Shown here: positions 1 through 64,000 of the stretch, piece by piece
Layout: each line of letters starts with the position of its first letter
Numbering within the stretch: position 1 is the first letter of the stretch
From: Trypanosoma brucei
Taxonomy: Eukaryota
Reading direction: 5' to 3'
DNA length: 64,000 bases
NCBI GenBank assembly: GCA_000002445.1
Contig: CP000071.1
Span: 1,152,001 to 1,216,000 of the forward strand
Notes under the pieces: model-generated
What the model was told of the DNA's origin: nothing
The model's input: the letters and a program-made list of their open reading frames with translations, nothing else
Databases searched by the model: none
Program-made: the position numbers and the translations under genes

Positions 1-104
1 ACCGGTTACCTTCCTCTTTAATACAGATTACAGTAGTGACGAAATAAAATGGATCAAACAATGGCTGGCACCGTGAGAGGCTCGACCACCGCGATCAACC
101 AGCA

Positions 105-3100
105 CTATTCACTGTCCTCAAACTGAAACGACCTTACGGAAACATCAACACCGGAGGCATAAAGTTTTGCCTTGTTTTTCTGTTTCAATTTATTAAAGCT
201 CTTCCCTTTCACACGCATCATTTCCTGGTTTTGACGCAACGCCATATGCTCAGCTTTGGGCCCATTATCCCTCAGATCATTACTAGCGAACGCCACCTTC
301 GTGGGATCAATACGTTGAAATGGCCGACGGACACTCCCAGATCCACGAACAGAAAAATCATCGCACTTCCCAACCACTGGTTGCTTCCTGTCTCTTCGAT
401 ACGAATCGACAGCTTCAACACGTGGCACCTTCCTCAAAATTTCCTCACTCTCACCTTCATAATGTGATAGAGACCTCTTTCTACCGGTCACCCCAAAATC
501 TTCCACAACATCAGAAGAGCTCTCAGGTGCCACCGGTTTCTTCACCGCAGCGTTGCTCTTGGGTGAACTATTGGCTTTCACCAATGGTTTCCGAACGGGT
601 TCATCATCATCAGAAGAGCTGTCAGGTGCCACCGGTTTCTTCACTGCAGCGTTGCTCTTGGGTGAACTATTGGCCTTTACCAGTGGTTTCCGAACGGGTT
701 CATCATCATCATCAGAAGAGCTGTCAGGTGCCACCGGTTTCTTCACTGCAGCGTTGCTCTTGGGTGAACTATTGGCTTTCACCAGTGGTTTCCGAACGGG
801 TTCATCATCATCATCAGAAGAGCTCTCAGGTGCCACCGGTTTCTTCACTGCAGCGTTGCTCTTGGGTGAACTATTGGCTTTCACCAATGGTTTCCGAACG
901 GGTTCATCATCATCATCAGAAGAGCTCTCAGGTGCCACCGGTTTCTTCACTGCAGCGTTGCTCTTGGGTGAACTATTGGCTTTCACCAATGGTTTCCGAA
1001 CGGGTTCATCATCATCATCAGAAGAGCTCTCAGATGCCACCGGTTTCTTCACTGCAGCGTTGCTCTTGGGTGAACTATTGGCTTTCACCAATGGTTTCCG
1101 AACGGGTTCATCATCATCATCAGAAGAGCTGTCAGGTGCCACCGGTTTCTTCACTGCAGCGTTGCTCTTGGGTGAACTATTGGCTTTCACCAATGGTTTC
1201 CGAACGGGTTCATCATCATCATCAGAAGAGCTGTCAGGTGCCACCGGTTTCTTCACTGCAGCGTTGCTCTTGGGTGAACTATTGGCTTTCAGCAGTGGTT
1301 TCCGAACGGGTTCATCATCATCATCAGAAGAGCTGTCAGGTGCCACCGGTTTCTTCACTGCAGCGTTGCTCTTGGGTGAACTATTGGCCTTTACCAGTGG
1401 TTTCCGAACGGGTTCATCATCATCATCAGAAGAGCTGTCAGGTGCCACCGGTTTCTTCACTGCAGCGTTGCTCTTGGGTGAACTATTGGCTTTCACCAGT
1501 GGTTTCCGAACGGGTTCATCATCATCATCAGAAGAGCTCTCAGGTGCCACCGGTTTCTTCACTGCAGCGTTGCTCTTGGGTGAACTATTGGCCTTTACCA
1601 GTGGTTTCCGAACGGGTTCATCATCATCATCAGAAGAGCTGTCAGGTGCCACCGGTTTCTTCACTGCAGCGTTGCTCTTGGGTGAACTATTGGCTTTCAC
1701 CAGTGGTTTCCGAACGGGTTCATCATCATCATCAGAAGAGCTCTCAGATGCCACCGGTTTCTTCACTGCAGCGTTGCTCTTGGGTGAACTATTGGCTTTC
1801 AGCAGTGGTTTCCGAACGGGTTCATCATCATCATCAGAAGAGCTCTCAGGTGCCACCGGTTTCTTCACTGCAGCGTTGCTCTTGGGTGAACTATTGGCTT
1901 TCACCAATGGTTTCCGAACGGGTTCATCATCATCAGAAGAGCTCTCAGGTGCCACCGGTTTCTTCACTGCAGCGTTGCTCTTGGGTGAACTATTGGCTTT
2001 CACCAATGGTTTCCGAACGGGTTCATCATCATCATCAGAAGAGCTCTCAGGTGCCACCGGTTTCTTCACTGCAGCGTTGCTCTTGGGTGAACTATTGGCT
2101 TTCACCAATGGTTTCCGAACGGGTTCATCATCATCATCAGAAGAGCTGTCAGGTGCCACCGGTTTCTTCACTGCAGCGTTGCTCTTGGGTGAACTATTGG
2201 CTTTCACCAATGGTTTCCGAACGGGTTCATCATCATCATCAGAAGAGCTGTCAGGTGCCACCGGTTTCTTCACTGCAGCGTTGCTCTTGGGTGAACTATT
2301 GGCTTTCACCAATGGTTTCCGAACGGGTTCATCATCATCATCAGAAGAGCTGTCAGGTGCCACCGGTTTCTTCACTGCAGCGTTGCTCTTGGGTGAACTA
2401 TTGGCTTTCAGCAGTGGTTTCCGAACGGGTTCATCATCATCATCAGAAGAGCTGTCAGGTGCCACCGGTTTCTTCACTGCAGCGTTGCTCTTGGGTGAAC
2501 TATTGGCCTTTACCAGTGGTTTCCGAACGGGTTCATCATCATCATCAGAAGAGCTGTCAGGTGCCACCGGTTTCTTCACTGCAGCGTTGCTCTTGGGTGA
2601 ACTATTGGCTTTCACCAATGGTTTCCGAACGGGTTCATCATCATCAGAAGAGCTGTCAGGTGCCACCGGTTTCTTCACTGCAGCGTTGCTCTTGGGTGAA
2701 CTATTGGCTTTCAGCAGTGGTTTCCGAACGGGTTCATCATCATCAGAAGAGCTGTCAGGTGCCACCGGTTTCTTCACTGCAGCGTTGCTCTTGGGTGAAC
2801 TATTGGCCTTTACCAGTGGTTTCCGAACGGGTTCATCATCATCATCAGAAGAGCTGTCAGGTGCCACCGGTTTCTTCACTGCAGCGTTGCTCTTGGGTGA
2901 ACTATTGGCTTTCACCAATGGTTTCCGAACGGGTTCATCATCATCAGAAGAGCTGTCAGGTGCCACCGGTTTCTTCACTGCAGCGTTGCTCTTGGGTGAA
3001 CTATTGGCTTTCAGCAGTGGTTTCCGAACGGGTTCATCATCATCAGAAGAGCTGTCAGGTGCCACCGGTTTCTTCACTGCAGCGTTGCTCTTGGGTGAAC

Positions 3101-3722
3101 TATTGGCCTTTACCAATGGTTTCCGAACGGGTTCATCATCATCAGAAGAGCTGTCAGGTGCCACCGGTTTCTTCACTGCAGCGTTGCTCTTGGGTGAACT
3201 ATTGGCTTTCACCAATGGTTTCCGAACGGGTTCATCATCATCATCAGAAGAGCTGTCAGGTGCCACCGGTTTCTTCACTGCAGCGTTGCTCTTGGGTGAA
3301 CTATTGGCTTTCACCAATGGTTTCCGAACGGGTTCATCATCATCATCAGAAGAGCTCTCAGGTGCCACCGGTTTCTTCGGTGTTACTTTACCTTTATTCT
3401 CGATGTCTTTTGCTTTTCTTTTGTTTTCTGATGTCTCAGTGCGCGCTTTCTTTCGAGCCTGTTCACTTTTTTTCACGTCACAGTCTTCAGCTATTCTTTT
3501 TCCTAGGAGTTTGTAAAGAGGTTCATTTTCTTCGTCGGTATGAACGGAGGTTTCCTGATTGTTGTATAATCGCACGGCATCTTCAATGATTGCTCCACTC
3601 GCGTTATTCTGGTTTTTTTCTTGATGATTCTGCAGCGGAACTCTGTTTTTGAATGCCTCGGCAGCGCTAGGACATGTGGCTTCAAGGTACCTCAAAACGA
3701 CTTCCTCGACAGTAACTGGCAT
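105..3722 (-). CDS. Nopp140-like nucleolar phosphoprotein. It has an N-terminal LisH-like segment, about 25 repeats of 38 aa that alternate acidic Ser/Asp clusters with basic Lys/Pro segments, and an SRP40_C-like C-terminus.
   Basis: 1205-aa minus-strand ORF. The N-terminus 'VVLRYLEATCPSAAEAFKN' resembles the LisH motif of Nopp140/treacle. The repeat 'DSSSDDDDEPVRKPLVKANSSPKSNAAVKKPVAP' has CK2-type acidic serine blocks alternating with basic blocks, which is the defining Nopp140 architecture. The C-terminal '...KGKSFNKLKQKNKAKLYASGVDVSVRSFQFEDSE' fits the SRP40 C-terminal domain pattern. A pyrimidine-rich tract plus AG lies upstream on the coding strand at 3723-3775. Confidence 0.65.
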   Translation of the reverse strand: MPVTVEEVVLRYLEATCPSAAEAFKNRVPLQNHQEKNQNNASGAIIEDAVRLYNNQETSVHTDEENEPLYKLLGKRIAEDCDVKKSEQARKKARTETSENKRKAKDIENKGKVTPKKPVAPESSSDDDDEPVRKPLVKANSSPKSNAAVKKPVAPDSSSDDDDEPVRKPLVKANSSPKSNAAVKKPVAPDSSSDDDEPVRKPLVKANSSPKSNAAVKKPVAPDSSSDDDEPVRKPLLKANSSPKSNAAVKKPVAPDSSSDDDEPVRKPLVKANSSPKSNAAVKKPVAPDSSSDDDDEPVRKPLVKANSSPKSNAAVKKPVAPDSSSDDDEPVRKPLLKANSSPKSNAAVKKPVAPDSSSDDDEPVRKPLVKANSSPKSNAAVKKPVAPDSSSDDDDEPVRKPLVKANSSPKSNAAVKKPVAPDSSSDDDDEPVRKPLLKANSSPKSNAAVKKPVAPDSSSDDDDEPVRKPLVKANSSPKSNAAVKKPVAPDSSSDDDDEPVRKPLVKANSSPKSNAAVKKPVAPDSSSDDDDEPVRKPLVKANSSPKSNAAVKKPVAPESSSDDDDEPVRKPLVKANSSPKSNAAVKKPVAPESSSDDDEPVRKPLVKANSSPKSNAAVKKPVAPESSSDDDDEPVRKPLLKANSSPKSNAAVKKPVASESSSDDDDEPVRKPLVKANSSPKSNAAVKKPVAPDSSSDDDDEPVRKPLVKANSSPKSNAAVKKPVAPESSSDDDDEPVRKPLVKANSSPKSNAAVKKPVAPDSSSDDDDEPVRKPLVKANSSPKSNAAVKKPVAPDSSSDDDDEPVRKPLLKANSSPKSNAAVKKPVAPDSSSDDDDEPVRKPLVKANSSPKSNAAVKKPVAPDSSSDDDDEPVRKPLVKANSSPKSNAAVKKPVASESSSDDDDEPVRKPLVKANSSPKSNAAVKKPVAPESSSDDDDEPVRKPLVKANSSPKSNAAVKKPVAPESSSDDDDEPVRKPLVKANSSPKSNAAVKKPVAPDSSSDDDDEPVRKPLVKANSSPKSNAAVKKPVAPDSSSDDDEPVRKPLVKANSSPKSNAAVKKPVAPESSSDVVEDFGVTGRKRSLSHYEGESEEILRKVPRVEAVDSYRRDRKQPVVGKCDDFSVRGSGSVRRPFQRIDPTKVAFASNDLRDNGPKAEHMALRQNQEMMRVKGKSFNKLKQKNKAKLYASGVDVSVRSFQFEDSE
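478..3378. repeat. Tandem array of about 25 copies of a 114-bp unit (some 111 bp, DDD versus DDDD) inside the Nopp140-like CDS
   Basis: Direct reading shows 'ggtgccaccggtttcttcactgcagcgttgctcttgggtgaactattggctttcaccaatggtttccgaacgggttcatcatcatcatcagaagagct' recurring every 114 nt. Only a few point variants occur (ctc/ctg, acc/agc, aat/agt, gcc/gct). Confidence 0.95.
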
Positions 3723-5695
3723 TGCTTACGATTTTTTAGACCCTCAAAGGCTCCTATTTAGAGGAAAGGAAGTTACCGAAGGAGTTGATGCACAGAGGGT
3801 GGTAATGTACGTTATGCTGTCGAGCAGCACGGGCAACTGGTCACACAAAGGGAATAGGTCTTTGGGAGAAAGCGGCGAAAATCAAAGAAAGTTTAATAAA
3901 TTGCAATTAAACAATAAAATGGGCTTTTAAAACGGGCACGTGTTGAAATCAATTCAAACGTTGACGTGTTTTGCCCCTTACATTTTCAACGGTTCCTACA
4001 CAATAATCCCAACGTTTGGAAACATTGCGAGTAGCGGTATAAAGTAAAGTCATAACCGACGAGCGATACTGCAACTTTGTCGCATAGCTTTTGCGATACC
4101 TTGTCGAAAAGGGTGGAAAAGTGGCTTTTAATAAATGAAAGTGACTGTAGGAAGGGTTCAACGCAAGAACGTACCGTTAGGCATACCTCATTGCCTTCAT
4201 GACGGGGGCGCTAAAGGTTAGATGAAATGTGCACACGGTGCTTACTCTGAAAAAGCAATTACTCCATGGGCGTTCCCAGCTTCGAGGAATCATGACTCCT
4301 TTCAAATGATTCAGCAAAAGCAAGCACGAGGTGGACCCCAACCCATTGACAACATTACCATCACCCACCGCCATCTTGTCGGAGAACAAATCAATCCACT
4401 GATCCAATAAATTCAAAAAAAACTTCCGACCGACATATTCCCCATAAATCAAAGACTAATACCAGATAGACTATCATCTTCTTAGAAGTGCCGACCGCAC
4501 ATCACCATGGGAAACGATGACACAATCCCGCACATCCTTTACCTGGGGATAGACCAGAACCGGAAGAGCATCGGTGTGCATCACCAACCTCCTTCAGAAT
4601 CAGAAACCCTATGACACGGAATAACCTTCCCCCACCCACACACACATACGACTCCAATTGTAACAGCAGAGTAGAATGATCCTTAGATGTCTTTAGCCTC
4701 CGACGCAAAACATTCCGAGAGAAAAGTAACGCGCCACTTAAACTCGAAGCATCGGTACCTCGGTAGTCACACATACCCACATACCTCATTACAACAAAAT
4801 ACATGCAAGCCACAACGAATTGTCTGCAAGAACTGCGATACAAGTCTCACTTCAAGTAATTACTAGAGACTGCTCAGGAAACTAAAGGGATACGGTAACG
4901 CATTACCATATTCATTCGAAATAGTCCATAGTCATACACACCTCAGGGGGAAATAAAAAAGCACAACTCTCGTGAAACTTGAAACAGTAACCAATACGAA
5001 GCAGGGGAATACCCCAATTTTCTAAGTATTGTACTCCTTCCCTGTTGTCCTAGTTGCTAAATAATAAATTTGGAAGAAAAAGAGCCAAGTACCATATCAT
5101 ATCTCACTTAGCTATGGTCATAAAGTGAAAAATTGTGGCTCATTAAAGCGTAGAAAAACTTATTCCCAAGTATCCAGGAACAATATTGTTAGTTAGTGTC
5201 TTTTCGTTGAAGAATACAACATCTACACGTGCCACTGTTTAATTCCCTCTGAGAGCAAACATAACGAAGCAAAAGAAAACCTTTATAAAACACTAATTTG
5301 CCGCATGCAAGTCAAACCCTGCGCGATACCGCAAAGGCACTCATCACCTTATGCGTGTGTCGTACTGTATTATTATGATAGTTTACCCTCCACACACAAC
5401 AATAGCCTGTACCATTTAGTTCATTTGTTTTTATCAGCAAAGTCACTGAAAACACGCCCACACACACGCACCACTGCCACAGGAGCAATTATAGAGCAAC
5501 GATTATGACAGCATGCAGCACGACTACAGTAGTGGAGCATAGGTCAGTGCAAGCAAAACATTCAGGTGAGGGCGCACTAACAAAGAAAACGAAAAACAGG
5601 AGGCACGAAACACCCGAATGACCATGTAAATACCGACGAAAGAAATGATGGTAATATCATGTTTTACAGAGAAATCAACCCCCGTTGAACATCAA

Positions 5696-6646
5696 CTATT
5701 TCATAATTCTGCACCACGGATATCCTTGTTTCTTCATTTGATGTTGATGCTGGCTTAACATGCAACCAATAACAATGTAGAAGAAAACATCTGCAATGGT
5801 TTTAAGGGATTCATCGTTCAGTAGACAAGCCAGACAACTGCACAAATAGGCACACCAAATGATGACCGAATCACAACAATCATTTTGCAAATTGTAGTGC
5901 TTACGAATAATGAAACGATTACCGTAAACTGCACACGCAAGGCAAAAGCAAGACTCCAGGCACAAACAGCACGGCTCACAGCCTTCGCAGACACAGCACC
6001 TACTTCCACAAAACATTCCAGCACAGCACAAATAACGAGACCAATCATTTTCCAACAGCTTCTTCCGTTGCAAGAACGCACAGCACCATGGGCAACAACA
6101 GGCACCAAGGCAGAACAGTGGCTCACTGCAAGGTGCCCCCAACATACTCGTTTCCCATTCGTTCTCCCCTTCCCACTTTTGTGCCCCACCGTAGGGGACC
6201 GATAATAACCCTTCAGCTGACTCGTCTAGGTTCCCCCTATTATGCAACTTACCGTAAGCAGCTGGTGGCACGTAAACACCATATAGAAATTGATCGTCCA
6301 TGGCGGTAGGCGGTGTTTTCCAGCCAGCATCGGGCGGCAGAGAAGCGGGCTGTTTTCCATTATCTGTGGGAGGCCCAGCCAGCACATTTAAGGCTGGGGA
6401 ACAATCCCGCCCAGCGCACATACTTTCTTTCGGAGCACCACTGTTGAGAAATATAATAAAAGGAAACAAGAACAGCAGCAAACAAACAACACTATGGAAA
6501 TATTTTGCGCTGTACACGGGACACGGATACCTGACAATTGGAGGCCATCTGTAAAAAAGTAAGACAGGAAAGCAACTAAATGCTACATGTATCACATAAA
6601 CACTCATTTTCTCAACTGTTGCGTCCAAGCTCGCCCGTCCATGCAC
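5696..6646 (-). CDS. PLAC8-family (Cys-rich, DUF614-like) protein, array copy 1. This is the divergent copy lacking the PPPPAGYGQ repeats. The probable true start is the internal Met at about 6421.
   Basis: Cys-rich core 'CLGACCCPWCCAFLQRKKLLENDWSRYLCCAG...CCVCEGCEPCCLCLESCFCLAC' is typical of the PLAC8/Cys-rich domain. Conservation with copies 2 and 3 begins at 'MCAGRDCSPALNVLAGPPTDNGKQP'. The 75 upstream codons are hydrophobic and less protein-like. Confidence 0.6.
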   Translation of the reverse strand: MHGRASLDATVEKMSVYVIHVAFSCFPVLLFYRWPPIVRYPCPVYSAKYFHSVVCLLLFLFPFIIFLNSGAPKESMCAGRDCSPALNVLAGPPTDNGKQPASLPPDAGWKTPPTAMDDQFLYGVYVPPAAYGKLHNRGNLDESAEGLLSVPYGGAQKWEGENEWETSMLGAPCSEPLFCLGACCCPWCCAFLQRKKLLENDWSRYLCCAGMFCGSRCCVCEGCEPCCLCLESCFCLACAVYGNRFIIRKHYNLQNDCCDSVIIWCAYLCSCLACLLNDESLKTIADVFFYIVIGCMLSQHQHQMKKQGYPWCRIMK

Positions 6647-8255
6647 TACCAGTACTACCCGTCTCTCAAACTAAACACTTTCACACTCATATTTCACCCG
6701 CTCGCGAAGTATTGTCGCTTCAAACATCTACTACGACTGCCCGCATACAATCCACCGGTTGAGGATCTATTACAATAAATGACGCGGCCACACTCATTTG
6801 TAGAGGAGAGCCACATTGGGTTAAAATCTAAACAGAAAGACCAAAAATTAGCGTTACAGAAAAAGAGATAGCGAGTAGAACAGCACAACAGCCTCTCACT
6901 TAGCGAGAAACACACGCACTTGGATAAAAGATAGTGCACACAAATATAACACAATCCTTCCCGACTAGCAACCAGCCATGAACAAGATCTCGCATCCATT
7001 AGCCAACACTTTGCACTTTAAAAGCGATATATCCAACCATGACGCAGGGATAACCGTCAAAATGTCGAACTTTATCTGCTGAGTGACCTTTACATCCACC
7101 CGCGCACTTCAAGTAACCGTCATCATTTGCTCTTTTTGTTTTACCAACCTCCTTCAGAATCAGAAACCCTATGACACGGAATAACCTTCCCCCACCCACA
7201 CACACATACGACTCCAATTGTAACAGCAGAGTAGAATGATCCTCAGATGTCTTTAGCCTCCGACGCAAAACATTCCGAGAGAAAAGTAACGCGCCACTTA
7301 AACTCGAAGCATCGGTACCTCGGTAGTCACACATACCCACATACCTCATTACAACAAAATACATGCAAGCCACAACGAATTGTCTGCAAGAACTGCGATA
7401 CAAGTCTCACTTCAAGTAATTACTAGAGACTGCTCAGGAAACTAAAGGGATACGGTAACGCATTACCATATTCATTCGAAATAGTCCATAGTCATACACA
7501 CCTCAGGGGGAAATAAAAAAGCACAACTCTCGTGAAACTTGAAACAGTAACCAATACGAAGCAGGGGAATACCCCAATTTTCTAAGTATTGTACTCCTTC
7601 CCTGTTGTCCTAGTTGCTAAATAATAAATTTGGAAGAAAAAGAGCCAAGTACCATATCATATCTCACTTAGCTATGGTCATAAAGTGAAAAATTGTGGCT
7701 CATTAAAGCGTAGAAAAACTTATTCCCAAGTATCCAGGAACAATATTGTTAGTTAGTGTCTTTTCGTTGAAGAATACAACATCTACACGTGCCACTGTTT
7801 AATTCCCTCTGAGAGCAAACATAACGAAGCAAAAGAAAACCTTTATAAAACACTAATTTGCCGCATGCAAGTCAAACCCTGCGCGATACCGCAAAGGCAC
7901 TCATCACCTTATGCGTGTGTCGTACTGTATTATTATGATAGTTTACCCTCCACACACAACAATAGCCTGTACCATTTAGTTCATTTGTTTTTATCAGCAA
8001 AGTCACTGAAAACACGCCCACACACACGCACCACTGCCACAGGAGCAATTATAGAGCAACGATTATGACAGCATGCAGCACGACTACAGTAGTGGAGCAT
8101 AGGTCAGTGCAAGCAAAACATTCAGGTGAGGGCGCACTAACAAAGAAAACGAAAAACAGGAGGCACGAAACACCCGAATGACCATGTAAATACCGACGAA
8201 AGAAATGATGGTAATATCATGTTTTACAGAGAAATCAACCCCCGTTGAACATCAA

Positions 8256-9272
8256 CTATTCCATTGTTTGCTCTCTTGGATATCCTTGTTTCTTCATTTG
8301 ATGTTGATGCTGGCTTAACATGCAACCAATAACAATGTAGAAGAAAACATCTGCAATGGTTTTAAGGGATTCATCGTTCAGTAGACAAGCCAGACAACTG
8401 CACAAATAGGCACACCAAATGATGACCGAATCACAACAATCATTTTGCAAATTGTAGTGCTGAAGAACCATGAAACGATTACCGTGAGCGGCACAGGGGA
8501 GGCAAAAGCAAGACTCCAGGCACAAACAGCACGGCTCACAGCCTTCGCAGACACAGCAATTCCTGTCGCCACAAAGTCCAGCACAACACAAATAACGAGA
8601 CCAATCATTTTCCAACAGCTTCTTCCGTTGCAAGAACGCACAGCACCATGGGCAACAACAGGCACCAAGGCAGAACAGTGGCTCACTGCAAGGTGCCCCC
8701 AACATACTCGTTTCCCATTCGTTCTCCCCTTCCCACTTTTGCACTTCAGCATAGTCATCCGGTGGTTTGTAAACGCCACACGGCGGTTGACCATATCCGG
8801 CAGGTGGTGGGGGTTGACCATATCCGGCAGGTGGTGGGGGTTGACCATATCCGGCAGGTGGTGGGGGCTGACCATATCCGGCAGGTGGTGGGGGTTGACC
8901 ATATCCGGCAGGTGGTGGGGGTTGACCATATCCGGCAGGTGGTGGGGGTTGACCATATCCGGCAGGTGGTGGGGGCTGTTTTCCATTATCTGTGGGAGGC
9001 CCAGCCAGCACATTTAAGGCTGGGGAACAATCCCGCCCAGCGCACATACTTTCTTTCGGAGCACCACTGTTGAGAAATATAATAAAAGGAAACAAGAACA
9101 GCAGCAAACAAACAACACTATGGAAATATTTTGCGCTGTACACGGGACACGGATACCTGACAATTGGAGGCCATCTGTAAAAAAGTAAGACAGGAAAGCA
9201 ACTAAATGCTACATGTATCACATAAACACTCATTTTCTCAACTGTTGCGTCCAAGCTCGCCCGTCCATGCAC
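8256..9272 (-). CDS. PLAC8-family protein, array copy 2, with 7 copies of PPPPAGYGQ. The probable start is the internal Met at about 9047.
   Basis: Same Cys-rich PLAC8-like core as copy 1. Seven tandem 27-nt units encode PPPPAGYGQ. Confidence 0.65.
   Translation of the reverse strand: MHGRASLDATVEKMSVYVIHVAFSCFPVLLFYRWPPIVRYPCPVYSAKYFHSVVCLLLFLFPFIIFLNSGAPKESMCAGRDCSPALNVLAGPPTDNGKQPPPPAGYGQPPPPAGYGQPPPPAGYGQPPPPAGYGQPPPPAGYGQPPPPAGYGQPPPPAGYGQPPCGVYKPPDDYAEVQKWEGENEWETSMLGAPCSEPLFCLGACCCPWCCAFLQRKKLLENDWSRYLCCAGLCGDRNCCVCEGCEPCCLCLESCFCLPCAAHGNRFMVLQHYNLQNDCCDSVIIWCAYLCSCLACLLNDESLKTIADVFFYIVIGCMLSQHQHQMKKQGYPREQTME
8795..8983. repeat. 27-bp coding minisatellite (ggttgaccatatccggcaggtggtggg)x7 in PLAC8 copy 2
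   Basis: Direct tandem repetition is visible in the sequence. Units alternate the variants ggggttgacc and gggctgacc. Confidence 0.9.
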
Positions 9273-10881
9273 TACCAGTACTACCCGTCTCTCAAACTAA
9301 ACACTTTCACACTCATATTTCACCCGCTCGCGAAGTATTGTCGCTTCAAACATCTACTACGACTGCCCGCATACAATCCACCGGTTGAGGATCTATTACA
9401 ATAAATGACGCGGCCACACTCATTTGTAGAGGAGAGCCACATTGGGTTAAAATCTAAACAGAAAGACCAAAAATTAGCGTTACAGAAAAAGAGATAGCGA
9501 GTAGAACAGCACAACAGCCTCTCACTTAGCGAGAAACACACGCACTTGGATAAAAGATAGTGCACACAAATATAACACAATCCTTCCCGACTAGCAACCA
9601 GCCATGAACAAGATCTCGCATCCATTAGCCAACACTTTGCACTTTAAAAGCGATATATCCAACCATGACGCAGGGATAACCGTCAAAATGTCGAACTTTA
9701 TCTGCTGAGTGACCTTTACATCCACCCGCGCACTTCAAGTAACCGTCATCATTTGCTCTTTTTGTTTTACCAACCTCCTTCAGAATCAGAAACCCTATGA
9801 CACGGAATAACCTTCCCCCACCCACACACACATACGACTCCAATTGTAACAGCAGAGTAGAATGATCCTTAGATGTCTTTAGCCTCCGACGCAAAACATT
9901 CCGAGAGAAAAGTAACGCGCCACTTAAACTCGAAGCATCGGTACCTCGGTAGTCACACATACCCACATACCTCATTACAACAAAATACATGCAAGCCACA
10001 ACGAATTGTCTGCAAGAACTGCGATACAAGTCTCACTTCAAGTAATTACTAGAGACTGCTCAGGAAACTAAAGGGATACGGTAACGCATTACCATATTCA
10101 TTCGAAATAGTCCATAGTCATACACACCTCAGGGGGAAATAAAAAAGCACAACTCTCGTGAAACTTGAAACAGTAACCAATACGAAGCAGGGGAATACCC
10201 CAATTTTCTAAGTATTGTACTCCTTCCCTGTTGTCCTAGTTGCTAAATAATAAATTTGGAAGAAAAAGAGCCAAGTACCATATCATATCTCACTTAGCTA
10301 TGGTCATAAAGTGAAAAATTGTGGCTCATTAAAGCGTAGAAAAACTTATTCCCAAGTATCCAGGAACAATATTGTTAGTTAGTGTCTTTTCGTTGAAGAA
10401 TACAACATCTACACGTGCCACTGTTTAATTCCCTCTGAGAGCAAACATAACGAAGCAAAAGAAAACCTTTATAAAACACTAATTTGCCGCATGCAAGTCA
10501 AACCCTGCGCGATACCGCAAAGGCACTCATCACCTTATGCGTGTGTCGTACTGTATTATTATGATAGTTTACCCTCCACACACAACAATAGCCTGTACCA
10601 TTTAGTTCATTTGTTTTTATCAGCAAAGTCACTGAAAACACGCCCACACACACGCACCACTGCCACAGGAGCAATTATAGAGCAACGATTATGACAGCAT
10701 GCAGCACGACTACAGTAGTGGAGCATAGGTCAGTGCAAGCAAAACATTCAGGTGAGGGCGCACTAACAAAGAAAACGAAAAACAGGAGGCACGAAACACC
10801 CGAATGACCATGTAAATACCGACGAAAGAAATGATGGTAATATCATGTTTTACAGAGAAATCAACCCCCGTTGAACATCAA

Positions 10882-12033
10882 CTATTCCATTGTTTGCTCT
10901 CTTGGATATCCTTGTTTCTTCATTTGATGTTGATGCTGGCTTAACATGCAACCAATAACAATGTAGAAGAAAACATCTGCAATGGTTTTAAGGGATTCAT
11001 CGTTCAGTAGACAAGCCAGACAACTGCACAAATAGGCACACCAAATGATGACCGAATCACAACAATCATTTTGCAAATTGTAGTGCTGAAGAACCATGAA
11101 ACGATTACCGTGAGCGGCACAGGGGAGGCAAAAGCAAGACTCCAGGCACAAACAGCACGGCTCACAGCCTTCGCAGACACAGCAATTCCTGTCGCCACAA
11201 AGTCCAGCACAACACAAATAACGAGACCAATCATTTTCCAACAGCTTCTTCCGTTGCAAGAACGCACAGCACCATGGGCAACAACAGGCACCAAGGCAGA
11301 ACAGTGGCTCACTGCAAGGTGCCCCCAACATACTCGTTTCCCATTCGTTCTCCCCTTCCCACTTTTGCACTTCAGCATAGTCATCCGGTGGTTTGTAAAC
11401 GCCACACGGCGGTTGACCATATCCGGCAGGTGGTGGGGGTTGACCATATCCGGCAGGTGGTGGGGGCTGACCATATCCGGCAGGTGGTGGGGGTTGACCA
11501 TATCCGGCAGGTGGTGGGGGCTGACCATATCCGGCAGGTGGTGGGGGTTGACCATATCCGGCAGGTGGTGGGGGTTGACCATATCCGGCAGGTGGTGGGG
11601 GTTGACCATATCCGGCAGGTGGTGGGGGCTGACCATATCCGGCAGGTGGTGGGGGTTGACCATATCCGGCAGGTGGTGGGGGTTGACCATATCCGGCAGG
11701 TGGTGGGGGTTGACCATATCCGGCAGGTGGTGGGGGCTGTTTTCCATTATCTGTGGGAGGCCCAGCCAGCACATTTAAGGCTGGGGAACAATCCCGCCCA
11801 GCGCACATACTTTCTTTCGGAGCACCACTGTTGAGAAATATAATAAAAGGAAACAAGAACAGCAGCAAACAAACAACACTATGGAAATATTTTGCGCTGT
11901 ACACGGGACACGGATACCTGACAATTGGAGGCCATCTGTAAAAAAGTAAGACAGGAAAGCAACTAAATGCTACATGTATCACATAAACACTCATTTTCTC
12001 AACTGTTGCGTCCAAGCTCGCCCGTCCATGCAC
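10882..12033 (-). CDS. PLAC8-family protein, array copy 3, with 12 copies of PPPPAGYGQ. The probable start is the internal Met at about 11808.
   Basis: Identical to copy 2 except that it has 12 rather than 7 PPPPAGYGQ units. Confidence 0.65.
   Translation of the reverse strand: MHGRASLDATVEKMSVYVIHVAFSCFPVLLFYRWPPIVRYPCPVYSAKYFHSVVCLLLFLFPFIIFLNSGAPKESMCAGRDCSPALNVLAGPPTDNGKQPPPPAGYGQPPPPAGYGQPPPPAGYGQPPPPAGYGQPPPPAGYGQPPPPAGYGQPPPPAGYGQPPPPAGYGQPPPPAGYGQPPPPAGYGQPPPPAGYGQPPPPAGYGQPPCGVYKPPDDYAEVQKWEGENEWETSMLGAPCSEPLFCLGACCCPWCCAFLQRKKLLENDWSRYLCCAGLCGDRNCCVCEGCEPCCLCLESCFCLPCAAHGNRFMVLQHYNLQNDCCDSVIIWCAYLCSCLACLLNDESLKTIADVFFYIVIGCMLSQHQHQMKKQGYPREQTME
11411..11737. repeat. 27-bp coding minisatellite x12 in PLAC8 copy 3
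   Basis: Same unit as the array at 8795-8983, with 12 copies. Confidence 0.9.
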
Positions 12034-12484
12034 TACCAGTACTACCCGTCTCTCAAACTAAACACTTTCACACTCATATTTCACCCGCTCGCGAAGTATT
12101 GTCGCTTCAAACATCTACTACGACTGCCCGCATACAATCCACCGGTTGAGGATCTATTACAATAAATGACGCGGCCACACTCATTTGTAGAGGAGAGCCA
12201 CATTGGGTTAAAATCTAAACAGAAAGACCAAAAATTAGCGTTACAGAAAAAGAGATAGCGAGTAGAACAGCACAACAGCTTCTCACTTAGCGAGAAACAC
12301 ACGCACTTAGGAAAACAAATGTTAGGCATGAAACTGAAAAAAAAAGAAACTCGAGGAGATGGAAGAAGGAAAAGACAACAGTCAATTTTCATCCACTGGA
12401 TACTAATAAACCAAAAAAGATGGTAATAATCTATAATGGAGTCACATTCACTTGCAGTGAAAGCGAGTGCACGTGCCAACTCAT

Positions 12485-13567
12485 TTAAATATGTTTTGCG
12501 ACGGCATTGTATATCATCTCGTGTACTTTCTCACGACTATAGCGTTCGCCCTCGTCGTTACAACATTCTATTTGAACCCAATTCCTTTGGTTCTGACAGC
12601 ACCAAACGTAAGTTTGCCTGACATTTTCCTTGTAGGAGAGGCCAGCCGTCTCATGAATGTCCAGCGACTCACGCTTCTCATCCCTTTGCATCGCCACTAG
12701 CGCGGCTGCGGGTGGCAAATCAAGATAAAGAGCGACATCCGGGGGAGGAAGCTTAAGCCATTCCAATTCCAATTGCTCAAGGTGTCTGATGAAGTCACTC
12801 CTTTCACTTTCCTCAAGCTTAGAGGCCTGGTGACCAAAGTTGGACGTGTAGTAACGGTCGAGGAGAATCTTCTTCCCGTGTGTCAACCAGTACCTGAGTT
12901 CCGGGAGAGTGTCAAAGCGATTCAAGGAAAAAAGCAAACTGAACAGTTTAGGATCCAAATCGTGTAAAGCGCCTCTTTCACCTGATAGGACTTTGCGAAT
13001 GAGCTTCCCATATCGATGTTTGTCCGATGGGAAGTCAAGACTAGCGTGAGCCTTTCCTTCCTTATCCAGCCGTTTCCGCATGTACTCTGTTTGGGTGGCC
13101 TTCCCGGCACCGTCTCCACCCTCAAAAACAATTACGGCACTTTCTGAGTTATTGTTGGGCAAGAATGCTCTTACAGCATCGGCCCATGTCTCTGAAGTAT
13201 TTTGTTTGCACTCGATACCGAGGGAGGAAATCGTCTCAAGTAAGTTAGTGGTTTCGCCACCAGTGGTAAGCGAAAGTACGGGAACACGCTTTGAATAAAC
13301 AGCAAATACGACATCTGCATCCTCCACTGTCTTTTCAGTAATAAAACACATGGGGGTACCAACCCTGTAAGGCGTGTGTTTCCCTCGCCACATAAATTCG
13401 TAAGCGAAAGACTTTTCGAGCTGTATAGTTTCCGCATCACCCGCTACCTCTCTGATCACCTCAAGGACTTGTTTGTCCTCAACATCCGTGAAAACTACAA
13501 TTTTTCGGTTCACGGCCACCATTGATGTATACTTCGTGAGAAGAAAAAAAAAGGGAAAACCTAGCAA
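12485..13567 (-). CDS. TMPK: Thymidylate kinase (dTMP kinase) with an N-terminal extension of about 150 aa. The likely start is the Met at about 13522 ('MVAVNRK').
   Basis: P-loop 'VIVFEGGDGAGKATQTEYMRKRL' matches the thymidylate kinase signature (xxFEGxDGxGKxTQ). DRY/LID-region-like motifs lie downstream. A poly-T tract on the coding strand immediately upstream (13539-13592) fits a trans-splice signal. Confidence 0.75.
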   Translation of the reverse strand: MLGFPFFFLLTKYTSMVAVNRKIVVFTDVEDKQVLEVIREVAGDAETIQLEKSFAYEFMWRGKHTPYRVGTPMCFITEKTVEDADVVFAVYSKRVPVLSLTTGGETTNLLETISSLGIECKQNTSETWADAVRAFLPNNNSESAVIVFEGGDGAGKATQTEYMRKRLDKEGKAHASLDFPSDKHRYGKLIRKVLSGERGALHDLDPKLFSLLFSLNRFDTLPELRYWLTHGKKILLDRYYTSNFGHQASKLEESERSDFIRHLEQLELEWLKLPPPDVALYLDLPPAAALVAMQRDEKRESLDIHETAGLSYKENVRQTYVWCCQNQRNWVQIECCNDEGERYSREKVHEMIYNAVAKHI

Positions 13568-13595
13568 CTATTATGCTCAGTCGCAAAAAAAAAAA
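13539..13595 (-). promoter_or_regulatory. Polypyrimidine (poly-T) tract(s) on the coding strand upstream of TMPK, a candidate trans-splicing/polyadenylation signal region
   Basis: The plus strand shows 'gaaaaaaaaaagggaaaacc...cgcaaaaaaaaaaagccag', which is T-runs on the minus strand within 60 nt of the ATG. This is the kinetoplastid mRNA-processing convention (established knowledge). The exact splice acceptor was not mapped. Confidence 0.35.
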
Positions 13596-13682
13596 GCCAG
13601 CTCAGGCGGCGCCTCCTCCTCTTCATGTGCGGGAAACAAAACTGAGAAAACAAAACTTACACGGTTTATATGGCTTACGCAA

Positions 13683-16634
13683 CTACTTTAATTTATACCA
13701 CTGATGCCGGCACTGAGCGGCACTACGTCGCACCATCCGCTTGTGATCACTCAATGCCACCTGAGACACATGAAGAACTTCGTCTCTTACCTGCAACGCG
13801 CTGCTCATGTAGGAGTTGCCGCTGTCACCATTCTCTGATGAAAACTGCATGACAAACAAGGCTGCCTCACTCAATAGACGCAGCGAGGTACACCGCACCT
13901 TAAGTAATGGTGATCTAACACCACTCAGCACCAGTGGCAGAAGGTCGTCGGTTCCTAAAAGTGCCTCTACCAACACATTCTTCGGGTCCATCTGAGACAA
14001 AGCAAGGTCGAGCAGCTCCACAAGCTCGTTGACAAACTCTTCATTCAGTGGCTTCGACACTCTTCGGGAAAATTCGACGATGTCACCCCACTCCAACCCA
14101 CAAGTGGGTGACACATCCTGGAGGAGTTTTGCAACAACTCTCAGCAACTCGAGTGAAACGGGTTTGCTGCCCCTCGTGGCAGCATGCACCAGAGGCAAAA
14201 TGAGGGTCGTGGTTTTTCTGCACCCTTGATAACAGAACACGAACACTCCCGTCAGTATATCAACGTAACAATCCTGTACGTATCCACTGCGAAGGGAGTT
14301 GGTAATTTCTTCGATGATTAGTTCAATAATCCCGCCTTCTGCCACACCACAAGCAAGCAGACCACGAGCAACAGCTGCCCGCGCCGCGAGCTGCGTGGTT
14401 GGGTTCAACCGCTTCGCTGCTTCGAGAAAGCGACCTGCGACACCGGGCACCCGCGCACACAGTGATGACACACTCTGCATTGTTAATACATCTGTCGGTG
14501 TGCTGCGCACTGCATCCAAAACTTCGCACATCCAATGTTCTATGTGATCCGAAACACCCAGGACATCCATGTCAAAACATGAAACTAGAGAAGCTGTCAA
14601 TACACCCCATTGCTCTCCCCCCACCTCCTGAAGCACAGATGGAACGAAAGCAATGGGAAGCAGCAGGAGCAAATCGCACAGATAGTCAAAGCTTGCCACA
14701 GAATTCCTCTTTTTGGTCAAAAGCAGAAGGCAACGAATATCTTCGGTAGAGTAGTCCGCGTGCGCAGAGAGACTGGAGCGACACAAGGAAAAAACATCCC
14801 TTTCGGTAAGGGTAAATCCGAACAAACCTTCTGGACATTCTAACAGTGATTTTGTGGCAGCTAGTGATAAAGAGGCCTGCGACCCTAACAAGCCTTTGTA
14901 GAGTGTAAGAATACCGGCTGCTGTGGGATTTATGTCAGCAGGCATGTCCAACAGCGCAACATTCAGTAAATTTCCTTCGACAGAGCCAATGCGTGAGATA
15001 TGCTTCACAACCCTGTTGCCGACTTCCTCATCTCCACAGAGACAAAGTGCTATAAGTCTCTTGTAGATGAGTAGAACTGTGTCATCGGGCATCCAGTGTG
15101 GAAGCCATGCTGCAAGGGTAACCAGCGATGCAAGCAACTCGCACCTTACATGCACAGAAGATGCGTCAGCCTTTTGCAGTGACAAGGTCAACTTCTCCAC
15201 AAGTTGAAACAATTTCTCACTCACGGTTTCGAGACCTTCTTTAACATCACGCTGTGGGGGCGGCCTCTTTCCACATTCGCCACCATTACCCGCATCGAAA
15301 ATCCCACTAAGTATGGCGGAAATGATGAGGACCGCATCGTCGACTTCAAAACTATCCTCCCGCGTATTCGACAGTAGCTGCAGCAAAAAGCACTGCACAG
15401 TGGCCGCACCGCAACATGTGCTACTGCTGACAAGGTGATAGAACATAGTTGCATAGGCGGAACACACAGCTGGTCCCGACCTCAAACTAGCCAGTGCGCC
15501 ACTCGTCATTGGCTCTAGCCACGAGCGGACGATTGATAACGAAACATCCTGCGCTCTTTTGGAGATGAACTTCAATACGTGTACGCAGTCCTTAACGTAC
15601 GGCTCACATTCCCCAGACCCGAGTGATACTGCTCGGACGACTTCGTTCCTTATGTGATTTGTCACAGAAACCACATGCGGGCACAAACTCTCGGTGGTGT
15701 GACTCGAATCCAACGAGAAAATGTTTAAAAGCGCATTCGTGGATTCCTGCTTAACAACAGAGGATGGGGACGCCATTCTTGACAACAGAAATGGGACACA
15801 AATGTTCAAATACAAGGGATGCGTCATGCATGCCGACAGGACACGCCGCAAATCCTCTTTCGACACCTTACATCCGGGTGGTTGTGAAAATACCACCGGG
15901 AAATAACTAGAAATACTGTCAAAATACTCCTCCAGCAAGGGTTGCATGGCATCTTCTCTCGCATAAGAGGCAATTATGTGATGTAACTCAAGCGCACGCA
16001 TTAGTAACTCCGGTTCATTTTCCTCATCCATAGATTTTAGGACAACTTGAAGAAAGGGGGTGGTGAACCACGTTGCGGTCTCTTTTGTAACAGTAAAGCG
16101 AAGAACGTCGTACCCCCAACTCCGGACGTTGGTCGGGAGGGCTTGCAAACTGAAGCTCTGCAAAAACTCAGTGTGTAAAACGTTGAAAACGTCACTGGTA
16201 CATGGCCCCTCTGATGACAGCTCTCTGACAAGAAGGGCCGTAGATTCCACAGCAACCGCGATCGTTTGCATTGAAGAGAGCTTTCTGGAGAAAAACCTCA
16301 GCATAACATCGACCTCTTCAATTGTGCGGTCGCGCCGATTCACTGTAGCAAGCCCCAGAACACGGACTGCATTTACAACGTGCTCTTCTCCTGTGAGGTA
16401 TTTACCCATCATGCGCGATAATTGCAGAAGAGGGATTTCGCGAAGCTTTTCAAGCGCCACTTCATCAGCGTTAGTCCCGCACGTAACAACACCTTGAAGT
16501 AATGTATCAACTTCCTCAACAGACATACTACTTTTTCGATATATATTCTTTACTCGTCCTATTCTTGGTTTCTTCAAGTTTTCTTCTACTGACAACCAGT
16601 TTTCAGGCGATAGGCAACCGTAAAGTGACTGCAA
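13683..16634 (-). CDS. MMS19-like HEAT/ARM-repeat protein (cytosolic Fe-S assembly targeting / DNA repair family)
   Basis: 983-aa helical-repeat protein. The segment 'YFPVVFSQPPGCKVSKEDLRRVLSACMTHPLYLNICVPFLLSRMASPSSVVKQES' matches the conserved MMS19 N-domain block (human 'YFPIDFTPPPNDPHGIQREDL...FLLPLLIEKVDSEILSAKLDS'). The length and composition fit MMS19. Confidence 0.5.
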   Translation of the reverse strand: MQSLYGCLSPENWLSVEENLKKPRIGRVKNIYRKSSMSVEEVDTLLQGVVTCGTNADEVALEKLREIPLLQLSRMMGKYLTGEEHVVNAVRVLGLATVNRRDRTIEEVDVMLRFFSRKLSSMQTIAVAVESTALLVRELSSEGPCTSDVFNVLHTEFLQSFSLQALPTNVRSWGYDVLRFTVTKETATWFTTPFLQVVLKSMDEENEPELLMRALELHHIIASYAREDAMQPLLEEYFDSISSYFPVVFSQPPGCKVSKEDLRRVLSACMTHPLYLNICVPFLLSRMASPSSVVKQESTNALLNIFSLDSSHTTESLCPHVVSVTNHIRNEVVRAVSLGSGECEPYVKDCVHVLKFISKRAQDVSLSIVRSWLEPMTSGALASLRSGPAVCSAYATMFYHLVSSSTCCGAATVQCFLLQLLSNTREDSFEVDDAVLIISAILSGIFDAGNGGECGKRPPPQRDVKEGLETVSEKLFQLVEKLTLSLQKADASSVHVRCELLASLVTLAAWLPHWMPDDTVLLIYKRLIALCLCGDEEVGNRVVKHISRIGSVEGNLLNVALLDMPADINPTAAGILTLYKGLLGSQASLSLAATKSLLECPEGLFGFTLTERDVFSLCRSSLSAHADYSTEDIRCLLLLTKKRNSVASFDYLCDLLLLLPIAFVPSVLQEVGGEQWGVLTASLVSCFDMDVLGVSDHIEHWMCEVLDAVRSTPTDVLTMQSVSSLCARVPGVAGRFLEAAKRLNPTTQLAARAAVARGLLACGVAEGGIIELIIEEITNSLRSGYVQDCYVDILTGVFVFCYQGCRKTTTLILPLVHAATRGSKPVSLELLRVVAKLLQDVSPTCGLEWGDIVEFSRRVSKPLNEEFVNELVELLDLALSQMDPKNVLVEALLGTDDLLPLVLSGVRSPLLKVRCTSLRLLSEAALFVMQFSSENGDSGNSYMSSALQVRDEVLHVSQVALSDHKRMVRRSAAQCRHQWYKLK

Positions 16635-18055
16635 CTCCCTCCCTCCCGGTGGCGTTTACAACCCACCTTTCAACAGAATGGAGGAAAGGTAGGAAGAATG
16701 TCGACGTTGTATAAGCGTAAAAAGCAAGGTATGTGCAGAAACAAACAACGACCTTCCGAACACAAAGATTAATTTAATACGACACAAAGTTGCCTTGGTT
16801 CCCCTGCACACAGAGACGCATAGCAATTGGCGGCACACAGTCAACAGTTGAGAAACTACGGCGTCAAAACGCAGATTTTCTGAGAGTCAAACTGGAAGGA
16901 AGATACGGTTCCAAATGACACTCCTGATGAATGTCTAAGGTGGAGTGAAGGGAGCTGGAGCACGCCGACAGCAAGGGGTTTCAGAACTATGCGTGTCGAG
17001 TAAACCGCAAGGGGTCCAATGGGGAAGCTCCATTGCTCTATCCCGCCCACTAGGAAAAACTCCCCATTTCTCTTCAGTGTCAACTGACAACTTTGAGGAA
17101 TCGCGGTTTTGTTGACAACATTACAAACCAAAGTAACATAGGAACTCCGTCGGATAAATCATCGTAAATACATCTAATATGTTAAATCTTCCCTCTAAAA
17201 AAAATGTCAGACAACCCTTCTAAGTTATTCTCAAACGACAATAATATCCACTTCTAGTTTGAGTGAAAAAGAAAAATCAAATCTTAGTGCAGTATATAGG
17301 GGGAACCCCGGCGATGATAATAAGATGGAAAAGAGACATATATGTATAAACACGTGGGAAAACAGTGAATTAGGTACCCATAAAGGAGTAGGCTCGTACT
17401 GAGAGTGCATGCTCCTCGACAAACAGAAATAGGTAAAATATTTCCTTAATGTGGACCAAAAAAAAAAACAATATAAACAAGAAAATGTGAAACAATGGAA
17501 GTGGAAACAGTAATAACAGTGGTACTAAAAAAAAACATGATTAAAACTAACGCGTCCCCCTAGAATTGAACACTCACAAGGGCTTAGGTTATTTGATAAA
17601 AAACAAAAGAGATGTTACGAATACCTATAGAAAAACGCTTATAAAATGCAGCACAGGGTACAAACTATGTCAACGAGCCTCTACGGGTAGTGAGGGGGAA
17701 AAATCCGTGTCATTGACGACGAAAGTATAAGCATCCACTCACGAAGGCAAACTACGATAATTCTACGCGGCTTCAGCCCTATCAATATATATATATATGT
17801 ATATTAGTAATAATAACTAATTAACGAACTCACAAATTCGTTCAGCAGTTTTTACCCCAAAATATACCATTGAGAGCAAGCGCACTGGTGCGTCCTTTAT
17901 TGAAGTCCCCGAAACCCAATACTGTACTTCGAGCAAGAGGAAATAATTATTTCTCTCAAAGAAAAGGGGTATCATATGAGGAATTTTCAAACAAGCAGAG
18001 TTTAAAAAAAATACAACAGCTTATTGGAATAATGCAAAAAAAAAAAATGAACTAA

Positions 18056-19984
18056 CTAATAGACGGCGGTGCCGACGTTATTATTTTCAACAGAGGTATC
18101 ATCAAAATTCCACTCTACATTCAAGCAGATATCGCCACATTTCACACGGCCCTGAACGCGTGAACAATAATAAACCCCTGGTTCTCTCAAGTCGAAAAGA
18201 GCAGAAACGCTACTGGAGTTACATGAGCACAGCTCAACAGACCTATCAACAGAAGTCTGCGTGGCCCAACTATCCAATTTGTTATCACGCATTCGAGAAA
18301 GATTGACGCAAAGGGAGTCCACATTTACATTGTCAATGGAATGTGTGCGGAACACCATTACCAACTCATGCATTGAATCATCCCCATGTACCTCACTGAA
18401 ACCGCAGAAGATGTTAAAGGGAGCGTAATACCCTTTGTGCGGATATGAAAGAAAACTGTCAAGTGAAAAGCTAGACATCATCTTCGCAAATGAATCACGA
18501 AATCGCCTTTGACTTTCCTCCGCACCAGGTCCAAAGGACAAGGAGGCGTAAGAAAGAGTGACCTCCCTGGAACACTTTTCTACTAATTCGTCGGGTACTG
18601 ACTTCGACAATTCTATTAGCAACCCGTGAATAACCTTAGCACCTTCGTACGACTTAACACCGTGTTCCCACAACATCTCCAGTGAATACAGTGCTTCATC
18701 AGTCCTTCGAAGCATGACATTCAGCCGCGCCGAAGTGTAAAGCAGTTCTACCGTCGGCACGGTCAAGGACGCACATTCGCTCAACAATTCACCCACTCGT
18801 TTCGTGAGAGCATCCGAGGTTCCACTGAGTGAGCAAATATTAACGTGCGCCTCTGAGCAGCACTCCACACCAATCAGAACAGGCGCCACAGTTTGCTGTG
18901 CAGAAGTCTCAAGTGACCGATTTACCTTAAGAGCATCTTCATAAGCAAACATACATGCGCAAAGATGGCCCATCGAAGCAACAGGCACCGCATGGCAGGT
19001 ATTCTTCGCTAACCAGTAATGGCACTCAGCAATAAGCAACGGTTTCAGAAACTGCACCATGGTAAAGTTCTCACCAGTAGAAGGAGTGATCTGTCCCAAC
19101 CATACGATATGATCCTCACACATACCATAATATAAATCCTCAAAGCTAACATCGGACAGAGCTTTGGCAGCATTCAGTAAGTGCATAATAATGACCGTGC
19201 CGCACATGCGCAATTCCATCGGTGACTGAGGAGGGGCAACATCTCTTAGGCAGTTATAAGCGTTGGTAAAATGCTTTACAGCCGCACCCAAATCACGCAC
19301 AACAAGAGAGTGCCACCCGGTCTTGAACCCCAATCGCACTGCAAGGTAATTTGGTTCCGGTGGCTTGTTCCTAATGCGAGCCAACTCCTCCATGTGATAT
19401 GCCGTTGATGTTTTCTTCAACATATGGTAGAGGCGTTCCGCGCTCTCCCTTTCCATCCCTAGTTTGAATAAAATTATCAGCTCATTAAAATCATCCCCTA
19501 GCCTCTGTTTGAGTACTCGTTGCAGTGTTTCTAGTTTTTCTTTCACATCCTCTCCTTCATTGGAACATTTCTCAGTTGCGAGTGCGACAATAATTTTGCT
19601 TCGCAGTGTGCGTGTCCACGCCAGCAGTTGGTCCCACATGCTGGAATTCCCAATCTCATCCATTGCGACATCGCTCACCGTTTCCCAATCCAGGCTAAAA
19701 ATAACGCAGCTAAACCTGGAATGTAAACGCCTCGTGCACCAGTCGCTTTTCAGAACACCGAGTGCATTCGGAAGAGGTGCACCTGCAGCCTTTTGCTTCG
19801 TGGGGAGCGATCTCAGGTCTGGAAAATATTTGATGTGAAAGAGTGACGACTGATTTGACATGCGAGACAATCCCTCAGATATGCATAGCCGCTTTCCACT
19901 GACGACGGCAACCAAGAAGGGAGGCTCATTATCAAGGTAGCTCTTGTAACAACTGTCGGTGTAAATCTGGGATAAGAAGTTCAT
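18056..19984 (-). CDS. Hypothetical conserved protein (642 aa, alpha-helical)
   Basis: Long uninterrupted minus-strand ORF co-oriented with its neighbours. No motif recognised with confidence. Confidence 0.5.
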   Translation of the reverse strand: MNFLSQIYTDSCYKSYLDNEPPFLVAVVSGKRLCISEGLSRMSNQSSLFHIKYFPDLRSLPTKQKAAGAPLPNALGVLKSDWCTRRLHSRFSCVIFSLDWETVSDVAMDEIGNSSMWDQLLAWTRTLRSKIIVALATEKCSNEGEDVKEKLETLQRVLKQRLGDDFNELIILFKLGMERESAERLYHMLKKTSTAYHMEELARIRNKPPEPNYLAVRLGFKTGWHSLVVRDLGAAVKHFTNAYNCLRDVAPPQSPMELRMCGTVIIMHLLNAAKALSDVSFEDLYYGMCEDHIVWLGQITPSTGENFTMVQFLKPLLIAECHYWLAKNTCHAVPVASMGHLCACMFAYEDALKVNRSLETSAQQTVAPVLIGVECCSEAHVNICSLSGTSDALTKRVGELLSECASLTVPTVELLYTSARLNVMLRRTDEALYSLEMLWEHGVKSYEGAKVIHGLLIELSKSVPDELVEKCSREVTLSYASLSFGPGAEESQRRFRDSFAKMMSSFSLDSFLSYPHKGYYAPFNIFCGFSEVHGDDSMHELVMVFRTHSIDNVNVDSLCVNLSRMRDNKLDSWATQTSVDRSVELCSCNSSSVSALFDLREPGVYYCSRVQGRVKCGDICLNVEWNFDDTSVENNNVGTAVY

Positions 19985-21998
19985 TTCGCTAGTACAACAC
20001 CTTTAAAGGGGGAAAAAACTGTGGAAACTTAGGGGGAGTAGATGGGCACGCACAGGGTAACAGAACTTACGAGCGTGCACGGAGTGAAAGCTGACTTCAG
20101 TGCAAAACATGTCGCTCCACGCCTCAGTAAAATATAATAGTTCCAACATTGACAAACAAAAGGGAAGGGAACACCGCCACGAAGAAAGAGGGAAAGTACT
20201 ACTTTACGAAGGGGGATTGGTCAAACTGCCAGCACAAAACAATCAATAGTGACCGGTGTAGCCAAACCAACCCACGAAACGAAAAATGGCAGATGGATGT
20301 TAGTGGACTCCAACCTTTGAAAACTAAGGATGATGTAGCTCCCGCTCATACCCATCCTGTTGGGCACGTGCCGCAACCCTTGTGGGAAAACGGAACGCGA
20401 AGGTTCCTCTCAGAACAAATTACCGCCAACGGCAAAGTTTTCTAATTGCGACATACATAAGCATAGGAAAGGATGCCCTCGTAGAGAGAGTAACTGCGGA
20501 CACAAACTCCATTCCAGCTCACGGCAGCAGTCCCCCACAAGCCGTTCATGCATTCCCAATGCTGCAGCAAAAAAAAGCAAAAAAAAGGATTGTAAACCTG
20601 CGTCCGGCGCTAAAATGCAGCTCGAGACCTGGGGAAACCAACTTGAAATGTTTACCCCCCTTCCAACGGGTAAGTGTTCCCTCGATGCTTCCTCAGTGCT
20701 CACAGAGGCAAGGCCAGATTGCGACTCCCAGAACCCCCGAAACACATATACATACACCTCGAAGGTCAATGGCGAAGACTCGAAGCGGGTCCCGTCGCAG
20801 GTCGGTCGCTTCGATACATTCCAGTAACCCCCTTTTACACGGCACTCCGAACACGAGAACCTGGGGCGACACCTTTCACATCGTAACCTACTGAGGGGGG
20901 GGGGAGCGCGCGGGCGCGGAATCTCACGCTAGAATGAATAAAAGGGTGAGAAAAGTGCATCTACCACCTTTGCAGCCAAAGGAAGCGCCTTTGATGGGCG
21001 AAACGGCGCCGCGCCGCAGCCACCCACACGGCAGCCTTTCCTCTGAGAGTGACCAACAGCCAGTGGCGGGCACCCCAGTTATAGGCCAACTTGCATCGGA
21101 AGCCTATGCGCACACAGAATGGTTCGAAACGTGGTGCACCCCTTCCAAAGTGCTACGATTTTGGTGGCGAGAGACGGCCAGTGGGAACGTGCAATTTTGC
21201 TTCCACGAGCGTGCGTCTTGCTAACCAATTTTCGGAAACACAACAACCACGAAGCTACAACACACACGCACGGGCCCCCGCATACGTCGTCGTCCTGAAG
21301 CCCAATTTTTGTGTCCGGGTGGACGCATCGGTTTCCCATCGTGGCCTCCGTCTCACAGGTTTTGCAGGGAGAAAGTAAAAAAAACGGGTTAGAGTGGTAA
21401 AACAAAGCTCGGGCACACCTTGCCGCGGGTCCGTTAACCAGAAACTGCGGTGCAAAACAGCACATCCAGAGGCAAATTGCGAAGAAAAAATCCGTCGCAG
21501 ACGGCGCTGGCAACCTCGGCGCGGCAGAGGGCTCTGACGCTGCGTCTTTCGGGACGGCCAAGGCCAAGACACGACATCATGAGGAACCCACTAGCTTCCC
21601 ACAGGTCCGTTATCGCGCAACTCAAAGCAAACCGCACCATTTCAGGCGTGACATAGCGAATGTACTAAGAGAGCACCCTCCCTGAAGGTAGCGGCCTACA
21701 GCTCAGGAGCGCCACATTAATACGTAGGCCCAAGCTAATGTTGAGATGGGAAGTGAAAGTTTCGGTGAAGCGCAGTACCGAGGAAGAGTGTTTCCGAATC
21801 TTCATGTCCAAGACCACGAGGAGACACATTACACTATATCACCAATCCCTTTGTGTCAAGTGGTGTAAGCCCCCAGTTACTTTCCTCACACTTCGATACC
21901 GCAACAGGGTTCTCTTTCGCAATTAAATAAGGCTCATACGCGCGGAAGACCACAAAGATATGAAAATGAAAGCGAGGGTGGGCAGATTGCACAACGCT

Positions 21999-22502
21999 TC
22001 AGTGGAAACGGTGTACAATTACCGCCTGGTAGATGCCACGGGCCATGGACTGAGGGATCTGCATTATTGGGGAAAAAAAGAATGGGACAGCTACGACAAC
22101 ATTGGGGGGAAACAAACTGATATTCGTGGAGCGGGCAAATGCAGCCCCATCGCCACGCAGTAACCTAACCGAATCCCTGACAATAGAAAAGGGTGCGGGA
22201 ATGTCACTGGATGTTTTCCAAGCGTATACAACGTCATCGAGAAAACTCCGGATATCGTCGATGGCGTGCTCGCACGTGTCCGGGACTGAGAAGTCAAAAA
22301 CGGTGTCCCAGAAAAACGCGACCGGCCCCGACGCTATGAGAAGCCGGAGCTGGAGCAAAGCAGAGTTCCCCATGAAAGGAACGCTGCTGACTATTGGCTT
22401 CCTCTGAAAATACGGGGTACTGGACCCTGGCACCACGTTGAGGTGGCCGGCGTCGCCCCTGAGCAGACTCTTGACAATCACAAACTCGCTGTTGCCGCTC
22501 AT
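21999..22502 (-). CDS. Possible small hypothetical protein (167 aa) within an otherwise ORF-poor region
   Basis: Minus-strand ORF with balanced, protein-like composition. A pyrimidine-rich stretch plus AG lies on the coding strand just upstream (22503-22600). No recognisable domain. Confidence 0.25.
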   Translation of the reverse strand: MSGNSEFVIVKSLLRGDAGHLNVVPGSSTPYFQRKPIVSSVPFMGNSALLQLRLLIASGPVAFFWDTVFDFSVPDTCEHAIDDIRSFLDDVVYAWKTSSDIPAPFSIVRDSVRLLRGDGAAFARSTNISLFPPNVVVAVPFFFSPIMQIPQSMARGIYQAVIVHRFH

Positions 22503-25500
22503 GGTATTGGAAGCAGACCCATCTCACCGTGGCAGACCAACGCCCAAATAAGCTACGGGTGCTTCTCCTACAAATACGGGAGGGAAAGCGTATACCACAT
22601 TGAAGTTTGTATTTAGTTACTGATGTGGAATGGAATGGGATGTTTGATGGTATGGTGGAAAGGGTGACTGACATGCCGCAGTTGCCTGACCCGAAGCTCC
22701 AGGACATTGTAACCTACATGGGACCGATATTGCTGTCAGGGGAAAAGCGGGTGAAGAGGAGGTGGCAGTGGCTCGGTCCCGCCCCGTTGCCCCTCGGCAT
22801 TGTGGATGGATGCTGCGAAATATTAACCCGCGAGCACCACTGCAGTGCCTGAAATGAAAAGTACAAAGCTCGGCTTACAAAGCGTCGAACTCCGACAATC
22901 CGTGCGACCACTGCGACAGCGAAAAACAGTATGACACACACTGGTGATGAAATGAGACGGCGTGAGCACAAAGCCCATGGCTAGTGCCGGTCGAATGCTG
23001 TAACGCATATGGTAAACAAACACGAATATGCCCGCGCGGATGCGCCGTGAATATCGAGATGCGGCGACACACCGTGCCTTTCATGTATTTTCCGGGATCC
23101 TCTTCCAACTGAGAATTCACAGCTAGGAGTGCGGTGTGCGCCGGAATGTGTTTAAGCAAGGAGACTGCTCGGGGAGACGCCGCAGAGCGCATCACAGTGT
23201 GTGTGTGTGTGTTTGGGGGAGAAGGAAGAGCTTGAGCTCAAGCGGAAGGGGCAGACGCACAAATGAACCACAGACACCAAGCAGATGCACATTAACACCA
23301 ATGCTTCCAACATGTGTGTCACAGCGCCGCAATCAAACCTGACCTTGTACTTTATAGAAAGACACGCATGGCTTCCATGCGACACCTGAAATCACAGTCC
23401 AAAGCAACGATTTCGATTGAAAGTTACCATTATTATTGAGCTACCAATGGGTGAAAGATTTTCATGGACAGTGTATTGTGGAAGAGTGATCATACGGGTA
23501 TAAAGGACTTTGGAGATAATTTGCATAGTTTCTCCTCGCGGTGGAACGGTACCACCAGGTGCCGCACCCATTTTCCACTTGTATCTTCTCTTCTTGACAC
23601 CATAGAAGGATCTGACAACACAAACAGCGCACGCAGCGATCATAAGCAAAGAGCTACCCCCACATACGGGAAGGAGAAGGAGAAGGAGGGATAAAGGGAA
23701 TCGATAACATCAAAAAGAAAAATTTATGGCAGAAAGTTCAGCGACTTGGCATCTCTAGAATGAGCACACTGTGGGAAAGTGTGCTATTCCGTCTCCTGTA
23801 TACTGTGCTGTGACGACTCTGAAGGAGTAAAAGAAAACATCGGAACGGAGGGAGGCATACATTATACATAACGAAGAGACTCAACCACATTCATCAACAA
23901 CAAAAGGCATTCCAAGATATTCCACAGTAGTGGCCAGCCATCTTAGCCGTGGGAAACCTCCACAAAGGGGTGAAAAAGTTGCCAAAACGGGAGCGGCACT
24001 TAGCAGGACGCGAAAGGTGACTAAATTTGTGAGGTCAGAGGCGGTCCGACTCGCTGGCATTTAGCTGACTGTACTGTTGGAAAGAGGAGGCGCATAAGTC
24101 CCCCGAAAGGGACAAAGCGCATATTTAGGTCGGCTGTGCTCGTGAGCTTTGTACCCTTTCCCCGCTTACCAATGGCAACGGCAACGCGAGTGAACGGTGG
24201 CACCCTGTTCCGTGTGTTTGGGAAAGCGTCAAGGCTCATCGGCAGAGGCGCATTCATATCGACGCGGCTTGTCCCCTATTGTCGTGGAACTAACCGTAAT
24301 GGAATGGACAAAAGGAAGACATTTTCACCGCAGATGTTCTCTGCATGAGCCTCCAAAATCGTCGGTGGGGGGATGCTTCTGCGGAAAACGTACAGGAAAT
24401 CCCACTGCTTTGTTATGGGGTGCGGGACCACAAAGCATAGGAATCATGCCATCAGGAAATCCTTTTGCTGCGTAAAGGGGAAGCCGCGACACGGGTGGAA
24501 GACACCTCCTTTAGCCACTTCCTCACGGCCTTGTCGAAACACTTTGGGTGGCATTGACGAATGTCTGGGAGAAGCGGCCGCAGCATGGGATACAGACGGC
24601 TCGGAGTGAAGGAGACTGATGGAGAGCCGCGTCGCCATGCTCACTGAGAAAACGGGTTGCACCAGCACGGACCACTTCGACATTGGGAAAGGGTGTCCTT
24701 CAATGTGAACGGTGCGCCGCCGGATGCGGTGCTCTGAGCCGGAAGGGCGAACCGAACGGTGAGGAGGTGCGGCCGGGGGCGAACCGGAGAAATAATTAAA
24801 TTTCAAAACTGTCTCAGACTTATGCCGATGTATATGGGGATGAGCCCGGGAGAGAAAAGACGCAAGCAACGGCCTCCTCGACTCTGCAGTTGTCGTTAAG
24901 GAGGGAGGTGGAGGAAATAGCTGGAGTGACCCGAACCGGCGATCCAATGTGGGAACACCAGGAGGGACCGGATCGAAATGAGAAAATGGCTCAGCATATC
25001 TAGGTGAAGAAGATGTCATGGAATAGGCTACTTGTGGGGAAGCTCGTGCAAAATTTGAAATGTAGCAACAACCCCGCTGAGGTGCGCGCCCCGCGGGAAC
25101 GCGTGCGATATCGGATTATGGTTAAGGCACAACCACATCCAACAACCGGCGGAAAGGCAGAGTGATGAGGCGCGAAACGAAATGGAGGAGTTTATGATGA
25201 AAGGTCAGCGATTGAGCGGAAAGCCTAACCACCGCAGATCCAAACAAGACGTCGTACCGTGGGCTTCGACAATTCTCACAGGCGCCAGGGATATGGCAGA
25301 TCCTGTGGCGCCGCTAGGGAGATTTTTCACGATGACAGGAATGTTGTTGCCCATATTTGGCCGGTGGAACGAGCAACGGGTGTGCGGTCGGGGCTGAAAA
25401 GGAAGGATAGGATGAAGACGGTAAGGTACTATTATAATCGTGTGTTCAAAACAAGTTTGTGGAGTGGGAAAGGTATTTGGCGTTGTGTTTGTGTGTGCGG

Positions 25501-26281
25501 AGAGACGGAATACGCTCATTCCAGTAATCTACATGAGAAAGGTTTATCCCTAGGCTCACGCCGAACTGGAACGTGGGTGGCGCGCGCATGGAAATCGGAG
25601 CTGCGCCGACACCGCAACCAGTCACGTCCCTGTAGCCTTTGGACAGTCAAAATACGGTTCTCAGGGTTTCTGGATACCATGATGCCGTGAAACCGAGGCC
25701 CTGGCGACCCCTTTTGAGAGCTTATGAGAATGTTATTGAAACATCTGCGGCGTAAAATTTTTGTTGGGCAGGAAGCAGAGAAGCTTTGTTGGAGCAGCGT
25801 CGGTGGCACACTGAAAAAGGGCAAGCACCTGCTTGAAAGGGAGCCTGTTTGCCTCCGCCGGCTTGCAGCGTTCGGTCGAGGTTGTATCGCACCCTGGCCG
25901 TGCCTCATCGATGAATGTATGACGGCTTCTTCGCGCTGGTTGTCGTCAACCAGTATTGTTCAAAAAGACATGCATGAGATGCAGGCCACCTCCTTACACG
26001 ATTCAATAATACTTCCCTTTCTAGTTCTTTAAGTTGACAATTCAAAAAAAAAAAAGAAGGGTGTCGGATTAACCGTTGACACCTTGAAAGTGAGCGTTGT
26101 TGCATTTTAGGAATGCTTCCCACCTCTTACCTAATTTACCTTCGCTCTTGCTTGGGTGCCCACCGATGAAGTTGGCGGCGCGGCCACCCGAGTTTTGCTA
26201 ATGCCCAAGAAACACACGGGAAGAACTGATGCTTTAGTTCTCGAAATTGTTATTTCTATGCAGTGCCGTGGGAACCCCCGA

Positions 26282-28093
26282 CTACTTCTGCACAAATCGG
26301 AGTATCCTGCGTTCGAAGGCAGTTAAGTGAAAACTACCTCCGCAGTCCTCCTTCTTACCGTGAAGATCCCTGGACTCCGCCATCAGGAGCCCCAGCGCAC
26401 ACGCCCGCTTTTCCGCTATTTTGCCTCTGCCGTTTGCCCCATCGGCTGTCGAAATCAGGAAAAAGAGGCATCGAACCACGATCGAGGGCCCGCGGGTCGC
26501 ATCCCTCAGCAGTGGAGATGAATTTGCGATGTCCACGATCCTCGACTCCAACTTAGTTGTTGTGCTGAGTTTATGCGTGACCAGAAGTGTGGCTAACGAA
26601 GCAACCGCTAAACTGTGAGCAAAGAATTCGGGACTGTCGGGTGACACCCACTGGGCGTCCTCAAGGGCCAACTGAAGGGCACCCAGGGTACGATCCACAA
26701 CAGGGGAGATGCTCAATGGTGCCCTTTCGAATAGGGTGCAAGCTGCAATGAGAAGTCCCCACCCGTTTCCGCCAGTCAGCACATAGTTGTAACGGCCAAT
26801 GATATCGATGGACTGGGCCAATAGCGCGGACGCTCCTTCCGCCACCAAGCTGGCTTCGCCGATGCGAATGACATTCCCCATTGTCCCCAAATCAGCGGCC
26901 ACGACCACCTTCAGCATACGGTGAAGAGGCGCGGCGACCTTTCCAACCGCATCGGCGCCACAAGTGGTTGAAATAGATGCAAACAGCTCGCTTGCCTGTT
27001 GAAGGGTCATTGCCCGGACAGCCCTTTCCAGGGTGCCATGCGTGAGAATTTGCATCGTCAATACGCGACGAACTTTCTTCCACACATAGGTTGGTTCGTT
27101 CACCGTTCCGTGGCGTTTCCAAAAACTCATTTGTTTAGCCGAACTATGGGAAATGTGTGCGTTGAGATTTTCAAATTTTCTCAACTGTTCAACCACCGCG
27201 CACACACCCTGCAGCTGCCCCGGGTTCCACCTTGATGACTCATCGGACTCCAGAGCCTCAGCTAAAGCCTGCGTGGCACTATCGGCAAGTTTTAAGCACC
27301 TTTCCTTTAGTAATTGTGAATCTGTCTTCAGCAACCCTGAAGACGCTGCCCTCCCTTGGAGTTGCGCGCCAACCACTGTAGATAAAAACTGCAGCAGCAG
27401 GGCACACACTGAAGCCGTAGCGGCTAAAGCTAACCATCTTTGTTCAATGAGCGCCACGATGGTCGCCAGGCAGTCCCATGTCATTGGAGTCCACTCCGTT
27501 AGCTCCGCATCGCAACAGGCTTCCATAATACGCGAAAGGGCCTCTATTCTTCGGGGCTCTTGATTTGCAGCCCCGGTGGCACTTAAGGCATCGGCGAAGT
27601 ATTGCAGTGTTATGGCGGCAAGTTCCGGGGACAGTCGGTGACGTATGGCATTTGCTAGAACGAGACTGAGGTCGTCAAGGTCGAGTTGGTTGCTCGCTTG
27701 ATACCGCCGGATGTCAAGAAGGAGTCGCTGGCTCAAGAGTGACCGAAGCTCAGTTGCGGTAGCACCCGCCGTACGTGCTGCCGACGAAGTGGTGGCCGAT
27801 ACTGCTCTAGTTGCTACCACTTCGCATCTATCCGGGGGGCTGTGGGAGCCTAAGAAATGCGCTTCGAGAGAGCGGGACGGATTTGCCAGGGCACTCGAAT
27901 GAATGCGCCGAATAAGGACGTCAAAGGGCAAAGCCGATATGTGCCGCTGTAAAAGCTGCACTGGGGGTTCGACCTTCACCATGGACGAATAACACTGGGT
28001 GTTTCTCCGTGGGCAAGCATGTGCGAAATCGACTAGCGGGAAGTTGGCTGTCCACACTTTCCCTGTGACTGCACCACCTAAGGGTGTCCCCAA
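26282..28093 (-). CDS. Hypothetical protein (603 aa, Leu/Ala-rich helical)
   Basis: Long minus-strand ORF. No motif recognised. Confidence 0.5.
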   Translation of the reverse strand: MGTPLGGAVTGKVWTANFPLVDFAHACPRRNTQCYSSMVKVEPPVQLLQRHISALPFDVLIRRIHSSALANPSRSLEAHFLGSHSPPDRCEVVATRAVSATTSSAARTAGATATELRSLLSQRLLLDIRRYQASNQLDLDDLSLVLANAIRHRLSPELAAITLQYFADALSATGAANQEPRRIEALSRIMEACCDAELTEWTPMTWDCLATIVALIEQRWLALAATASVCALLLQFLSTVVGAQLQGRAASSGLLKTDSQLLKERCLKLADSATQALAEALESDESSRWNPGQLQGVCAVVEQLRKFENLNAHISHSSAKQMSFWKRHGTVNEPTYVWKKVRRVLTMQILTHGTLERAVRAMTLQQASELFASISTTCGADAVGKVAAPLHRMLKVVVAADLGTMGNVIRIGEASLVAEGASALLAQSIDIIGRYNYVLTGGNGWGLLIAACTLFERAPLSISPVVDRTLGALQLALEDAQWVSPDSPEFFAHSLAVASLATLLVTHKLSTTTKLESRIVDIANSSPLLRDATRGPSIVVRCLFFLISTADGANGRGKIAEKRACALGLLMAESRDLHGKKEDCGGSFHLTAFERRILRFVQK

Positions 28094-28245
28094 TATTTAC
28101 GGAAGGACCTCAAACTACAACAAGAAGGCGGGGAATAAAATTTTTAAGGATGGGGCCGTCTAGATGCCATCGGTCGCGAATGGTAGCATGCCAAGCATAA
28201 GCAAGAAGTTTAACACTGTAAAAGGTACAACCACTCGGTATCCGT

Positions 28246-30993
28246 TTATACCTTCGTAATACCCGACACAGTTTCTAACACATCGCGTTCCCCCCTTTCT
28301 CCCCCTTGGCCTTCCTCTTCCACCAGTTCTGCCTCACACTCTCCGCTACCTCCGCGCTTGCATTGGCCAGCGGGAAGAAGAAGCGGATTAGGAACATCCT
28401 CCTCTGTGGTGGCTGGTTGGGATACCGCAGCGAGGAGGCGGTTTATTACGTCCACTACCTCGTTTCTTTCTTGATCCGGTAATTCAGGTGCGTCAGTGCC
28501 GGGATTAATGACAGCGTGGGCCACCGTTGCCTCTGCCGCTGTGAGGGTTGGCTGCGTCATTGCTCCAGGTATCATCAAGCATTCCATTCTGGAGAGGAGA
28601 TCCTTTTCCGCCTTGAGTTGGCCTTGCAGACGGTGGCGTTCCTCCTGCAACATCCCCAACCGCTTCTTCCACAGTCCCTCAGCCTGTTGTTGCGCTTCTG
28701 CAACCCGGGTTGCTAAGCTCTCGCCAAGTTTTTGGCAAACTTCTGTAAAATTTTTTTGCATCTCCTTCAGTCTCCCTTCCTGTTGTTTCACAGCATCTGT
28801 TAGCCTCCGGAGATGCGTAACGCTGTTGAGTGCTTGCTCCCGCTGGTTTTGTTCCGTTGATTGTCTCACATATTCGCACATTCGGTCAATAGATTCCACC
28901 ACACGCTGTACGTCATCCCTGCGCATCTCCCAACCATCCGCCGCTTGCTGGGTCAGCTCACAAATCTCCGACCGGTGCTGAAGCAGCAACCGCCCCACCG
29001 AGGCTGCGAGATTAGTCTCGCCTTGCACAAATAGTAACATTACTTCGAGAGCTGAGGCCAAGTTCTCCGTAAAGGCCGCCAAATCATAGTAACTTTGGCG
29101 GAGTTGCTTTTGTTCCGATCGCAGTCTCTCAACCGACTGCAGCAGTACGGTGTTGGTGTGGTGCATCTCCGTCATGGCAGTCTCTCGCGCGCTTAGTGTG
29201 GCTTGCAGTTCGGCGCGCGCTGCCGAATAACGCGCTTCGGCTTCCTCACGGGCCGTATCGGACGCCTCCAGCTGCTGCTTGCACACCGCTACCTCTCGCT
29301 CTGCAGCATCAAGTCGGGTTTGCATCGCAACGAGAACCCCTTGCCGCTGCAACCCACTTTCCGTAGCGACGCCCTCCTCCAAACTACTAAGAACATCAAC
29401 GGCATGCGCCTCCGCCCACGAAACTGTATGCATAACAGAGCCATTTTCTACAGCTGGTCTCGCTTCCTGCGCCGCCGCGGCTGGACACTGGACGGCCTCG
29501 CGTGCCACGAGAGCCGCAAGGCGTTTTTCACGTAGACTAATGCACCTGTGCAGTTTTTCCTTTTGTTTCCCCAGCTGTGCCACCTCGCTTTGCAGCTCGC
29601 GCGCCTGTCTCATCGTCTGCTGTATCACTTGGGGATCGACAACCGCGCTCACACTAGAGGCCGCCGACCTCGCGGCGGCCTCACGCACAGCCGCGCAACA
29701 ACTACTCAGTTCCTCTTCCTGCATATGCTGAGAAATGACTGCTGCCAAACTTCCGCGAAGGTAGTCACGCTCTACTTCCAGACCTGAATATTGCACACGT
29801 AACTTTTGGTTTTCCTCTCTTACCCGACTCACCTCATCTGCCAGATCCACAATTCTGGTTGCCACTGCGGAGCGGTTTCGCTCCAGCTGGCCTAGTTTTT
29901 CTTTAAGCGGCTTCAGTTGCTGCACCTTAGAACGTAGTTTCTGAACCTCTTCTCGGAGTTGCTCAAGTTCCTCCCGCCCCTCGCACCAAAAAGTAACAAG
30001 ATCACGGCGAACGGAGTCCGGGTTGTCAAATATCTCACTTTCAAGACGTCGCCGCTTTGAGGCCAGGGTTTCGACGGCGACACCCTGGCATGCTTGAAGA
30101 TTCTGAATAATTCCTTGCTGTCGCTCAATTGTCTGCATGCACGCTGCTACCTCGTCACGTGCTTGGGCTTCACGGGTTTCCAATACGGAGATGCGGCTGA
30201 GGAGATGTTGTACGCTTGACTGGCTTAAAGCCACCTGCTCCCGTAGCTGCGCCTCGCAGAGGGTGTGCTGCACGCTCTGCCGCTCCTTAAGTTCTTGCAA
30301 TTGGAGCCGAAGCACATCCCGCTCAGATTCGACGAGCTTGAGTGCTCCCCGAACTTCCTCCACACTTTCCAACAAGCGTGGAAGGAGCATGGTAGCCCGG
30401 ATCCCGTCTTTTGCGAGTTTTTCTGACTCTGCCACTGCGGCTTCACCTCGCTCGTGAACATTTTGTAGTTGTTGGCGTAGAAGCTCCTCAGAGGTGCGGA
30501 GAGACCGGAGCTCGGCCATCAACGGGGGTGTTAGCTCCTCATCAGCTGTGTTAGTCGTGCCTTTTGCTGCTACTTCTCGTTCCAACTCCTCCACACGGCG
30601 TTTCAAACTGCCGCGTTCGCTCTCCAGTGCCTCCACCTTCTCGTTGAGAGCAGCCACAGTCTTCGTTTGCATGTCACTCATGTGACGTTGGAGTTCTTCA
30701 TTTTGCGTGCCCAAGATGCACAGAGTTTCCACCAAGGCAGAAAACCGCTGTACCCCACTTTCCTCCCCCGCTGCTCCCTCTCGCCGCTCACTTCTTTCAC
30801 TGCATGGTGTAGATGTTTTGTCGACTGTGTCCTCCACACTTTGCCGCGCGTCAGAAAAAAAACGCTGCAATTGCGTTAGCAGCACATCCTGCAAGATACG
30901 CTCGTGCTCAGGTTGCGCCGCTAGCGCCTTGAGGCGTGCGTTCTCGGAGAGAAGGTGCTTAAGCATACCCGGATGATCAACGCTCCCCATCAA
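28246..30993 (-). CDS. Long coiled-coil protein (915 aa), possibly cytoskeletal/flagellar-associated
   Basis: Very high E/L/Q/R/A content with heptad-like periodicity throughout (e.g. 'LESERGSLKRRVEELEREVAAKG', 'LRLQLQELKERQSVQH'). Frame-shadow ORFs on the opposite strand are typical of such biased sequence. Confidence 0.6.
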   Translation of the reverse strand: MMGSVDHPGMLKHLLSENARLKALAAQPEHERILQDVLLTQLQRFFSDARQSVEDTVDKTSTPCSERSERREGAAGEESGVQRFSALVETLCILGTQNEELQRHMSDMQTKTVAALNEKVEALESERGSLKRRVEELEREVAAKGTTNTADEELTPPLMAELRSLRTSEELLRQQLQNVHERGEAAVAESEKLAKDGIRATMLLPRLLESVEEVRGALKLVESERDVLRLQLQELKERQSVQHTLCEAQLREQVALSQSSVQHLLSRISVLETREAQARDEVAACMQTIERQQGIIQNLQACQGVAVETLASKRRRLESEIFDNPDSVRRDLVTFWCEGREELEQLREEVQKLRSKVQQLKPLKEKLGQLERNRSAVATRIVDLADEVSRVREENQKLRVQYSGLEVERDYLRGSLAAVISQHMQEEELSSCCAAVREAAARSAASSVSAVVDPQVIQQTMRQARELQSEVAQLGKQKEKLHRCISLREKRLAALVAREAVQCPAAAAQEARPAVENGSVMHTVSWAEAHAVDVLSSLEEGVATESGLQRQGVLVAMQTRLDAAEREVAVCKQQLEASDTAREEAEARYSAARAELQATLSARETAMTEMHHTNTVLLQSVERLRSEQKQLRQSYYDLAAFTENLASALEVMLLFVQGETNLAASVGRLLLQHRSEICELTQQAADGWEMRRDDVQRVVESIDRMCEYVRQSTEQNQREQALNSVTHLRRLTDAVKQQEGRLKEMQKNFTEVCQKLGESLATRVAEAQQQAEGLWKKRLGMLQEERHRLQGQLKAEKDLLSRMECLMIPGAMTQPTLTAAEATVAHAVINPGTDAPELPDQERNEVVDVINRLLAAVSQPATTEEDVPNPLLLPAGQCKRGGSGECEAELVEEEGQGGERGERDVLETVSGITKV

Positions 30994-32115
30994 ACACTAA
31001 TCCTCACTAACTATGAAACCTATTTCTAGACGAGTAGAAGTCTAATAATGTTCTTTTTCTTCGGCACGTGCGTGCCCACGGGTATGAAGTTCAGCGGCTT
31101 GGGCGGTCCGCAAAACAACGGATACCACACCTAAACATGTAGTGGTGTCACAAAACTATCAGAATGAAGGGCCCCGACAGATTCGGCGTCCCCGTTCACA
31201 GTTGATGGAGAGGACGCCTGTTAACCGTGCGTTGTCACCGGACACCATGTTATAAAGTCAGGTGTCGACATGCATCGACGGCATTGTAGTCAGCATCCCA
31301 AAGCTGTGGTGTCACTTGTCGAGTCACGCCAATACCAGGACATCTCTTCCCCCCTTCGAATAGGCACAAGAAAGTTGTGTGGCTGCCACCCGGGATCGTC
31401 CTCCAGTTGTTTGTCAATATTTCTTTAAATCCAATGTACTTACACCAGACCCCCCCCCGCACAAACACACCTCCGTATTAAACACGAAGTGCCCCAAAAC
31501 CTACACAATGCCCCTCAGGCACTCCATCCATCACCGCTCCTTCCCTCCTTTTGCGCAGGCATCAAACAGCATGGCAAAGCGCGGTTCTCGAATGTGTGTA
31601 TCCAGCAAAACGCCAGCCGAGCCGTCATTTGGGAGTGACTACCCCTGATGAAGCCCCCCCTCGCTTCGCAGGAGCGCAACGTACGATATACAAGCAAAGC
31701 GGAACCGTTTTAACAGCCGCATTAAAAACGATAATCAGCACATGTGAATGACATATCGCAATGCCCAACTTCTTTTTTGCCTTCCGCTGCGTGAACAAGA
31801 CGCAAAACTTTCCTGCAGCCGGAAGAAAAATCATTTTTCCACCCCCTCCTCGCCCACCAACGAAAAGCACTTCCTCATGCCATACCATTCACCATCGAAG
31901 AAGGTCGGTTAACGAGAACTTACCATACGTGAAAGGCAATACCTCGGTAACCAGCCCAACCTCCTGCCGTTGAAAGTAAACAAGCTAAACATTATTACCA
32001 CATATGCAAGGAGAGATCCGTCTCATTTTCCCTCCTGTCACACATGCCCAAGTCCCTCTTTTATTTGTTTTCTACTGCCATAGGGTCTGAAATTGCCGGT
32101 TTGGGTTCAACCTTC

Positions 32116-33399
32116 CTATTCACGCTCCCTTTTGTCTCGTGTCGTTGCCGTCGTCGCCAACCCCCCAGTTCGATGGATGGCAGGGGCATAACGCGGTGGT
32201 CGTTGGTACACCGGTGCTGGCAGCTCCCCGGAACGTAACTGGGCCTCCAACGGGGCGCCACTGTCTCCATGTTTGCGGTGGCCGTTATGGATAAGACGGG
32301 AATTACTCGCTATATTCCGCGAGTGATACGTGAAGGAAGCCGCTCGATGACCATCGCTGTCCGCGTAGCCACCAGCGCTCATTGTACCGCGTGCGAAACG
32401 AGCGATAAGGCACACTCTGCGCATGCTTAATCCAAGTTTCCGAGGTTCAGTCCACTCGACCGGAAAGGGATTCAAGCCGGCTTCGCCAATACGCTCCATC
32501 GAAGTGGGAAAGTCTTGGTCTACCAGCACATCGAACACAGAGTTTACTCCGCACAAGTGGGATATAATGCTGCAGTTCGGTTCAATTCGCAGTATTTGCC
32601 ACGGTACTTTTCGGATGGCATTTGCCGCGGCCTCTCCTGCGCTGCGACCGTGTTCTGTGTCTTGCACAATTAGTGTTCGCTTACCCGCGAAGGCCAACAC
32701 ATCCGCGAGCGGGGGTGCTGTGGGCGACATCTCAATTGGTACTATATTCAAGGCCCGCTGTTGGGCGGCAGCGGCCTCGTTCGGGGCTGAGGCGTCTGTG
32801 ATAGCCATCATACAAAGTTTGTTGGTACGCGGTGTGCCGTAGCCCATGAGAATACCGTGTGTGGTTGACACAAAATCCCCCCCATCAGCCGAGCCACCCT
32901 TAACGTCCTGGAGCACGTGGTTGAAGTCACCAGTGGACCCACATGCACGAAGGTACCGCAACGTCTCGCTTATCTCCGAGCTACGGTGCTCACGGCCATA
33001 CTTCGGCATAGGAAGGACAATATCATAATGCTGAAACAGGATATCGGCAGCGAAGAGGGAATCATAGTATGGGCATGCGCGCATCTCGTGAACTTGATCA
33101 ACAAGATGCGTCTGCTTTAGCGCCAAGAAGAGATCTTTCACCTGCCTAACGAACAACTCTGTGTCAACTTCCTCACCTATCGGACTGTGCGTTGGAATCA
33201 AGTTTTGCGGGGGCACACGGTAAAGGGCGTTTACATACCGGCGTGCTGGAGTGAGGACGGCCGTTAACGCCTGTTGCCGCAGGACCCACCGACTGGGTGA
33301 CGCGAGTCCGAGTGTTGTAGAAACTGCCACAACAAAAAAGCGCATCACTGAAGCAACGGCAAGAGGGAGGTGTTGATGGAAGACTTCTCGGAGAATCAA
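32116..33399 (-). CDS. Hypothetical protein (427 aa). It weakly resembles amidinotransferase/DDAH-fold enzymes, unverified.
   Basis: Minus-strand ORF of 427 aa. Segments such as 'DFVSTTHGILMGYGTPRTN' and 'NCSIISHLCGV' are reminiscent of guanidino-group-modifying enzyme folds. This was not verifiable without a profile search. Confidence 0.4.
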   Translation of the reverse strand: MILREVFHQHLPLAVASVMRFFVVAVSTTLGLASPSRWVLRQQALTAVLTPARRYVNALYRVPPQNLIPTHSPIGEEVDTELFVRQVKDLFLALKQTHLVDQVHEMRACPYYDSLFAADILFQHYDIVLPMPKYGREHRSSEISETLRYLRACGSTGDFNHVLQDVKGGSADGGDFVSTTHGILMGYGTPRTNKLCMMAITDASAPNEAAAAQQRALNIVPIEMSPTAPPLADVLAFAGKRTLIVQDTEHGRSAGEAAANAIRKVPWQILRIEPNCSIISHLCGVNSVFDVLVDQDFPTSMERIGEAGLNPFPVEWTEPRKLGLSMRRVCLIARFARGTMSAGGYADSDGHRAASFTYHSRNIASNSRLIHNGHRKHGDSGAPLEAQLRSGELPAPVYQRPPRYAPAIHRTGGLATTATTRDKRERE

Positions 33400-33732
33400 A
33401 ATTAAGTCAAGATAGAGGGTAATCCCTCCACATACACAGATGTAGCCTGGTTGTTTAACGCAGACGGCAACGCGCGTCGTATTGAGGTAGGGTGAAGAAA
33501 AGAACCTCCCCCCCCCCAGGATAAGAAAGAATCAGCCAATGGAAATGTATAAGAAAAGAAAAAGTAGGAGGGGTACTTCAGGAGTATGAAACAAGAGTGT
33601 TTGGCGAGCAATTTCTTCCAATGCTCCATTTTCCCCCGTCCTTGTCCATTCTCCCGTTGTCACACTTTCAGGATTTCACACCTCAACAGACGAGTGGGCC
33701 ACACCGATTAGGAAGTTCTGGCACACTTGCGA

Positions 33733-35034
33733 TTATCGCGCGGTGGCATCCCCAGCCGGTGCCGTTAACTTGGCAGCATCCCTGACTTGCTTTCTTCTGC
33801 GACTTCCGACGGCCGCGTCAACTCCGGGGGATTCTGTTGGGTGAAAGTCTGTCAAGACGATTTTCCCCCGCGCATGCCCTGAGGCCACCACGTCCATCAC
33901 ATCGCGCACGCGCTCAATTGAGGCTGTTTCCACATGTAGGCGAAACGCGCCATTCTGATACAACCGCAGCGATTCCTCCACCACAGAACGCAATAACTTA
34001 CGCGTCACCTCACTGCCATACAAACCAGCCAAACACACGTAGCTCACCGATATCTGCTTGCGGAAGAATACACCGCTATTCGCATCATTCGCGTTCATGG
34101 GCCCAGGAAGGACACAAATTGAACCACCAAACCGTAGTGCCTCCGCGTGTTTGGCTGCAAGTGCGGCGTCGGCAAGTTCTAGCACGTAGTCAACGCCCAC
34201 ACTTTGTGTGTGCTCAAGACACTCCTTTACCACATTGTTGGTGGTGTAATCGAACACAAAGTCGGCGCCAAGACTGCTGACGTACGGGACGTTGACTGTT
34301 GAACACGACGCCAATACACATAGCCCGACGTACTTGGCTAGCTGCACAGCCACGCTACCGACGCCGCCCGACGCACCACTAATAAAGATGCTCCGTCCCC
34401 GCTCCACTCGCAACTTGTCGAAAAGTGCCACGTATGCCGCGCCCGCTGAGCATGGCATCGTTGACGCTTCGACGAAATCAATAAAGTCATTGCCGTCCGT
34501 CGGGGCCGGTATTTTCCCCAACGCGTCCGCATGCACTACGGCGTATTGACAAAATGTCCCCCCGAACGGTTGGGACATGTCCGCAAGAAAAGCAACTCGG
34601 TCACCGACCTGGAAGTCGTACTGCTGCTCTTTACTGCTATCCCAGCCCACGCTCTCAATGACACCGGCGCCTTCAACGCCCATCACATAAGGAAAGGGAA
34701 ATAGAGTTTCTGGCCCCAGCATCGTTGAAGCCACACCGGTTCCACGGCTGAGGCCACCGGTAAATAGCGAACTGGAAACCTGGTAGCCAAACGCCGCCCG
34801 CTTTGCATCCACTGGGTTCACCGCTGCAGCATACAGCTTTACCCGGACCTGCCCCTTCCCAGGTGGTGGAATTGTTATTTCTGAGTTTATGGCCGCCGCT
34901 GCTTTCCATTGCCGCACACACTTGGACACCATCCATCCATGGCACCGCAGCGCGTTGCCCAGTGCTTTCCCGCTGGTTCTGCCGTTGCCATTGATATCGT
35001 GAGAACTGGAAGGCTGCGACGTCCCTGCGCCCAT
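33733..35034 (-). CDS. Zinc-binding dehydrogenase / quinone oxidoreductase (medium-chain dehydrogenase/reductase superfamily) protein
   Basis: 'VRVKLYAAAVNPVDAKRAAFGY' is the MDR substrate-domain motif. 'IFISGASGGVGSVAVQLAKYVGLCVLASCS' is the GxGxxG-type NAD(P)-binding Rossmann motif characteristic of quinone oxidoreductase-like MDRs. Confidence 0.7.
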   Translation of the reverse strand: MGAGTSQPSSSHDINGNGRTSGKALGNALRCHGWMVSKCVRQWKAAAAINSEITIPPPGKGQVRVKLYAAAVNPVDAKRAAFGYQVSSSLFTGGLSRGTGVASTMLGPETLFPFPYVMGVEGAGVIESVGWDSSKEQQYDFQVGDRVAFLADMSQPFGGTFCQYAVVHADALGKIPAPTDGNDFIDFVEASTMPCSAGAAYVALFDKLRVERGRSIFISGASGGVGSVAVQLAKYVGLCVLASCSTVNVPYVSSLGADFVFDYTTNNVVKECLEHTQSVGVDYVLELADAALAAKHAEALRFGGSICVLPGPMNANDANSGVFFRKQISVSYVCLAGLYGSEVTRKLLRSVVEESLRLYQNGAFRLHVETASIERVRDVMDVVASGHARGKIVLTDFHPTESPGVDAAVGSRRRKQVRDAAKLTAPAGDATAR

Positions 35035-35663
35035 CTCCTCCCCGCCTGCCTTTCCTTTCTACCTTTATTTGTGTGTTGGTGCCGTCGCTGCTTCCTCGTG
35101 CTCTAAGCAAACCCCACCGCCTACCCCGCCGGATCTACCTTATGCCTGTTCCACTTTCGTCGACAAGAGTACAGTGAAAATAGGCGCAAAGACAGTGAGC
35201 GAGTAGCTTGTCTTCTTCCCTCAGGTCGCTTTTGGAAAAGAAGAAGGACAGAGCGCAACAAACCCACATTTGATATATCACGACATTCATAAAAAACAAG
35301 AAGATATTTCTTTCTTTTTAAGGGATCAAATGGGTGCGGGCCGAAGAATTTACACCGTTAAGACAAGGAATTCTCTCGCAGATGGCGAGTGAATGATCGG
35401 AGTGAAACCAAAAAAAAGCAAAGGGACTTGTACGCACATCCGACAGCGCGCGGTAGTCGGCTGATTGCATACCTCCATCCGCCCAGTCGTTCGCTTGACG
35501 CGTACGTCTCACTTACCTTTTTTGTGTTGTCGTTTGTATCTATTGATCGTTGAGGAGCCAGATTATGAATGGATATCCGAAACGTGTAACTGTGAAAAGG
35601 GAAAGTAAGGGCAACCATGCCCTTGGTAATTACTAAAGTGCAGATGGCTGTGCATGACACGAC

Positions 35664-37781
35664 CTAGCGTTTGCTTCGACAATCGCGGGAGGCACACACA
35701 ACCTCCATGGCTGTCACAGCTAATGGTACTTCCTCACCCATGTCGTCGTCGTCACCTGACATTTCCTGCACATCGTCATCGTCATCATTTCCTTCTTTCC
35801 TATCGCCATCGTTGGCTGTACTGGCTCCAGCTTTCTGCTTTTTCCGCCTTTTGAACAGCCGTTCATCTGTAGCCGCCCATGGCTCAACGCGGCGAACCAA
35901 AATGCCATGGTTTCGTTCATAATGGCGACGTATTGTCCTCACCATCTCGGCTTGGGATACACCAACACAATAACCTCCTTCCAGAAGCACGGTAACAATT
36001 TTTGCTGTGGATATCCTTGAGTTTGCTGCCACGATGCCGTGGAGGATGTCAACTTCCTGTCGTGTCATGTCCCGCTTGTCCTGTTGGCTGTGCGGTAAGA
36101 AGCTTTGTTGGTTCTCCCCCACATCAGTGCAGTTGCTATTTCCATTGGTAGTAAGTGAAGACCCCACATTACCACAAGAACGCAAGCATTGCTCGAACAT
36201 AGTGGTGAACACTTCATCATTGAGCTCAGATGATATTCGTTCAAATTTATCGTAGTCACGCAGTGGGTGGTCTAGCGCAGAGACCGCAACAAATGGACCA
36301 CTGAAGGCGGGAACAAACTTTTCCCTTCCTTTTAAACGGTTCCGTCGGCGCTCGCGTGAGTCAAACATACGCCGTTGAATTTCCGCCTCCGAGTCATCAT
36401 CGTACTCATCGTTGTCGTTGATAAAGTCATTGTTGGCCTCGTCACTACCAACAATGCTACTACTGTTCTCATCAACTTCCTCATCGGAGTTGCTGTCGCC
36501 GCTCATTCCAACATCCTCATCTCCGTCCGCCACATCCCAGTCATCACCAGAATCATACTCGTAGTCAAGGTTGGACATTTGTGGCATCTCCTCGCTAACA
36601 CCAAACCGCGCTAACCGCATTAGCTCCTCTACATTGAGCGCATTTTGACTGTTGTAGGTGCCAAAATATGGGGGGCGCGACTCACAAGGATCAAAGCTAA
36701 TTGCATAGAACCCGCAAAAAATGATTTCATTGCAGAAATCCTTCCGCGGCGGTGGAAGTTGTACGTGGAAGCTACAAGGGCAACGACGTAACGCCTCGGT
36801 GACGTAGGCACTACAACCATCATTTGTGTCGCTATGTGCGGTCGCGTGCTCTATCATCGCAGCAAAAGATGAGTATGGGGTCCCCACTCCTTGGTACATT
36901 TGGGTTGAGTGTGTTTCGTCTTCCTCTCCGGCCCAAACAACTTTACCGTTATTGGTAGCGCATACTTCGGACTGCAACGACTTTGGTGAAGTTTCACCTA
37001 AAAAGAGAACATCGTCAACATGCGTTTCCCTCTTCAGCGCAGGGCCGTCCGGCAACCAAAACTGTAGTGAGAGTGGTGACACCCTCTTGTCCTGCACAAA
37101 TGGCGTGAAAAGTTTGTTAACGCTTGCTTTCGATTCCGTTGATTTCTTTGACTGTGTGTAAAATCCGAAACTTGCCAGACCACGAGAAGGTGGTGATAAA
37201 ACCACTGGGTCAGTTGGTGTCGAATTTTCAGCCACCTTGGTGGGGGGCTCGACGGCTACCTTTTTGTTCTTATCAGCAGCGCCAGATGCCATGCTTCGAG
37301 GCCTTTTTGTTGTAATACGCGGGGTGATTTCATCAGGGGGCTCTATTTTCGCTATAACGCTCCTGACTAGGGCTAACCCAGGGTTGAATTGCGCTGCTTC
37401 TCTTTTCATCTGTGGAGCCCCACTTGGGAAAACTAAAGCGTCTTCCGAGTCATCGTCACTCGACGGTAGTCCGGTCCCATTGCATTTCTCAGATGTGGGA
37501 GCCTCGTTAACAACCTCAGGTGAGGGTTGTGGTTTGCTCACCGATTCAGCACGTGCCATCCCCCTTGTTTTTACGCCTCCCCTGACTTTGTTGGGAGGTT
37601 TCGCAGGGGATTTTTTTCTCTTCTGCTTCCCTGCGCTTTGTAATTCCCCGTTGTCTTCAGTTTTTGGCTTTTGTCCTTTTCTTTTCGCAGTGCAAGGGGC
37701 TGAAACCTTCTGAGGGTGCTTTTTCATCTCTTCACTCTGACCTTGTTCAGGTGCGTTCAGGGGCTCCGCGACACTATCCAT
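35664..37781 (-). CDS. Hypothetical protein (705 aa) with a basic N-terminal region and several poly-acidic (D/E) tracts, possibly nuclear/chromatin-associated
   Basis: The N-terminus is rich in K/R ('KRKGQKPKTEDNGELQSAGKQKRKKSPAKPPNKVRGG'). Acidic runs include 'DVADGDEDVGMSGDSNSDEEVDENSS' and 'NDDDDDVQEMSGDDDDMGEEV'. No catalytic motif recognised. Confidence 0.5.
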   Translation of the reverse strand: MDSVAEPLNAPEQGQSEEMKKHPQKVSAPCTAKRKGQKPKTEDNGELQSAGKQKRKKSPAKPPNKVRGGVKTRGMARAESVSKPQPSPEVVNEAPTSEKCNGTGLPSSDDDSEDALVFPSGAPQMKREAAQFNPGLALVRSVIAKIEPPDEITPRITTKRPRSMASGAADKNKKVAVEPPTKVAENSTPTDPVVLSPPSRGLASFGFYTQSKKSTESKASVNKLFTPFVQDKRVSPLSLQFWLPDGPALKRETHVDDVLFLGETSPKSLQSEVCATNNGKVVWAGEEDETHSTQMYQGVGTPYSSFAAMIEHATAHSDTNDGCSAYVTEALRRCPCSFHVQLPPPRKDFCNEIIFCGFYAISFDPCESRPPYFGTYNSQNALNVEELMRLARFGVSEEMPQMSNLDYEYDSGDDWDVADGDEDVGMSGDSNSDEEVDENSSSIVGSDEANNDFINDNDEYDDDSEAEIQRRMFDSRERRRNRLKGREKFVPAFSGPFVAVSALDHPLRDYDKFERISSELNDEVFTTMFEQCLRSCGNVGSSLTTNGNSNCTDVGENQQSFLPHSQQDKRDMTRQEVDILHGIVAANSRISTAKIVTVLLEGGYCVGVSQAEMVRTIRRHYERNHGILVRRVEPWAATDERLFKRRKKQKAGASTANDGDRKEGNDDDDDVQEMSGDDDDMGEEVPLAVTAMEVVCASRDCRSKR

Positions 37782-38780
37782 GTTTCAGAGGGATATCGAT
37801 TTTTAAAAATATACCAAAAAATCTCTTTTATACCCTTCAATCACTTTTTTCCGACTGGAGCGACACTTCTTTCCTCAAGAGAAAGAAAAAAATATATAAG
37901 CAGATCTATATCCCTTTTTTACTCACTTGTCACTTTTTTTTGAAAAAAAAATGTCTTTGTTTCCCCTTCGTTATTTTCCGTATATTTTCTGTCTTCCCCG
38001 TTCGAAATGCGCACTATCGATATGCCTTTGTGGGGGCTCCCTTCGCCGTAAACTCTCTTATGAGTGGGTGCGGGTACCTCTATATCTTTCTTTTGAGGCT
38101 GATGCACAGCCGCACATTGTGCGGTCATGTTAATAATGTATGAAAGAAATGGGATGGGTAGTGGTGGTGGTGGTGAATAAATACGAGCAAAAACAGCGAG
38201 AATTAATGGGATCCAAGCGAAGAGGCTTGCGTCTAAGTGCTGGTACGTATATGTGAAAGGTTGCCTGCCTTTCGGTACAACCAAGGCACGGCTGTATTGT
38301 CAAATATGATTTGATAAGAGGGGGTTAATGAGGACAAGAAAGGAAGAAAAAAAAGGTACAAGGGTCATAACCCACGAGGGCTTCATCAACTCAAATCATC
38401 GTTTATGCCCCGTTAAACAATTAAAAAAATTTTCATTCCCCATAATTTCTTTAACTGTCTTGTTATAATATAGCTACATACACTCACCACCGGTTTCACT
38501 TGAAGAGATGAAACCTTGTTTTGAACATTAACAAAATGAACAAACAAACAAGTAAGGCTTAATATGCGTTTAAAGTAATGGAAGCAAAGACAAAAAAAGG
38601 GGGAGCAAAAGACCGTGTATAGAAGAATACGAGATAAATACAAAAACACACACCAGTGTATCGGGAAAGAAAACTAAAAACAAATACAGCAGATTCATTG
38701 CAACATAAAAAAGGGCCGGTGTAGATAAGGTGCTCTTCTTAAACTAGAACATGTTGCCACTCACCCTCGCGGCAGTTATT

Positions 38781-39653
38781 CTACACTGCGGTTAGCGCAA
38801 ATGTATCCTCGTCAACATTGCCGCCCTCTCCACACACGAAACTTAGTAAGCTTTCCATTTCTACCTTTGTTAGCGAGGGCTCTTCCATCGTTTCCGACGT
38901 CTTTCTGTGGCTGCGCATGGCTGTCGTGAGGGTTTTGTGGAGTGCCGCGATGTTCATTTGTCGTATGCCACCGGTTCCCCGTTCACACGTGTTGGCAGCG
39001 GCCCATATGGTCTCGAACACTTTGTCTAGGGTATCAGCGTCACTGCGTTGTACAACCACGGGTACGCGCCTCAATAAGTCAACTGCGGGGAGGAACACTC
39101 GCGGTACTTGTGATGGATCGAACACAAATGAACCCGTTTGTAATAGCTGAAGCCCTACATTTTCTAATTTCTTGCGGCTTGTTAGGAGGTCACACGACTC
39201 GAAGTCGATATGTGTCATTAACATACATCGTTTCAACTTGTTCTCGTTTTCACTTTCCCATAGGGTGCGGCTAAGAACATCAGAAAGGAACTCGGCAGGT
39301 GGTTCCTTCACCAATGCGGTAATCCATCCTATTTGCATTAACTGCTTGGTTGTGGGGTTGAAGCCAAGTGATCGGATTATGGATGGAACCGAAACCATTG
39401 GAACCACCTCTGTTTCACACGTTGGTATTCCGGTGGTTAGCAGCAACATCTCGTTGTACGGTACTATCGCAGTTGTGCACGCTTTGATTGCCGTATTGAT
39501 GAATTTCATGTGTACTGCGGCCGCATGTTCACGATGAGTTCGTGCGATGTAGTATGTTTCGTCTAACCAGCGGTGATAGGGCTCGTCCAGGTCATCTTCT
39601 GGAGTAGACTTCTTTTTCTTCTTTTTCTTTTCCTTATGTTGCTTGGGAGGCAT
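38781..39653 (-). CDS. Hypothetical protein (290 aa) with a lysine-rich N-terminus
   Basis: Minus-strand ORF beginning 'MPPKQHKEKKKKKKKSTPEDD'. The rest is globular-looking and no motif was recognised. Confidence 0.45.
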   Translation of the reverse strand: MPPKQHKEKKKKKKKSTPEDDLDEPYHRWLDETYYIARTHREHAAAVHMKFINTAIKACTTAIVPYNEMLLLTTGIPTCETEVVPMVSVPSIIRSLGFNPTTKQLMQIGWITALVKEPPAEFLSDVLSRTLWESENENKLKRCMLMTHIDFESCDLLTSRKKLENVGLQLLQTGSFVFDPSQVPRVFLPAVDLLRRVPVVVQRSDADTLDKVFETIWAAANTCERGTGGIRQMNIAALHKTLTTAMRSHRKTSETMEEPSLTKVEMESLLSFVCGEGGNVDEDTFALTAV

Positions 39654-40393
39654 CAGCTACCGTTTGTGGTTTTCCTTTTTAGTCTTGGAAGGTGGATCGG
39701 GCGAAGAAAATGAGCCCACACACAGAAAACCCCCAGCTAAGAGGGGAAAATGAGGGACCACAGGTGACGACACAGACGAAGTTATAACAAAGGTACACAA
39801 CACGCCCCCTTCAGGCATATGGTGGGCAGCTGGACACAGGCGTCGGATAGAAGAGAAAGAAGGAATTGACAACAAAGAAGAACTGTGCGCTTTAAGATAG
39901 ACAAATGGCCGATGTATGGTGGTCCATTAGTACAGTCACCATATCTGATTCGCAACCCTACACCTGCTACCACCCAAACTGCCTAGAAATACCCCACAAC
40001 TACACCACGTGGCACTAGGCACCCGCCTGCGGCGACCATCAATTGGCGATTACACCATATCCTGCAAAAAAAAAAAGTTGCGTCAGAACCCCCCTAAAAA
40101 GAAAAAAAAGAGATAAATTTGGCTCTTTATTTCCCCTCTTTGTGTGGTTAACCCGCCTGTGTCACTATGGTGCCCTATAGCGGGACCCGGGTAGGGCCAA
40201 GCATCACTGGTGTAAAACAAGCGGCCATGCAATACAAGTGTCCCCCCACCACCAAGTGCCAGCTCTCAACTTCCTTCTGGCATGGTCAAACAGTTGCTTT
40301 TATCCGGCTTTCCTCACGAATGGACCGATGAACCCCTCTATTACGTAGTGGAAGATTCGGCGTTGCCAGTGCCAACAAATCTCTTCATTTTAC

Positions 40394-42331
40394 TCACGCT
40401 TTCTCCTCTTGCGAAGCGCAAGTGACTGCTGACTGCCTTGTCAGTTGCTGTAGGATCCGGTCCACAGTTTTGGAGGCTTTTCTGAGTCCGGCCTCAATAT
40501 ACGTCGGGGTGCGCTGAAGTTCCACCAAACTTAGCGAGTCCCGTAGCAGCGTGCCCGCGCCATATGTGCTGCGTAGTTTATTGGCAAGATAAGACAACTC
40601 GTTATCCTCTAACAGTACCATAAGGTACGGCACGGCCTCGGCGAATAAGTTAAAATCAGGTATAAGCTTCCTTCCCAGGCCCTCGCCCACTACAACGGTT
40701 AGCACAAGCGATGCAAAGTTGCCGTCGATTGGCGTTTTGTTCTCGCGCAACGTGTTCATAATTTTGCACAGGGTAGAGCCGATACGCACATGGCGAAGCG
40801 TAAAACCATCTGATGCACCAGGAGCCACTGTATTGAAGATATTTGTCATATCCATGCGGAATTTTTCCCGTTTCGCTTCCGGGTAGGGGGGTCGCACGTC
40901 TGGTGGAAGTCTGTCGATCATTAAATCCGCACCGAGACTACCGTCGCCGCAAGCGACCGCAGCGAATAATGAAATGAAGTTGTTACGTTCCTCCGGTGAT
41001 AACGACGTGGTGAGCCCAGCGTCGAGGATGATGAGTTCATACTTCAGCTTCGGCTTCCCGTCGGGATACCTCTCCACTGTTGTGGGTGAAAAAAACGTAG
41101 TTGGTGGGACATTTAGTGGGGCCCCCGGGTTCGCCCGAATTAAAATGTTACCGGGGTGAAGGTCAGAGTGCACAAAATTATCTTCAAACAACATTTTCAA
41201 GAACATGTGACAACCCCGCTGCGCGGCGTCGCGGAACTCATCGCAGGGCTGGATTTCTTGTAGTGGTCGACCCTCTTCGAATGTCTCGACCAAAACATCC
41301 GGTGTGCAGAACGACGGAAGCGGTTTGGGAAAAATAACGCCCGGAAAGTCACGGAAATTAAATGCAAACTGCTTCAAGTTATCGCATTCTAGGTCGAGAC
41401 TAAGTTGGGAGCAAAGAAGAGACGAGAACTCACCCAGGGCCCGCCGCAAGTCCAAATACACCGTATCTCGGAACAAAGTCGTAACAACGTTGACGAAACA
41501 CTTCATCACGACAAGATCAGCACATATGATCTCGCGTGTAAGTGGGTGTAGAATCTTTATCGCCACCGTCGTCCCCGTGGGAACACCGTCAACATCTTCC
41601 CTAAGCACAGCCCGATGTACCTGCGCGATACTCCCACTGTTTACAGGTACTTTTTCGATCTCACGCAAGTAGTAAAGAACGTTCTGTCGCGTCCCGGTAT
41701 CCCCTTTCCTTCCTTCATCATTAGAACCTTGGGGCGACTCACGAAATGTGTTGCGCAACGTCTTCTCTGTATGCGACCATGAGTGCGGTTCGGTGTTATC
41801 GTACAACTTCTCTAACGCACTACACATGACCGGTGAGAAGATATCAGGCCGAGTAGCAATCCACTGACCCAGTTTTATATAACTTGGCCCCATAGCTAGG
41901 AGCATATCGCGAACTTTTCCGAAGAAAACAGGTTCGCTGCAAAAATGCAGTCCATATGTGAGAAATGTAAACCATATCACGGGCACCATGTGCACTACAA
42001 GCAGAATTGTCCGAAGTACAACTAAGCCACAGAACAAGATTTCGCGCAGCACATGCGGATGGTACTGGAACACAGCTACCTGCTGCTGATAGCTACCTGA
42101 TCCTGCGATAAACTGCCGCGTGCGACGGGGCGGGAGGCACGTTTGTTGTTGAAGGAGTCGCCGTCGCTCAGGAACCCATACGCCCCGATAATACAAGAGA
42201 AGCGCCCCACCGCACGCCGTTAAGGCCGTAACTCCACCAATACAGAAGAGATGTAATACACTGGGGTATGTGGGCTGAGGGCAAACACGAATTCTTCCCA
42301 TCATCCTTCTTCCGCTCGATCTACACTTCAA
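40394..42331 (-). CDS. ABC1/ADCK/UbiB-family atypical protein kinase (COQ8-like)
   Basis: 'GSIAQVHRAVL...TVAIKILHP' corresponds to the ABC1 N-lobe with the VAIK lysine. 'FVHSDLHPGNILIR' is the hallmark ADCK catalytic-loop motif. 'LIILDAGL' is the DFG-equivalent. There are N-terminal TM/targeting-like segments. Confidence 0.8.
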   Translation of the reverse strand: MKCRSSGRRMMGRIRVCPQPTYPSVLHLFCIGGVTALTACGGALLLYYRGVWVPERRRLLQQQTCLPPRRTRQFIAGSGSYQQQVAVFQYHPHVLREILFCGLVVLRTILLVVHMVPVIWFTFLTYGLHFCSEPVFFGKVRDMLLAMGPSYIKLGQWIATRPDIFSPVMCSALEKLYDNTEPHSWSHTEKTLRNTFRESPQGSNDEGRKGDTGTRQNVLYYLREIEKVPVNSGSIAQVHRAVLREDVDGVPTGTTVAIKILHPLTREIICADLVVMKCFVNVVTTLFRDTVYLDLRRALGEFSSLLCSQLSLDLECDNLKQFAFNFRDFPGVIFPKPLPSFCTPDVLVETFEEGRPLQEIQPCDEFRDAAQRGCHMFLKMLFEDNFVHSDLHPGNILIRANPGAPLNVPPTTFFSPTTVERYPDGKPKLKYELIILDAGLTTSLSPEERNNFISLFAAVACGDGSLGADLMIDRLPPDVRPPYPEAKREKFRMDMTNIFNTVAPGASDGFTLRHVRIGSTLCKIMNTLRENKTPIDGNFASLVLTVVVGEGLGRKLIPDFNLFAEAVPYLMVLLEDNELSYLANKLRSTYGAGTLLRDSLSLVELQRTPTYIEAGLRKASKTVDRILQQLTRQSAVTCASQEEKA

Positions 42332-42849
42332 CCGTGGGAGGGGGAATTTTGCTTCTCCGCGGTAGAGTCTCCTCCGCTAACCGGCCTGAGTTTGGTCGGC
42401 TGAAGTAGTGCCACGGGTCATTATCAGCCACAGTAATAATAAGCGAGCAAACAAGGTTACAGAAATAATGAGATGACAAAGGGGAACAGGAAAATCAAAG
42501 AAAAATAACCAAGTATGGGAAAATATAGGAAGCAGCAGCTCCATTCAACAAAAATATGCCAGCAGTGGGGCATTCAGCAAAAAAAAAGGTAATATCTTCT
42601 ACCGACTCTTTAACCCTCATCACATGTCGTGACGCTATACCTTGACGCGCGAGAAACACTAGGAACAAAAAAGCACCAAAACGAAACGACGGTAAGAGAA
42701 AGACAAAATGAAACCAAATAAAGGAAGGTATTCTAGCAAATAAAAAAAGAAAGCAACAACGCACCGAATTTATCACCTGCACCACGGAGAAAACAAACTT
42801 AAAAAAATTAATCAAAAAAGCCTCAAACAGATTAAAGTGGTTTGACCTA

Positions 42850-44222
42850 TGCAAAAAGTACTAAACAAAATCAACAATCAAAAAAGTCCCACAAAAAAAG
42901 TACACGGTAAGCCAAACAATAAACAACATAAGTCACAAGCAAGCTATCCCCCATTTAAAAGCACCTCCCATCCAAACCATTCCTATCGCGCCTCCCGCCA
43001 GCGCCGTACCAAGGAAGGCAAAGGCACGTCCCACGGAGGAAGCAGAAACCGCCATCGTATGCTTCTTCCTGCAGTTGATGCCACAAAGTGTAATAGAAGG
43101 AGTAAGTGGGATGACAGTGCACGTATCAGTGGGCATGAGCCGTACGGTGATGCGATGCATTTTACGTATCGCTATGAGGTCCTTCCGTCCACATGACGAA
43201 TACAGCTACAAATGATCTTGCACTACAGCGGGTGGTATTAACGATAAGGTTACATCAGCTTCAGCACACTCTGCTTCTGCTTTTAACCCTAGACTTATCT
43301 AATCCCTGCCGCCCATGCAGTTGCATAATTAAATAGAAGATAATAAGGGAGAATGAAAATGAATGAAGATGGGAAAATACGGTGAAGGAACACAAAGGGT
43401 ACTATAGCAGTATAGGAGCACGCCACAAGAAGATGTGCTCGGACAAGCGGATGGATCACCAACAAGATAGGGGACCTTCGGAGGGTTTCACAGTTGGAGT
43501 CAGCATGGACTCACCTCAAAGGAAGACAAATAAGGGAAAAGAATAGAAAAAATAAAATTACGTTCCCCTGTGGCACAACGACGGCAAGCGTCGGGGTACC
43601 TGAAGCTGTACAGGCGTGCTCGCTGTAGCGACCGCACAGTCTTGTATTGTGCACTGCTTCACTGTAACATGATAGTTCATACCCCAATATATGTTGCCTA
43701 CAACCTTGTCCCCTACACACTCAGATGACACCGCACCAGTGGCATGCGGAACCGTAGTGGTAGGAGGCGGCAACCCAGGAACCTCCAGCAGCTGAAAATA
43801 TAATTTTGATGGAGAGATCTCTAGATAGAGCCGGCGTCTATGTATAAACATGCCGGCTGCACTGAGGCCGGCGTTGGGTAACCCCAGAGCCGATGCCAAC
43901 AACAACAAAAAAAAGAAATAACGACCGATCAATAACGATAAGAATGATAATGGTGGAAATACATGTACATGTACGGGAGCACATGAATAACTAGTGAATA
44001 GCGAAAATAGCGATCAGTTGAGTTACTGAGACCTTTCCACCCTGCTCTCACTCAGTTACTGCAAGCACGTGTTGCATGGGAGTGGAAGGACAGTAAGACA
44101 TTGCGCATGTTTGTGTGATAGTCTAGGAAATTCACTGCTCGACCCTTTCTTTGTTGCCGTAGGCAGATGCGTAATCTTGCTCATCCTCATCCAGTGTACT
44201 CACGAATTTCGGACGAGCGGGT
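42850..44222. repeat. Partial relic copy (about 1.37 kb) of the 9.6-kb duplicated unit. It matches 50051-51423 and 59669-61041.
   Basis: Shared ORFs lie at a constant offset of +7201 and +16819 (43160 vs 50361, 43511 vs 50712, 43558 vs 50759, 44069 vs 51270). Identity breaks at both ends. Confidence 0.85.
42933..43160 (-). pseudogene. Truncated 5' fragment (first ~70 codons) of the endonuclease-G-like gene
   Basis: The encoded 'MHRITVRLMPTDTCTVIPLTPSITLCGINCRKKHTMAVSASSVGRAFAFLGTALAGGAIGMV' is identical to the N-terminus of the 506-aa nuclease ORFs at 48841..50361 and 58459..59979. It diverges and terminates after about 75 aa. Confidence 0.7.
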
Positions 44223-44772
44223 GCAGCATTGCACCGTTCACATCACAGCCTGCCATAGCGATTGTTTCTTTTTTTCTCAGGCTATTTGCAAATTGTAGTT
44301 ACCATTGGAGTAATGCGCCAGATAAGGCGGTTTATAAATAATGTCGAGCTGCTCAGTGTCATGCGAACACGTACCTCAGCATTACGGAGGAAAATGGTCT
44401 AGTGTTGTTACCGTGTTTAAATAATTTCGGTCACTTAACAATCTGGTTGTTAGCGTATTGTTTCTTAGGTTTTCTCGCTAGCCGTTCGATTCAAACAATA
44501 CACAACCATTTGTATGCGTGGCCAATCTTAATTATTCAAAAACATGGGAAAACGGAACGTCTGCCAAATTAATGATGTAATGCCCTTAATTGCTATACAT
44601 GCGTGTTACATACAACAACAGCGTTCTTTCAACATGTGTGGTATAGTGCAAACGAAATACAATGCTAAACCCCCACACAGAAGTCCTGTGATGATATCTT
44701 TCTGTTTCTCCACGTAGATGGTGAGCACCATCACGTATTCTGGTGTGACATCAATGCCACTCGTAGCGGTAG

Positions 44773-46413
44773 TCACTCGAACGCCGGCAACCGTACAAAG
44801 GCGAACTTTACGTTGTACGGGCTTACCACCATCAGGAAAAGAAGTACGATAGCTACCGCACCAAGAAGTGCGGAGGAAACGATACCACCGAGACACACAC
44901 CGTCGCATCTAGATAGACGTGAGTCATCTCCGCATACGGACTCAGCTAAGGTAATGTGCTGGCAATCATCCACACACTTCACCATGCAGAGCGGCAACAG
45001 GTGACTCCACTGCTCTTGCTGCGACACTTCTTCAAGGAACATCCGGGTCCACGTCCATGGAGACGAGAACAGCCGCTTCTGCGCACGTCCCTTGCTCATG
45101 CCGGGGGGGCCCCTGTAGTTGGTAATAAGGATGGTATTCTCAAGGTTCATCATTGCAGTAAGGTTTGTCCACGTCGAAACATTTGTACCACCAGGCACGT
45201 TAATCTCACCGGGTGGAAGGAACACAGCATAGAAGTCCTCTGTACGAAAGGCTACCTCCACATCTTTTATAATCCATGAATACAGGGCGTGCATGAGCCG
45301 ATCATTTCCCATTGGGAACGAGGAAGCGCGAAAGGCGGCCACAGCTGTGGATCTCGGAGGTGACCCGGGCGTTGGCGTGGGAGTCACCGGCGGTAGTGGT
45401 GTTGGTGAATAGCATTTCTCACGGACGGCGTACACAGCTGTTTCGGTTATGGCATAATATTCACATCCATTCACCTTAACCAGTGAGACAATCGGCCCAT
45501 GCATCCACTCCATCACCTTCTTAGGGCACAACAGACCGGTTTCAGAGGAATTCAATTCAAGGGACATGATATGGCTCTCGCCGTTAGGTTCACCGTAATA
45601 ATAGAGCTCATTCTCGTCCTCAGTTAACATCAAGGCATCGACATAATCGAGACAACTCATATTGGCGATGTCCCAGCTCTTCTTGTTACCATCCGAATCG
45701 CTGAGGCTATTCAGGTCCACCGCTGCAATCCACGAGGTCTCCTTCACGACATACATGAAATTCCGCTTCTTGCTTATTTGCATCACACCAGGTTGAAAAC
45801 CTCCAACAAGTTTCGCCGTTACATTGTTGGACACACTTATCTGCGAGTACATAATCCTTGAATTTCCAGTATCCGAAATAAATAAAACCGGTGCCCCGTC
45901 TTGTTCATGATAAATAATACTACTCGGTTTATCAACTTCATTGGCCGCAAACTTCGTCACCATTCCATCAGCATCTATCCGCTTCATGCAATCATTATCC
46001 CTGTCCGCCACGTAAATATCATTGTTTACACCAACAACAGAGGTGGGATGATTAAAACGAGCAACCTCTAAAGGACCAACTTCGTCACCACGCTTTGCAA
46101 GATTTCCCGCAACGGTATATATGCCAGTTTTGTTTACGAGTCGCACGGTGGATCCACCACCTCCAACATCACATAAAAGTAAAGGAAAGCTTTTGTTCTT
46201 AAAGAACCCACCCACCGCCTTGAATAAGCGACCAGTACCGTTTATGCCATCCGCCTGCCCACTACTACAGTTGATACAACTGTTGAAGAGGTTCACAATC
46301 ACCTTGGTGCCCACGGTTTGGTCTCCTATAACGGGACTCACAAAACCCAGCAGCAGCAACAACGCTGCCACGAGTGCGGCCAATGCTTCCCGTGATTCAG
46401 TCCTGCCACCCAT
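44773..46413 (-). CDS. NHL-repeat putative surface protein, paralog A (546 aa), with an N-terminal signal peptide and a C-terminal TM anchor
   Basis: Signal-like 'ALAALVAALLLLLGFVSPVIG'. NHL-repeat-like motifs 'IYVADRDNDCMKRIDADG' and 'LFISDTGNSRIMY'. Thr/Pro-rich linker 'PTPLPPVTPTPTPGSPP'. Hydrophobic C-terminus 'LLGAVAIVLLFLMVV'. Confidence 0.6.
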   Translation of the reverse strand: MGGRTESREALAALVAALLLLLGFVSPVIGDQTVGTKVIVNLFNSCINCSSGQADGINGTGRLFKAVGGFFKNKSFPLLLCDVGGGGSTVRLVNKTGIYTVAGNLAKRGDEVGPLEVARFNHPTSVVGVNNDIYVADRDNDCMKRIDADGMVTKFAANEVDKPSSIIYHEQDGAPVLFISDTGNSRIMYSQISVSNNVTAKLVGGFQPGVMQISKKRNFMYVVKETSWIAAVDLNSLSDSDGNKKSWDIANMSCLDYVDALMLTEDENELYYYGEPNGESHIMSLELNSSETGLLCPKKVMEWMHGPIVSLVKVNGCEYYAITETAVYAVREKCYSPTPLPPVTPTPTPGSPPRSTAVAAFRASSFPMGNDRLMHALYSWIIKDVEVAFRTEDFYAVFLPPGEINVPGGTNVSTWTNLTAMMNLENTILITNYRGPPGMSKGRAQKRLFSSPWTWTRMFLEEVSQQEQWSHLLPLCMVKCVDDCQHITLAESVCGDDSRLSRCDGVCLGGIVSSALLGAVAIVLLFLMVVSPYNVKFAFVRLPAFE

Positions 46414-46454
46414 TCCTGTTGCTCCACACTGTGATTCTATCAGTCAGTCGCTAT

Positions 46455-46486
46455 ATGTATATATATATATATATGTATATACCCCA
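46455..46486. repeat. (TA)n / (TATG) microsatellite in a spacer. The same microsatellite occurs at 56073-56104 in unit B.
   Basis: The sequence reads 'tatatgtatatatatatatatatgtatata'. Confidence 0.9.
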
Positions 46487-46783
46487 CGGATCTACCGTTG
46501 GGAAACAAACCTCAACCACAAAAGCGACCTATTAGCTCTGCTCAGTGAACTCACAACTCCCTTTAGTTGTCTTGTGATGATATTATTATTCACACATCAG
46601 AACAAAGAAAACAAAGGAAGCCAAAGGAAGACAAAAGAGGAGAAAGGAATCCGACACGTGAGAGAGAACAACAGTGGACGCAGACAGACGAAAGAAAAAC
46701 ACAGATGCATTGAAGCCACGCATTTAGGGTTGGGGAAACATATTCAGAGTTTGAAAGCCACGCTTCACTCCTTCGTATTTTGA

Positions 46784-47512
46784 CTAAGGCAACGCAGACC
46801 CGCCACCCGCCGGTCCCTTACCAATGTGGAGGAAATTGCAGTACTTCCCACGCCTGCAGCCCTCCCGAGTGAGGAAGAAAGTACATACCCTGCCATATGT
46901 TGCATTTCCCACGTGGCGCTCATTTCGACGGATCTGTGAGAGGCGGTAATCCTCAGAAGAGGATGCTGCACTGGTTGGGAGCAGTGGGGAACCTGCAGGG
47001 GATGGCAGTGGTGTAGCCATGTTCTGTTGATGAGCAGAGTTTCGACCACCCGCCACAACCCCTATTCCCTGTGACGGAGGGGCATGTGGTAGTGATGAGG
47101 ATGCGGTACCCCCCGCACATCCGTAAGGCGGTGTGGTGCCAGTAGCGCTGTTGTGTGGCAGGGGGCACTCCCTCATACGTCCTTCGGCATTAGCGTCCCG
47201 CGGACGACCTGAGGCTACTTGGAGTTCTATAGAGAAAGGGTCGGGGCAGTTAACGCCACAGTGTCCGTTTATGGCTGAATAGAATTCCATAAGTGCCTGA
47301 TGCGCTACGTGTGTCGGTGGGCGCAGCGAGAGGACGTTAGGTGTAGCAACGGACAACACTTTCTCCGATGATAGCGGTTGGTACGGCGAGTTCTGAATCT
47401 TGCGCACGAGGCACACTGCCGATGGGGCTGCATGCTCCACAATGTAGTTCACCATCGCTCTCGTTGTGAGTTGCTGGGTAGTTGACGTTGCTTCCGCAGA
47501 CGAGATGGTCAT
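46784..47512 (-). CDS. CCCH-type zinc-finger protein (duplicated unit, copy A)
   Basis: The C-terminal 'YGRVCTFFLTREGCRRGKYCNFLHIG' matches C-x8-C-x5-C-x3-H exactly. The N-terminal region is Ser/Pro/Ala-rich and low-complexity. Confidence 0.6.
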   Translation of the reverse strand: MTISSAEATSTTQQLTTRAMVNYIVEHAAPSAVCLVRKIQNSPYQPLSSEKVLSVATPNVLSLRPPTHVAHQALMEFYSAINGHCGVNCPDPFSIELQVASGRPRDANAEGRMRECPLPHNSATGTTPPYGCAGGTASSSLPHAPPSQGIGVVAGGRNSAHQQNMATPLPSPAGSPLLPTSAASSSEDYRLSQIRRNERHVGNATYGRVCTFFLTREGCRRGKYCNFLHIGKGPAGGGSALP

Positions 47513-47746
47513 TCAACTGCACGCGTATATACCCCCCACCCGTGCGGTTTTACAATGTTTCCGGGAGAAGAAATGAGGCTACCTTACCTTGGGATATTCA
47601 CCCACACAAACGGAAATTATCAACGATCCTACCTGCTTCGGGGTGGTTCTTCACATGCATCTGAACAAACCAACAACCAGTAGCAGCACAGCAACAATGT
47701 ACAACAAGTATACAATCACACCATCCCACTTACATAGATTCTCCTT

Positions 47747-48460
47747 TTAGTCTTCCTCATCCTCTTTCCCTTCGTAACACACCTCACTTTCCTCCACTTC
47801 CTCATCGCTACTTTCCGATTCAACACCCGAAAAACATTGCCGCCGCAGATTCAAAACCCCACGCGAGTAGTACGTTGCCATTCTTTCCACAGGAAGACTT
47901 AGGAAGTCCTGCACGCATGACGCTCTGTGCTCTTGCATGAATGCTATCACGGCCCACAGTTCAGCCATAGCCCAGATGTCACTACGGAGGGGACTCTTCT
48001 TTTCTGCTTCACCATCCTTTGCAGCGATCGCCACGTGGTCAGTCTTGCTATTATTGTTAGCATGTGACATAGCCCCAGCAAGACACATGTGCTCACCAAC
48101 GAACTTCACTAGCCTATAGTTATGATTGGGATGCACCGTAACGTTTCCAGTGTTGGGACATGGTAGCAATAGGATAGGGGTCTCCTCATCCGTTATGTCC
48201 TGCAGCAACACACCCGCTTGTCCAAGTAGTTGCCGAAGGTTCAGGGACGGTGCGGCAGAGGGCACCTGAGTTACCCTCCCATTAATGCGGATAACAAAGT
48301 GCGCCTCCTCATCGGTTCCACACTCCTTAGATCGGCCGCGCTTGCGAGTTCCCTTAACCACTTCTTGACCCGCCAATCGTGTCATGACCTCTACCAATAC
48401 CTTTAGTGATTGATCAACGGGGGAGAAAATCTTAGATAAGCACATATGGATGGCGCGCAA
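47747..48460 (-). CDS. Hypothetical small protein with an acidic, Ser-rich C-terminus (237 aa), copy A
   Basis: Minus-strand ORF with the C-terminal tail 'SESSDEEVEESEVCYEGKEDEED'. No motif recognised. Confidence 0.45.
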   Translation of the reverse strand: MRAIHMCLSKIFSPVDQSLKVLVEVMTRLAGQEVVKGTRKRGRSKECGTDEEAHFVIRINGRVTQVPSAAPSLNLRQLLGQAGVLLQDITDEETPILLLPCPNTGNVTVHPNHNYRLVKFVGEHMCLAGAMSHANNNSKTDHVAIAAKDGEAEKKSPLRSDIWAMAELWAVIAFMQEHRASCVQDFLSLPVERMATYYSRGVLNLRRQCFSGVESESSDEEVEESEVCYEGKEDEED

Positions 48461-48840
48461 CTGAAGTTGGGATGGCGGCTCGACTGATGCAACGTGACGA
48501 CCAATCTTATCCTAGTCAGAGTGACGTGGTGTAGGTATGGTGAGGCCACTGCAGTCGGAACGCTGAGAGTGTTCAGCACTAAAAACATTTCACGGGAGGA
48601 TCCCTAAACTGACACAGCAACTGTTCATATGTCCACTACACGATGAACCAGGGATACCATCGCGGAGGTGTAATTTAATCCACAGACACTGCGGGAGGTA
48701 TTGCTGGGGTTAGATCTCGAATAGTGCTACAGGCACTCAACAATTGCCGGACACAAAAGACTAATGGACACACACACCGCTTTCTTTGCCTAAAGTGCAG
48801 CCCTGGAAAGTTACAAATAAGGAATGACAGGTACCGTGAG

Positions 48841-50361
48841 TTAACCGGTGTCGTTGGTCGACACAGCCATTAGTTCCCTCAGGCGCTCTCTATATTCCTG
48901 TGCTACAACCCCATCCAGAGCAACTGTTATTCCGGCTGTGTTGCCACACTTCTGCTGCTGTTCTGCAAGCAGGATGCTGTAAACACTCTGCAATTCAGGA
49001 AGAGAACCCGCCGCCCGTAGACGCGCCACGTCTCGGTACGAGCGAAACATTCCTGCGGTACGTGCTTCACACACCACGCGTCTGCAAATATTTGGCAGAG
49101 CATCCAGTTCCCGCCCCCAGAACCGCGCGTCTGACCCAGCAGCGGCCACATTCCGAAAGAACTCCAAACCCGTCAGTCGCTCGATTTCTACCACAGGCAC
49201 CTGGTAAGCTGTGAGGGGCCGCTCCACGGCAATCGGTTCGTTCGGCATTAGGAAGGCAGCAGCTTCATGTGCCCCGTCCGCTCGCTCACCTAATATAACT
49301 TTGAAGAGGTGTGTGGGGACCGCAACGTCGCGCTTGCCCACAAGCTCATAGCAGACAATCTTCCGCAAGTGCACTGCTGCCTTGTCATTTCCACAGTGGC
49401 AGTGTTCTCCAGAAGCCAACACTCCGCTACTCACAGGTTTTACTGGAGACGGACATTGCGATGGTTCCGCCCACCGCCACGTGCGCACATCACCATCCAC
49501 GAGCCGCGGGTGGAAGACAGGTCCCGTCACTACCCACAATCCCCTCTCATAATACCGCCGCAACTTCCGTGTGAGGTTTTCCAACCGCAGCCAGTCGACA
49601 GCATTCATTGTCATGTCCTGTGGTACAGTGTTCGCATTCATGTTAAAGGTCTGAGCCAACTCAACAGTAGAGCTCTTGTGAAACTGTGCGGCAGCAAGGT
49701 GACCTCGGCTGAGGCCTCGTGAGTGCTGTCCCCTGCCACCCCCAATATAGTCACCGGGCTGCACGCGGAACAACTGAGGCACCGTCATGTCCGCAAAGAA
49801 CCTCATTCCATCTCGCTGGGCTTCCGCTGCGGAAGCGTTTACTAAGTCGTTATCAGCCGTGACCACTGAATCAGCAGCAGTGGTCCTGCCGGGGATGTAC
49901 TCCAACACCCAATTAGGGATACGACGCTCATAATTCAGACTAGAAACAAAGCCTTTGTAGTAGCGCAGGTGATCGTCGGACGGAAGCCCCTTGCTTGTAA
50001 GTCTTAGCACGAAAGGAGTAGTTTCCCCACCATCGTCGTTACACCTCTCCTTGGGGTATGCGGGCTGTGGGCATTGCACGTGTAACACCTCCGGACTTGT
50101 GCGCTCAGTCATCTGTTGATACGGAACAGGCGATGGATGGCATTTGTCCACACCAAACCAACCACCACGCTCCACAACCATTCCTATCGCGCCTCCCGCC
50201 AGCGCCGTACCAAGGAAGGCAAAGGCACGTCCCACGGAGGAAGCAGAAACCGCCATCGTATGCTTCTTCCTGCAGTTGATGCCACAAAGTGTAATAGAAG
50301 GAGTAAGTGGGATGACAGTGCACGTATCAGTGGGCATGAGCCGTACGGTGATGCGATGCAT
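48841..50361 (-). CDS. Endonuclease G-like DNA/RNA non-specific nuclease (DRGH/NUC family), copy A. The likely start is the internal Met at about 50256, with a mitochondrial-targeting/TM-like leader.
   Basis: 'HSRGLSRGHLAAAQFHKSSTVELAQTFNMNANTVPQDMTMNAVDWLRLENLTRKL' corresponds to the DRGH active-site motif, and the downstream Asn matches the metal-binding residue of beta-beta-alpha-Me nucleases such as EndoG and Serratia nuclease. The N-terminal 'MAVSASSVGRAFAFLGTALAGGAIGMVV' is hydrophobic and targeting-like. Confidence 0.65.
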   Translation of the reverse strand: MHRITVRLMPTDTCTVIPLTPSITLCGINCRKKHTMAVSASSVGRAFAFLGTALAGGAIGMVVERGGWFGVDKCHPSPVPYQQMTERTSPEVLHVQCPQPAYPKERCNDDGGETTPFVLRLTSKGLPSDDHLRYYKGFVSSLNYERRIPNWVLEYIPGRTTAADSVVTADNDLVNASAAEAQRDGMRFFADMTVPQLFRVQPGDYIGGGRGQHSRGLSRGHLAAAQFHKSSTVELAQTFNMNANTVPQDMTMNAVDWLRLENLTRKLRRYYERGLWVVTGPVFHPRLVDGDVRTWRWAEPSQCPSPVKPVSSGVLASGEHCHCGNDKAAVHLRKIVCYELVGKRDVAVPTHLFKVILGERADGAHEAAAFLMPNEPIAVERPLTAYQVPVVEIERLTGLEFFRNVAAAGSDARFWGRELDALPNICRRVVCEARTAGMFRSYRDVARLRAAGSLPELQSVYSILLAEQQQKCGNTAGITVALDGVVAQEYRERLRELMAVSTNDTG

Positions 50362-51332
50362 TTTACGTATCGCTATGAGGTCCTTCCGTCCACATGACGA
50401 ATACAGCTACAAATGATCTTGCACTACAGCGGGTGGTATTAACGATAAGGTTACATCAGCTTCAGCACACTTTGCTTCTGCTTTTAACCCTAGACTTATC
50501 TAATCCCTGCCGCCCACGCAGTTGCATAATTAAATAGAAGATAATAAGGGAGAATGAAAATGAATGAAGATGGGAAAATACGGTGAAGGAACACAAAGGG
50601 CACTATAGCAGTATAGGAGCACGCCACAAGAAGATGTGCTCGGACAAGCGGATGGATCACCAACAAGATAGGGGACCTTCGGAGGGTTTCACAGTTGGAG
50701 TCAGCATGGACTCACCTCAAAGGAAGACAAATAAGGGAAAAGAATAGAAAAAATAAAATTACGTTCCCCTGTGGCACAACGACGGCAAGCGTCGGGGTAC
50801 CTGAAGCTGTACAGGCGTGCTCGCTGTAGCGACCGCACAGTCTTGTATTGTGCACTGCTTCACTGTAACATGATAGTTCATACCCCAATATATGTTGCCT
50901 ACAACCTTGTCCCCTACACACTCAGATGACACCGCACCAGTGGCATGCGGAACCGTAGTGGTAGGAGGCGGCAACCCAGGAACCTCCAGCAGCTGAAAAT
51001 ATAATTTTGATGGAGAGATCTCTAGATAGAGCCGGCGTCTATGTATAAACATGCCGGCTGCACTGAGGCCGGCGTAGGGTAACCCCAGAGCCGATGCCAA
51101 CAACAACAAAAAAAAGAAATAACGACCGATCAATAACGATAAGAATGATAATGGTGGAAATACATGTACATGTACGGGAGCACATGAATAACTAGTGAAT
51201 AGCGAAAATAGCGATCAGTTGAGTTACTGAGACCTTTCCACCCTGCTCTCACTCAGTTACTGCAAGCACGTGTTGCATGGGAGTGGAAGGACAGTAAGAC
51301 ATTGCGCATGTTTGTGTGATAGTCTAGGAAAT

Positions 51333-53591
51333 TCACTGCTCGACCCTTTCTTTGTTGCCGTAGGCAGATGCGTAATCTTGCTCATCCTCATCCAGTGTAC
51401 TCACGAATTTCGGACGAGCGGGTGCGACTACGGCGGCAAGGCGTCTGCGTTTCGATGTGAACACGACAGCTAACACGATGAGGACGGCTACGATAAGTGC
51501 ACACACTACCGCGATTATGATTAGGCACACGCGACCGCACTTTGGCGCCTTCTCTGTGGTGGGTCTGACGGTATCGTTGTTCAGGTGGTCGTTCAAGTCT
51601 TGCCAGTCAATCTCACCGACGCATTCCGACACATCGAACGTATAGTTTCCAGGAATGAATACTTCGTACAGACTCATCTCAACGTAGGGTGGCTGGTAAA
51701 AAAGCGATACCGTGCGGTTCGTTATCGTGGACTGGCATACTCCAGTTACATTGCTATCAAGTGCCGTGGCAATGGTGGTTCGGCTATGGTCACCAACCTC
51801 TTCCCTACGTGCCATGCTTCTCCCGGTGCTACGTTCTTCACATTTCTTTATTTGATTCATCACCTCGTCGTGTATGTACCAGCGTACTTCCTGTTCCTCA
51901 TCCGGAGTCAGTGATGAGAAGTTGAACGGGGGATTGGAGAAGGTTACATCGACGTGAGTGTCCGAGCTCCGCAAGTATTTGATGAATGAGTGGGCAGTCT
52001 CAGTGAGGTTCGCATCTGACAGCAAGTCGTGGGTCACGGTGTTGTTGAACGAGGCTGGCATCAGTAGCTTCACTGTTGTGATATTTTCAGCGTCACTGCT
52101 CTCAGCCTTAAGGGGCATGTCCGCGTAGATGAGCGTGAAATTGAGTACCTCACCCGCCTCCTTTGCGAGCTTCCGACGGAGAGCATCAAGACTCAGGCGA
52201 TTGCAATATGGGACCATTGTGCTGTCCATGTACACCTGTTCGTCAGTAAGGTTGTAGTACTCATCCGCAGCCTCCTTTGTGTGTTCATAGTTACTCTCGT
52301 GCAAGGCCTGTTCGGTTTTCTCGTCATCAAAGTCCGGCTGTTGCACACCGGCGGTGAAATTCGTTAGCCATGTTGTGGAGTCCACATGTACGGAAGAAGA
52401 GGCAACAATACTTTCGGTGGTGCCGAGCGCAGTGTTGATGTCCTCAGTGAGGTTCCCCACAATCCACTCCATGATGTCTTTATCAGGGTATCCAACTGGT
52501 AACGGGCGCCCGGGGAAGAGACCCTGCACGTACACTGGTGGAAGTGTCACAGAACGCAGGACACTTTTCTTTTCCGATGTAACATACATTTCGTACTCCG
52601 TCACCACGAGCAATCGGGTTATCTCACAAAGAAGCGTGTCATCTCCCTCAGTATTGGGAAGACACGAGTTCGTGCTTCCTCCGGCGAATCGTTTCGTCGT
52701 AAGTTTATTACCGTCGGTCGAAACGCGGTGTAACTCATTTTGTGTTGCCGCGAGTAGATCACCAGACCGTGTGCTGGTAATGTCCACATATTCACCATCC
52801 ACCTCTGCGATCTTGTGGCCCTGCAGGTCGAACCAGCAGATGGTGCCCTGCTTCGCGGGGCCGCGAGCAACAACAAAGATGCCCTGCTGCGTGGCGGCAA
52901 TGCCGATGGGACCATAGATACTGCAGTTTGCACTCAGAGCCACGTGGCTGTGACATGCGATTGGGTCACCGTCGCTTCCCACTTCACACGTCCATACAGT
53001 ATTTGTGTTTTGCTCTGTCAGATACAGGTGGTTCCCGTACAAAGCTACGCCTGTCAGCGAGCCATTGCGGACTACGTCATGAGAGAAGACACCGCTGTCC
53101 TTGAAATACTTCACCTCACCCATACTCTCAACAAAGTAAACAAATGTGGAGCCACCAACTGTCCACTGCACGCAGGCGCGCGGTTTGTCAACTTTGACAC
53201 TACGCGACCCGCTTTTCTGATCCTCGTCTGTCTCCCATGCCGTGATTGTAGTGGTCTCACGGTTCTTGCGCGAGAAGGCACGGAAGCGGTCAACTGTCCC
53301 CAAAAGGATCTCGTCACTATTCCTGCCTCTGCACATAGCGTGGGGTGACGATAATTCCGACATGCCAGGGAACCCGTCCTTATCACCAATATGACCGTAC
53401 TTGCCAGCGACGGTGGTCACATGGCGCTTCAGTTCAATGGGAGCGGCTCCACTTCTCACTACAATCGTTGCGACGGTGGCCACGAGCAAAAGCATCTGGG
53501 ATACGTAACCTAAGTGCACGGTTCCTACTACTTCCCTCACATTCATTGTTTCCACCTCACAGTTGGTTTGTTTCCACAACGGCATGCGCAA
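51333..53591 (-). CDS. NHL/beta-propeller-like type-I transmembrane glycoprotein (752 aa), copy A
   Basis: Hydrophobic N-terminal segment 'MLLLVATVATIVV'. NHL-like segments 'GVALYGNHLYLTEQNTNTVW' and 'GIFVVARGPAKQGTICWFD'. Many N-x-S/T sequons. Single TM 'CLIIIAVVCALIVAVLIVLAVVF' followed by a basic stop-transfer 'TSKRRR' and a short acidic tail. Confidence 0.6.
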   Translation of the reverse strand: MRMPLWKQTNCEVETMNVREVVGTVHLGYVSQMLLLVATVATIVVRSGAAPIELKRHVTTVAGKYGHIGDKDGFPGMSELSSPHAMCRGRNSDEILLGTVDRFRAFSRKNRETTTITAWETDEDQKSGSRSVKVDKPRACVQWTVGGSTFVYFVESMGEVKYFKDSGVFSHDVVRNGSLTGVALYGNHLYLTEQNTNTVWTCEVGSDGDPIACHSHVALSANCSIYGPIGIAATQQGIFVVARGPAKQGTICWFDLQGHKIAEVDGEYVDITSTRSGDLLAATQNELHRVSTDGNKLTTKRFAGGSTNSCLPNTEGDDTLLCEITRLLVVTEYEMYVTSEKKSVLRSVTLPPVYVQGLFPGRPLPVGYPDKDIMEWIVGNLTEDINTALGTTESIVASSSVHVDSTTWLTNFTAGVQQPDFDDEKTEQALHESNYEHTKEAADEYYNLTDEQVYMDSTMVPYCNRLSLDALRRKLAKEAGEVLNFTLIYADMPLKAESSDAENITTVKLLMPASFNNTVTHDLLSDANLTETAHSFIKYLRSSDTHVDVTFSNPPFNFSSLTPDEEQEVRWYIHDEVMNQIKKCEERSTGRSMARREEVGDHSRTTIATALDSNVTGVCQSTITNRTVSLFYQPPYVEMSLYEVFIPGNYTFDVSECVGEIDWQDLNDHLNNDTVRPTTEKAPKCGRVCLIIIAVVCALIVAVLIVLAVVFTSKRRRLAAVVAPARPKFVSTLDEDEQDYASAYGNKERVEQ

Positions 53592-54257
53592 TCGAGAAAT
53601 TACAGTGGGGTCACTAGCCTCTGCCTTACCTAACGCGAAAGGATCCAGTGTTCTGTTAACTTCCTCTAATTACCTGCCCTCAGAGAGAGGCCGGCTACAA
53701 TTCCTTATATGGCACCCCAGAAGCGCGGCACAAGAGTCGCGGGCAACGAAGACGCAAAAAAGAAGGAAAGGGATAGACAAAGAATAGGTACGCGAAGAGA
53801 CTTTTGGTCATTGGAACGCCAAAACTCGTATGTAATGTATACAGGTGACTGTTCACGCAGAACCTGCAAATGTTGCTTCCAACTCTACGGTCTCTTCTAA
53901 AACGATGCAGCTGCAAAATCAAAAGTGCCTTTTAAAACATATTGCGTAGCAAATTTTTTTTTCTTTGGGGGGGGGAGGTAGTGGAGGGAAAACATTTTAA
54001 ATGGGTATACCTATTCTATCACTTACGTAATCACACGCTTTTTCTTACTGTCATAAATACGTATTTTCTGCACAAAAAGATTTGTTTCCTCACCCAAAAT
54101 GAGCAAGGTGTAGCCATCACATGACGACCAGAAACGCACACCCACCCAACTCTAACCTCATGCGAAGTAGTCGCAGAGGTTGCCTCTCACTATTCCCCAC
54201 CGGCTGTCACCTCCATTACGTATCCATGAGTGACTCCGAAGTCACTTGCAGCTCCAA

Positions 54258-56030
54258 CTACTCCAGCGCCGGCAGTCGCACAAAAGTAGATCTTGCATTC
54301 GGTGGACTTGCTATGAGCAACCACAGCAGCATGATGGCAAGAAGGCCCAAGAGCACTGAGGAGGCGATTCCTGCAGCACGCAGGTCCTCATGCACCTGGA
54401 ACTGAAGCTCGTCTACACACAGAGATTCATTGAAGGAAATGTACTGACAATCATCCACACACTTCACCATGCAGAATGGTGATAGGTGATCCCACTCCTC
54501 TTGTCGTACCAATTCATCAAGAAACTTCCGTGTCCAGTTCCATGGAGACGAGAACAACCGCTTCTGTAGTTCTTGCTTGCTCCTACCAGGAGGCCCTTGG
54601 TAGTTGGTAATAAGGATGTTCTTGTCGAAGTTCTCTAGAGCTGTCAAGTTTGTCCACGTCGAAACATTTGTACCACCAGGCACGTCATTGTAACCTGGGG
54701 GGAGGAAAACAGCAAAAAAGTCATCTGTGCCGAAAGCGATCTCAACATCCCTCATAATCCACGAATACAGAGCATGCATAAGTTTTACATCATCAATTGG
54801 GAACGAAGAAGCGCGAAAGGCGGCAACAGCTGTGGGTCTCGGAGGTGAAGGGGGATCCGGATTGGGAGTAATCGGCGGCGGCGGCGGCGGCGGTGGTGGT
54901 GGTGGCGGTGGCGGTGGCGGCTGCACTGATGGTGATGGTGACGGCGATGCTGATGGGCTGGGAGAAGGTGATGGCGGCACCGAAGGCGTGGGAGGGGGCG
55001 TTGGTGGAGGCGTTGGCGTCGGTGTATAGCCTACATCACGAATGGCATACACGGCCGTTTCTGTTGTAGCATAATACTCTTTGTCATTCACCCTCAACAA
55101 TGAGACAATCCGATCATAGTCCCATTTCAACATTGACTGCGCACACCATTGGGATGCTGGAGATGGGCGTTCCACCTCTAGTGACATGATGTACCCCTCT
55201 CCATTGGGCTCACCGTAATAATATAGTTTATCCTCTGCTTGAGTCAGCATCAGAGCACTTTTGTAGTGCAGACACGTCACATCACCTATATCCTTACTTT
55301 TTCCAATATCAGACTCCCCAGTTTTGCTCAAATTAACCGCTGCAATCCATGAGGTGTTTTTTACGACATACATCATGTTCTTTTCTTTGCTTATTTGCAT
55401 CACACCAGGTTGGAAGCCAGCGACTAGTGTAGTTACCACTGTGTTATTAGCATCCAGTGGCACATAAAGGATCTGCGAATTGCCTGTGTCGGAAATGAAT
55501 AGATTCTGAGTCCCGTTCAATGTGAATGGGAGAATATCCTTCGGTTTGTTAAGGTCTTGTGGTCCATATCTGGTTACATTGCCCTCAGCATCTATTCGCC
55601 TAATACAGTTGTTATCCCTGTCTGCCACGTAAATATCATCGTTGACGCTTACAACTGAGGTGGGATTGTTGAATAGTGCATCTCCCTTGGGGCCGTCTTT
55701 ATTACCACGTTGCGTCAGACTGCCTGCAATTGTATATATGCCAGTTTTGTTTACGAGTCGCACGGTGGATCCACCACCTTCGATATCACATAAAAGTAAA
55801 GGAAAACGCTTCTTTTGGAAGAAACCACCAGACGCCTTGAAAAGTTTTCCCTTTGCACTTTCGCCATCCGCCTGCCCAACAGTACAAGTAGTACAACTGT
55901 TGAAGAGGTTCACAATCACCTTGGTGCCCACGGTTTGGTCTCCTATAACGGGACTCACAAAACCCAGCAGCAGCAACAACGCTGCCACGAGTGCGGCCAA
56001 TGCTTCCCGTGATTCAGTCCTGCCACCCAT
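54258..56030 (-). CDS. NHL-repeat putative surface protein, paralog B (590 aa), with an expanded poly-Pro/Ser-Pro linker
   Basis: The first 46 aa are identical to paralog A. The remainder is about 75-80% identical to A. A 60-aa insertion 'PPTPSVPPSPSPSPSASPSPSPSVQPPPPPPPPPPPPPPPPITPNPDPPSPP' is present. C-terminal TM 'LLGLLAIMLLWLLIA'. Confidence 0.6.
   Translation of the reverse strand: MGGRTESREALAALVAALLLLLGFVSPVIGDQTVGTKVIVNLFNSCTTCTVGQADGESAKGKLFKASGGFFQKKRFPLLLCDIEGGGSTVRLVNKTGIYTIAGSLTQRGNKDGPKGDALFNNPTSVVSVNDDIYVADRDNNCIRRIDAEGNVTRYGPQDLNKPKDILPFTLNGTQNLFISDTGNSQILYVPLDANNTVVTTLVAGFQPGVMQISKEKNMMYVVKNTSWIAAVNLSKTGESDIGKSKDIGDVTCLHYKSALMLTQAEDKLYYYGEPNGEGYIMSLEVERPSPASQWCAQSMLKWDYDRIVSLLRVNDKEYYATTETAVYAIRDVGYTPTPTPPPTPPPTPSVPPSPSPSPSASPSPSPSVQPPPPPPPPPPPPPPPPITPNPDPPSPPRPTAVAAFRASSFPIDDVKLMHALYSWIMRDVEIAFGTDDFFAVFLPPGYNDVPGGTNVSTWTNLTALENFDKNILITNYQGPPGRSKQELQKRLFSSPWNWTRKFLDELVRQEEWDHLSPFCMVKCVDDCQYISFNESLCVDELQFQVHEDLRAAGIASSVLLGLLAIMLLWLLIASPPNARSTFVRLPALE
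54878..54932. repeat. GGC/GGT trinucleotide repeat (about 18 units) encoding the poly-proline run of paralog B
   Basis: The sequence reads 'ggcggcggcggcggcggcggtggtggtggtggcggtggcggtggcggc'. Confidence 0.9.
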
Positions 56031-56401
56031 TCCTGTTGCTCCACACTGTGATTCTATCAGTCAGTCGCTATATGTATATATATATATATATGTATATACC
56101 CCACGGATCTACCGTTGGGAAACAAACCTCAACCACAAAAGCGACCTATTAGCTCTGCTCAGTGAACTCACAACTCCCTTTAGTTGTCTTGTGATGATAT
56201 TATTATTCACACATCAGAACAAAGGAAAACAAAGGAAGCCAAAGGAAGACAAAAGAGGAGAAAGGAATCCGACACGTGAGAGAGAACAACAGTGGACGCA
56301 GACAGACGAAAGAAAAACACAGATGCATTGAAGCCACGCATTTAGGGTTGGGGAAACATATTCAGAGTTTGAAAGCCACGCTTCACTCCTTCGTATTTTG
56401 A

Positions 56402-57130
56402 CTAAGGCAACGCAGACCCGCCACCCGCCGGTCCCTTACCAATGTGGAGGAAATTGCAGTACTTCCCACGCCTGCAGCCCTCCCGAGTGAGGAAGAAAGT
56501 ACATACCCTGCCATATGTTGCATTTCCCACGTGGCGCTCATTTCGACGGATCTGTGAGAGGCGGTAATCCTCAGAAGAGGATGCTGCACTGGTTGGGAGC
56601 AGTGGGGAACCTGCAGGGGATGGCAGTGGTGTAGCCATGTTCTGTTGATGAGCAGAGTTTCGACCACCCGCCACAACCCCTATTCCCTGTGACGGAGGGG
56701 CATGTGGTAGTGATGAGGATGCGGTACCCCCCGCACATCCGTAAGGCGGTGTGGTGCCAGTAGCGCTGTTGTGTGGCAGGGGGCACTCCCTCATACGTCC
56801 TTCGGCATTAGCGTCCCGCGGACGACCTGAGGCTACTTGGAGTTCTATAGAGAAGGGGTCGGGGCAGTTAACGCCACAGTGTCCGTTTATGGCTGAATAG
56901 AATTCCATAAGTGCCTGATGCGCTACGTGTGTCGGTGGGCGCAGCGAGAGGACGTTAGGTGTAGCAACGGACAACACTTTCTCCGATGATAGCGGTTGGT
57001 ACGGCGAGTTCTGAATCTTGCGCACGAGGCACACTGCCGATGGGGCTGCATGCTCCACAATGTAGTTCACCATCGCTCTCGTTGTGAGTTGCTGGGTAGT
57101 TGACGTTGCTTCCGCAGACGAGATGGTCAT
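56402..57130 (-). CDS. CCCH-type zinc-finger protein, copy B
   Basis: Translation is identical to 46784..47512. Confidence 0.6.
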   Translation of the reverse strand: MTISSAEATSTTQQLTTRAMVNYIVEHAAPSAVCLVRKIQNSPYQPLSSEKVLSVATPNVLSLRPPTHVAHQALMEFYSAINGHCGVNCPDPFSIELQVASGRPRDANAEGRMRECPLPHNSATGTTPPYGCAGGTASSSLPHAPPSQGIGVVAGGRNSAHQQNMATPLPSPAGSPLLPTSAASSSEDYRLSQIRRNERHVGNATYGRVCTFFLTREGCRRGKYCNFLHIGKGPAGGGSALP

Positions 57131-57364
57131 TCAACTGCACGCGTATATACCCCCCACCCGTGCGGTTTTACAATGTTTCCGGGAGAAGAAATGAGGCTAC
57201 CTTACCTTGGGATATTCACCCACACAAACGGAAATTATCAACGATCCTACCTGCTTCGGGGTGGTTCTTCACATGCATCTGAACAAACCAACAACCAGTA
57301 GCAGCACAGCAACAATGTACAACAAGTATACAATCACACCATCCCTCTTACATAGATTCTCCTT

Positions 57365-58078
57365 TTAGTCTTCCTCATCCTCTTTCCCTTCGTAACACAC
57401 CTCACTTTCCTCCACTTCCTCATCGCTACTTTCCGATTCAACACCCGAAAAACATTGCCGCCGCAGATTCAAAACCCCACGCGAGTAGTACGTTGCCATT
57501 CTTTCCACAGGAAGACTTAGGAAGTCCTGCACGCATGACGCTCTGTGCTCTTGCATGAATGCTATCACGGCCCACAGTTCAGCCATAGCCCAGATGTCAC
57601 TACGGAGGGGACTCTTCTTTTCTGCTTCACCATCCTTTGCAGCGATCGCCACGTGGTCAGTCTTGCTATTATTGTTAGCATGTGACATAGCCCCAGCAAG
57701 ACACATGTGCTCACCAACGAACTTCACTAGCCTATAGTTATGATTGGGATGCACCGTAACGTTTCCAGTGTTGGGACATGGTAGCAATAGGATAGGGGTC
57801 TCCTCATCCGTTATGTCCTGCAGCAACACACCCGCTTGTCCAAGTAGTTGCCGAAGGTTCAGGGACGGTGCGGCAGAGGGCACCTGAGTTACCCTCCCAT
57901 TAATGCGGATAACAAAGTGCGCCTCCTCATCGGTTCCACACTCCTTAGATCGGCCGCGCTTGCGAGTTCCCTTAACCACTTCTTGACCCGCCAATCGTGT
58001 CATGACCTCTACCAATACCTTTAGTGATTGATCAACGGGGGAGAAAATCTTAGATAAGCACATATGGATGGCGCGCAA
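57365..58078 (-). CDS. Hypothetical small acidic-tail protein, copy B
   Basis: Identical to 47747..48460. Confidence 0.45.
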   Translation of the reverse strand: MRAIHMCLSKIFSPVDQSLKVLVEVMTRLAGQEVVKGTRKRGRSKECGTDEEAHFVIRINGRVTQVPSAAPSLNLRQLLGQAGVLLQDITDEETPILLLPCPNTGNVTVHPNHNYRLVKFVGEHMCLAGAMSHANNNSKTDHVAIAAKDGEAEKKSPLRSDIWAMAELWAVIAFMQEHRASCVQDFLSLPVERMATYYSRGVLNLRRQCFSGVESESSDEEVEESEVCYEGKEDEED

Positions 58079-58458
58079 CTGAAGTTGGGATGGCGGCTCG
58101 ACTGATGCAACGTGACGACCAATCTTATCCTAGTCAGAGTGACGTGGTGTAGGTATGGTGAGGCCACTGCAGTCGGAACGCTGAGAGTGTTCAGCACTAA
58201 AAACATTTCACGGGAGGATCCCTAAACTGACACAGCAACTGTTCATATGTCCACTACACGATGAACCAGGGATACCATCGCGGAGGTGTAATTTAATCCA
58301 CAGACACTGCGGGAGGTATTGCTGGGGTTAGATCTCGAATAGTGCTACAGGCACTCAACAATTGCCGGACACAAAAGACTAATGGACACACACACCGCTT
58401 TCTTTGCCTAAAGTGCAGCCCTGGAAAGTTACAAATAAGGAATGACAGGTACCGTGAG

Positions 58459-59979
58459 TTAACCGGTGTCGTTGGTCGACACAACCATTAGTTCCCTCAG
58501 GCGCTCTCTATATTCCTGTGCTACAACCCCATCCAGAGCAACTGTTATTCCGGCTGTGTTGCCACACTTCTGCTGCTGTTCTGCAAGCAGGATGCTGTAA
58601 ACACTCTGCAATTCAGGAAGAGAACCCGCCGCCCGTAGACGCGCCACGTCTCGGTACGAGCGAAACATTCCTGCGGTACGTGCTTCACACACCACGCGTC
58701 TGCAAATATTTGGCAGAGCATCCAGTTCCCGCCCCCAGAACCGCGCGTCTGACCCAGCAGCGGCCACATTCCGAAAGAACTCCAAACCCGTCAGTCGCTC
58801 GATTTCTACCACAGGCACCTGGTAAGCTGTGAGGGGCCGCTCCACGGCAATCGGTTCGTTCGGCATTAGGAAGGCAGCAGCTTCATGTGCCCCGTCCGCT
58901 CGCTCACCTAATATAACTTTGAAGAGGTGTGTGGGGACCGCAACGTCGCGCTTGCCCACAAGCTCATAGCAGACAATCTTCCGCAAGTGCACTGCTGCCT
59001 TGTCATTTCCACAGTGGCAGTGTTCTCCAGAAGCCAACACTCCGCTACTCACAGGTTTTACTGGAGACGGACATTGCGATGGTTCCGCCCACCGCCACGT
59101 GCGCACATCACCATCCACGAGCCGCGGGTGGAAGACAGGTCCCGTCACTACCCACAATCCCCTCTCATAATACCGCCGCAACTTCCGTGTGAGGTTTTCC
59201 AACCGCAGCCAGTCGACAGCATTCATTGTCATGTCCTGTGGTACAGTGTTCGCATTCATGTTAAAGGTCTGAGCCAACTCAACAGTAGAGCTCTTGTGAA
59301 ACTGTGCGGCAGCAAGGTGACCTCGGCTGAGGCCTCGTGAGTGCTGTCCCCTGCCACCCCCAATATAGTCACCGGGCTGCACGCGGAACAACTGAGGCAC
59401 CGTCATGTCCGCAAAGAACCTCATTCCATCTCGCTGGGCTTCCGCTGCGGAAGCGTTTACTAAGTCGTTATCAGCCGTGACCACTGAATCAGCAGCAGTG
59501 GTCCTGCCGGGGATGTACTCCAACACCCAATTAGGGATACGACGCTCATAATTCAGACTAGAAACAAAGCCTTTGTAGTAGCGCAGGTGATCGTCGGACG
59601 GAAGCCCCTTGCTTGTAAGTCTTAGCACGAAAGGAGTAGTTTCCCCACCATCGTCGTTACACCTCTCCTTGGGGTATGCGGGCTGTGGGCATTGCACGTG
59701 TAACACCTCCGGACTTGTGCGCTCAGTCATCTGTTGATACGGAACAGGCGATGGATGGCATTTGTCCACACCAAACCAACCACCACGCTCCACAACCATT
59801 CCTATCGCGCCTCCCGCCAGCGCCGTACCAAGGAAGGCAAAGGCACGTCCCACGGAGGAAGCAGAAACCGCCATCGTATGCTTCTTCCTGCAGTTGATGC
59901 CACAAAGTGTAATAGAAGGAGTAAGTGGGATGACAGTGCACGTATCAGTGGGCATGAGCCGTACGGTGATGCGATGCAT
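58459..59979 (-). CDS. Endonuclease G-like nuclease, copy B
   Basis: Identical to 48841..50361 except for one residue (A vs V near the C-terminus). Confidence 0.65.
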   Translation of the reverse strand: MHRITVRLMPTDTCTVIPLTPSITLCGINCRKKHTMAVSASSVGRAFAFLGTALAGGAIGMVVERGGWFGVDKCHPSPVPYQQMTERTSPEVLHVQCPQPAYPKERCNDDGGETTPFVLRLTSKGLPSDDHLRYYKGFVSSLNYERRIPNWVLEYIPGRTTAADSVVTADNDLVNASAAEAQRDGMRFFADMTVPQLFRVQPGDYIGGGRGQHSRGLSRGHLAAAQFHKSSTVELAQTFNMNANTVPQDMTMNAVDWLRLENLTRKLRRYYERGLWVVTGPVFHPRLVDGDVRTWRWAEPSQCPSPVKPVSSGVLASGEHCHCGNDKAAVHLRKIVCYELVGKRDVAVPTHLFKVILGERADGAHEAAAFLMPNEPIAVERPLTAYQVPVVEIERLTGLEFFRNVAAAGSDARFWGRELDALPNICRRVVCEARTAGMFRSYRDVARLRAAGSLPELQSVYSILLAEQQQKCGNTAGITVALDGVVAQEYRERLRELMVVSTNDTG

Positions 59980-60950
59980 TTTACGTATCGCTATGAGGTC
60001 CTTCCGTCCACATGACGAATACAGCTACAAATGATCTTGCACTACAGCGGGTGGTATTAACGATAAGGTTACATCAGCTTCAGCACACTTTGCTTCTGCT
60101 TTTAACCCTAGACTTATCTAATCCCTGCCGCCCACGCAGTTGCATAATTAAATAGAAGATAATAAGGGAGAATGAAAATGAATGAAGATGGGAAAATACG
60201 GTGAAGGAACACAAAGGGCACTATAGCAGTATAGGAGCACGCCACAAGAAGATGTGCTCGGACAAGCGGATGGATCACCAACAAGATAGGGGACCTTCGG
60301 AGGGTTTCACAGTTGGAGTCAGCATGGACTCACCTCAAAGGAAGACAAATAAGGGAAAAGAATAGAAAAAATAAAATTACGTTCCCCTGTGGCACAACGA
60401 CGGCAAGCGTCGGGGTACCTGAAGCTGTACAGGCGTGCTCGCTGTAGCGACCGCGCAGTCTTGTATTGTGCACTGCTTCACTGTAACATGATAGTTCATA
60501 CCCCAATATATGTTGCCTACAACCTTGTCCCCTACACACTCAGATGACACCGCACCAGTGGCATGCGGAACCGTAGTGGTAGGAGGCGGCAACCCAGGAA
60601 CCTCCAGCAGCTGAAAATATAATTTTGATGGAGAGATCTCTAGATAGAGCCGGCGTCTATGTATAAACATGCCGGCTGCACTGAGGCCGGCGTAGGGTAA
60701 CCCCAGAGCCGATGCCAACAACAACAAAAAAAAGAAATAACGACCGATCAATAACGATAAGAATGATAATGGTGGAAATACATGTACATGTACGGGAGCA
60801 CATGAATAACTAGTGAATAGCGAAAATAGCGATCAGTTGAGTTACTGAGACCTTTCCACCCTGCTCTCACTCAGTTACTGCAAGCACGTGTTGCATGGGA
60901 GTGGAAGGACAGTAAGACATTGCGCATGTTTGTGTGATAGTCTAGGAAAT

Positions 60951-63209
60951 TCACTGCTCGACCCTTTCTTTGTTGCCGTAGGCAGATGCGTAATCTTGCT
61001 CATCCTCATCCAGTGTACTCACGAATTTCGGACGAGCGGGTGCGACTACGGCGGCAAGGCGTCTGCGTTTCGATGTGAACACGACAGCTAACACGATGAG
61101 GACGGCTACGATAAGTGCACACACTACCGCGATTATGATTAGGCACACGCGACCGCACTTTGGCGCCTTCTCTGTGGTGGGTCTGACGGTATCGTTGTTC
61201 AGGTGGTCGTTCAAGTCTTGCCAGTCAATCTCACCGACGCATTCCGACACATCGAACGTATAGTTTCCAGGAATGAATACTTCGTACAGACTCATCTCAA
61301 CGTAGGGTGGCTGGTAAAAAAGCGATACCGTGCGGTTCGTTATCGTGGACTGGCATACTCCAGTTACATTGCTATCAAGTGCCGTGGCAATGGTGGTTCG
61401 GCTATGGTCACCAACCTCTTCCCTACGTGCCATGCTTCTCCCGGTGCTACGTTCTTCACATTTCTTTATTTGATTCATCACCTCGTCGTGTATGTACCAG
61501 CGTACTTCCTGTTCCTCATCCGGAGTCAGTGATGAGAAGTTGAACGGGGGATTGGAGAAGGTTACATCGACGTGAGTGTCCGAGCTCCGCAAGTATTTGA
61601 TGAATGAGTGGGCAGTCTCAGTGAGGTTCGCATCTGACAGCAAGTCGTGGGTCACGGTGTTGTTGAACGAGGCTGGCATCAGTAGCTTCACTGTTGTGAT
61701 ATTTTCAGCGTCACTGCTCTCAGCCTTAAGGGGCATGTCCGCGTAGATGAGCGTGAAATTGAGTACCTCACCCGCCTCCTTTGCGAGCTTCCGACGGAGA
61801 GCATCAAGACTCAGGCGATTGCAATATGGGACCATTGTGCTGTCCATGTACACCTGTTCGTCAGTAAGGTTGTAGTACTCATCCGCAGCCTCCTTTGTGT
61901 GTTCATAGTTACTCTCGTGCAAGGCCTGTTCGGTTTTCTCGTCATCAAAGTCCGGCTGTTGCACACCGGCGGTGAAATTCGTTAGCCATGTTGTGGAGTC
62001 CACATGTACGGAAGAAGAGGCAACAATACTTTCGGTGGTGCCGAGCGCAGTGTTGATGTCCTCAGTGAGGTTCCCCACAATCCACTCCATGATGTCTTTA
62101 TCAGGGTATCCAACTGGTAACGGGCGCCCGGGGAAGAGACCCTGCACGTACACTGGTGGAAGTGTCACAGAACGCAGGACACTTTTCTTTTCCGATGTAA
62201 CATACATTTCGTACTCCGTCACCACGAGCAATCGGGTTATCTCACAAAGAAGCGTGTCATCTCCCTCAGTATTGGGAAGACACGAGTTCGTGCTTCCTCC
62301 GGCGAATCGTTTCGTCGTAAGTTTATTACCGTCGGTCGAAACGCGGTGTAACTCATTTTGTGTTGCCGCGAGTAGATCACCAGACCGTGTGCTGGTAATG
62401 TCCACATATTCACCATCCACCTCTGCGATCTTGTGGCCCTGCAGGTCGAACCAGCAGATGGTGCCCTGCTTCGCGGGGCCGCGAGCAACAACAAAGATGC
62501 CCTGCTGCGTGGCGGCAATGCCGATGGGACCATAGATACTGCAGTTTGCACTCAGAGCCACGTGGCTGTGACATGCGATTGGGTCACCGTCGCTTCCCAC
62601 TTCACACGTCCATACAGTATTTGTGTTTTGCTCTGTCAGATACAGGTGGTTCCCGTACAAAGCTACGCCTGTCAGCGAGCCATTGCGGACTACGTCATGA
62701 GAGAAGACACCGCTGTCCTTGAAATACTTCACCTCACCCATACTCTCAACAAAGTAAACAAATGTGGAGCCACCAACTGTCCACTGCACGCAGGCGCGCG
62801 GTTTGTCAACTTTGACACTACGCGACCCGCTTTTCTGATCCTCGTCTGTCTCCCATGCCGTGATTGTAGTGGTCTCACGGTTCTTGCGCGAGAAGGCACG
62901 GAAGCGGTCAACTGTCCCCAAAAGGATCTCGTCACTATTCCTGCCTCTGCACATAGCGTGGGGTGACGATAATTCCGACATGCCAGGGAACCCGTCCTTA
63001 TCACCAATATGACCGTACTTGCCAGCGACGGTGGTCACATGGCGCTTCAGTTCAATGGGAGCGGCTCCACTTCTCACTACAATCGTTGCGACGGTGGCCA
63101 CGAGCAAAAGCATCTGGGATACGTAACCTAAGTGCACGGTTCCTACTACTTCCCTCACATTCATTGTTTCCACCTCACAGTTGGTTTGTTTCCACAACGG
63201 CATGCGCAA
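60951..63209 (-). CDS. NHL/beta-propeller-like type-I TM glycoprotein (752 aa), copy B
   Basis: Identical to 51333..53591. Confidence 0.6.
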   Translation of the reverse strand: MRMPLWKQTNCEVETMNVREVVGTVHLGYVSQMLLLVATVATIVVRSGAAPIELKRHVTTVAGKYGHIGDKDGFPGMSELSSPHAMCRGRNSDEILLGTVDRFRAFSRKNRETTTITAWETDEDQKSGSRSVKVDKPRACVQWTVGGSTFVYFVESMGEVKYFKDSGVFSHDVVRNGSLTGVALYGNHLYLTEQNTNTVWTCEVGSDGDPIACHSHVALSANCSIYGPIGIAATQQGIFVVARGPAKQGTICWFDLQGHKIAEVDGEYVDITSTRSGDLLAATQNELHRVSTDGNKLTTKRFAGGSTNSCLPNTEGDDTLLCEITRLLVVTEYEMYVTSEKKSVLRSVTLPPVYVQGLFPGRPLPVGYPDKDIMEWIVGNLTEDINTALGTTESIVASSSVHVDSTTWLTNFTAGVQQPDFDDEKTEQALHESNYEHTKEAADEYYNLTDEQVYMDSTMVPYCNRLSLDALRRKLAKEAGEVLNFTLIYADMPLKAESSDAENITTVKLLMPASFNNTVTHDLLSDANLTETAHSFIKYLRSSDTHVDVTFSNPPFNFSSLTPDEEQEVRWYIHDEVMNQIKKCEERSTGRSMARREEVGDHSRTTIATALDSNVTGVCQSTITNRTVSLFYQPPYVEMSLYEVFIPGNYTFDVSECVGEIDWQDLNDHLNNDTVRPTTEKAPKCGRVCLIIIAVVCALIVAVLIVLAVVFTSKRRRLAAVVAPARPKFVSTLDEDEQDYASAYGNKERVEQ

Positions 63210-63875
63210 TCGAGAAATTACAGTGGGGTCACTAGCCTCTGCCTTACCTAACGCGAAAGGATCCAGTGTTCTGTTAACTTCCTCTAATTACCTGCCCTCA
63301 GAGAGAGGCCGGCTACAATTCCTTATATGGCACCCCAGAAGCGCGGCACAAGAGTCGCGGGCAACGAAGACGCAAAAAAGAAGGAAAGGGATAGACAAAG
63401 AATAGGTACGCGAAGAGACTTTTGGTCATTGGAACGCCAAAACTCGTATGTAATGTATACAGGTGACTGTTCACGCAGAACCTGCAAATGTTGCTTCCAA
63501 CTCTACGGTCTCTTCTAAAACGATGCAGCTGCAAAATCAAAAGTGCCTTTTAAAACATATTGCGTAGCAAATTTTTTTTTCTTTGGGGGGGGGAGGTAGT
63601 GGAGGGAAAACATTTTAAATGGGTATACCTATTCTATCACTTACGTAATCACACGCTTTTTCTTACTGTCATAAATACGTATTTTCTGCACAAAAAGATT
63701 TGTTTCCTCACCCAAAATGAGCAAGGTGTAGCCATCACATGACGACCAGAAACGCACACCCACCCAACTCTAACCTCATGCGAAGTAGTCGCAGAGGTTG
63801 CCTCTCACTATTCCCCACCGGCTGTCACCTCCATTACGTATCCATGAGTGACTCCGAAGTCACTTGCAGCTCCAA

Positions 63876-64000
63876 CTACTCCAGCGCCGGCAGTCGCACA
63901 AAAGTAGATCTTGCATTCGGTGGACTTGCTATGAGCAACCACAGCAGCATGATGGCAAGAAGGCCCAAGAGCACTGAGGAGGCGATTCCTGCAGCACGCA
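63876..64000 (-). CDS. 3' end (C-terminal codons) of a third NHL-repeat surface-protein paralog, truncated by the window edge
   Basis: 63876-64000 is identical to 54258-54382, which is the 3' end of the 590-aa paralog B gene. Confidence 0.5.
   Translation of the reverse strand, partial: RAAGIASSVLLGLLAIMLLWLLIASPPNARSTFVRLPALE

What the first reader, a model, noticed from the sequence alone, without database searches (positions are those of the whole stretch)
4575..12310. Tandem array of three PLAC8-type cysteine-rich protein genes with a length-variable (PPPPAGYGQ)n coding minisatellite (0, 7, 12 units)
PLAC8/DUF614 proteins typically carry Pro-rich N-termini (cf. plant FW2.2/PCR and metazoan PLAC8/cornifelin families). 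Here the Pro-rich region is a perfect 27-nt minisatellite whose copy number differs between adjacent, otherwise identical gene copies (7 vs 12). Copy 1 has replaced it with unrelated sequence while keeping the Cys-rich core. This is in-locus evidence of unequal crossing-over or replication slippage generating protein length isoforms. Such arrays are uncommon for this family and the function is unknown in kinetoplastids.
Basis: partly seen in the sequence, partly recalled or inferred. Interest (0 to 1): 0.55.

Follow-up and report, generated by a model that had tools for sequence, protein, structure and literature searches.

The report
Trypanosome PLAC8-like gene triplet, variable repeat
Three tandem copies of an already annotated Trypanosoma brucei gene for a small cysteine-rich membrane-type protein differ mainly in a 27-base coding repeat (0, 7 or 12 units), and they are close relatives of a protein recently reported to make T. 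b. gambiense resistant to human serum.

Summary
Window 4583-12310 is a head-to-tail array of 2.9 units (2560/2626 nt) on the minus strand. It carries three intact genes. Two have identical coding sequences except for 7 versus 12 perfect PPPPAGYGQ units. The third lacks the repeat and differs in three further short coding patches.

The window is T. brucei TREU927 chromosome 8. The genes are the annotated XP_847219/20/21, inferred to be Tb927.8.3880-3900, the T. brucei positional homologues of family 75 in the published cell-surface phylome.

The PLAC8 label is only partly supported. However:
- a family profile matches vertebrate PLAC8 (hhalign E=3.6e-5, probability 71%);
- 15 of 147 family representatives hit PF04749;
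- orthologues carry the CLxxxxCPC motif.

The proteins are best described as a divergent PLAC8-like clade.

New context: they are 44% identical (E=7e-47) to TgsRV/Tb927.2.3340, the endosomal protein reported in 2026 as the T. b. gambiense human-serum-resistance determinant. The DAL972 locus has two repeat-less copies instead of three copies. The mechanism (slippage or unequal exchange plus gene conversion) and the function are inferred, not shown.

The parts
4583..12310 (-). Whole tandem array: 2.9 head-to-tail units (unit 1 4583-7142, unit 2 7143-9768, unit 3 9769-~12310)
   Evidence: Self-BLAST. The right-hand boundary, where homology ends, is at about 9547/12308.
5696..6607 (-). Copy 1 (type A, no repeat). 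The annotated CDS is 303 aa (XP_847219; inferred Tb927.8.3880). The probable true start is the ATG at 6421, giving 241 aa.
   Evidence: Exact match to P0003. ORF. Start-codon reasoning.
8256..9233 (-). Copy 2 (type B, 7 repeat units). The annotated CDS is 325 aa (XP_847220). The probable true start is the ATG at 9047, giving 263 aa.
   Evidence: Exact match to P0001..
10882..11994 (-). Copy 3 (type B, 12 repeat units). The annotated CDS is 370 aa (XP_847221). The probable true start is the ATG at 11808, giving 308 aa.
   Evidence: Exact match to P0020..
8787..8975 (-). Coding minisatellite, 7 x 27 nt (PPPPAGYGQ)
11413..11736 (-). Coding minisatellite, 12 x 27 nt (PPPPAGYGQ)
6182..6346 (-). Copy 1 N-terminal replacement block (ASLPPDAGWKTPPTAMDDQFLYGVYVPPAAYGKLHNRGNLDESAEGLLSVPYGGA), occupying the place of the repeat
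5999..6026 (-). Divergent patch 3 (GMFCGSRCC in copy 1, GLCGDRNCC in copies 2 and 3)
5902..5939 (-). Divergent patch 2 (LACAVYGNRFIIRKHY versus LPCAAHGNRFMVLQHY)
5701..5717 (-). Divergent patch 1, the C-terminal tail (PWCRIMK versus PREQTME)

Best explanation
This is the Trypanosoma brucei TREU927 chromosome 8 locus that I infer to be Tb927.8.3880-3900. It lies between the thymidylate kinase gene and a Nopp140-like nucleolar protein gene. It is a lineage-specific triplication of a gene that is single-copy and syntenic in the T. cruzi and T. vivax assemblies examined.

**The protein.** Each gene encodes a small protein with two parts:
- an N-terminal low-complexity tail rich in Pro, Gly, Tyr and Gln;
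- an all-helical core of about 160 residues with 17% cysteine and hydrophobic segments.

The core belongs to a large eukaryotic family (about 1000 representatives at 50% identity). That family is a distant, sub-threshold relative of PLAC8. In trypanosomes it includes TgsRV/Tb927.2.3340.

**How the array evolves (inferred).**
- The tail is an ancestral feature whose repeat turns over quickly. In T. brucei it is encoded by a nearly perfect 27-nt minisatellite.
- Replication slippage or unequal sister-chromatid or inter-copy exchange changes the unit number. Going from 7 to 12 units needs at least two events, judging from the CAA/CAG unit pattern.
- Gene conversion keeps the 2.6-kb units almost identical.
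- It leaves short older patches that define two isoform types: A (copy 1) and B (copies 2 and 3).

**Function (inferred only from the paralogue).** I propose a membrane-associated protein of the endocytic compartment. The disordered tail would act as a multivalent interaction surface, with valency set by repeat number.

The confidence given applies to the identity, family placement and evolutionary mechanism. The functional part alone deserves about 0.3.
For: **Identity of the locus**
- The three proteins match XP_847219/20/21 of TREU927 exactly.
- The gene numbering fits Tb927.8.3860 = CIA1 and .3920 = MMS19 (PMC6211773).3870 = Nucleolar protein 127 (PMC9896412), and .3880 = the positional homologue of family 75 (PMC3605285).
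- The neighbour carries an SRP40_C domain and the next gene a thymidylate kinase domain.

**Synteny and copy number**
- T. cruzi has a single copy after the thymidylate kinase gene, and so does T. vivax.
- T. b. gambiense DAL972 has two copies.
- In a neighbour-joining tree all T. brucei chromosome 8 copies form one clade with 100% bootstrap.

**Repeat turnover**
- The repeat unit is 21 nt x 14 in T. cruzi (88% matches) and 63 nt x 4.8 in T. vivax (95% matches).
- In T. brucei it is 27 nt x 7 and x 12, near-perfect (97-98% matches by Tandem Repeats Finder; only synonymous CAA/CAG differences between units).

**Homogenisation with mosaic patches**
- Copy 1 and copy 2 differ at one position in about 1.9 kb of flanking sequence.
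- In the core, pS is 0.107 and pN is 0.047, with all differences in short patches.
- One DAL972 copy is recombinant inside patch 2.

**Family and PLAC8 link**
- 1051 representatives match the family profile at E<=1e-3.
- PF04749 is the only recurrent Pfam family: 8 of 17 close homologues and 15 of 147 representatives, best E=3.7e-7.
- hhalign against vertebrate PLAC8 gives E=3.6e-5 and probability 71%.
- The family HMM scores 87% of real PLAC8 proteins above the 99th percentile of composition-matched shuffles.
- The CLxxxxCPC motif is exact in the T. cruzi, T. conorhini and T. congolense orthologues and is CLGACCCPWC here.

**Structure.** The AlphaFold2 model from the deep alignment has pLDDT 90.4 and is all-helical.

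**Paralogy to TgsRV.** BLASTP gives 44% identity and E=7e-47 over the whole core. P0289 carries L20, D158 and K189 as described for TgsRV. The preprint reports endocytic localisation.
Against: - No signature HMM (PF04749, TIGR01571) reaches significance for these proteins or for TgsRV itself. The PLAC8 relationship therefore rests on weak profile evidence.
- hhalign does not align the C-terminal CCxxCALxQ part of PLAC8.
- The afdb50 fold library was unavailable, and the PDB holds no analogue. There is no structural confirmation.
- Nothing here shows expression, localisation or function of the chromosome 8 proteins. Transferring function from a 44%-identical paralogue is an inference.
- The slippage and gene-conversion history is inferred from one assembly.
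- The DAL972 and T. equiperdum comparisons may be affected by collapse of near-identical units during assembly.
- pN/pS of 0.44 gives no evidence that the patches are under diversifying selection.
Confidence: 0.7

Rival explanations
1. The proteins are not PLAC8 relatives at all. They form an independent Cys-rich helical family, and the resemblance to PLAC8 is compositional (many Cys, short CxxC-type motifs).
For: - Pfam PF04749 and TIGR01571 are not significant, while the positive control passes.
- The reciprocal vertebrate-PLAC8 HMM does not separate family members from shuffles.
- hhalign probability is only 11% with the shallow profile and 71% with the deep one.
- The core (about 160 aa) is longer than the 101-position PLAC8 model.
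Against: - The family HMM scores real PLAC8 proteins far above composition-matched shuffles (median 7.9 versus -10.2 bits; 87% above the 99th percentile).
- PF04749 is the only family hit recurrently.
- The aligned columns are the expected motifs: W-x-T/G-L, CLxxxxC(P)xC, and R-x(3)-Y-x-[IL]-x(3)-CD.
- The motif is exact in three orthologues.
Confidence: 0.2
2. The 7-versus-12 difference, or the number of gene copies, is an assembly artefact of near-identical 2.6-kb units in the Sanger-era reference. It would then not be a real in-locus polymorphism.
For: - Units 2 and 3 are 99.85-99.9% identical.
- The DAL972 assembly shows only two copies.
- T. equiperdum shows a 3.5-kb contig with one repeat unit that ends inside the repeated unit, which is typical of collapse.
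Against: - Each copy has its own anchoring features. Copy 1 has four private patches. Copy 3 joins unique upstream sequence at about 12310. Copies 2 and 3 differ at two flanking substitutions as well as in the repeat.
- The repeat tracts (189 and 324 nt) are short enough to be spanned by single Sanger reads (my own knowledge of read lengths).
- The two tracts have different internal CAA/CAG patterns.
Confidence: 0.07
3. Like the plant PCR proteins, the proteins act as oligomeric divalent-cation (Zn/Cd/Ca) exporters or channels, with the CLxxxxCPC helix lining a pore. On this view the repeat tail is irrelevant to function and its length variation is neutral.
For: - The CLxxxxCP(x)C motif sits at the equivalent position.
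- The PCR literature ascribes metal transport to that motif (PMC12467093).
- The model has hydrophobic helices.
Against: - The relationship to PCR proteins is very distant.
- The only functional datum in the trypanosome clade concerns innate-immunity resistance and endocytic localisation, not metal transport.
- P/G/Y/Q tails are conserved in every Trypanosoma orthologue with a complete N-terminus, and as C-terminal tails in plant and algal homologues. That argues the tail is not dispensable.
Confidence: 0.1

Closest known systems
[quoted passage not shown]
   Same: - The core domain matches end to end: 44% identity, E=7e-47.
- Both have a short P/G/Y-rich N-terminal region followed by ENEWET...QHQM..GYP.
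- Both are labelled 'T. brucei spp.-specific protein' in DAL972.
- Neither is detected by Pfam PLAC8.
   Different: - TgsRV is single-copy on chromosome 2, 215 aa, with no minisatellite.
- It lacks the CLxxxxCPxC motif.
- It sits on a long branch outside the chromosome 8 clade.
- Its role in human-serum resistance and its endocytic localisation are shown for TgsRV only.
Cell-surface phylome family 75 ('PLAC8 family') of T. congolense
   Same: - It is the positional homologue of Tb927.8.3880 and also occurs as tandem copies (PMC3605285 Table 1).
- The T. congolense orthologue P0007 is 54% identical (57% over the core domain) and has an N-terminal Pro-rich repeat.
   Different: - The T. congolense repeat unit is about 33 aa and contains a true PPAY motif.
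- T. congolense members are reported as immunoreactive antigens regulated by TcREG9.1 (PMC10919850).
- No such data exist for the T. brucei copies in what I could search.
Plant and algal 'PLAC8 family protein' long type (for example Manihot LOC110629852, Nannochloris)
   Same: - They share the core family: E=2.9e-10 to a single sequence, and they are in the top hits of the profile search.
- They also carry Pro/Gly/Tyr repeats such as PPPPGAY.
   Different: - The repeat tail is C-terminal, not N-terminal.
- There is an extra inserted segment between the CD motif and the last helix.
- Identity is about 30%.
Canonical PLAC8 / PCR / FW2.2-CNR proteins (Pfam PF04749, TIGR01571)
   Same: - They are Cys-rich small proteins with the N-terminal W-x-[TG]-L, CLxxxxC(P)xC and R...Y.I...CD motifs in the same order.
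- Many have Pro-rich N-termini.
   Different: - The signature HMMs are not met.
- The trypanosome core is about 60 residues longer, with an added helical hairpin before the C-x-L-x-Q motif.
- There is no evidence here for metal transport or cell-number control.

Membership tests
PLAC8 (Pfam PF04749) | Score at or above the gathering threshold (34.4 bits) against the PF04749 HMM | tested here: not met
   - Full ORFs give no hit at E<=0.01.
- For the core domains at E<=10, copy 1 scores 8.7 bits (E=4.6) and copies 2 and 3 give nothing.
- The control mammalian PLAC8 scores 49.3 bits.
PLAC8 (TIGR01571, PCR/CNR family Cys-rich protein) | Score at or above the cut-off (35.05 bits) against TIGR01571 | tested here: not met
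   No hit at E<=10 for copy 1, copy 2, TgsRV, the T. cruzi orthologue or the Manihot homologue. The control scores 80.9 bits.
PLAC8 superfamily (remote homology) | Profile-profile similarity to bona fide PLAC8 proteins beyond what composition explains | tested here: inconclusive
   - hhalign with the deep family profile against vertebrate PLAC8 gives E=3.6e-5, probability 71%, 70 aligned columns.
- The shallow profile gives probability 11%.
- The family HMM beats the 99th percentile of shuffles for 87% of PLAC8 proteins, but the reciprocal test is negative.
- 15 of 147 representatives hit PF04749 at E<=0.01, best 3.7e-7.
PLAC8 superfamily | CC/CLxxxxCPC motif in the first hydrophobic segment | tested here: inconclusive
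   - The T. brucei copies have CLGACCCPWC, with one extra residue before the last Cys.
- The motif is exact (CLxxxxCPC) in the T. cruzi, T. conorhini and T. congolense orthologues.
- It is absent from TgsRV.
- The motif definition comes from PMC12467093.
PLAC8 superfamily | Same three-dimensional fold as PLAC8-domain proteins | not testable with these tools
   A good model was obtained (pLDDT 90.4). However, the AlphaFold-database libraries were unavailable, and the PDB holds no PLAC8-like structure.
Trypanosome TgsRV / family 75 clade of PLAC8-like proteins | Significant full-length similarity of the core to TgsRV/Tb927.2.3340 | tested here: met
   BLASTP gives 44% identity and E=7e-47 over residues 30-214 of TgsRV. 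Tb927.2.3340 matches the family profile at E=6.5e-37. Identity of P0289 with TgsRV rests on L20, D158 and K189.
Trypanosome TgsRV / family 75 clade of PLAC8-like proteins | Positional homology: the locus lies immediately after the thymidylate kinase and MMS19 genes | tested here: met
   The neighbour order is the same in the window, DAL972, T. cruzi and T. vivax. Family 75 names Tb927.8.3880 as the positional homologue.
Trypanosome TgsRV / family 75 clade of PLAC8-like proteins | Localisation to endocytic compartments | not testable with these tools
   [quoted passage not shown] I found no data for the chromosome 8 proteins in the searchable literature.
Coding minisatellite with copy-number variation | In-frame head-to-tail units of at least 10 nt, near-identical, with different unit numbers in otherwise identical alleles or paralogues | tested here: met
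   There are 7 and 12 units of 27 nt, and all translate to PPPPAGYGQ. The rest of the coding sequence is identical.

The most novel reading that the evidence does not exclude
The chromosome 8 array and TgsRV may form one functional module of endocytic PLAC8-like proteins that influences how trypanosomes handle host innate factors (TLF/ApoL1).

The array's subspecies-specific make-up would then contribute to human-serum resistance or host range:
- TREU927 has B12-B7-A.
- T. b. gambiense DAL972 has two repeat-less copies. One carries a private 132-nt patch in the very helix hairpin that in TgsRV is bracketed by the resistance residues D158 and K189.

On this reading, repeat number would tune the valency of a sorting or interaction tail.
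Probability: 0.08. Interest if true: 0.75.

Novelty: already known. Interest (0 to 1): 0.33.

Why it matters
The array itself is an annotated, catalogued reference-genome locus, so it is not a discovery. The added value is context:

- These genes are the closest paralogues of TgsRV, the protein a 2026 preprint reports as essential for T. b. gambiense survival in human serum.
- That preprint does not mention paralogues.
- The T. b. gambiense reference has a different set of copies at this locus.

This gives a cheap, testable question: do the chromosome 8 paralogues share TgsRV's location, or modify its effect?

The case also shows that 'PLAC8' labels on these trypanosome proteins, TgsRV included, are not backed by the standard PLAC8 HMMs. 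The labels should be read as 'distant PLAC8-like'.

The 27-nt repeat could serve as a strain-typing marker.

Tried and rejected
- **Signature HMMs.** Pfam and NCBIfam/TIGRFAM scans of the three proteins and of TgsRV gave no significant PLAC8 hit.
- **Shallow structure model.** AlphaFold2 on the 17-sequence alignment gave pLDDT 55.8, too poor to use. It was replaced by the 147-sequence model.
- **Fold searches.**
  - afdb50 was not installed.
  - Foldseek against the PDB gave one meaningless hit at E=6.2.
  - A PDB sequence-profile search found nothing.
- **Other assemblies.** Exact-protein look-ups of copies 3 and 1 were not on record, so Lister 427 long-read assemblies could not be examined.
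- **Copy 1 block as a decayed repeat.** Rejected at DNA level (z=1.3). There is only a weak motif echo at protein level.
- **Positive selection on the divergent patches.** Not supported: pN/pS is 0.44 and synonymous differences cluster too, which favours old tracts spared by gene conversion.
- **DAL972-specific patch copied from TgsRV.** Rejected: alignment score 39 versus 121 to copy 2. It is not a frameshift artefact either, at 66% DNA identity.
- **Tail-composition survey.** The HMM envelopes absorbed the tails, so the survey across 156 family members was uninformative.
- **RNA families.** An Rfam scan of the whole window found no hits.
- **Literature.** Searches for the accession numbers and for Tb927.8.3890/3900 found nothing.

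Full report
**1. What is in the sequence**

The region holds three ORFs on the minus strand: 5696-6646, 8256-9272 and 10882-12033. Tandem Repeats Finder reports a 27-nt period at 8785-8975 (7.1 copies, 98% matches) and 11411-11736 (12.1 copies, 97%).

A pattern search for the unit with up to three mismatches finds exactly 19 copies (7 + 12). All are on the minus strand, none lies elsewhere in the 64 kb, and none is expected by chance. In coding orientation every unit reads CCCCCACCACCTGCCGGATATGGTCA[A/G] = PPPPAGYGQ. The only variation is the synonymous last base, in the patterns AAAGAAA and AAAGAAAGAGAA. Going from 7 to 12 units therefore needs at least two expansion events.

Self-BLAST shows a head-to-tail array:
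- unit 1, 4583-7142 (2560 nt);
- unit 2, 7143-9768 (2626 nt);
- unit 3, 9769 to about 12310, where homology ends.

Units 2 and 3 differ only by the 135-nt (five-unit) indel and two substitutions in the flanks, so the two coding sequences are otherwise identical.

Unit 1 differs from unit 2 at one position in about 1.9 kb of non-coding flank. Within the coding sequence it differs in four discrete patches:
- 5701-5717, the C-terminal tail;
- 5902-5939;
- 5999-6026;
- 6182-6346, which takes the place of the repeat.

**2. Where the window comes from**

The three proteins match T. brucei brucei TREU927 XP_847219 (303 aa), XP_847220 (325 aa) and XP_847221 (370 aa) exactly. All sit on the 2.48-Mb chromosome 8 record and are annotated 'hypothetical protein, conserved'.

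Published gene numbers for the neighbours fit the order seen in the window:
- Tb927.8.3860 is CIA1 and Tb927.8.3920 is MMS19 (PMC6211773).
- Tb927.8.3870 is 'Nucleolar protein 127' (PMC9896412).

The window order is a Nopp140-like protein with an SRP40_C domain, the three genes, thymidylate kinase, then MMS19. I therefore infer that the three genes are Tb927.8.3880.3890 and .3900. A later paper refers to family 75 as 'PLAC8 domain transcripts' and notes that T. congolense members are immunoreactive antigens (PMC10919850). The locus is thus annotated and catalogued.

**3. Probable true start codon (inferred)**

The annotation starts at MSVYVIH (ATGs at 6607, 9233 and 11994). This adds 62 residues rich in Phe, Leu and Pro that no orthologue has. 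The T. vivax, T. cruzi, T. conorhini and T. congolense proteins and the paralogue TgsRV all begin directly at the P/G/Y-rich region.

The extension is 60% pyrimidine on the coding strand. A pyrimidine tract followed by AG lies at 9092-9068, just upstream of the in-frame ATG at 9047 (MCAGRDC...). I think the real products are about 241, 263 and 308 aa. This needs spliced-leader mapping to confirm.

**4. Is it PLAC8?**

- Pfam PF04749 gives nothing for copies 2 and 3, and 8.7 bits (E=4.6) for the copy 1 core, against a cut-off of 34.4.
- TIGR01571 gives nothing.
- A mammalian PLAC8 control scores 49.3 and 80.9 bits on the two models.
- TgsRV, which its authors describe as a PLAC8-domain protein, also fails both models.

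More sensitive evidence points to a distant relationship:
- Homologues found by sequence include plant and algal proteins that their sources name 'PLAC8 family protein'.
- PF04749 is the only Pfam family hit recurrently. It matches 8 of 17 close homologues at E<=10 (best 8e-4) and 15 of 147 family representatives at E<=0.01 (best 3.7e-7).
- hhalign of the 147-sequence family profile against a vertebrate PLAC8 profile gives E=3.6e-5 and probability 71%. It aligns W-x-T-x-L, CLxxxxC(P)xC and R-x3-Y-x-[IL]-x3-CD in order. The 17-sequence profile gave only 11%.
- The family HMM scores 87% of 120 real PLAC8 proteins above the 99th percentile of composition-matched shuffles. The reciprocal test with the narrow vertebrate HMM is negative.
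- The hallmark CLxxxxCPC motif (definition: PMC12467093) is exact in the T. cruzi, T. conorhini and T. congolense orthologues. In the window it is CLGACCCPWC.

A structural test could not be done. The deep alignment gives a confident all-helical model (pLDDT 90.4, pTM 0.84). However, the AlphaFold-database libraries were unavailable, and the PDB holds nothing similar.

My reading is that this is a divergent PLAC8-like clade, not a member by the standard signatures. The family is large, with 1051 representatives at 50% identity at E<=1e-3.

**5. The important relative**

One representative in the profile search is Tb927.2.3340 (215 aa). Its T. b. gambiense DAL972 counterpart P0289 differs at P20L, G84D, N158D and E189K.

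A June 2026 preprint (bioRxiv 10.64898/2026.06.16.732631) identifies Tbg.972.2.1820 as TgsRV. It is a 215-residue protein with L20, D86, D158 and K189. The preprint reports that it is necessary for growth of T. b. gambiense in human serum, that it is sufficient together with TgsGP, and that it localises to endocytic compartments. Three of the four positions match exactly. The fourth is D84 in the database sequence rather than D86.

Copy 2 of the window is 44% identical to TgsRV over the whole core (E=7e-47). A neighbour-joining tree places all T. brucei chromosome 8 copies in one clade (100% bootstrap). TgsRV sits on a long branch beside the Trypanosoma clade with weak support, so the age of the duplication is unresolved. 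The preprint does not mention paralogues.

**6. Comparative picture of the locus**

| Assembly | Copies at the locus | Repeat |
|---|---|---|
| T. cruzi YC6 | one, after thymidylate kinase | 21 nt x 14.2 |
| T. vivax | one | 63 nt x 4.8 |
| T. b. gambiense DAL972 | two (302 and 303 aa), both type A | no 27-nt repeat |
| T. brucei TREU927 (window) | three: B12, B7, A | 27 nt x 12 and x 7 |

T. congolense and T. conorhini orthologues also have their own repeat units. The repetitive P/G/Y/Q tail is therefore ancestral and turns over rapidly. The triplication is specific to the T. brucei lineage.

Among the DAL972 copies:
- One is recombinant within patch 2 (AAHGNRFIIRK).
- The other carries a further private patch only 66% identical at DNA level.

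A 3.5-kb T. equiperdum contig joins a type B gene with a single repeat unit to the unique sequence that follows copy 1 in TREU927. The contig ends inside the repeated unit and may be a collapsed assembly.

**7. Mechanism**

What is shown directly:
- near-identity of the units;
- in-frame perfect repeats with different counts;
- a mosaic distribution of differences, with pS 0.107 and pN 0.047 in the core against about 0.05% divergence in the flanks.

What is inferred:
- Repeat number changes by replication slippage or unequal exchange.
- The units are homogenised by gene conversion, and the patches are older tracts that conversion has not erased. pN/pS of 0.44 gives no sign of diversifying selection.

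Function is inferred from the paralogue alone. I propose a membrane-associated, Cys-rich helical protein of the endocytic system, with a disordered tail acting as a multivalent interaction surface. None of this was or could be tested here. The alternative of a PCR-like cation transporter cannot be excluded.

**8. Verdict**

The locus is already annotated and catalogued, so novelty is low. Its interest comes from the unremarked paralogy with TgsRV and from the different make-up of the locus in the T. b. gambiense reference. These give a concrete experiment, but so far no evidence of a role.

Noticed in passing
window 105-3722 (-), repeat 509-3378: The neighbouring gene encodes a 1205-aa protein with 28.3 copies of a 102-nt (34-aa) acidic/Ser-rich repeat and an SRP40_C domain. 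It looks Nopp140-like and is probably Tb927.8.3870, 'Nucleolar protein 127'. The DAL972 counterpart is 986 aa, so this repeat also varies in copy number. The Pfam AAA_26 hit inside the repeat looks spurious.
   Followed up: partly
window 13683-16634 (-): This is the MMS19 gene (Tb927.8.3920). PMC6211773 states that T. brucei has a second MMS19 gene, Tb927.8.3500, that is 99.6% identical. That implies a recent segmental duplication on chromosome 8 outside this window. No second copy of the PLAC8-like genes turned up in the protein clusters.
   Followed up: no
window 6422-6607, 9048-9233, 11809-11994 (-): The annotated 62-residue N-terminal extension (MSVYVIH...APKES) of all three genes is pyrimidine-rich and is absent from all orthologues and from TgsRV. 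It is probably 5' UTR or a splice-acceptor region rather than coding sequence.
   Followed up: partly
P0289/P0197 (chromosome 2 paralogue, not in the window): The resistance-associated D158 of TgsRV restores the nearly invariant Asp of the family's 'CD' motif, so the T. b. brucei Asn is the deviant state. The database sequence has the G-to-D change at residue 84, whereas the preprint says 86. TgsRV lacks the CLxxxxCPC motif and does not hit the PLAC8 HMMs.
   Followed up: partly
L001 10001-10909 (T. b. gambiense DAL972 copy of 302 aa): This copy carries a private 132-nt segment only 66% identical to the other copies. It replaces the helix hairpin (DLLLMSCCPLCCCLAFVIDDERFNLFVGTWGAAFAC) that corresponds to the TgsRV segment between residues 158 and 189. 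It is not derived from TgsRV, and its donor is unknown.
   Followed up: partly
L005 (T. equiperdum contig CZPT02000543.1): A type B gene with a single PPPPAGYGQ unit lies directly next to the unique sequence that in TREU927 follows type A copy 1. This is either a real structural variant of the array or a short-read collapse.
   Followed up: partly
window 8378-9013, 8445-9017, 11004-11774, 11071-11778 and others: Long ORFs in other frames and on the plus strand across the minisatellite (HHLPDMVN and LTISGRWWG repeats) are frame artefacts of the repeat, not genes.
   Followed up: yes

What the first reader, a model, noticed from the sequence alone, without database searches (positions are those of the whole stretch)
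44773..64000. About 9.6-kb five-gene module (NHL surface protein, CCCH zinc finger, acidic protein, EndoG-like nuclease, NHL-TM glycoprotein) tandemly duplicated at near-100% identity
Two full units are present (period 9618 bp). A third starts at the window edge and a decayed partial unit lies upstream. Coding and non-coding DNA are both almost base-identical (three single-base differences noted across about 8 kb). This implies either a very recent duplication or ongoing gene conversion/concerted evolution. It is unusual for such homogenisation to cover a heterogeneous module of a surface-protein gene, an RNA-binding CCCH factor and a mitochondrial-type nuclease. Copy number here may be polymorphic between strains and is at risk of mis-assembly.
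Basis: seen in the sequence. Interest (0 to 1): 0.6.

Follow-up and report, generated by a model that had tools for sequence, protein, structure and literature searches.

The report
Trypanosoma brucei FLA1/FLA2 tandem gene array
This is the already annotated flagellum-attachment (FLA1/FLA2/FLA1BP) locus on chromosome 8 of Trypanosoma brucei, a head-to-tail repeat of a five-gene block whose copies are kept almost identical by recombination except for the FLA gene bodies: an ordinary case of a well-described trypanosome phenomenon.

Summary
The period is 9617/9618 bp. Near-identity covers 8,108 bp: window 46275-54382 matches 55892-64000 with 5 differences (4 substitutions, 1 indel). It ends abruptly at nucleotide 139/140 of the fifth gene.

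That fifth gene is FLA1 (546 aa) in one unit and FLA2 (590 aa) in the other. The two are only 59% identical and have unrelated 3' flanks.

The window is T. brucei brucei TREU927 chromosome 8. Its genes are:
- FLA1, 100% identical to XP_847232
- ZC3H24 and ZC3H25
- a 232-aa protein annotated as CITFA-5a
- endonuclease G (Tb927.8.4040/4090), two copies differing by the published Ala/Val change
- FLA1BP (Tb927.8.4050/4100)
- FLA2

T. vivax carries the same five-gene block once; in T. cruzi and T. theileri only the FLA-FLA1BP-EndoG core was found, also once. Copies cluster by strain: 1-5 differences within a genome against 13-31 per 1.25-2.9 kb between TREU927 and the gambiense/equiperdum assemblies. 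That is concerted evolution, as described in general for T. brucei tandem arrays.

Three other assemblies break at gaps or differ in gene order at this locus, so copy number and order are not secure.

Verdict: already known, low interest.

The parts
42971..44224 (-). Truncated repeat piece 'R'. It holds the last 93 nt of FLA1BP, the 971-nt FLA1BP-EndoG spacer and the first 190 nt of EndoG. Unique DNA lies on both sides.
   Evidence: 99.5-99.6% identical to 50171-51425 and 59789-61043. Both junctions are abrupt. EndoG aa 1-63 are retained and nothing is detectable beyond. It shares 12 strain-specific sites with copies A and B.
44225..44772 (-). FLA1 3' flank (the presumed 3' UTR region), single copy
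   Evidence: No similarity to the FLA2 3' flank or to anything else in the window.
44773..46413 (-). FLA1 (flagellum adhesion glycoprotein 1, Tb927.8.4010): 546 aa, 59.5 kDa, with a signal peptide and a C-terminal transmembrane segment
   Evidence: 100% identity over full length to XP_847232.1/AAZ13166.1 of T. b. brucei TREU927. Mass matches Table 1 of PMC4827413. Hydrophobic segments at 7-34 and 503-540.
46275..54382 (-). Near-identical block, copy A (8,108 nt). It spans the first 139 nt of the FLA coding sequence, ZC3H24, the 232-aa gene, EndoG, FLA1BP, all spacers and the last 125 nt of FLA2.
   Evidence: 5 differences from copy B.
46784..47512 (-). ZC3H24 (Tb927.8.4020), a 242-aa CCCH zinc-finger protein
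   Evidence: Exact match to AAZ13167/13172/13177. Weak Pfam zf-CCCH hit. C-x8-C-x5-C-x3-H is visible in the translation. Gene names from PMC4055773.
47747..48445 (-). 232-aa acidic protein (pI 5.25), named 'class I transcription factor A, subunit 5a' in the T. equiperdum annotation
   Evidence: Exact match to AAZ13168/13173. No Pfam hit.
48841..50361 (-). Endonuclease G copy with Ala499 (Tb927.8.4040, KP56)
   Evidence: Pfam Endonuclease_NS, 3e-47. Exact match to AAZ13169.1. The Ala/Val difference from the other copy matches bioRxiv 10.1101/2024.04.22.590512.
51333..53585 (-). FLA1BP (FLA1-binding protein, Tb927.8.4050): 750 aa, 83.1 kDa
   Evidence: Exact match to AAZ13170/13175. Size, two identical genes and two hydrophobic segments are as described in PMC3546053.
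54258..56030 (-). FLA2 (Tb927.8.4060): 590 aa, 64.4 kDa, with a 44-aa proline-rich insert relative to FLA1
   Evidence: 59% identical to FLA1, with the first 46 aa identical. Pfam NHL 28.8 bits, above the cut-off. Mass matches PMC4827413.
55892..64000 (-). Near-identical block, copy B, cut by the window edge
56402..57130 (-). ZC3H25 (Tb927.8.4070), protein identical to ZC3H24
57365..58063 (-). Second copy of the 232-aa protein gene, product identical
58459..59979 (-). Endonuclease G copy with Val499 (Tb927.8.4090)
   Evidence: One amino-acid difference from copy A. A second TREU927 EndoG record, AAZ13174.1, sits in the same 90% cluster; assigning it to this copy follows the accession order and was not checked by exact look-up.
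60951..63203 (-). Second FLA1BP gene (Tb927.8.4100), product identical
63876..64000 (-). 3' end of a third FLA gene of the FLA2 type (Tb927.8.4110, called FLA3 or FLA2-2), cut by the window edge
   Evidence: Identical to 54258-54382. The gene list in PMC4827413 includes Tb927.8.4110.

Best explanation
The region is the FLA1/FLA2/FLA1BP locus of Trypanosoma brucei brucei TREU927 chromosome 8 (Tb927.8.4010 to about .4130).

Origin. An ancestral block, [232-aa protein - ZC3H - FLA - FLA1BP - EndoG], was tandemly multiplied in the T. brucei/T. congolense lineage. T. vivax carries the whole block once; in T. cruzi and T. theileri the FLA-FLA1BP-EndoG core is present once. All genes lie on one strand, so they are presumably transcribed as part of one polycistronic unit (inferred). 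Arbitrary gene blocks can therefore be duplicated without needing promoters. FLA and FLA1BP are interacting flagellum-attachment partners. ZC3H, the 232-aa gene and EndoG are most simply passengers (inferred).

Architecture. The array is a repeated backbone (R - EndoG - 232-aa gene - ZC3H - first 139 nt of FLA, about 5.15 kb) alternating with one of two cassettes:
- FLA1 body plus a unique 548-nt 3' flank
- FLA2 body plus its own 3' flank plus FLA1BP

Homogenisation. Backbone copies and FLA2-type cassettes are kept alike by homologous recombination (unequal crossing-over and/or gene conversion). This is shown by copies clustering by strain. The precise mechanism is inferred.

Boundary. Homogenisation stops where FLA1 and FLA2 have diverged, at the same nucleotide in two strains. 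This leaves a procyclic-form isoform (FLA1) and a bloodstream-form isoform (FLA2), each with its own 3' flank. The stage specificity comes from the literature. The idea that divergence and/or selection blocks conversion is inferred.
For: Identity:
- FLA1 is 100% identical to XP_847232, on a 2,481,190-bp contig.
- Exact matches exist for ZC3H24, EndoG, FLA1BP and the 232-aa protein.
- Masses of 59.5, 64.4 and 83.1 kDa match PMC4827413.
- The EndoG pair differs by one Ala/Val, and one SNP lies 476 nt upstream, within the roughly 500-bp upstream region used to tell the copies apart in bioRxiv 10.1101/2024.04.22.590512.

Structure.

Single-copy state:
- T. vivax carries 232-like, CCCH, FLA, FLA1BP and EndoG once.
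- T. cruzi and T. theileri carry FLA, FLA1BP and EndoG once.

Old FLA1/FLA2 split:
- They are 63% identical on ungapped columns, against 59-64% to the T. congolense homologues.

Concerted evolution:
- Within-genome differences are 0-5 in each of four segments of 1.25-2.9 kb. TREU927 against DAL972 or IVM-t1 gives 13-31 in the same segments.
- The single-copy FLA1 body, FLA1 flank and spacer in the same locus differ by 1.2-1.5% between strains.
- All five A/B differences are private to one TREU927 copy.
- Within R, 12 sites are fixed in all three TREU927 copies against all five IVM/DAL copies. There is also mosaic sharing: 2 sites in A+B only and 1 site in A+relic only.
- The boundary sits at FLA coding nt 139/140 in both TREU927 and DAL972.
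Against: - Assemblers can make repeat copies look more alike than they are, and the number of assembled units can be arbitrary (stated in PMC2854126). I had no reads with which to check.
- IVM-t1 and DAL972 are close to each other, so clustering by genome is weak between those two.
- Gene order differs between TREU927, DAL972 and IVM-t1, and two of those have gaps in the array.
- No direct evidence here separates gene conversion from unequal crossing-over.
- Stage-specific expression and the FLA1-FLA1BP interaction are taken from papers, not tested here.
Confidence: 0.85

Rival explanations
1. A very recent one-off duplication, with no continuing homogenisation. The copies are alike simply because they have had no time to diverge.
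For: There are only 5 differences in 8.1 kb, and all are private to one copy. The FLA2/FLA3 pair may indeed be a recent addition, but the third unit is outside the window. DAL972 has one unit fewer as assembled.
Against: - The near-identical DNA abuts two FLA genes that are only 59% identical, a split as old as the T. brucei/T. congolense divergence. At least one later recombination event ending inside FLA is therefore required.
- The same junctions (FLA1 flank/R, R/unique-ABC1, and the nt-139/140 boundary) occur in DAL972.
- T. congolense also has a truncated EndoG next to ABC1.
- Yet all copies carry strain-specific substitutions.
Confidence: 0.12
2. Assembly artefact: a single unit, or fewer units, was wrongly replicated by the assembler, or the copies were made identical by consensus calling.
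For: DAL972 and IVM-t1 carry 100-N gaps in the array and disagree on order. The OVI scaffold collapses the array and breaks at 10-N gaps at or near repeat edges. ZC3H sits on a 1.6-kb contig in OVI. PMC2854126 warns that the assembled repeat number can be arbitrary.
Against: - Junction logic needs at least two backbone copies. ZC3H joins both an FLA1 body and an FLA2 body. R joins both EndoG and the unique DNA leading to ABC1. R is preceded both by FLA1BP and by the FLA1 flank.
- Five copy-specific variants exist. An independent laboratory used the upstream variant and reports the Ala/Val difference.
- Two other assemblies each hold two or more units.
- The exact count (a third unit) and the order remain unverified.
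Confidence: 0.08
3. The five genes form a functionally coupled module that is co-amplified and homogenised because selection acts on the set. For example, it might keep the doses of FLA, FLA1BP, the RNA-binding ZC3H protein and EndoG in step.
For: The order 232-like, CCCH, FLA, FLA1BP, EndoG is conserved in T. vivax, and FLA, FLA1BP, EndoG in T. cruzi and T. theileri. FLA1 and FLA1BP are physical partners (PMC4827413).
Against: - Conserved order is the norm in trypanosomatid polycistronic units and needs no functional link.
- EndoG is a kinetoplast-associated nuclease. ZC3H24-26 behave as generic mRNA activators in a tethering screen. Neither has a known tie to flagellum attachment.
- In the TREU927 arrangement the FLA1 unit has lost FLA1BP altogether. 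Strict co-dosage is therefore not maintained.
Confidence: 0.05

Closest known systems
T. brucei FLA1/FLA2/FLA3-FLA1BP locus, Tb927.8.4010-4110 (PMC4827413, PMC3546053, PMC12831198)
   Same: It is this locus. FLA1 has an identical sequence. There are two identical 750-aa FLA1BP genes, an FLA2 of 64 kDa, and a third FLA gene at the window edge.
   Different: Nothing differs. The papers I read treat the genes one at a time. I did not find in them the backbone/cassette layout, the truncated R piece or the nt-139/140 boundary.
Tandem gene arrays of T. brucei evolving in concert, including 'mixed dynamics' arrays (Jackson 2007, PMC1855330; T. b. gambiense genome paper, PMC2854126)
   Same: Head-to-tail repeats in one transcription unit. 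Coding and intergenic DNA are both homogenised. One divergent copy (FLA1) escapes because its flanks and body break the repeat structure. Copy number differs between subspecies assemblies.
   Different: This array is not in the tables shown by my searches of those papers for 'flagell', 'endonuclease' and 'Tb927.8'; PMC2854126 says the arrays it reuses were defined as having more than 3 copies. Jackson reports that T. brucei and T. b. gambiense copies are usually interspersed. Here TREU927 copies form their own group against DAL972/IVM-t1.
Endonuclease G pair Tb927.8.4040 (KP56) / Tb927.8.4090 (bioRxiv 10.1101/2024.04.22.590512)
   Same: Two ORFs differ by one nucleotide (Ala to Val), and one SNP lies within the roughly 500-bp upstream region that paper used to tell the copies apart. 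Both differences are seen here, at 48866 and 50837.
   Different: That paper calls it a 'more recent duplication'. The data here indicate that the identity is maintained by homogenisation of an older array.
T. cruzi GP72 / TcFLA-1BP locus (PMC10675206)
   Same: Orthologous FLA (GP72) - FLA1BP - EndoG order.
   Different: Single copy in the two T. cruzi assemblies examined.

Membership tests
T. brucei TREU927 chromosome 8 FLA locus (Tb927.8.4010-4110) | FLA1 protein sequence identical to the reference record | tested here: met
   100% identity and 100% coverage to XP_847232.1/AAZ13166.1, on a contig of 2,481,190 bp.
T. brucei TREU927 chromosome 8 FLA locus (Tb927.8.4010-4110) | Two identical 750-aa, 83-kDa FLA1BP genes with N- and C-terminal hydrophobic segments | tested here: met
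   Both window copies are identical. Exact match to AAZ13170/13175. 83.1 kDa; hydrophobic segments at ORF residues 25-52 and 681-716, against 19-43 and 688-710 in PMC3546053.
T. brucei TREU927 chromosome 8 FLA locus (Tb927.8.4010-4110) | EndoG pair differing by one Ala/Val codon | tested here: met
   A499V is the only difference, as described in bioRxiv 10.1101/2024.04.22.590512.
Tandem array under concerted evolution | Paralogues within a genome are more alike than orthologous copies between genomes | tested here: met
   TREU927 A against B gives 1-2 differences per segment. TREU927 against DAL972 or IVM-t1 gives 13-31. Single-copy neighbours differ by 1.2-1.5%. Caveat: these are assembled sequences, not reads.
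Tandem array under concerted evolution | Mosaic sharing of variants among copies (conversion tracts) | tested here: inconclusive
   In R, 2 sites are shared by A+B only and 1 by A+relic only. The pattern fits, but it rests on three sites.
Tandem array under concerted evolution | Copy number and order verified by spanning reads or read depth | not testable with these tools
   No read data were available. The assemblies disagree.
NHL-repeat beta-propeller proteins (Pfam PF01436) | NHL repeat match above the Pfam gathering score | tested here: inconclusive
   FLA2 scores 28.8 bits against a cut-off of 20 (met). FLA1 scores 17.6 bits (below). FLA1BP has no NHL hit even at E<=10.
NHL-repeat beta-propeller proteins (Pfam PF01436) | Six-bladed beta-propeller fold in the FLA1BP ectodomain | tested here: inconclusive
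   The model has mean pLDDT 45.7, with 62-85 only for residues about 130-300. It has some 24 strands between 84 and 356. Foldseek hits are propellers of both NHL (PknD, Brat, TRIM71) and WD40 types.
DNA/RNA non-specific endonuclease, EndoG type (Pfam PF01223) | Full-length domain match and the RGH ... N..PQ active-site motif | tested here: met
   161 bits, profile positions 7-222 of 223. 'SRGHLAAAQF' and 'NANTVPQ' are visible in the translation. Nuclease activity was not tested.
CCCH zinc-finger proteins (Pfam PF00642) | C-x8-C-x5-C-x3-H motif | tested here: met
   'CTFFLTREGCRRGKYCNFLH' lies near the C-terminus. The Pfam score is 18.2, just under the 20.5 cut-off. Named ZC3H24/25/26 in PMC4055773.

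The most novel reading that the evidence does not exclude
The position of the FLA1 cassette within the array really differs between T. brucei strains. It is next to ABC1 in TREU927 and next to the 415-aa gene in DAL972, and it is absent from the assembled part of the T. equiperdum IVM-t1 array. This would be because whole FLA1 or FLA2+FLA1BP cassettes are swapped by gene conversion between identical flanks. The array would then act as a dosage switchboard for stage-specific flagellum-attachment isoforms. A tsetse-independent lineage might also have lost the insect-stage FLA1.
Probability: 0.15. Interest if true: 0.4.

Novelty: already known. Interest (0 to 1): 0.15.

Why it matters
- Practical: FLA1BP, EndoG (KP56), ZC3H24-26 and the 232-aa gene each exist in two or three near-identical copies. 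Knock-outs, tagging and RNAi must take this into account, and short-read mapping will be ambiguous.
- Assembly: four T. brucei-group assemblies disagree on order and copy number at this locus. It is a useful test case for long-read re-assembly.
- Biology: this is a clean textbook example of a homogenisation tract that stops at one nucleotide position inside a coding sequence. That boundary preserves two life-stage-specific adhesion isoforms beside otherwise identical DNA.

None of this changes current understanding.

Tried and rejected
- Looked for remains of EndoG beyond nt 190 in the 639 nt between the relic and ABC1, and for homology between the FLA1 and FLA2 3' flanks. Nothing was found.
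- Looked for the TREU927 contig itself with the look-up of encoding contigs. It is not on record.
- Tested whether T. equiperdum has lost FLA1. The OVI scaffold holds an FLA1-specific 5' piece at 100% identity, so loss is not general. IVM-t1 is undecidable because of a scaffold gap.
- Tested whether FLA1 and FLA1BP are detectable paralogues by BLASTP. They are not (E=0.41).
- Tried to settle the NHL nature of FLA1BP with Pfam at E<=10 and with a structure model. Only four sequences were available, the model was poor, and the hits were generic propellers.
- Tried to read the CITFA papers (PMC2099468, PMC3536272) to confirm the CITFA-5a name for the 232-aa protein. They are not held. The name rests on one genome annotation.
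- Rejected ORF 50759-51133 (124 aa), and its copies at 43558-43932 and 60377-60751, as a gene. It is a mechanical TTG ORF in the FLA1BP-EndoG spacer, it was not searched against any database, and no gene is called at the matching position in L002/L003.
Full report
**1. The observation**

A repeat search and a self-BLAST of the window show a direct repeat with spacing 9617/9618 bp. BLAST joins 45961-54382 to 55577-64000 at 99.03%, but this average hides two regimes.

- In 250-nt windows, identity is 99.6-100% from about 46470 to the window edge (92% in the window that spans the boundary). It is only 19-78% across 44383-46218.
- A base-by-base alignment puts the switch at window 46275/46274. From 46275 to 54382 (8,108 nt) there are only five differences from 55892-64000:
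  - a 1-nt indel at 46606
  - 47237, synonymous, in the CCCH gene
  - 47728, intergenic
  - 48866, EndoG Ala499Val
  - 50837, intergenic
- A third piece, 42971-44224, matches 50171-51425 and 59789-61043 at 99.5-99.6% and ends abruptly on both sides.
- The last 125 nt of the window repeat the 3' end of the 590-aa gene.

So the repeat is real and far beyond chance.

**2. What the genes are**

All ORFs lie on the minus strand.

- The 546-aa ORF is 100% identical over its full length to the 'flagellum-adhesion glycoprotein' XP_847232.1 of T. brucei brucei TREU927, on a contig of 2,481,190 bp. The window is therefore TREU927 chromosome 8 and the gene is FLA1.
- Exact look-ups identify the others:
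  - The 242-aa CCCH protein is AAZ13167/13172/13177, three identical copies, named ZC3H24/25/26 for Tb927.8.4020/4070/4120 in PMC4055773.
  - The 232-aa acidic protein is AAZ13168/13173, called 'class I transcription factor A, subunit 5a' in the T. equiperdum annotation.
  - The 506-aa nuclease with Ala499 is AAZ13169. A second TREU927 record, AAZ13174, sits in the same cluster.
  - The 750-aa membrane protein is AAZ13170/13175.
- Predicted masses of 59.5, 64.4 and 83.1 kDa match those listed for FLA1, FLA2/FLA3 and FLA1BP (Tb927.8.4010, 4060/4110, 4050/4100) in PMC4827413.
- PMC3546053 already states that Tb927.8.4050/4100 are two identical genes for a 750-residue, 83-kDa protein with two hydrophobic segments.
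- A 2024 preprint states that Tb927.8.4040 (KP56) and Tb927.8.4090 differ by one nucleotide, giving Ala to Val, and that an SNP in the roughly 500-bp upstream region distinguishes them. The differences at 48866 and at 50837 (476 nt upstream of the ORF) fit that description.
- FLA1 and FLA2 are 59% identical. Their first 46 residues are identical, and FLA2 carries a 44-aa proline-rich insert.
- Pfam supports Endonuclease_NS strongly. It supports NHL for FLA2, and supports CCCH and NHL-in-FLA1 only weakly.
- FLA1BP gives no NHL hit. A four-sequence AlphaFold model was poor (pLDDT 45.7) and matched beta-propellers of several kinds. Its NHL nature rests on the literature.

**3. Architecture**

Read in the direction of transcription (decreasing coordinates), the window holds:

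- the FLA2-type gene, cut at the window edge
- FLA1BP, then R, EndoG, the 232-aa gene, ZC3H25
- FLA2
- FLA1BP, then R, EndoG, the 232-aa gene, ZC3H24
- FLA1, followed by 548 nt of unique DNA
- the truncated R, followed by 639 nt of unique DNA
- ABC1 kinase

R is the 1,254-nt piece made of the last 93 nt of FLA1BP, the 971-nt spacer and the first 190 nt of EndoG.

It is simplest to see the array as a repeated backbone alternating with one of two cassettes.

- The backbone runs from R to FLA coding nt 139 and is about 5.15 kb.
- One cassette is the FLA1 body with its own 3' flank.
- The other cassette is the FLA2 body, its 3' flank and FLA1BP.

The two FLA 3' flanks share no similarity.

**4. 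Ancestral state**

- T. vivax carries 232-like, CCCH, FLA, FLA1BP and EndoG once, in that order.
- T. cruzi and T. theileri carry FLA, FLA1BP and EndoG once.
- A T. congolense contig reads CCCH, FLA, FLA1BP, an EndoG fragment (aa 13-158, 41% identity), then ABC1. T. congolense also has two FLA paralogues.
- The multiplication therefore happened after the split from T. vivax. A truncated EndoG next to ABC1 is old.
- In a neighbour-joining tree, FLA1 and FLA2 of T. brucei separate at about the same depth as T. brucei from T. congolense: 63% identity against 59-64%, with 88% bootstrap for T. brucei monophyly.

**5. Recent duplication or homogenisation?**

Loci were recovered from T. b. gambiense DAL972 and T. 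equiperdum IVM-t1.

- In four segments covering the backbone and FLA1BP, copies within a genome differ at 0-5 sites. TREU927 copies differ from DAL972 or IVM-t1 copies at 13-31 sites per 1.25-2.9 kb.
- The 5' flank of FLA1 in TREU927 differs from the 5' flank of FLA2 in TREU927 at 2 sites plus one indel. It differs from the 5' flank of the orthologous FLA1 in DAL972 at 23 sites.
- Single-copy parts of the same locus (FLA1 body, FLA1 flank, relic-ABC1 spacer) differ by 1.2-1.5% between these strains. Paralogue divergence within TREU927 is 0.06%, roughly a twentieth of the strain divergence.
- All five A/B differences are private to one TREU927 copy.
- Within R, 12 sites are fixed in all three TREU927 copies against all five IVM/DAL copies. 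Two derived sites are shared by A and B only. One is shared by A and the truncated relic only.
- The identity boundary is at FLA coding nt 139/140 in DAL972 as well.

Taken together with the age of the FLA1/FLA2 split, this is concerted evolution with a fixed boundary, not a one-off recent duplication. Whether the process is gene conversion, unequal crossing-over or both is inferred, not shown.

**6. Assembly reliability**

- DAL972 places FLA1 next to the 415-aa gene and FLA2-FLA1BP next to ABC1, with a 100-N gap between them.
- IVM-t1 shows two FLA2-type units and then a 100-N gap, after which the scaffold resumes about 22 kb further on.
- The T. equiperdum OVI scaffold is a collapsed version whose 10-N gaps fall at or near the edges of the repeated DNA. 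Its ZC3H gene sits on a separate 1.6-kb contig.
- Junction logic demands at least two backbone copies. A single-unit artefact is therefore excluded. The number of units and the position of FLA1 cannot be verified without long reads.
- PMC2854126 warns in general that assembled repeat numbers can be arbitrary.

**7. Comparison with what is known**

- The genes, their duplication and their near-identity are already in the literature, gene by gene (PMC4827413, PMC3546053, PMC4055773, the KP56 preprint).
- Concerted evolution of T. brucei tandem arrays is described in PMC1855330. This includes 'mixed dynamics' arrays, in which a divergent copy escapes because the repeat structure is broken.
- This array did not turn up in my term searches of that paper or of the gambiense genome paper.
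- The fine structure given here is a modest addition: the backbone/cassette layout, the truncated R, the conserved boundary and the clustering by strain.

**8. Verdict**

The feature is already known and ordinary for this organism. Interest is 0.15.

Noticed in passing
window 509-3378 (ORF 105-3722, minus strand): 28 copies of a 102-nt (34-aa) repeat at 97% identity lie inside a 1,205-aa ORF with a C-terminal SRP40_C domain, i.e. a Nopp140/SRP40-like protein.
   Followed up: partly
window 4583-12033: A second tandem array of three units of about 2.56-2.76 kb. Each unit has an ORF of 316, 338 or 383 aa (5696-6646, 8256-9272, 10882-12033), and two of them carry a 27-nt (9-aa) internal repeat of 7 and 12 copies. 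No Pfam hit.
   Followed up: partly
window 48841-50361 and 58459-59979: The annotated 506-aa EndoG ORF has about 35 N-terminal residues that do not align to the T. vivax, T. cruzi or T. theileri homologues, where alignments start at aa 35-40. The true start may be Met36.
   Followed up: no
L013 (T. congolense CAEQ01000640.1) 7353-7790: A decayed EndoG fragment (aa 13-158, 41% identity) lies between FLA1BP and ABC1. It parallels the truncated EndoG piece next to ABC1 in T. brucei but has a different extent.
   Followed up: partly
L002 19687-19786 (T. equiperdum IVM-t1 CM010679.1): After a 100-N gap inside the R repeat, the scaffold resumes at the equivalent of window ~20742. About 22 kb (ABC1, the CAF1A-like gene and others) and any FLA1 gene are therefore absent from this stretch of the scaffold.
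   Followed up: partly
L014 (T. equiperdum OVI CZPT02000864.1): OVI is 99.9-100% identical to TREU927 across this locus, whereas T. equiperdum IVM-t1 groups with T. b. gambiense DAL972 at about 98.5-99%. The two 'T. equiperdum' assemblies carry different haplotypes of the array.
   Followed up: no
window 46276-46783 versus L003/L002: The ZC3H-FLA spacer is the most strain-divergent part of the backbone (about 93% identity with indels between TREU927 and DAL972/IVM-t1), yet it is near-identical (a single 1-nt indel) between the TREU927 copies.
   Followed up: no

What the first reader, a model, noticed from the sequence alone, without database searches (positions are those of the whole stretch)
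44773..46275. Divergence confined to the body of the NHL-repeat surface-protein gene inside an otherwise identical duplication
Paralogs A (546 aa) and B (590 aa) share a base-identical 5' end (first 46 codons, signal peptide) and identical upstream spacer. From codon ~47 to the stop they are only about 75-80% identical. The differences include a 60-aa Pro/Ser-Pro linker expansion in B, radical changes in the first NHL blade, and a different TM segment. Every other gene in the unit is identical. A sharp conversion-tract boundary together with ectodomain diversification fits diversifying selection on an exposed surface protein, or mosaic gene formation as seen in trypanosome surface-antigen families. 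The third copy at the window end carries a B-type 3' end.
Basis: partly seen in the sequence, partly recalled or inferred. Interest (0 to 1): 0.55.

Follow-up and report, generated by a model that had tools for sequence, protein, structure and literature searches.

The report
Trypanosome FLA1/FLA2 flagellum-adhesion gene paralogs
These are the already well-studied Trypanosoma brucei flagellum-adhesion genes FLA1 (insect stage) and FLA2 (bloodstream stage): two old paralogs under purifying selection inside a tandem array whose other parts recombination keeps nearly identical, not a diversifying surface antigen.

Summary
Paralogs A (44773..46413, minus strand, 546 aa) and B (54258..56030, 590 aa) share identical upstream DNA and their first 46 codons. 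Beyond that, identity falls at once to 68% nucleotide and 61% amino acid, not the 75-80% stated. The flanking 8.1 kb differs at only 5 positions.

The window is T. brucei TREU927 chromosome 8. A is FLA1 (Tb927.8.4010, procyclic form). B is FLA2 (Tb927.8.4060, bloodstream form). The copy at the window end is Tb927.8.4110. The 750-aa gene in each unit is FLA1BP. The 44-aa proline-rich insertion and about 60% identity match published descriptions.

- dN/dS is about 0.2 with saturated dS, and no window exceeds 0.5.
- FLA2 copies compared across subspecies differ by 8 synonymous and 1 nonsynonymous change.
- There are three family members, in a housekeeping polycistron.

So these are old, functionally constrained stage-specific paralogs. 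The sharp boundary is a recombination (gene conversion or unequal crossover) boundary within a three-unit array. FLA1's body and its unrelated 3' flank form an unhomogenised island in the terminal unit.

Small additions are a near-identical patch at codons 76-99 and a similar pattern in T. congolense. Novelty: already known. Interest is low.

The parts
44773..46413 (-). FLA1 coding sequence (paralog A, 546 aa; Tb927.8.4010)
   Evidence: 100% identical over 100% of its length to NCBI 'flagellum-adhesion glycoprotein [T. brucei brucei TREU927]'. Gene ID and name come from PMC4827413 Table 1.
46275..46413 (-). Codons 1-46 (signal peptide and start of the mature protein), base-identical in FLA1 and FLA2. 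This is the end of the homogenised tract.
   Evidence: No differences between 46275..46413 and 55892..56030. The same 46 codons are present in copy C of T. b. equiperdum.
44773..46274 (-). Diverged FLA1 body (codon 47 to stop)
   Evidence: 67.6% nucleotide and 61% amino-acid identity to FLA2. dS about 1.4 (saturated), dN 0.28, omega about 0.2.
46117..46188 (-). Near-identical patch inside the diverged body (codons 76-99)
   Evidence: 69/72 nt identical and dS 0.055, flanked by saturated segments. There is a run of 22 conserved codons with identical codon choice (permutation p=0.0004).
45358..45411 (-). Short Thr/Pro linker of FLA1 (about 18 aa, codons 335-352)
   Evidence: Read directly from the sequence. 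The AF2 model is disordered at 339-352.
44824..44901 (-). FLA1 transmembrane helix (aa 505-530), followed by a 16-aa tail
   Evidence: Kyte-Doolittle hydrophobic segment at 503-540. AF2 helix at 505-530.
44225..44772 (-). FLA1-specific 3' flank (presumed 3' UTR), unrelated to the FLA2 3' flank
   Evidence: blastn with word size 7 and E<1e-3 finds no match elsewhere in the window. tblastn finds no FLA1BP remnant.
42971..44224 (-). Remnant of the repeat unit downstream of FLA1: last 93 bp of FLA1BP, the 124-aa ORF, and the first 190 bp of the endonuclease-like gene
   Evidence: 99.6% and 99.5% identical to 50171..51425 and 59789..61043. tblastn confirms the gene fragments.
54258..56030 (-). FLA2 coding sequence (paralog B, 590 aa; Tb927.8.4060, FLA2-1)
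   Evidence: ORF. Gene order and count match the IDs 4010 to 4110 in PMC4827413 Table 1. The 64 kDa size, about 60% identity to FLA1 and bloodstream-form expression come from PMC4827413, PMC3546053 and PMC2443814.
54843..55028 (-). Expanded Thr/Ser/Pro linker of FLA2 (about 62 aa, including a run of 16 Pro encoded by CCN repeats). Net +44 aa relative to FLA1.
   Evidence: Linker length differs between copies and strains (6-bp indel in one comparison, and both a 12-bp and a 36-bp indel in another, relative to T. b. equiperdum copies).
53592..54257 (-). FLA2 3' flank and intergenic region before FLA1BP
   Evidence: 100% identical to 63210..63875 (downstream of copy C) and unrelated to the FLA1 3' flank.
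63876..64000 (-). 3' end of the third FLA gene (copy C; Tb927.8.4110, FLA2-2, the 'FLA3' of Sun et al.), cut by the window end
   Evidence: 100% identical to B's last 125 bp. In the collinear T. b. equiperdum locus L001 the full copy (7565..9331, 588 aa) is FLA2-type throughout.
46275..54382 (-). Homogenised repeat unit, copy 1. Contains the FLA 5' end, the CCCH zinc-finger gene, the 237-aa gene, the endonuclease-like gene, the 124-aa ORF, FLA1BP, and the FLA2 3' flank and 3' end.
   Evidence: 5 differences in 8,108 bp against copy 2.
55892..64000 (-). Homogenised repeat unit, copy 2 (period 9,617 bp)
51333..53585 (-). FLA1BP copy 1 (750 aa from the first ATG; Tb927.8.4050)
   Evidence: 99% identical to the T. 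b. equiperdum 750-aa protein P0023 and 54% to T. congolense P0024, which lies next to a FLA gene. The name is assigned from gene order and the 83-kDa size in PMC4827413 Table 1.
60951..63203 (-). FLA1BP copy 2 (Tb927.8.4100), protein identical to copy 1

Best explanation
The region is the T. brucei chromosome-8 flagellum-adhesion locus. It is a three-unit tandem array of [237-aa gene, CCCH zinc-finger gene, FLA, FLA1BP, 124-aa ORF, endonuclease-like gene], transcribed as one polycistron.

The first two units carry FLA2, the bloodstream-form paralog. The truncated last unit carries FLA1, the procyclic-form paralog. Both are type-I membrane glycoproteins with this layout: signal peptide, six-bladed NHL beta-propeller, Thr/Ser/Pro stalk, alpha/beta C-domain, TM helix and short tail. 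They sit in the cell-body membrane of the flagellum attachment zone and bind a FLABP partner on the flagellar membrane.

FLA1 and FLA2 are old paralogs. Synonymous sites are saturated, and their protein divergence is about the same as the T. brucei to T. congolense distance. Both are under purifying selection.

The rest of the array is kept almost identical by ongoing recombinational homogenisation (gene conversion and/or unequal crossing-over). The tract coming from upstream stops at codon 46/47. From there to 93 bp before the end of what would be FLA1BP, the terminal unit carries FLA1-specific sequence: the gene body plus an unrelated 3' flank.

That island escapes homogenisation for two inferred reasons. 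About 32% nucleotide divergence blocks heteroduplex extension. Overwriting FLA1, or its stage-specific 3' UTR, would also be selected against.

Shown here: the anatomy, the boundaries, the divergence strata, low omega, and the protein architecture.

Taken from the literature: the names, stage specificity, FAZ function and partner binding.

Inferred: conversion as the mechanism, the reason the island persists, the 3' UTR as the basis of stage regulation, and the longer FLA2 stalk as an adaptation to the VSG coat.
For: Identity of the genes:
- A is 100% identical to the TREU927 flagellum-adhesion glycoprotein on a 2.48-Mb contig.
- Gene order and count match Tb927.8.4010 to 4110, with FLA1 at 59 kDa, FLA2/FLA3 at 64 kDa and FLA1BP at 83 kDa (PMC4827413 Table 1).
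- FLA2 is reported as 61-65% identical to FLA1 and bloodstream-specific (PMC3546053, PMC2443814, PMC12831198).

Anatomy of the array:
- 8,108 bp carry 5 differences, followed by an abrupt drop in identity at 46274.
- The 3' flanks of A and B are unrelated.
- A unit remnant lies downstream of FLA1 at 99.5% identity.
- In collinear T. b. equiperdum DNA, copy C is FLA2-type. It has the same first 46 codons and is preceded by further copies of the zinc-finger and 237-aa genes. All three FLA genes therefore share the homogenised 5' region.

Selection:
- Omega is about 0.2 overall, and no window comes near 1.
- There are 8 synonymous and 1 nonsynonymous differences between subspecies.
- Substitutions are concentrated in propeller loops: 48% identity in loops against 68% in strands, p=0.001.

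Repeated, patchy conversion:
- The codon 76-99 patch has dS 0.055 (p=0.0004).
- The C-domain has dS about 0.75, whereas the propeller is saturated (Fisher p=0.007).

Protein architecture:
- Pfam NHL match.
- AF2 model, with top Foldseek hits to the NHLRC2 NHL domain at E=2e-11.
- Hydrophobic N- and C-terminal segments.

Parallels and precedent:
- The T. congolense paralogs P0002 and P0003 are identical at both ends and differ only in propeller patches and the linker.
- The T. congolense contig L002 has zinc-finger gene, FLA, FLABP, endonuclease fragment, then ABC1, the same end-of-array layout.
- 'Mixed dynamics' arrays such as PGK and the hexose transporters are described in PMC1855330.
Against: - Gene conversion is inferred from the pattern and was not observed. 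With only the window, one unequal crossover at codon 46/47 could produce the same A/B boundary.
- The TREU927 sequence beyond the window end was not available. Copy C's 5' end is known only from T. b. equiperdum.
- Orthology between the T. brucei and T. congolense paralogs could not be resolved. The T. congolense paralogs group together with 87-100% bootstrap in every region. Quartet sites split 4 against 1, which is not significant. The age of the duplication relative to speciation is therefore uncertain.
- With saturated dS, a pairwise omega cannot exclude episodic positive selection soon after duplication.
- The AF2 model is only moderate (mean pLDDT 67), and residues 18-61 are poorly modelled.
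- The signal peptide was judged from hydropathy and the literature, not with a dedicated predictor.
Confidence: 0.8

Rival explanations
1. Diversifying (positive) selection on an immune-exposed surface protein, or VSG-like segmental mosaic formation that generates antigenic variants.
For: - The protein is a surface-membrane glycoprotein, and most substitutions fall in ectodomain loops.
- N-glycosylation sequons are almost completely repositioned: 9 in FLA1, 10 in FLA2, only 3 shared.
- There are mosaic patches of identity and divergence.
Against: - Omega is about 0.2, and no window exceeds 0.5 apart from a 24-codon patch with only 3 differences in total.
- FLA2 shows 8 synonymous and 1 nonsynonymous change between T. 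b. brucei and T. b. equiperdum.
- There are only three copies and no donor archive.
- The locus is chromosome-internal and housekeeping.
- FLA2 functionally replaces FLA1 in procyclic cells (PMC12831198), so the paralogs retain the same function.
- The ectodomains face the narrow cell body-flagellum junction of the FAZ (PMC4827413).
Confidence: 0.04
2. A single very recent tandem duplication by unequal crossing-over between FLA2 and FLA1 at codon 46/47, with no ongoing homogenisation. On this view B is simply a chimaera of the FLA1 5' end and the FLA2 body, and the boundary is the duplication junction.
For: - There are exactly two 9,617-bp copies in the window, about 0.06% apart.
- Their phase ends at codon 46/47 of the next FLA gene.
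- Unequal crossover is a recognised mechanism in T. brucei arrays (PMC1855330).
Against: - A single event predicts that copy C keeps an older, diverged 5' end and upstream region. In T. b. equiperdum, C has the same 46 codons and is preceded by near-identical zinc-finger (95-100%) and 237-aa gene copies.
- It does not explain the 99.5% identical unit remnant downstream of FLA1.
- It does not explain the internal codon 76-99 patch or the lower dS of the C-domain.
- T. congolense shows an EndoG fragment next to ABC1 at its array end too, which suggests an old multi-unit array.
Confidence: 0.13
3. Assembly artefact: the near-identical units and the sharp boundary come from mis-assembly or duplication of a repeat in the reference sequence.
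For: Near-perfect 9.6-kb repeats are difficult to assemble. The T. b. equiperdum copy of B carries a 1-bp frameshift that looks like a sequencing error.
Against: - An independent assembly of another subspecies has the same order, with two FLA2 copies and repeated FLA1BP, endonuclease and zinc-finger genes.
- The two units differ at 5 specific positions.
- The literature treats Tb927.8.4050/4100 and 4060/4110 as real duplicates (PMC4827413, PMC12831198).
- FLA1 and FLA2 mRNAs are distinct and differentially expressed (PMC2443814).
Confidence: 0.02

Closest known systems
T. brucei FLA1 / FLA2 / 'FLA3' (Tb927.8.4010, Tb927.8.4060, Tb927.8.4110) with FLA1BP (Tb927.8.4050/4100)
   Same: These are the same genes. 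A is 100% identical to the TREU927 protein. The gene order, sizes, about 60% identity, NHL domain and longer FLA2 (64 kDa against 59 kDa in PMC4827413 Table 1, consistent with the 44-aa linker insertion seen here) all match published descriptions (PMC4827413, PMC3546053, PMC12831198; LaCount et al. 2002 is cited from memory for the 44-aa proline-rich insertion).
   Different: Nothing differs in kind. The papers I could read do not spell out the exact position of the identity boundary (codon 46/47), the codon 76-99 patch, the unrelated 3' flanks or the unit remnant downstream of FLA1.
T. cruzi GP72 and single-copy FLA genes of other trypanosomatids
   Same: They are homologous over the full length (42-45% identity). 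They share the architecture, including a Thr/Pro-rich linker, which in GP72 carries phosphoglycans (PMC3630849), and the flagellum attachment function.
   Different: They are single-copy in most species. Duplication into stage-specific forms is reported only for T. brucei and T. congolense (PMC12831198, citing De Liz 2023).
'Mixed-dynamics' tandem arrays of T. brucei with stage- or compartment-specific isoforms (PGK A/B/C; hexose transporters THT1/THT2), Jackson 2007
   Same: These are tandem paralogs in one polycistron. Segments homogenised by conversion or unequal crossover abut divergent segments. The paralogs have distinct UTRs and functionally differentiated isoforms, and chimaeric copies occur (PMC1855330).
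   Different: Here the repeat unit has five or six genes and includes the gene for the binding partner (FLA1BP). The FLA array is not mentioned in that survey's main text.
VSG mosaic gene formation and other trypanosome surface-antigen families
   Same: Both involve a trypanosome surface glycoprotein and segmental recombination between paralogs.
   Different: This locus has no large silent archive and no subtelomeric or expression-site context. It is under purifying rather than diversifying selection, and there are two fixed functional types rather than a changing repertoire.

Membership tests
FLA/GP72 flagellum-adhesion glycoprotein family | Full-length sequence homology to T. brucei FLA1 / T. 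cruzi GP72 | tested here: met
   A is 100% identical to the TREU927 'flagellum-adhesion glycoprotein'. A and B are 40-60% identical over more than 90% of their length to the FLA/GP72 proteins of most of T. congolense, T. vivax, T. rangeli, T. cruzi and T. grayi.
FLA/GP72 flagellum-adhesion glycoprotein family | NHL-repeat beta-propeller ectodomain | tested here: met
   Pfam NHL: B scores 28.8 bits (cut-off 20) and A scores 17.6 bits, below the cut-off. The AF2 model has an all-beta region at residues 62-337, and the top Foldseek hit is the NHLRC2 NHL domain 6g7w at E=1.8e-11.
FLA/GP72 flagellum-adhesion glycoprotein family | Type-I topology: N-terminal signal peptide, single C-terminal TM helix, short cytoplasmic tail, multiple N-glycosylation sequons | tested here: met
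   Hydrophobic segments lie at 7-34 and 503-540 in A and at 549-579 in B. A has 9 sequons and B has 10. AF2 gives a helix at 505-530. No dedicated signal-peptide or GPI predictor was available. The topology agrees with PMC10675206.
FLA/GP72 flagellum-adhesion glycoprotein family | Thr/Ser/Pro-rich linker between the propeller and the C-terminal domain | tested here: met
   Read directly from the sequence: about 18 aa in A and about 62 aa in B. It is present in all homologues.
FLA/GP72 flagellum-adhesion glycoprotein family | [quoted passage not shown] | not testable with these tools
   Literature only: PMC12831198, PMC4827413, PMC3546053.
Stage-specific FLA1 (procyclic) / FLA2 (bloodstream) paralog pair | Differential expression between life-cycle stages | not testable with these tools
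   Literature: fla1 is up in procyclic forms and fla2 (Tb927.8.4060) is up 2.6-3.5 fold in bloodstream forms (PMC2443814). The unrelated 3' flanks seen here are consistent with this.
Mixed-dynamics tandem gene array (concerted evolution with a protected divergent copy) | Near-identical repeat segments abutting strongly diverged segments at discrete boundaries within one array | tested here: met
   5 differences in 8,108 bp are followed by 32% divergence from 46274 onward. Identity resumes at 44224 (99.5%).
Mixed-dynamics tandem gene array (concerted evolution with a protected divergent copy) | The divergent copy has its own flanking or UTR sequence and lies at a structurally disrupted position | tested here: met
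   FLA1 has a unique 548-bp 3' flank. FLA1BP is missing from its unit, and the unit is truncated 190 bp into the endonuclease gene.
Mixed-dynamics tandem gene array (concerted evolution with a protected divergent copy) | The divergent copy retains orthology with another species while the other copies evolve in concert | tested here: inconclusive
   The T. congolense paralogs cluster together in every region (87-100% bootstrap). Quartet sites split 4 against 1, which is not significant.
Antigenically variable / mosaic surface-antigen family (VSG-like) | Large repertoire of donor genes or pseudogenes | tested here: not met
   Three copies are present in the array (window plus L001). The two protein searches returned no other T. 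brucei relatives.
Antigenically variable / mosaic surface-antigen family (VSG-like) | Excess of nonsynonymous change (omega above 1) in exposed regions | tested here: not met
   Omega is about 0.2 overall. The highest estimable windows are 0.39 and 0.49. Between subspecies there are 8 synonymous and 1 nonsynonymous differences.
Antigenically variable / mosaic surface-antigen family (VSG-like) | Subtelomeric or expression-site genomic context | tested here: not met
   The neighbours are housekeeping genes on one strand: ABC1 kinase, thymidylate kinase, MMS19, CAF1A and a Nopp140-like protein.

The most novel reading that the evidence does not exclude
The conversion boundaries themselves may be informative. 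In T. brucei, homogenisation stops at codon 46/47 and spares the whole FLA1 body and 3' UTR. In T. congolense, the two FLA paralogs have been homogenised everywhere except for about ten short propeller-loop patches, the stalk, and one patch in the C-domain.

If selection against conversion maintains these residual islands, they mark the minimal determinants of paralog identity: which FLABP partner is recruited, and how long a stalk is needed under a VSG or a procyclin coat. That would give a ready-made map for domain-swap experiments.

A possible compensated frameshift that removes the conserved juxtamembrane Cys-x3-Cys motif in FLA2 would be a second paralog-specific feature.
Probability: 0.3. 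Interest if true: 0.35.

Novelty: already known. Interest (0 to 1): 0.2.

Why it matters
FLA1/FLA2 and their binding partners hold the trypanosome flagellum to the cell body, and they are essential for cell morphogenesis and division. The genes, their stage specificity and their roughly 60% identity have been published for two decades, so the finding adds no new biology.

The modest added value is a precise map of the locus:
- which parts are homogenised: the upstream genes, the 5' UTR and codons 1-46, the codon 76-99 patch, and the downstream remnant;
- which parts are kept distinct: the propeller loops, the stalk length, the TM region and the 3' UTR.

This map could guide domain-swap and UTR-reporter experiments on partner specificity and stage regulation. 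It also explains why RNAi or probes directed at the 5' end will hit all three genes.

Tried and rejected
1. The look-up of encoding contigs with window proteins (B, the 752-, 750- and 506-aa ORFs, and P0001) gave five look-ups with nothing on record. TREU927 DNA beyond the window end could therefore not be read. The T. b. equiperdum locus L001 was obtained instead through the FLA1BP homologue P0023.
2. B (FLA2) itself is absent from the 5.8-billion-protein collection. The FLA2 search returned FLA1 as its best hit.
3. I tried to assign orthology of FLA1 and FLA2 to the two T. congolense paralogs. I used per-domain NJ bootstraps and quartet-site counts. The result was inconclusive: the T. congolense copies always group together, and quartet sites split 4 against 1.
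4. I looked for a second T. congolense FLA gene next to FLABP P0025, to compute dS between the T. congolense paralogs. There is no FLA sequence in the 1.9 kb upstream, and L003 was not available to scripts.
5. I looked for remnants of FLA1BP in the FLA1 3' flank. Only the last 31 aa are present.
6. BLASTP of FLA1 against FLA1BP gave no significant similarity (E=0.4), although both are described as NHL proteins.
7. LaCount 2002 (PMID 11877446) and De Liz 2023 (Trends Parasitol) are not held. Statements from them are quoted second-hand or from memory.
8. Jackson 2007 does not mention the FLA array in its main text.
10. I considered and rejected the VSG-like mosaic antigen, assembly artefact and GPI-anchored protein readings. 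The protein has a TM helix plus a tail.
Full report
**Observation.** All ORFs of the region lie on the minus strand. Paralog A is 44773..46413 (546 aa) and paralog B is 54258..56030 (590 aa).

A self-comparison of the window shows that 45961..54382 aligns with 55577..64000, a period of 9,617 bp. A base-by-base alignment shows only four substitutions and one 1-bp indel between 46275..54382 and 55892..64000, which is 8,108 bp. Differences start abruptly at 46274, with 7 in the next 13 bp.

The last 125 bp of the window are identical to B's 3' end and only 57% identical to A's. The third copy is B-type, also as stated.

Several details need correcting:
- Identity after codon 46 is 67.6% (nucleotide) and 61% (protein), not 75-80%.
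- The net linker insertion is 44 aa.
- The other genes of the unit differ by three coding substitutions, one of them nonsynonymous.
- The divergence does not stop at the stop codon. A's 548-bp 3' flank (44225..44772) has no detectable similarity to B's 666-bp 3' flank.
- Near-identity (99.5-99.6%) resumes only at 42971..44224. That segment corresponds to a non-contiguous part of the unit: the last 93 bp of the 750-aa gene, the 124-aa ORF, and the first 190 bp of the endonuclease-like gene.

**What it is.** A is 100% identical over its full length to the NCBI protein 'flagellum-adhesion glycoprotein [Trypanosoma brucei brucei TREU927]' on a 2.48-Mb contig.

The gene order, read in the direction of transcription, runs:
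1. FLA (cut by the window end);
2. the 750-aa gene, the endonuclease-like gene (PF01223), the 237-aa gene and the CCCH zinc-finger gene;
3. FLA (B);
4. the same four genes again;
5. FLA (A).

This fits the published identifiers exactly: Tb927.8.4110, 4100 to 4070, 4060, 4050 to 4020, and 4010. FLA1 is Tb927.8.4010 (59 kDa, procyclic). FLA2 is Tb927.8.4060, and 'FLA3'/FLA2-2 is Tb927.8.4110 (64 kDa, bloodstream). FLA1BP is Tb927.8.4050/4100 (83 kDa) (PMC4827413 Table 1; PMC12831198).

The literature already reports the following:
- FLA2 is about 60-65% identical to FLA1 and bloodstream-specific (PMC3546053, PMC2443814, PMC12831198).
- FLA2 can replace FLA1 in procyclic cells (PMC12831198).

From memory, LaCount et al. 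2002 described FLA2 as carrying a 44-aa proline-rich insertion. That is exactly the difference seen here.

**Protein anatomy.** Both proteins have a hydrophobic N-terminal segment (aa 7-34) and one C-terminal hydrophobic segment, followed by a tail of roughly 10-16 residues.

An AlphaFold2 model of FLA1 (mean pLDDT 67) gives these regions:
- an all-beta region at 62-337;
- a disordered linker at 339-352;
- an alpha/beta domain at 354-500;
- a TM helix at 505-530.

The best PDB matches are NHL and YWTD six-bladed propellers, led by NHLRC2 6g7w at E=1.8e-11. Pfam NHL is matched above threshold in B and just below it in A.

FLA1/FLA2 identity is 68% in modelled strands and 48% in loops (p=0.001). 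N-glycosylation sequons are almost completely repositioned: 9 in FLA1 and 10 in FLA2, with 3 shared. FLA2 also lacks four cysteines that FLA1 has.

**Locus architecture beyond the window.** The 750-aa protein is 99% identical to a T. b. equiperdum protein (P0023). Its genomic locus, L001, could be fetched.

L001 9207..22253 is collinear with window 64000..50893, so L001 1..9206 lies beyond the window end. In that stretch, copy C (7565..9331, 588 aa) is FLA2-type over its whole length and has the same first 46 codons. It differs from TREU927 B by 8 synonymous substitutions, 1 nonsynonymous substitution and a 6-bp poly-Pro indel.

Copy C is preceded by another copy of the zinc-finger gene and of the 237-aa gene. 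Upstream of those lie unrelated genes.

The array therefore has three units of [237-aa gene, zinc-finger gene, FLA, FLA1BP, 124-aa ORF, endonuclease-like gene]. In the last unit, the stretch from FLA codon 47 to 93 bp before the FLA1BP stop is occupied by the FLA1 body plus its unique 3' flank. That unit ends 190 bp into the endonuclease gene, just before the ABC1-kinase gene.

A T. congolense contig (L002) shows the order zinc-finger gene, FLA (582 aa), FLABP (862 aa), endonuclease 5' fragment, ABC1. This is the same end-of-array layout.

**Divergence analysis.** I used Nei-Gojobori estimates on the codon alignment.

| Region | dS | dN | omega |
|---|---|---|---|
| Codons 47-546 | 1.40 | 0.28 | 0.20 |
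| Propeller | 1.8 | not recorded | 0.16 |
| C-domain | 0.83 | not recorded | 0.27 |
| TM and tail | saturated | not recorded | not estimable |

No 50-codon window exceeds 0.39, and the 16 codons right after the boundary give 0.49. There is no signal of diversifying selection.

Synonymous divergence is heterogeneous:
- Among conserved degenerate codons, 86% are identical in codons 47-96. The figures are 48% in codons 97-335 (p=8e-5) and 67% in the C-domain (p=0.007).
- Codons 76-99 form a near-identical patch (69/72 nt, dS 0.055). It includes a run of 22 same-codon positions (permutation p=0.0004) and lies between saturated segments.

The gene thus carries at least three age strata. That pattern is expected from repeated, patchy conversion between old paralogs.

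At the protein level, FLA1-FLA2 identity (61%) is about the same as T. brucei to T. congolense identity (60-65%). The split is therefore old. Whether it predates speciation could not be resolved.

The T. congolense paralogs are identical at both ends. They differ only in short propeller patches, the linker and one C-domain patch. This parallels the T. brucei pattern but has been homogenised further.

**Mechanism.** The best explanation is concerted evolution of a multi-gene tandem array, by gene conversion and/or unequal crossing-over, with one protected island.

The homogenising tract stops at codon 46/47. I infer two reasons: roughly 32% divergence blocks heteroduplex extension, and overwriting FLA1 or its 3' UTR would remove the procyclic-stage form.

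In trypanosomes, polycistronic transcription leaves stage regulation mainly to 3' UTRs. This is established knowledge, and examples are cited in PMC1855330. The unrelated 3' flanks of FLA1 and FLA2 are therefore the likely basis of their opposite stage expression. That step is inferred and was not tested.

The longer Thr/Ser/Pro stalk of FLA2 may suit the thicker VSG coat. The suggestion that coat differences drove the duplication comes from PMC4827413 and PMC12831198, and the link to stalk length is my inference.

Jackson 2007 (PMC1855330) describes the same kind of 'mixed dynamics' array, with phosphoglycerate kinase and the hexose transporters as examples.

**Rivals.**
- Diversifying selection or VSG-like mosaicism is contradicted by omega, by the 8:1 synonymous to nonsynonymous polymorphism ratio, by the family size and by the genomic context.
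- A single recent unequal crossover at codon 46/47 would give the A/B boundary. It does not explain the shared 5' region and upstream genes of copy C, the downstream remnant, or the internal patch. It may still be one of the events involved.
- An assembly artefact is unlikely, given an independent assembly with the same structure and distinct, differentially expressed mRNAs.

**Verdict.** The object is the well-known FLA1/FLA2 pair. Novelty is 'already known' and interest is low. The fine map of homogenised and protected segments is a small, usable addition.

Noticed in passing
window 506..3378 (ORF 105..3722, minus strand): About 28 tandem copies of a 102-bp unit (95-97% identical) lie inside a 1205-aa ORF with an SRP40 C-terminal domain. 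It looks like a Nopp140-like repeat protein.
   Followed up: partly
window 4583..12315: Three tandem copies of about 2.6 kb (6347..8975 matches 8973..11601 at 99.85%). Each carries an ORF of 316-383 aa with no Pfam match. Internal 27-bp repeat arrays differ in length (8782..8978 and 11408..11739).
   Followed up: no
window 46117..46188 vs 55734..55805: A 72-bp near-identical patch (codons 76-99) sits inside the otherwise saturated FLA1/FLA2 divergence. It is probably a short separate conversion tract.
   Followed up: yes
window 54372..54416 (FLA2 codons 539-553) vs 44869..44913 (FLA1 codons 501-515): FLA2 lacks the conserved juxtamembrane Cys-x3-Cys motif present in FLA1 and in every other species. 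Read in another frame, the FLA2 DNA gives 'SRCMRTCV'. Nucleotide identity to FLA1 rises from 16/45 in frame to 21/45 at offset +2. This may be a compensated frameshift, but the evidence is weak.
   Followed up: partly
window 46170..46275 (FLA1 codons 47-75): The 29 codons just after the identity boundary carry three N-glycosylation sequons in FLA1 (N48, N58, N73), all absent from FLA2. Overall only 3 of 9 or 10 sequons are shared.
   Followed up: partly
window 51333..53585 and 60951..63203: The procyclic-stage partner gene FLA1BP lies immediately downstream of each bloodstream-stage FLA2 gene. FLA1 itself has no adjacent FLABP, only the last 93 bp of one. Partner genes and their ligands are thus arranged out of step in the array (names from PMC4827413).
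   Followed up: partly
L001 5926..6179 (T. b. equiperdum; equivalent to window about 57443..57700): The first (upstream-terminal) copy of the 237-aa gene has its own roughly 250-bp island of unalignable sequence, flanked by 99-100% identity. This is a second 'divergence island' in a terminal unit of the same array.
   Followed up: no
L001 17144..18891: The T. b. equiperdum equivalent of copy B is split into two ORFs by a 1-bp deletion. Its Pro-rich linker also differs by a 12-bp insertion and a 36-bp deletion. The frameshift may be an assembly error. The linker looks like a length-variable CCN microsatellite.
   Followed up: partly
L002 (T. congolense CAEQ01000640.1) 260..9101: The order is zinc-finger gene, FLA (582 aa), FLABP (862 aa), endonuclease 5' fragment (aa 13-158), ABC1. 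A truncated endonuclease copy next to ABC1 occurs in both species. This suggests the multi-unit array predates their split.
   Followed up: partly
window 46452..46480 and 56069..56097: A (TA)n-type microsatellite lies about 40 bp upstream of the FLA start codon. It is identical in A and B. In the T. b. equiperdum copy C the spacer just upstream of the start codon, which includes this repeat, has indels.
   Followed up: no
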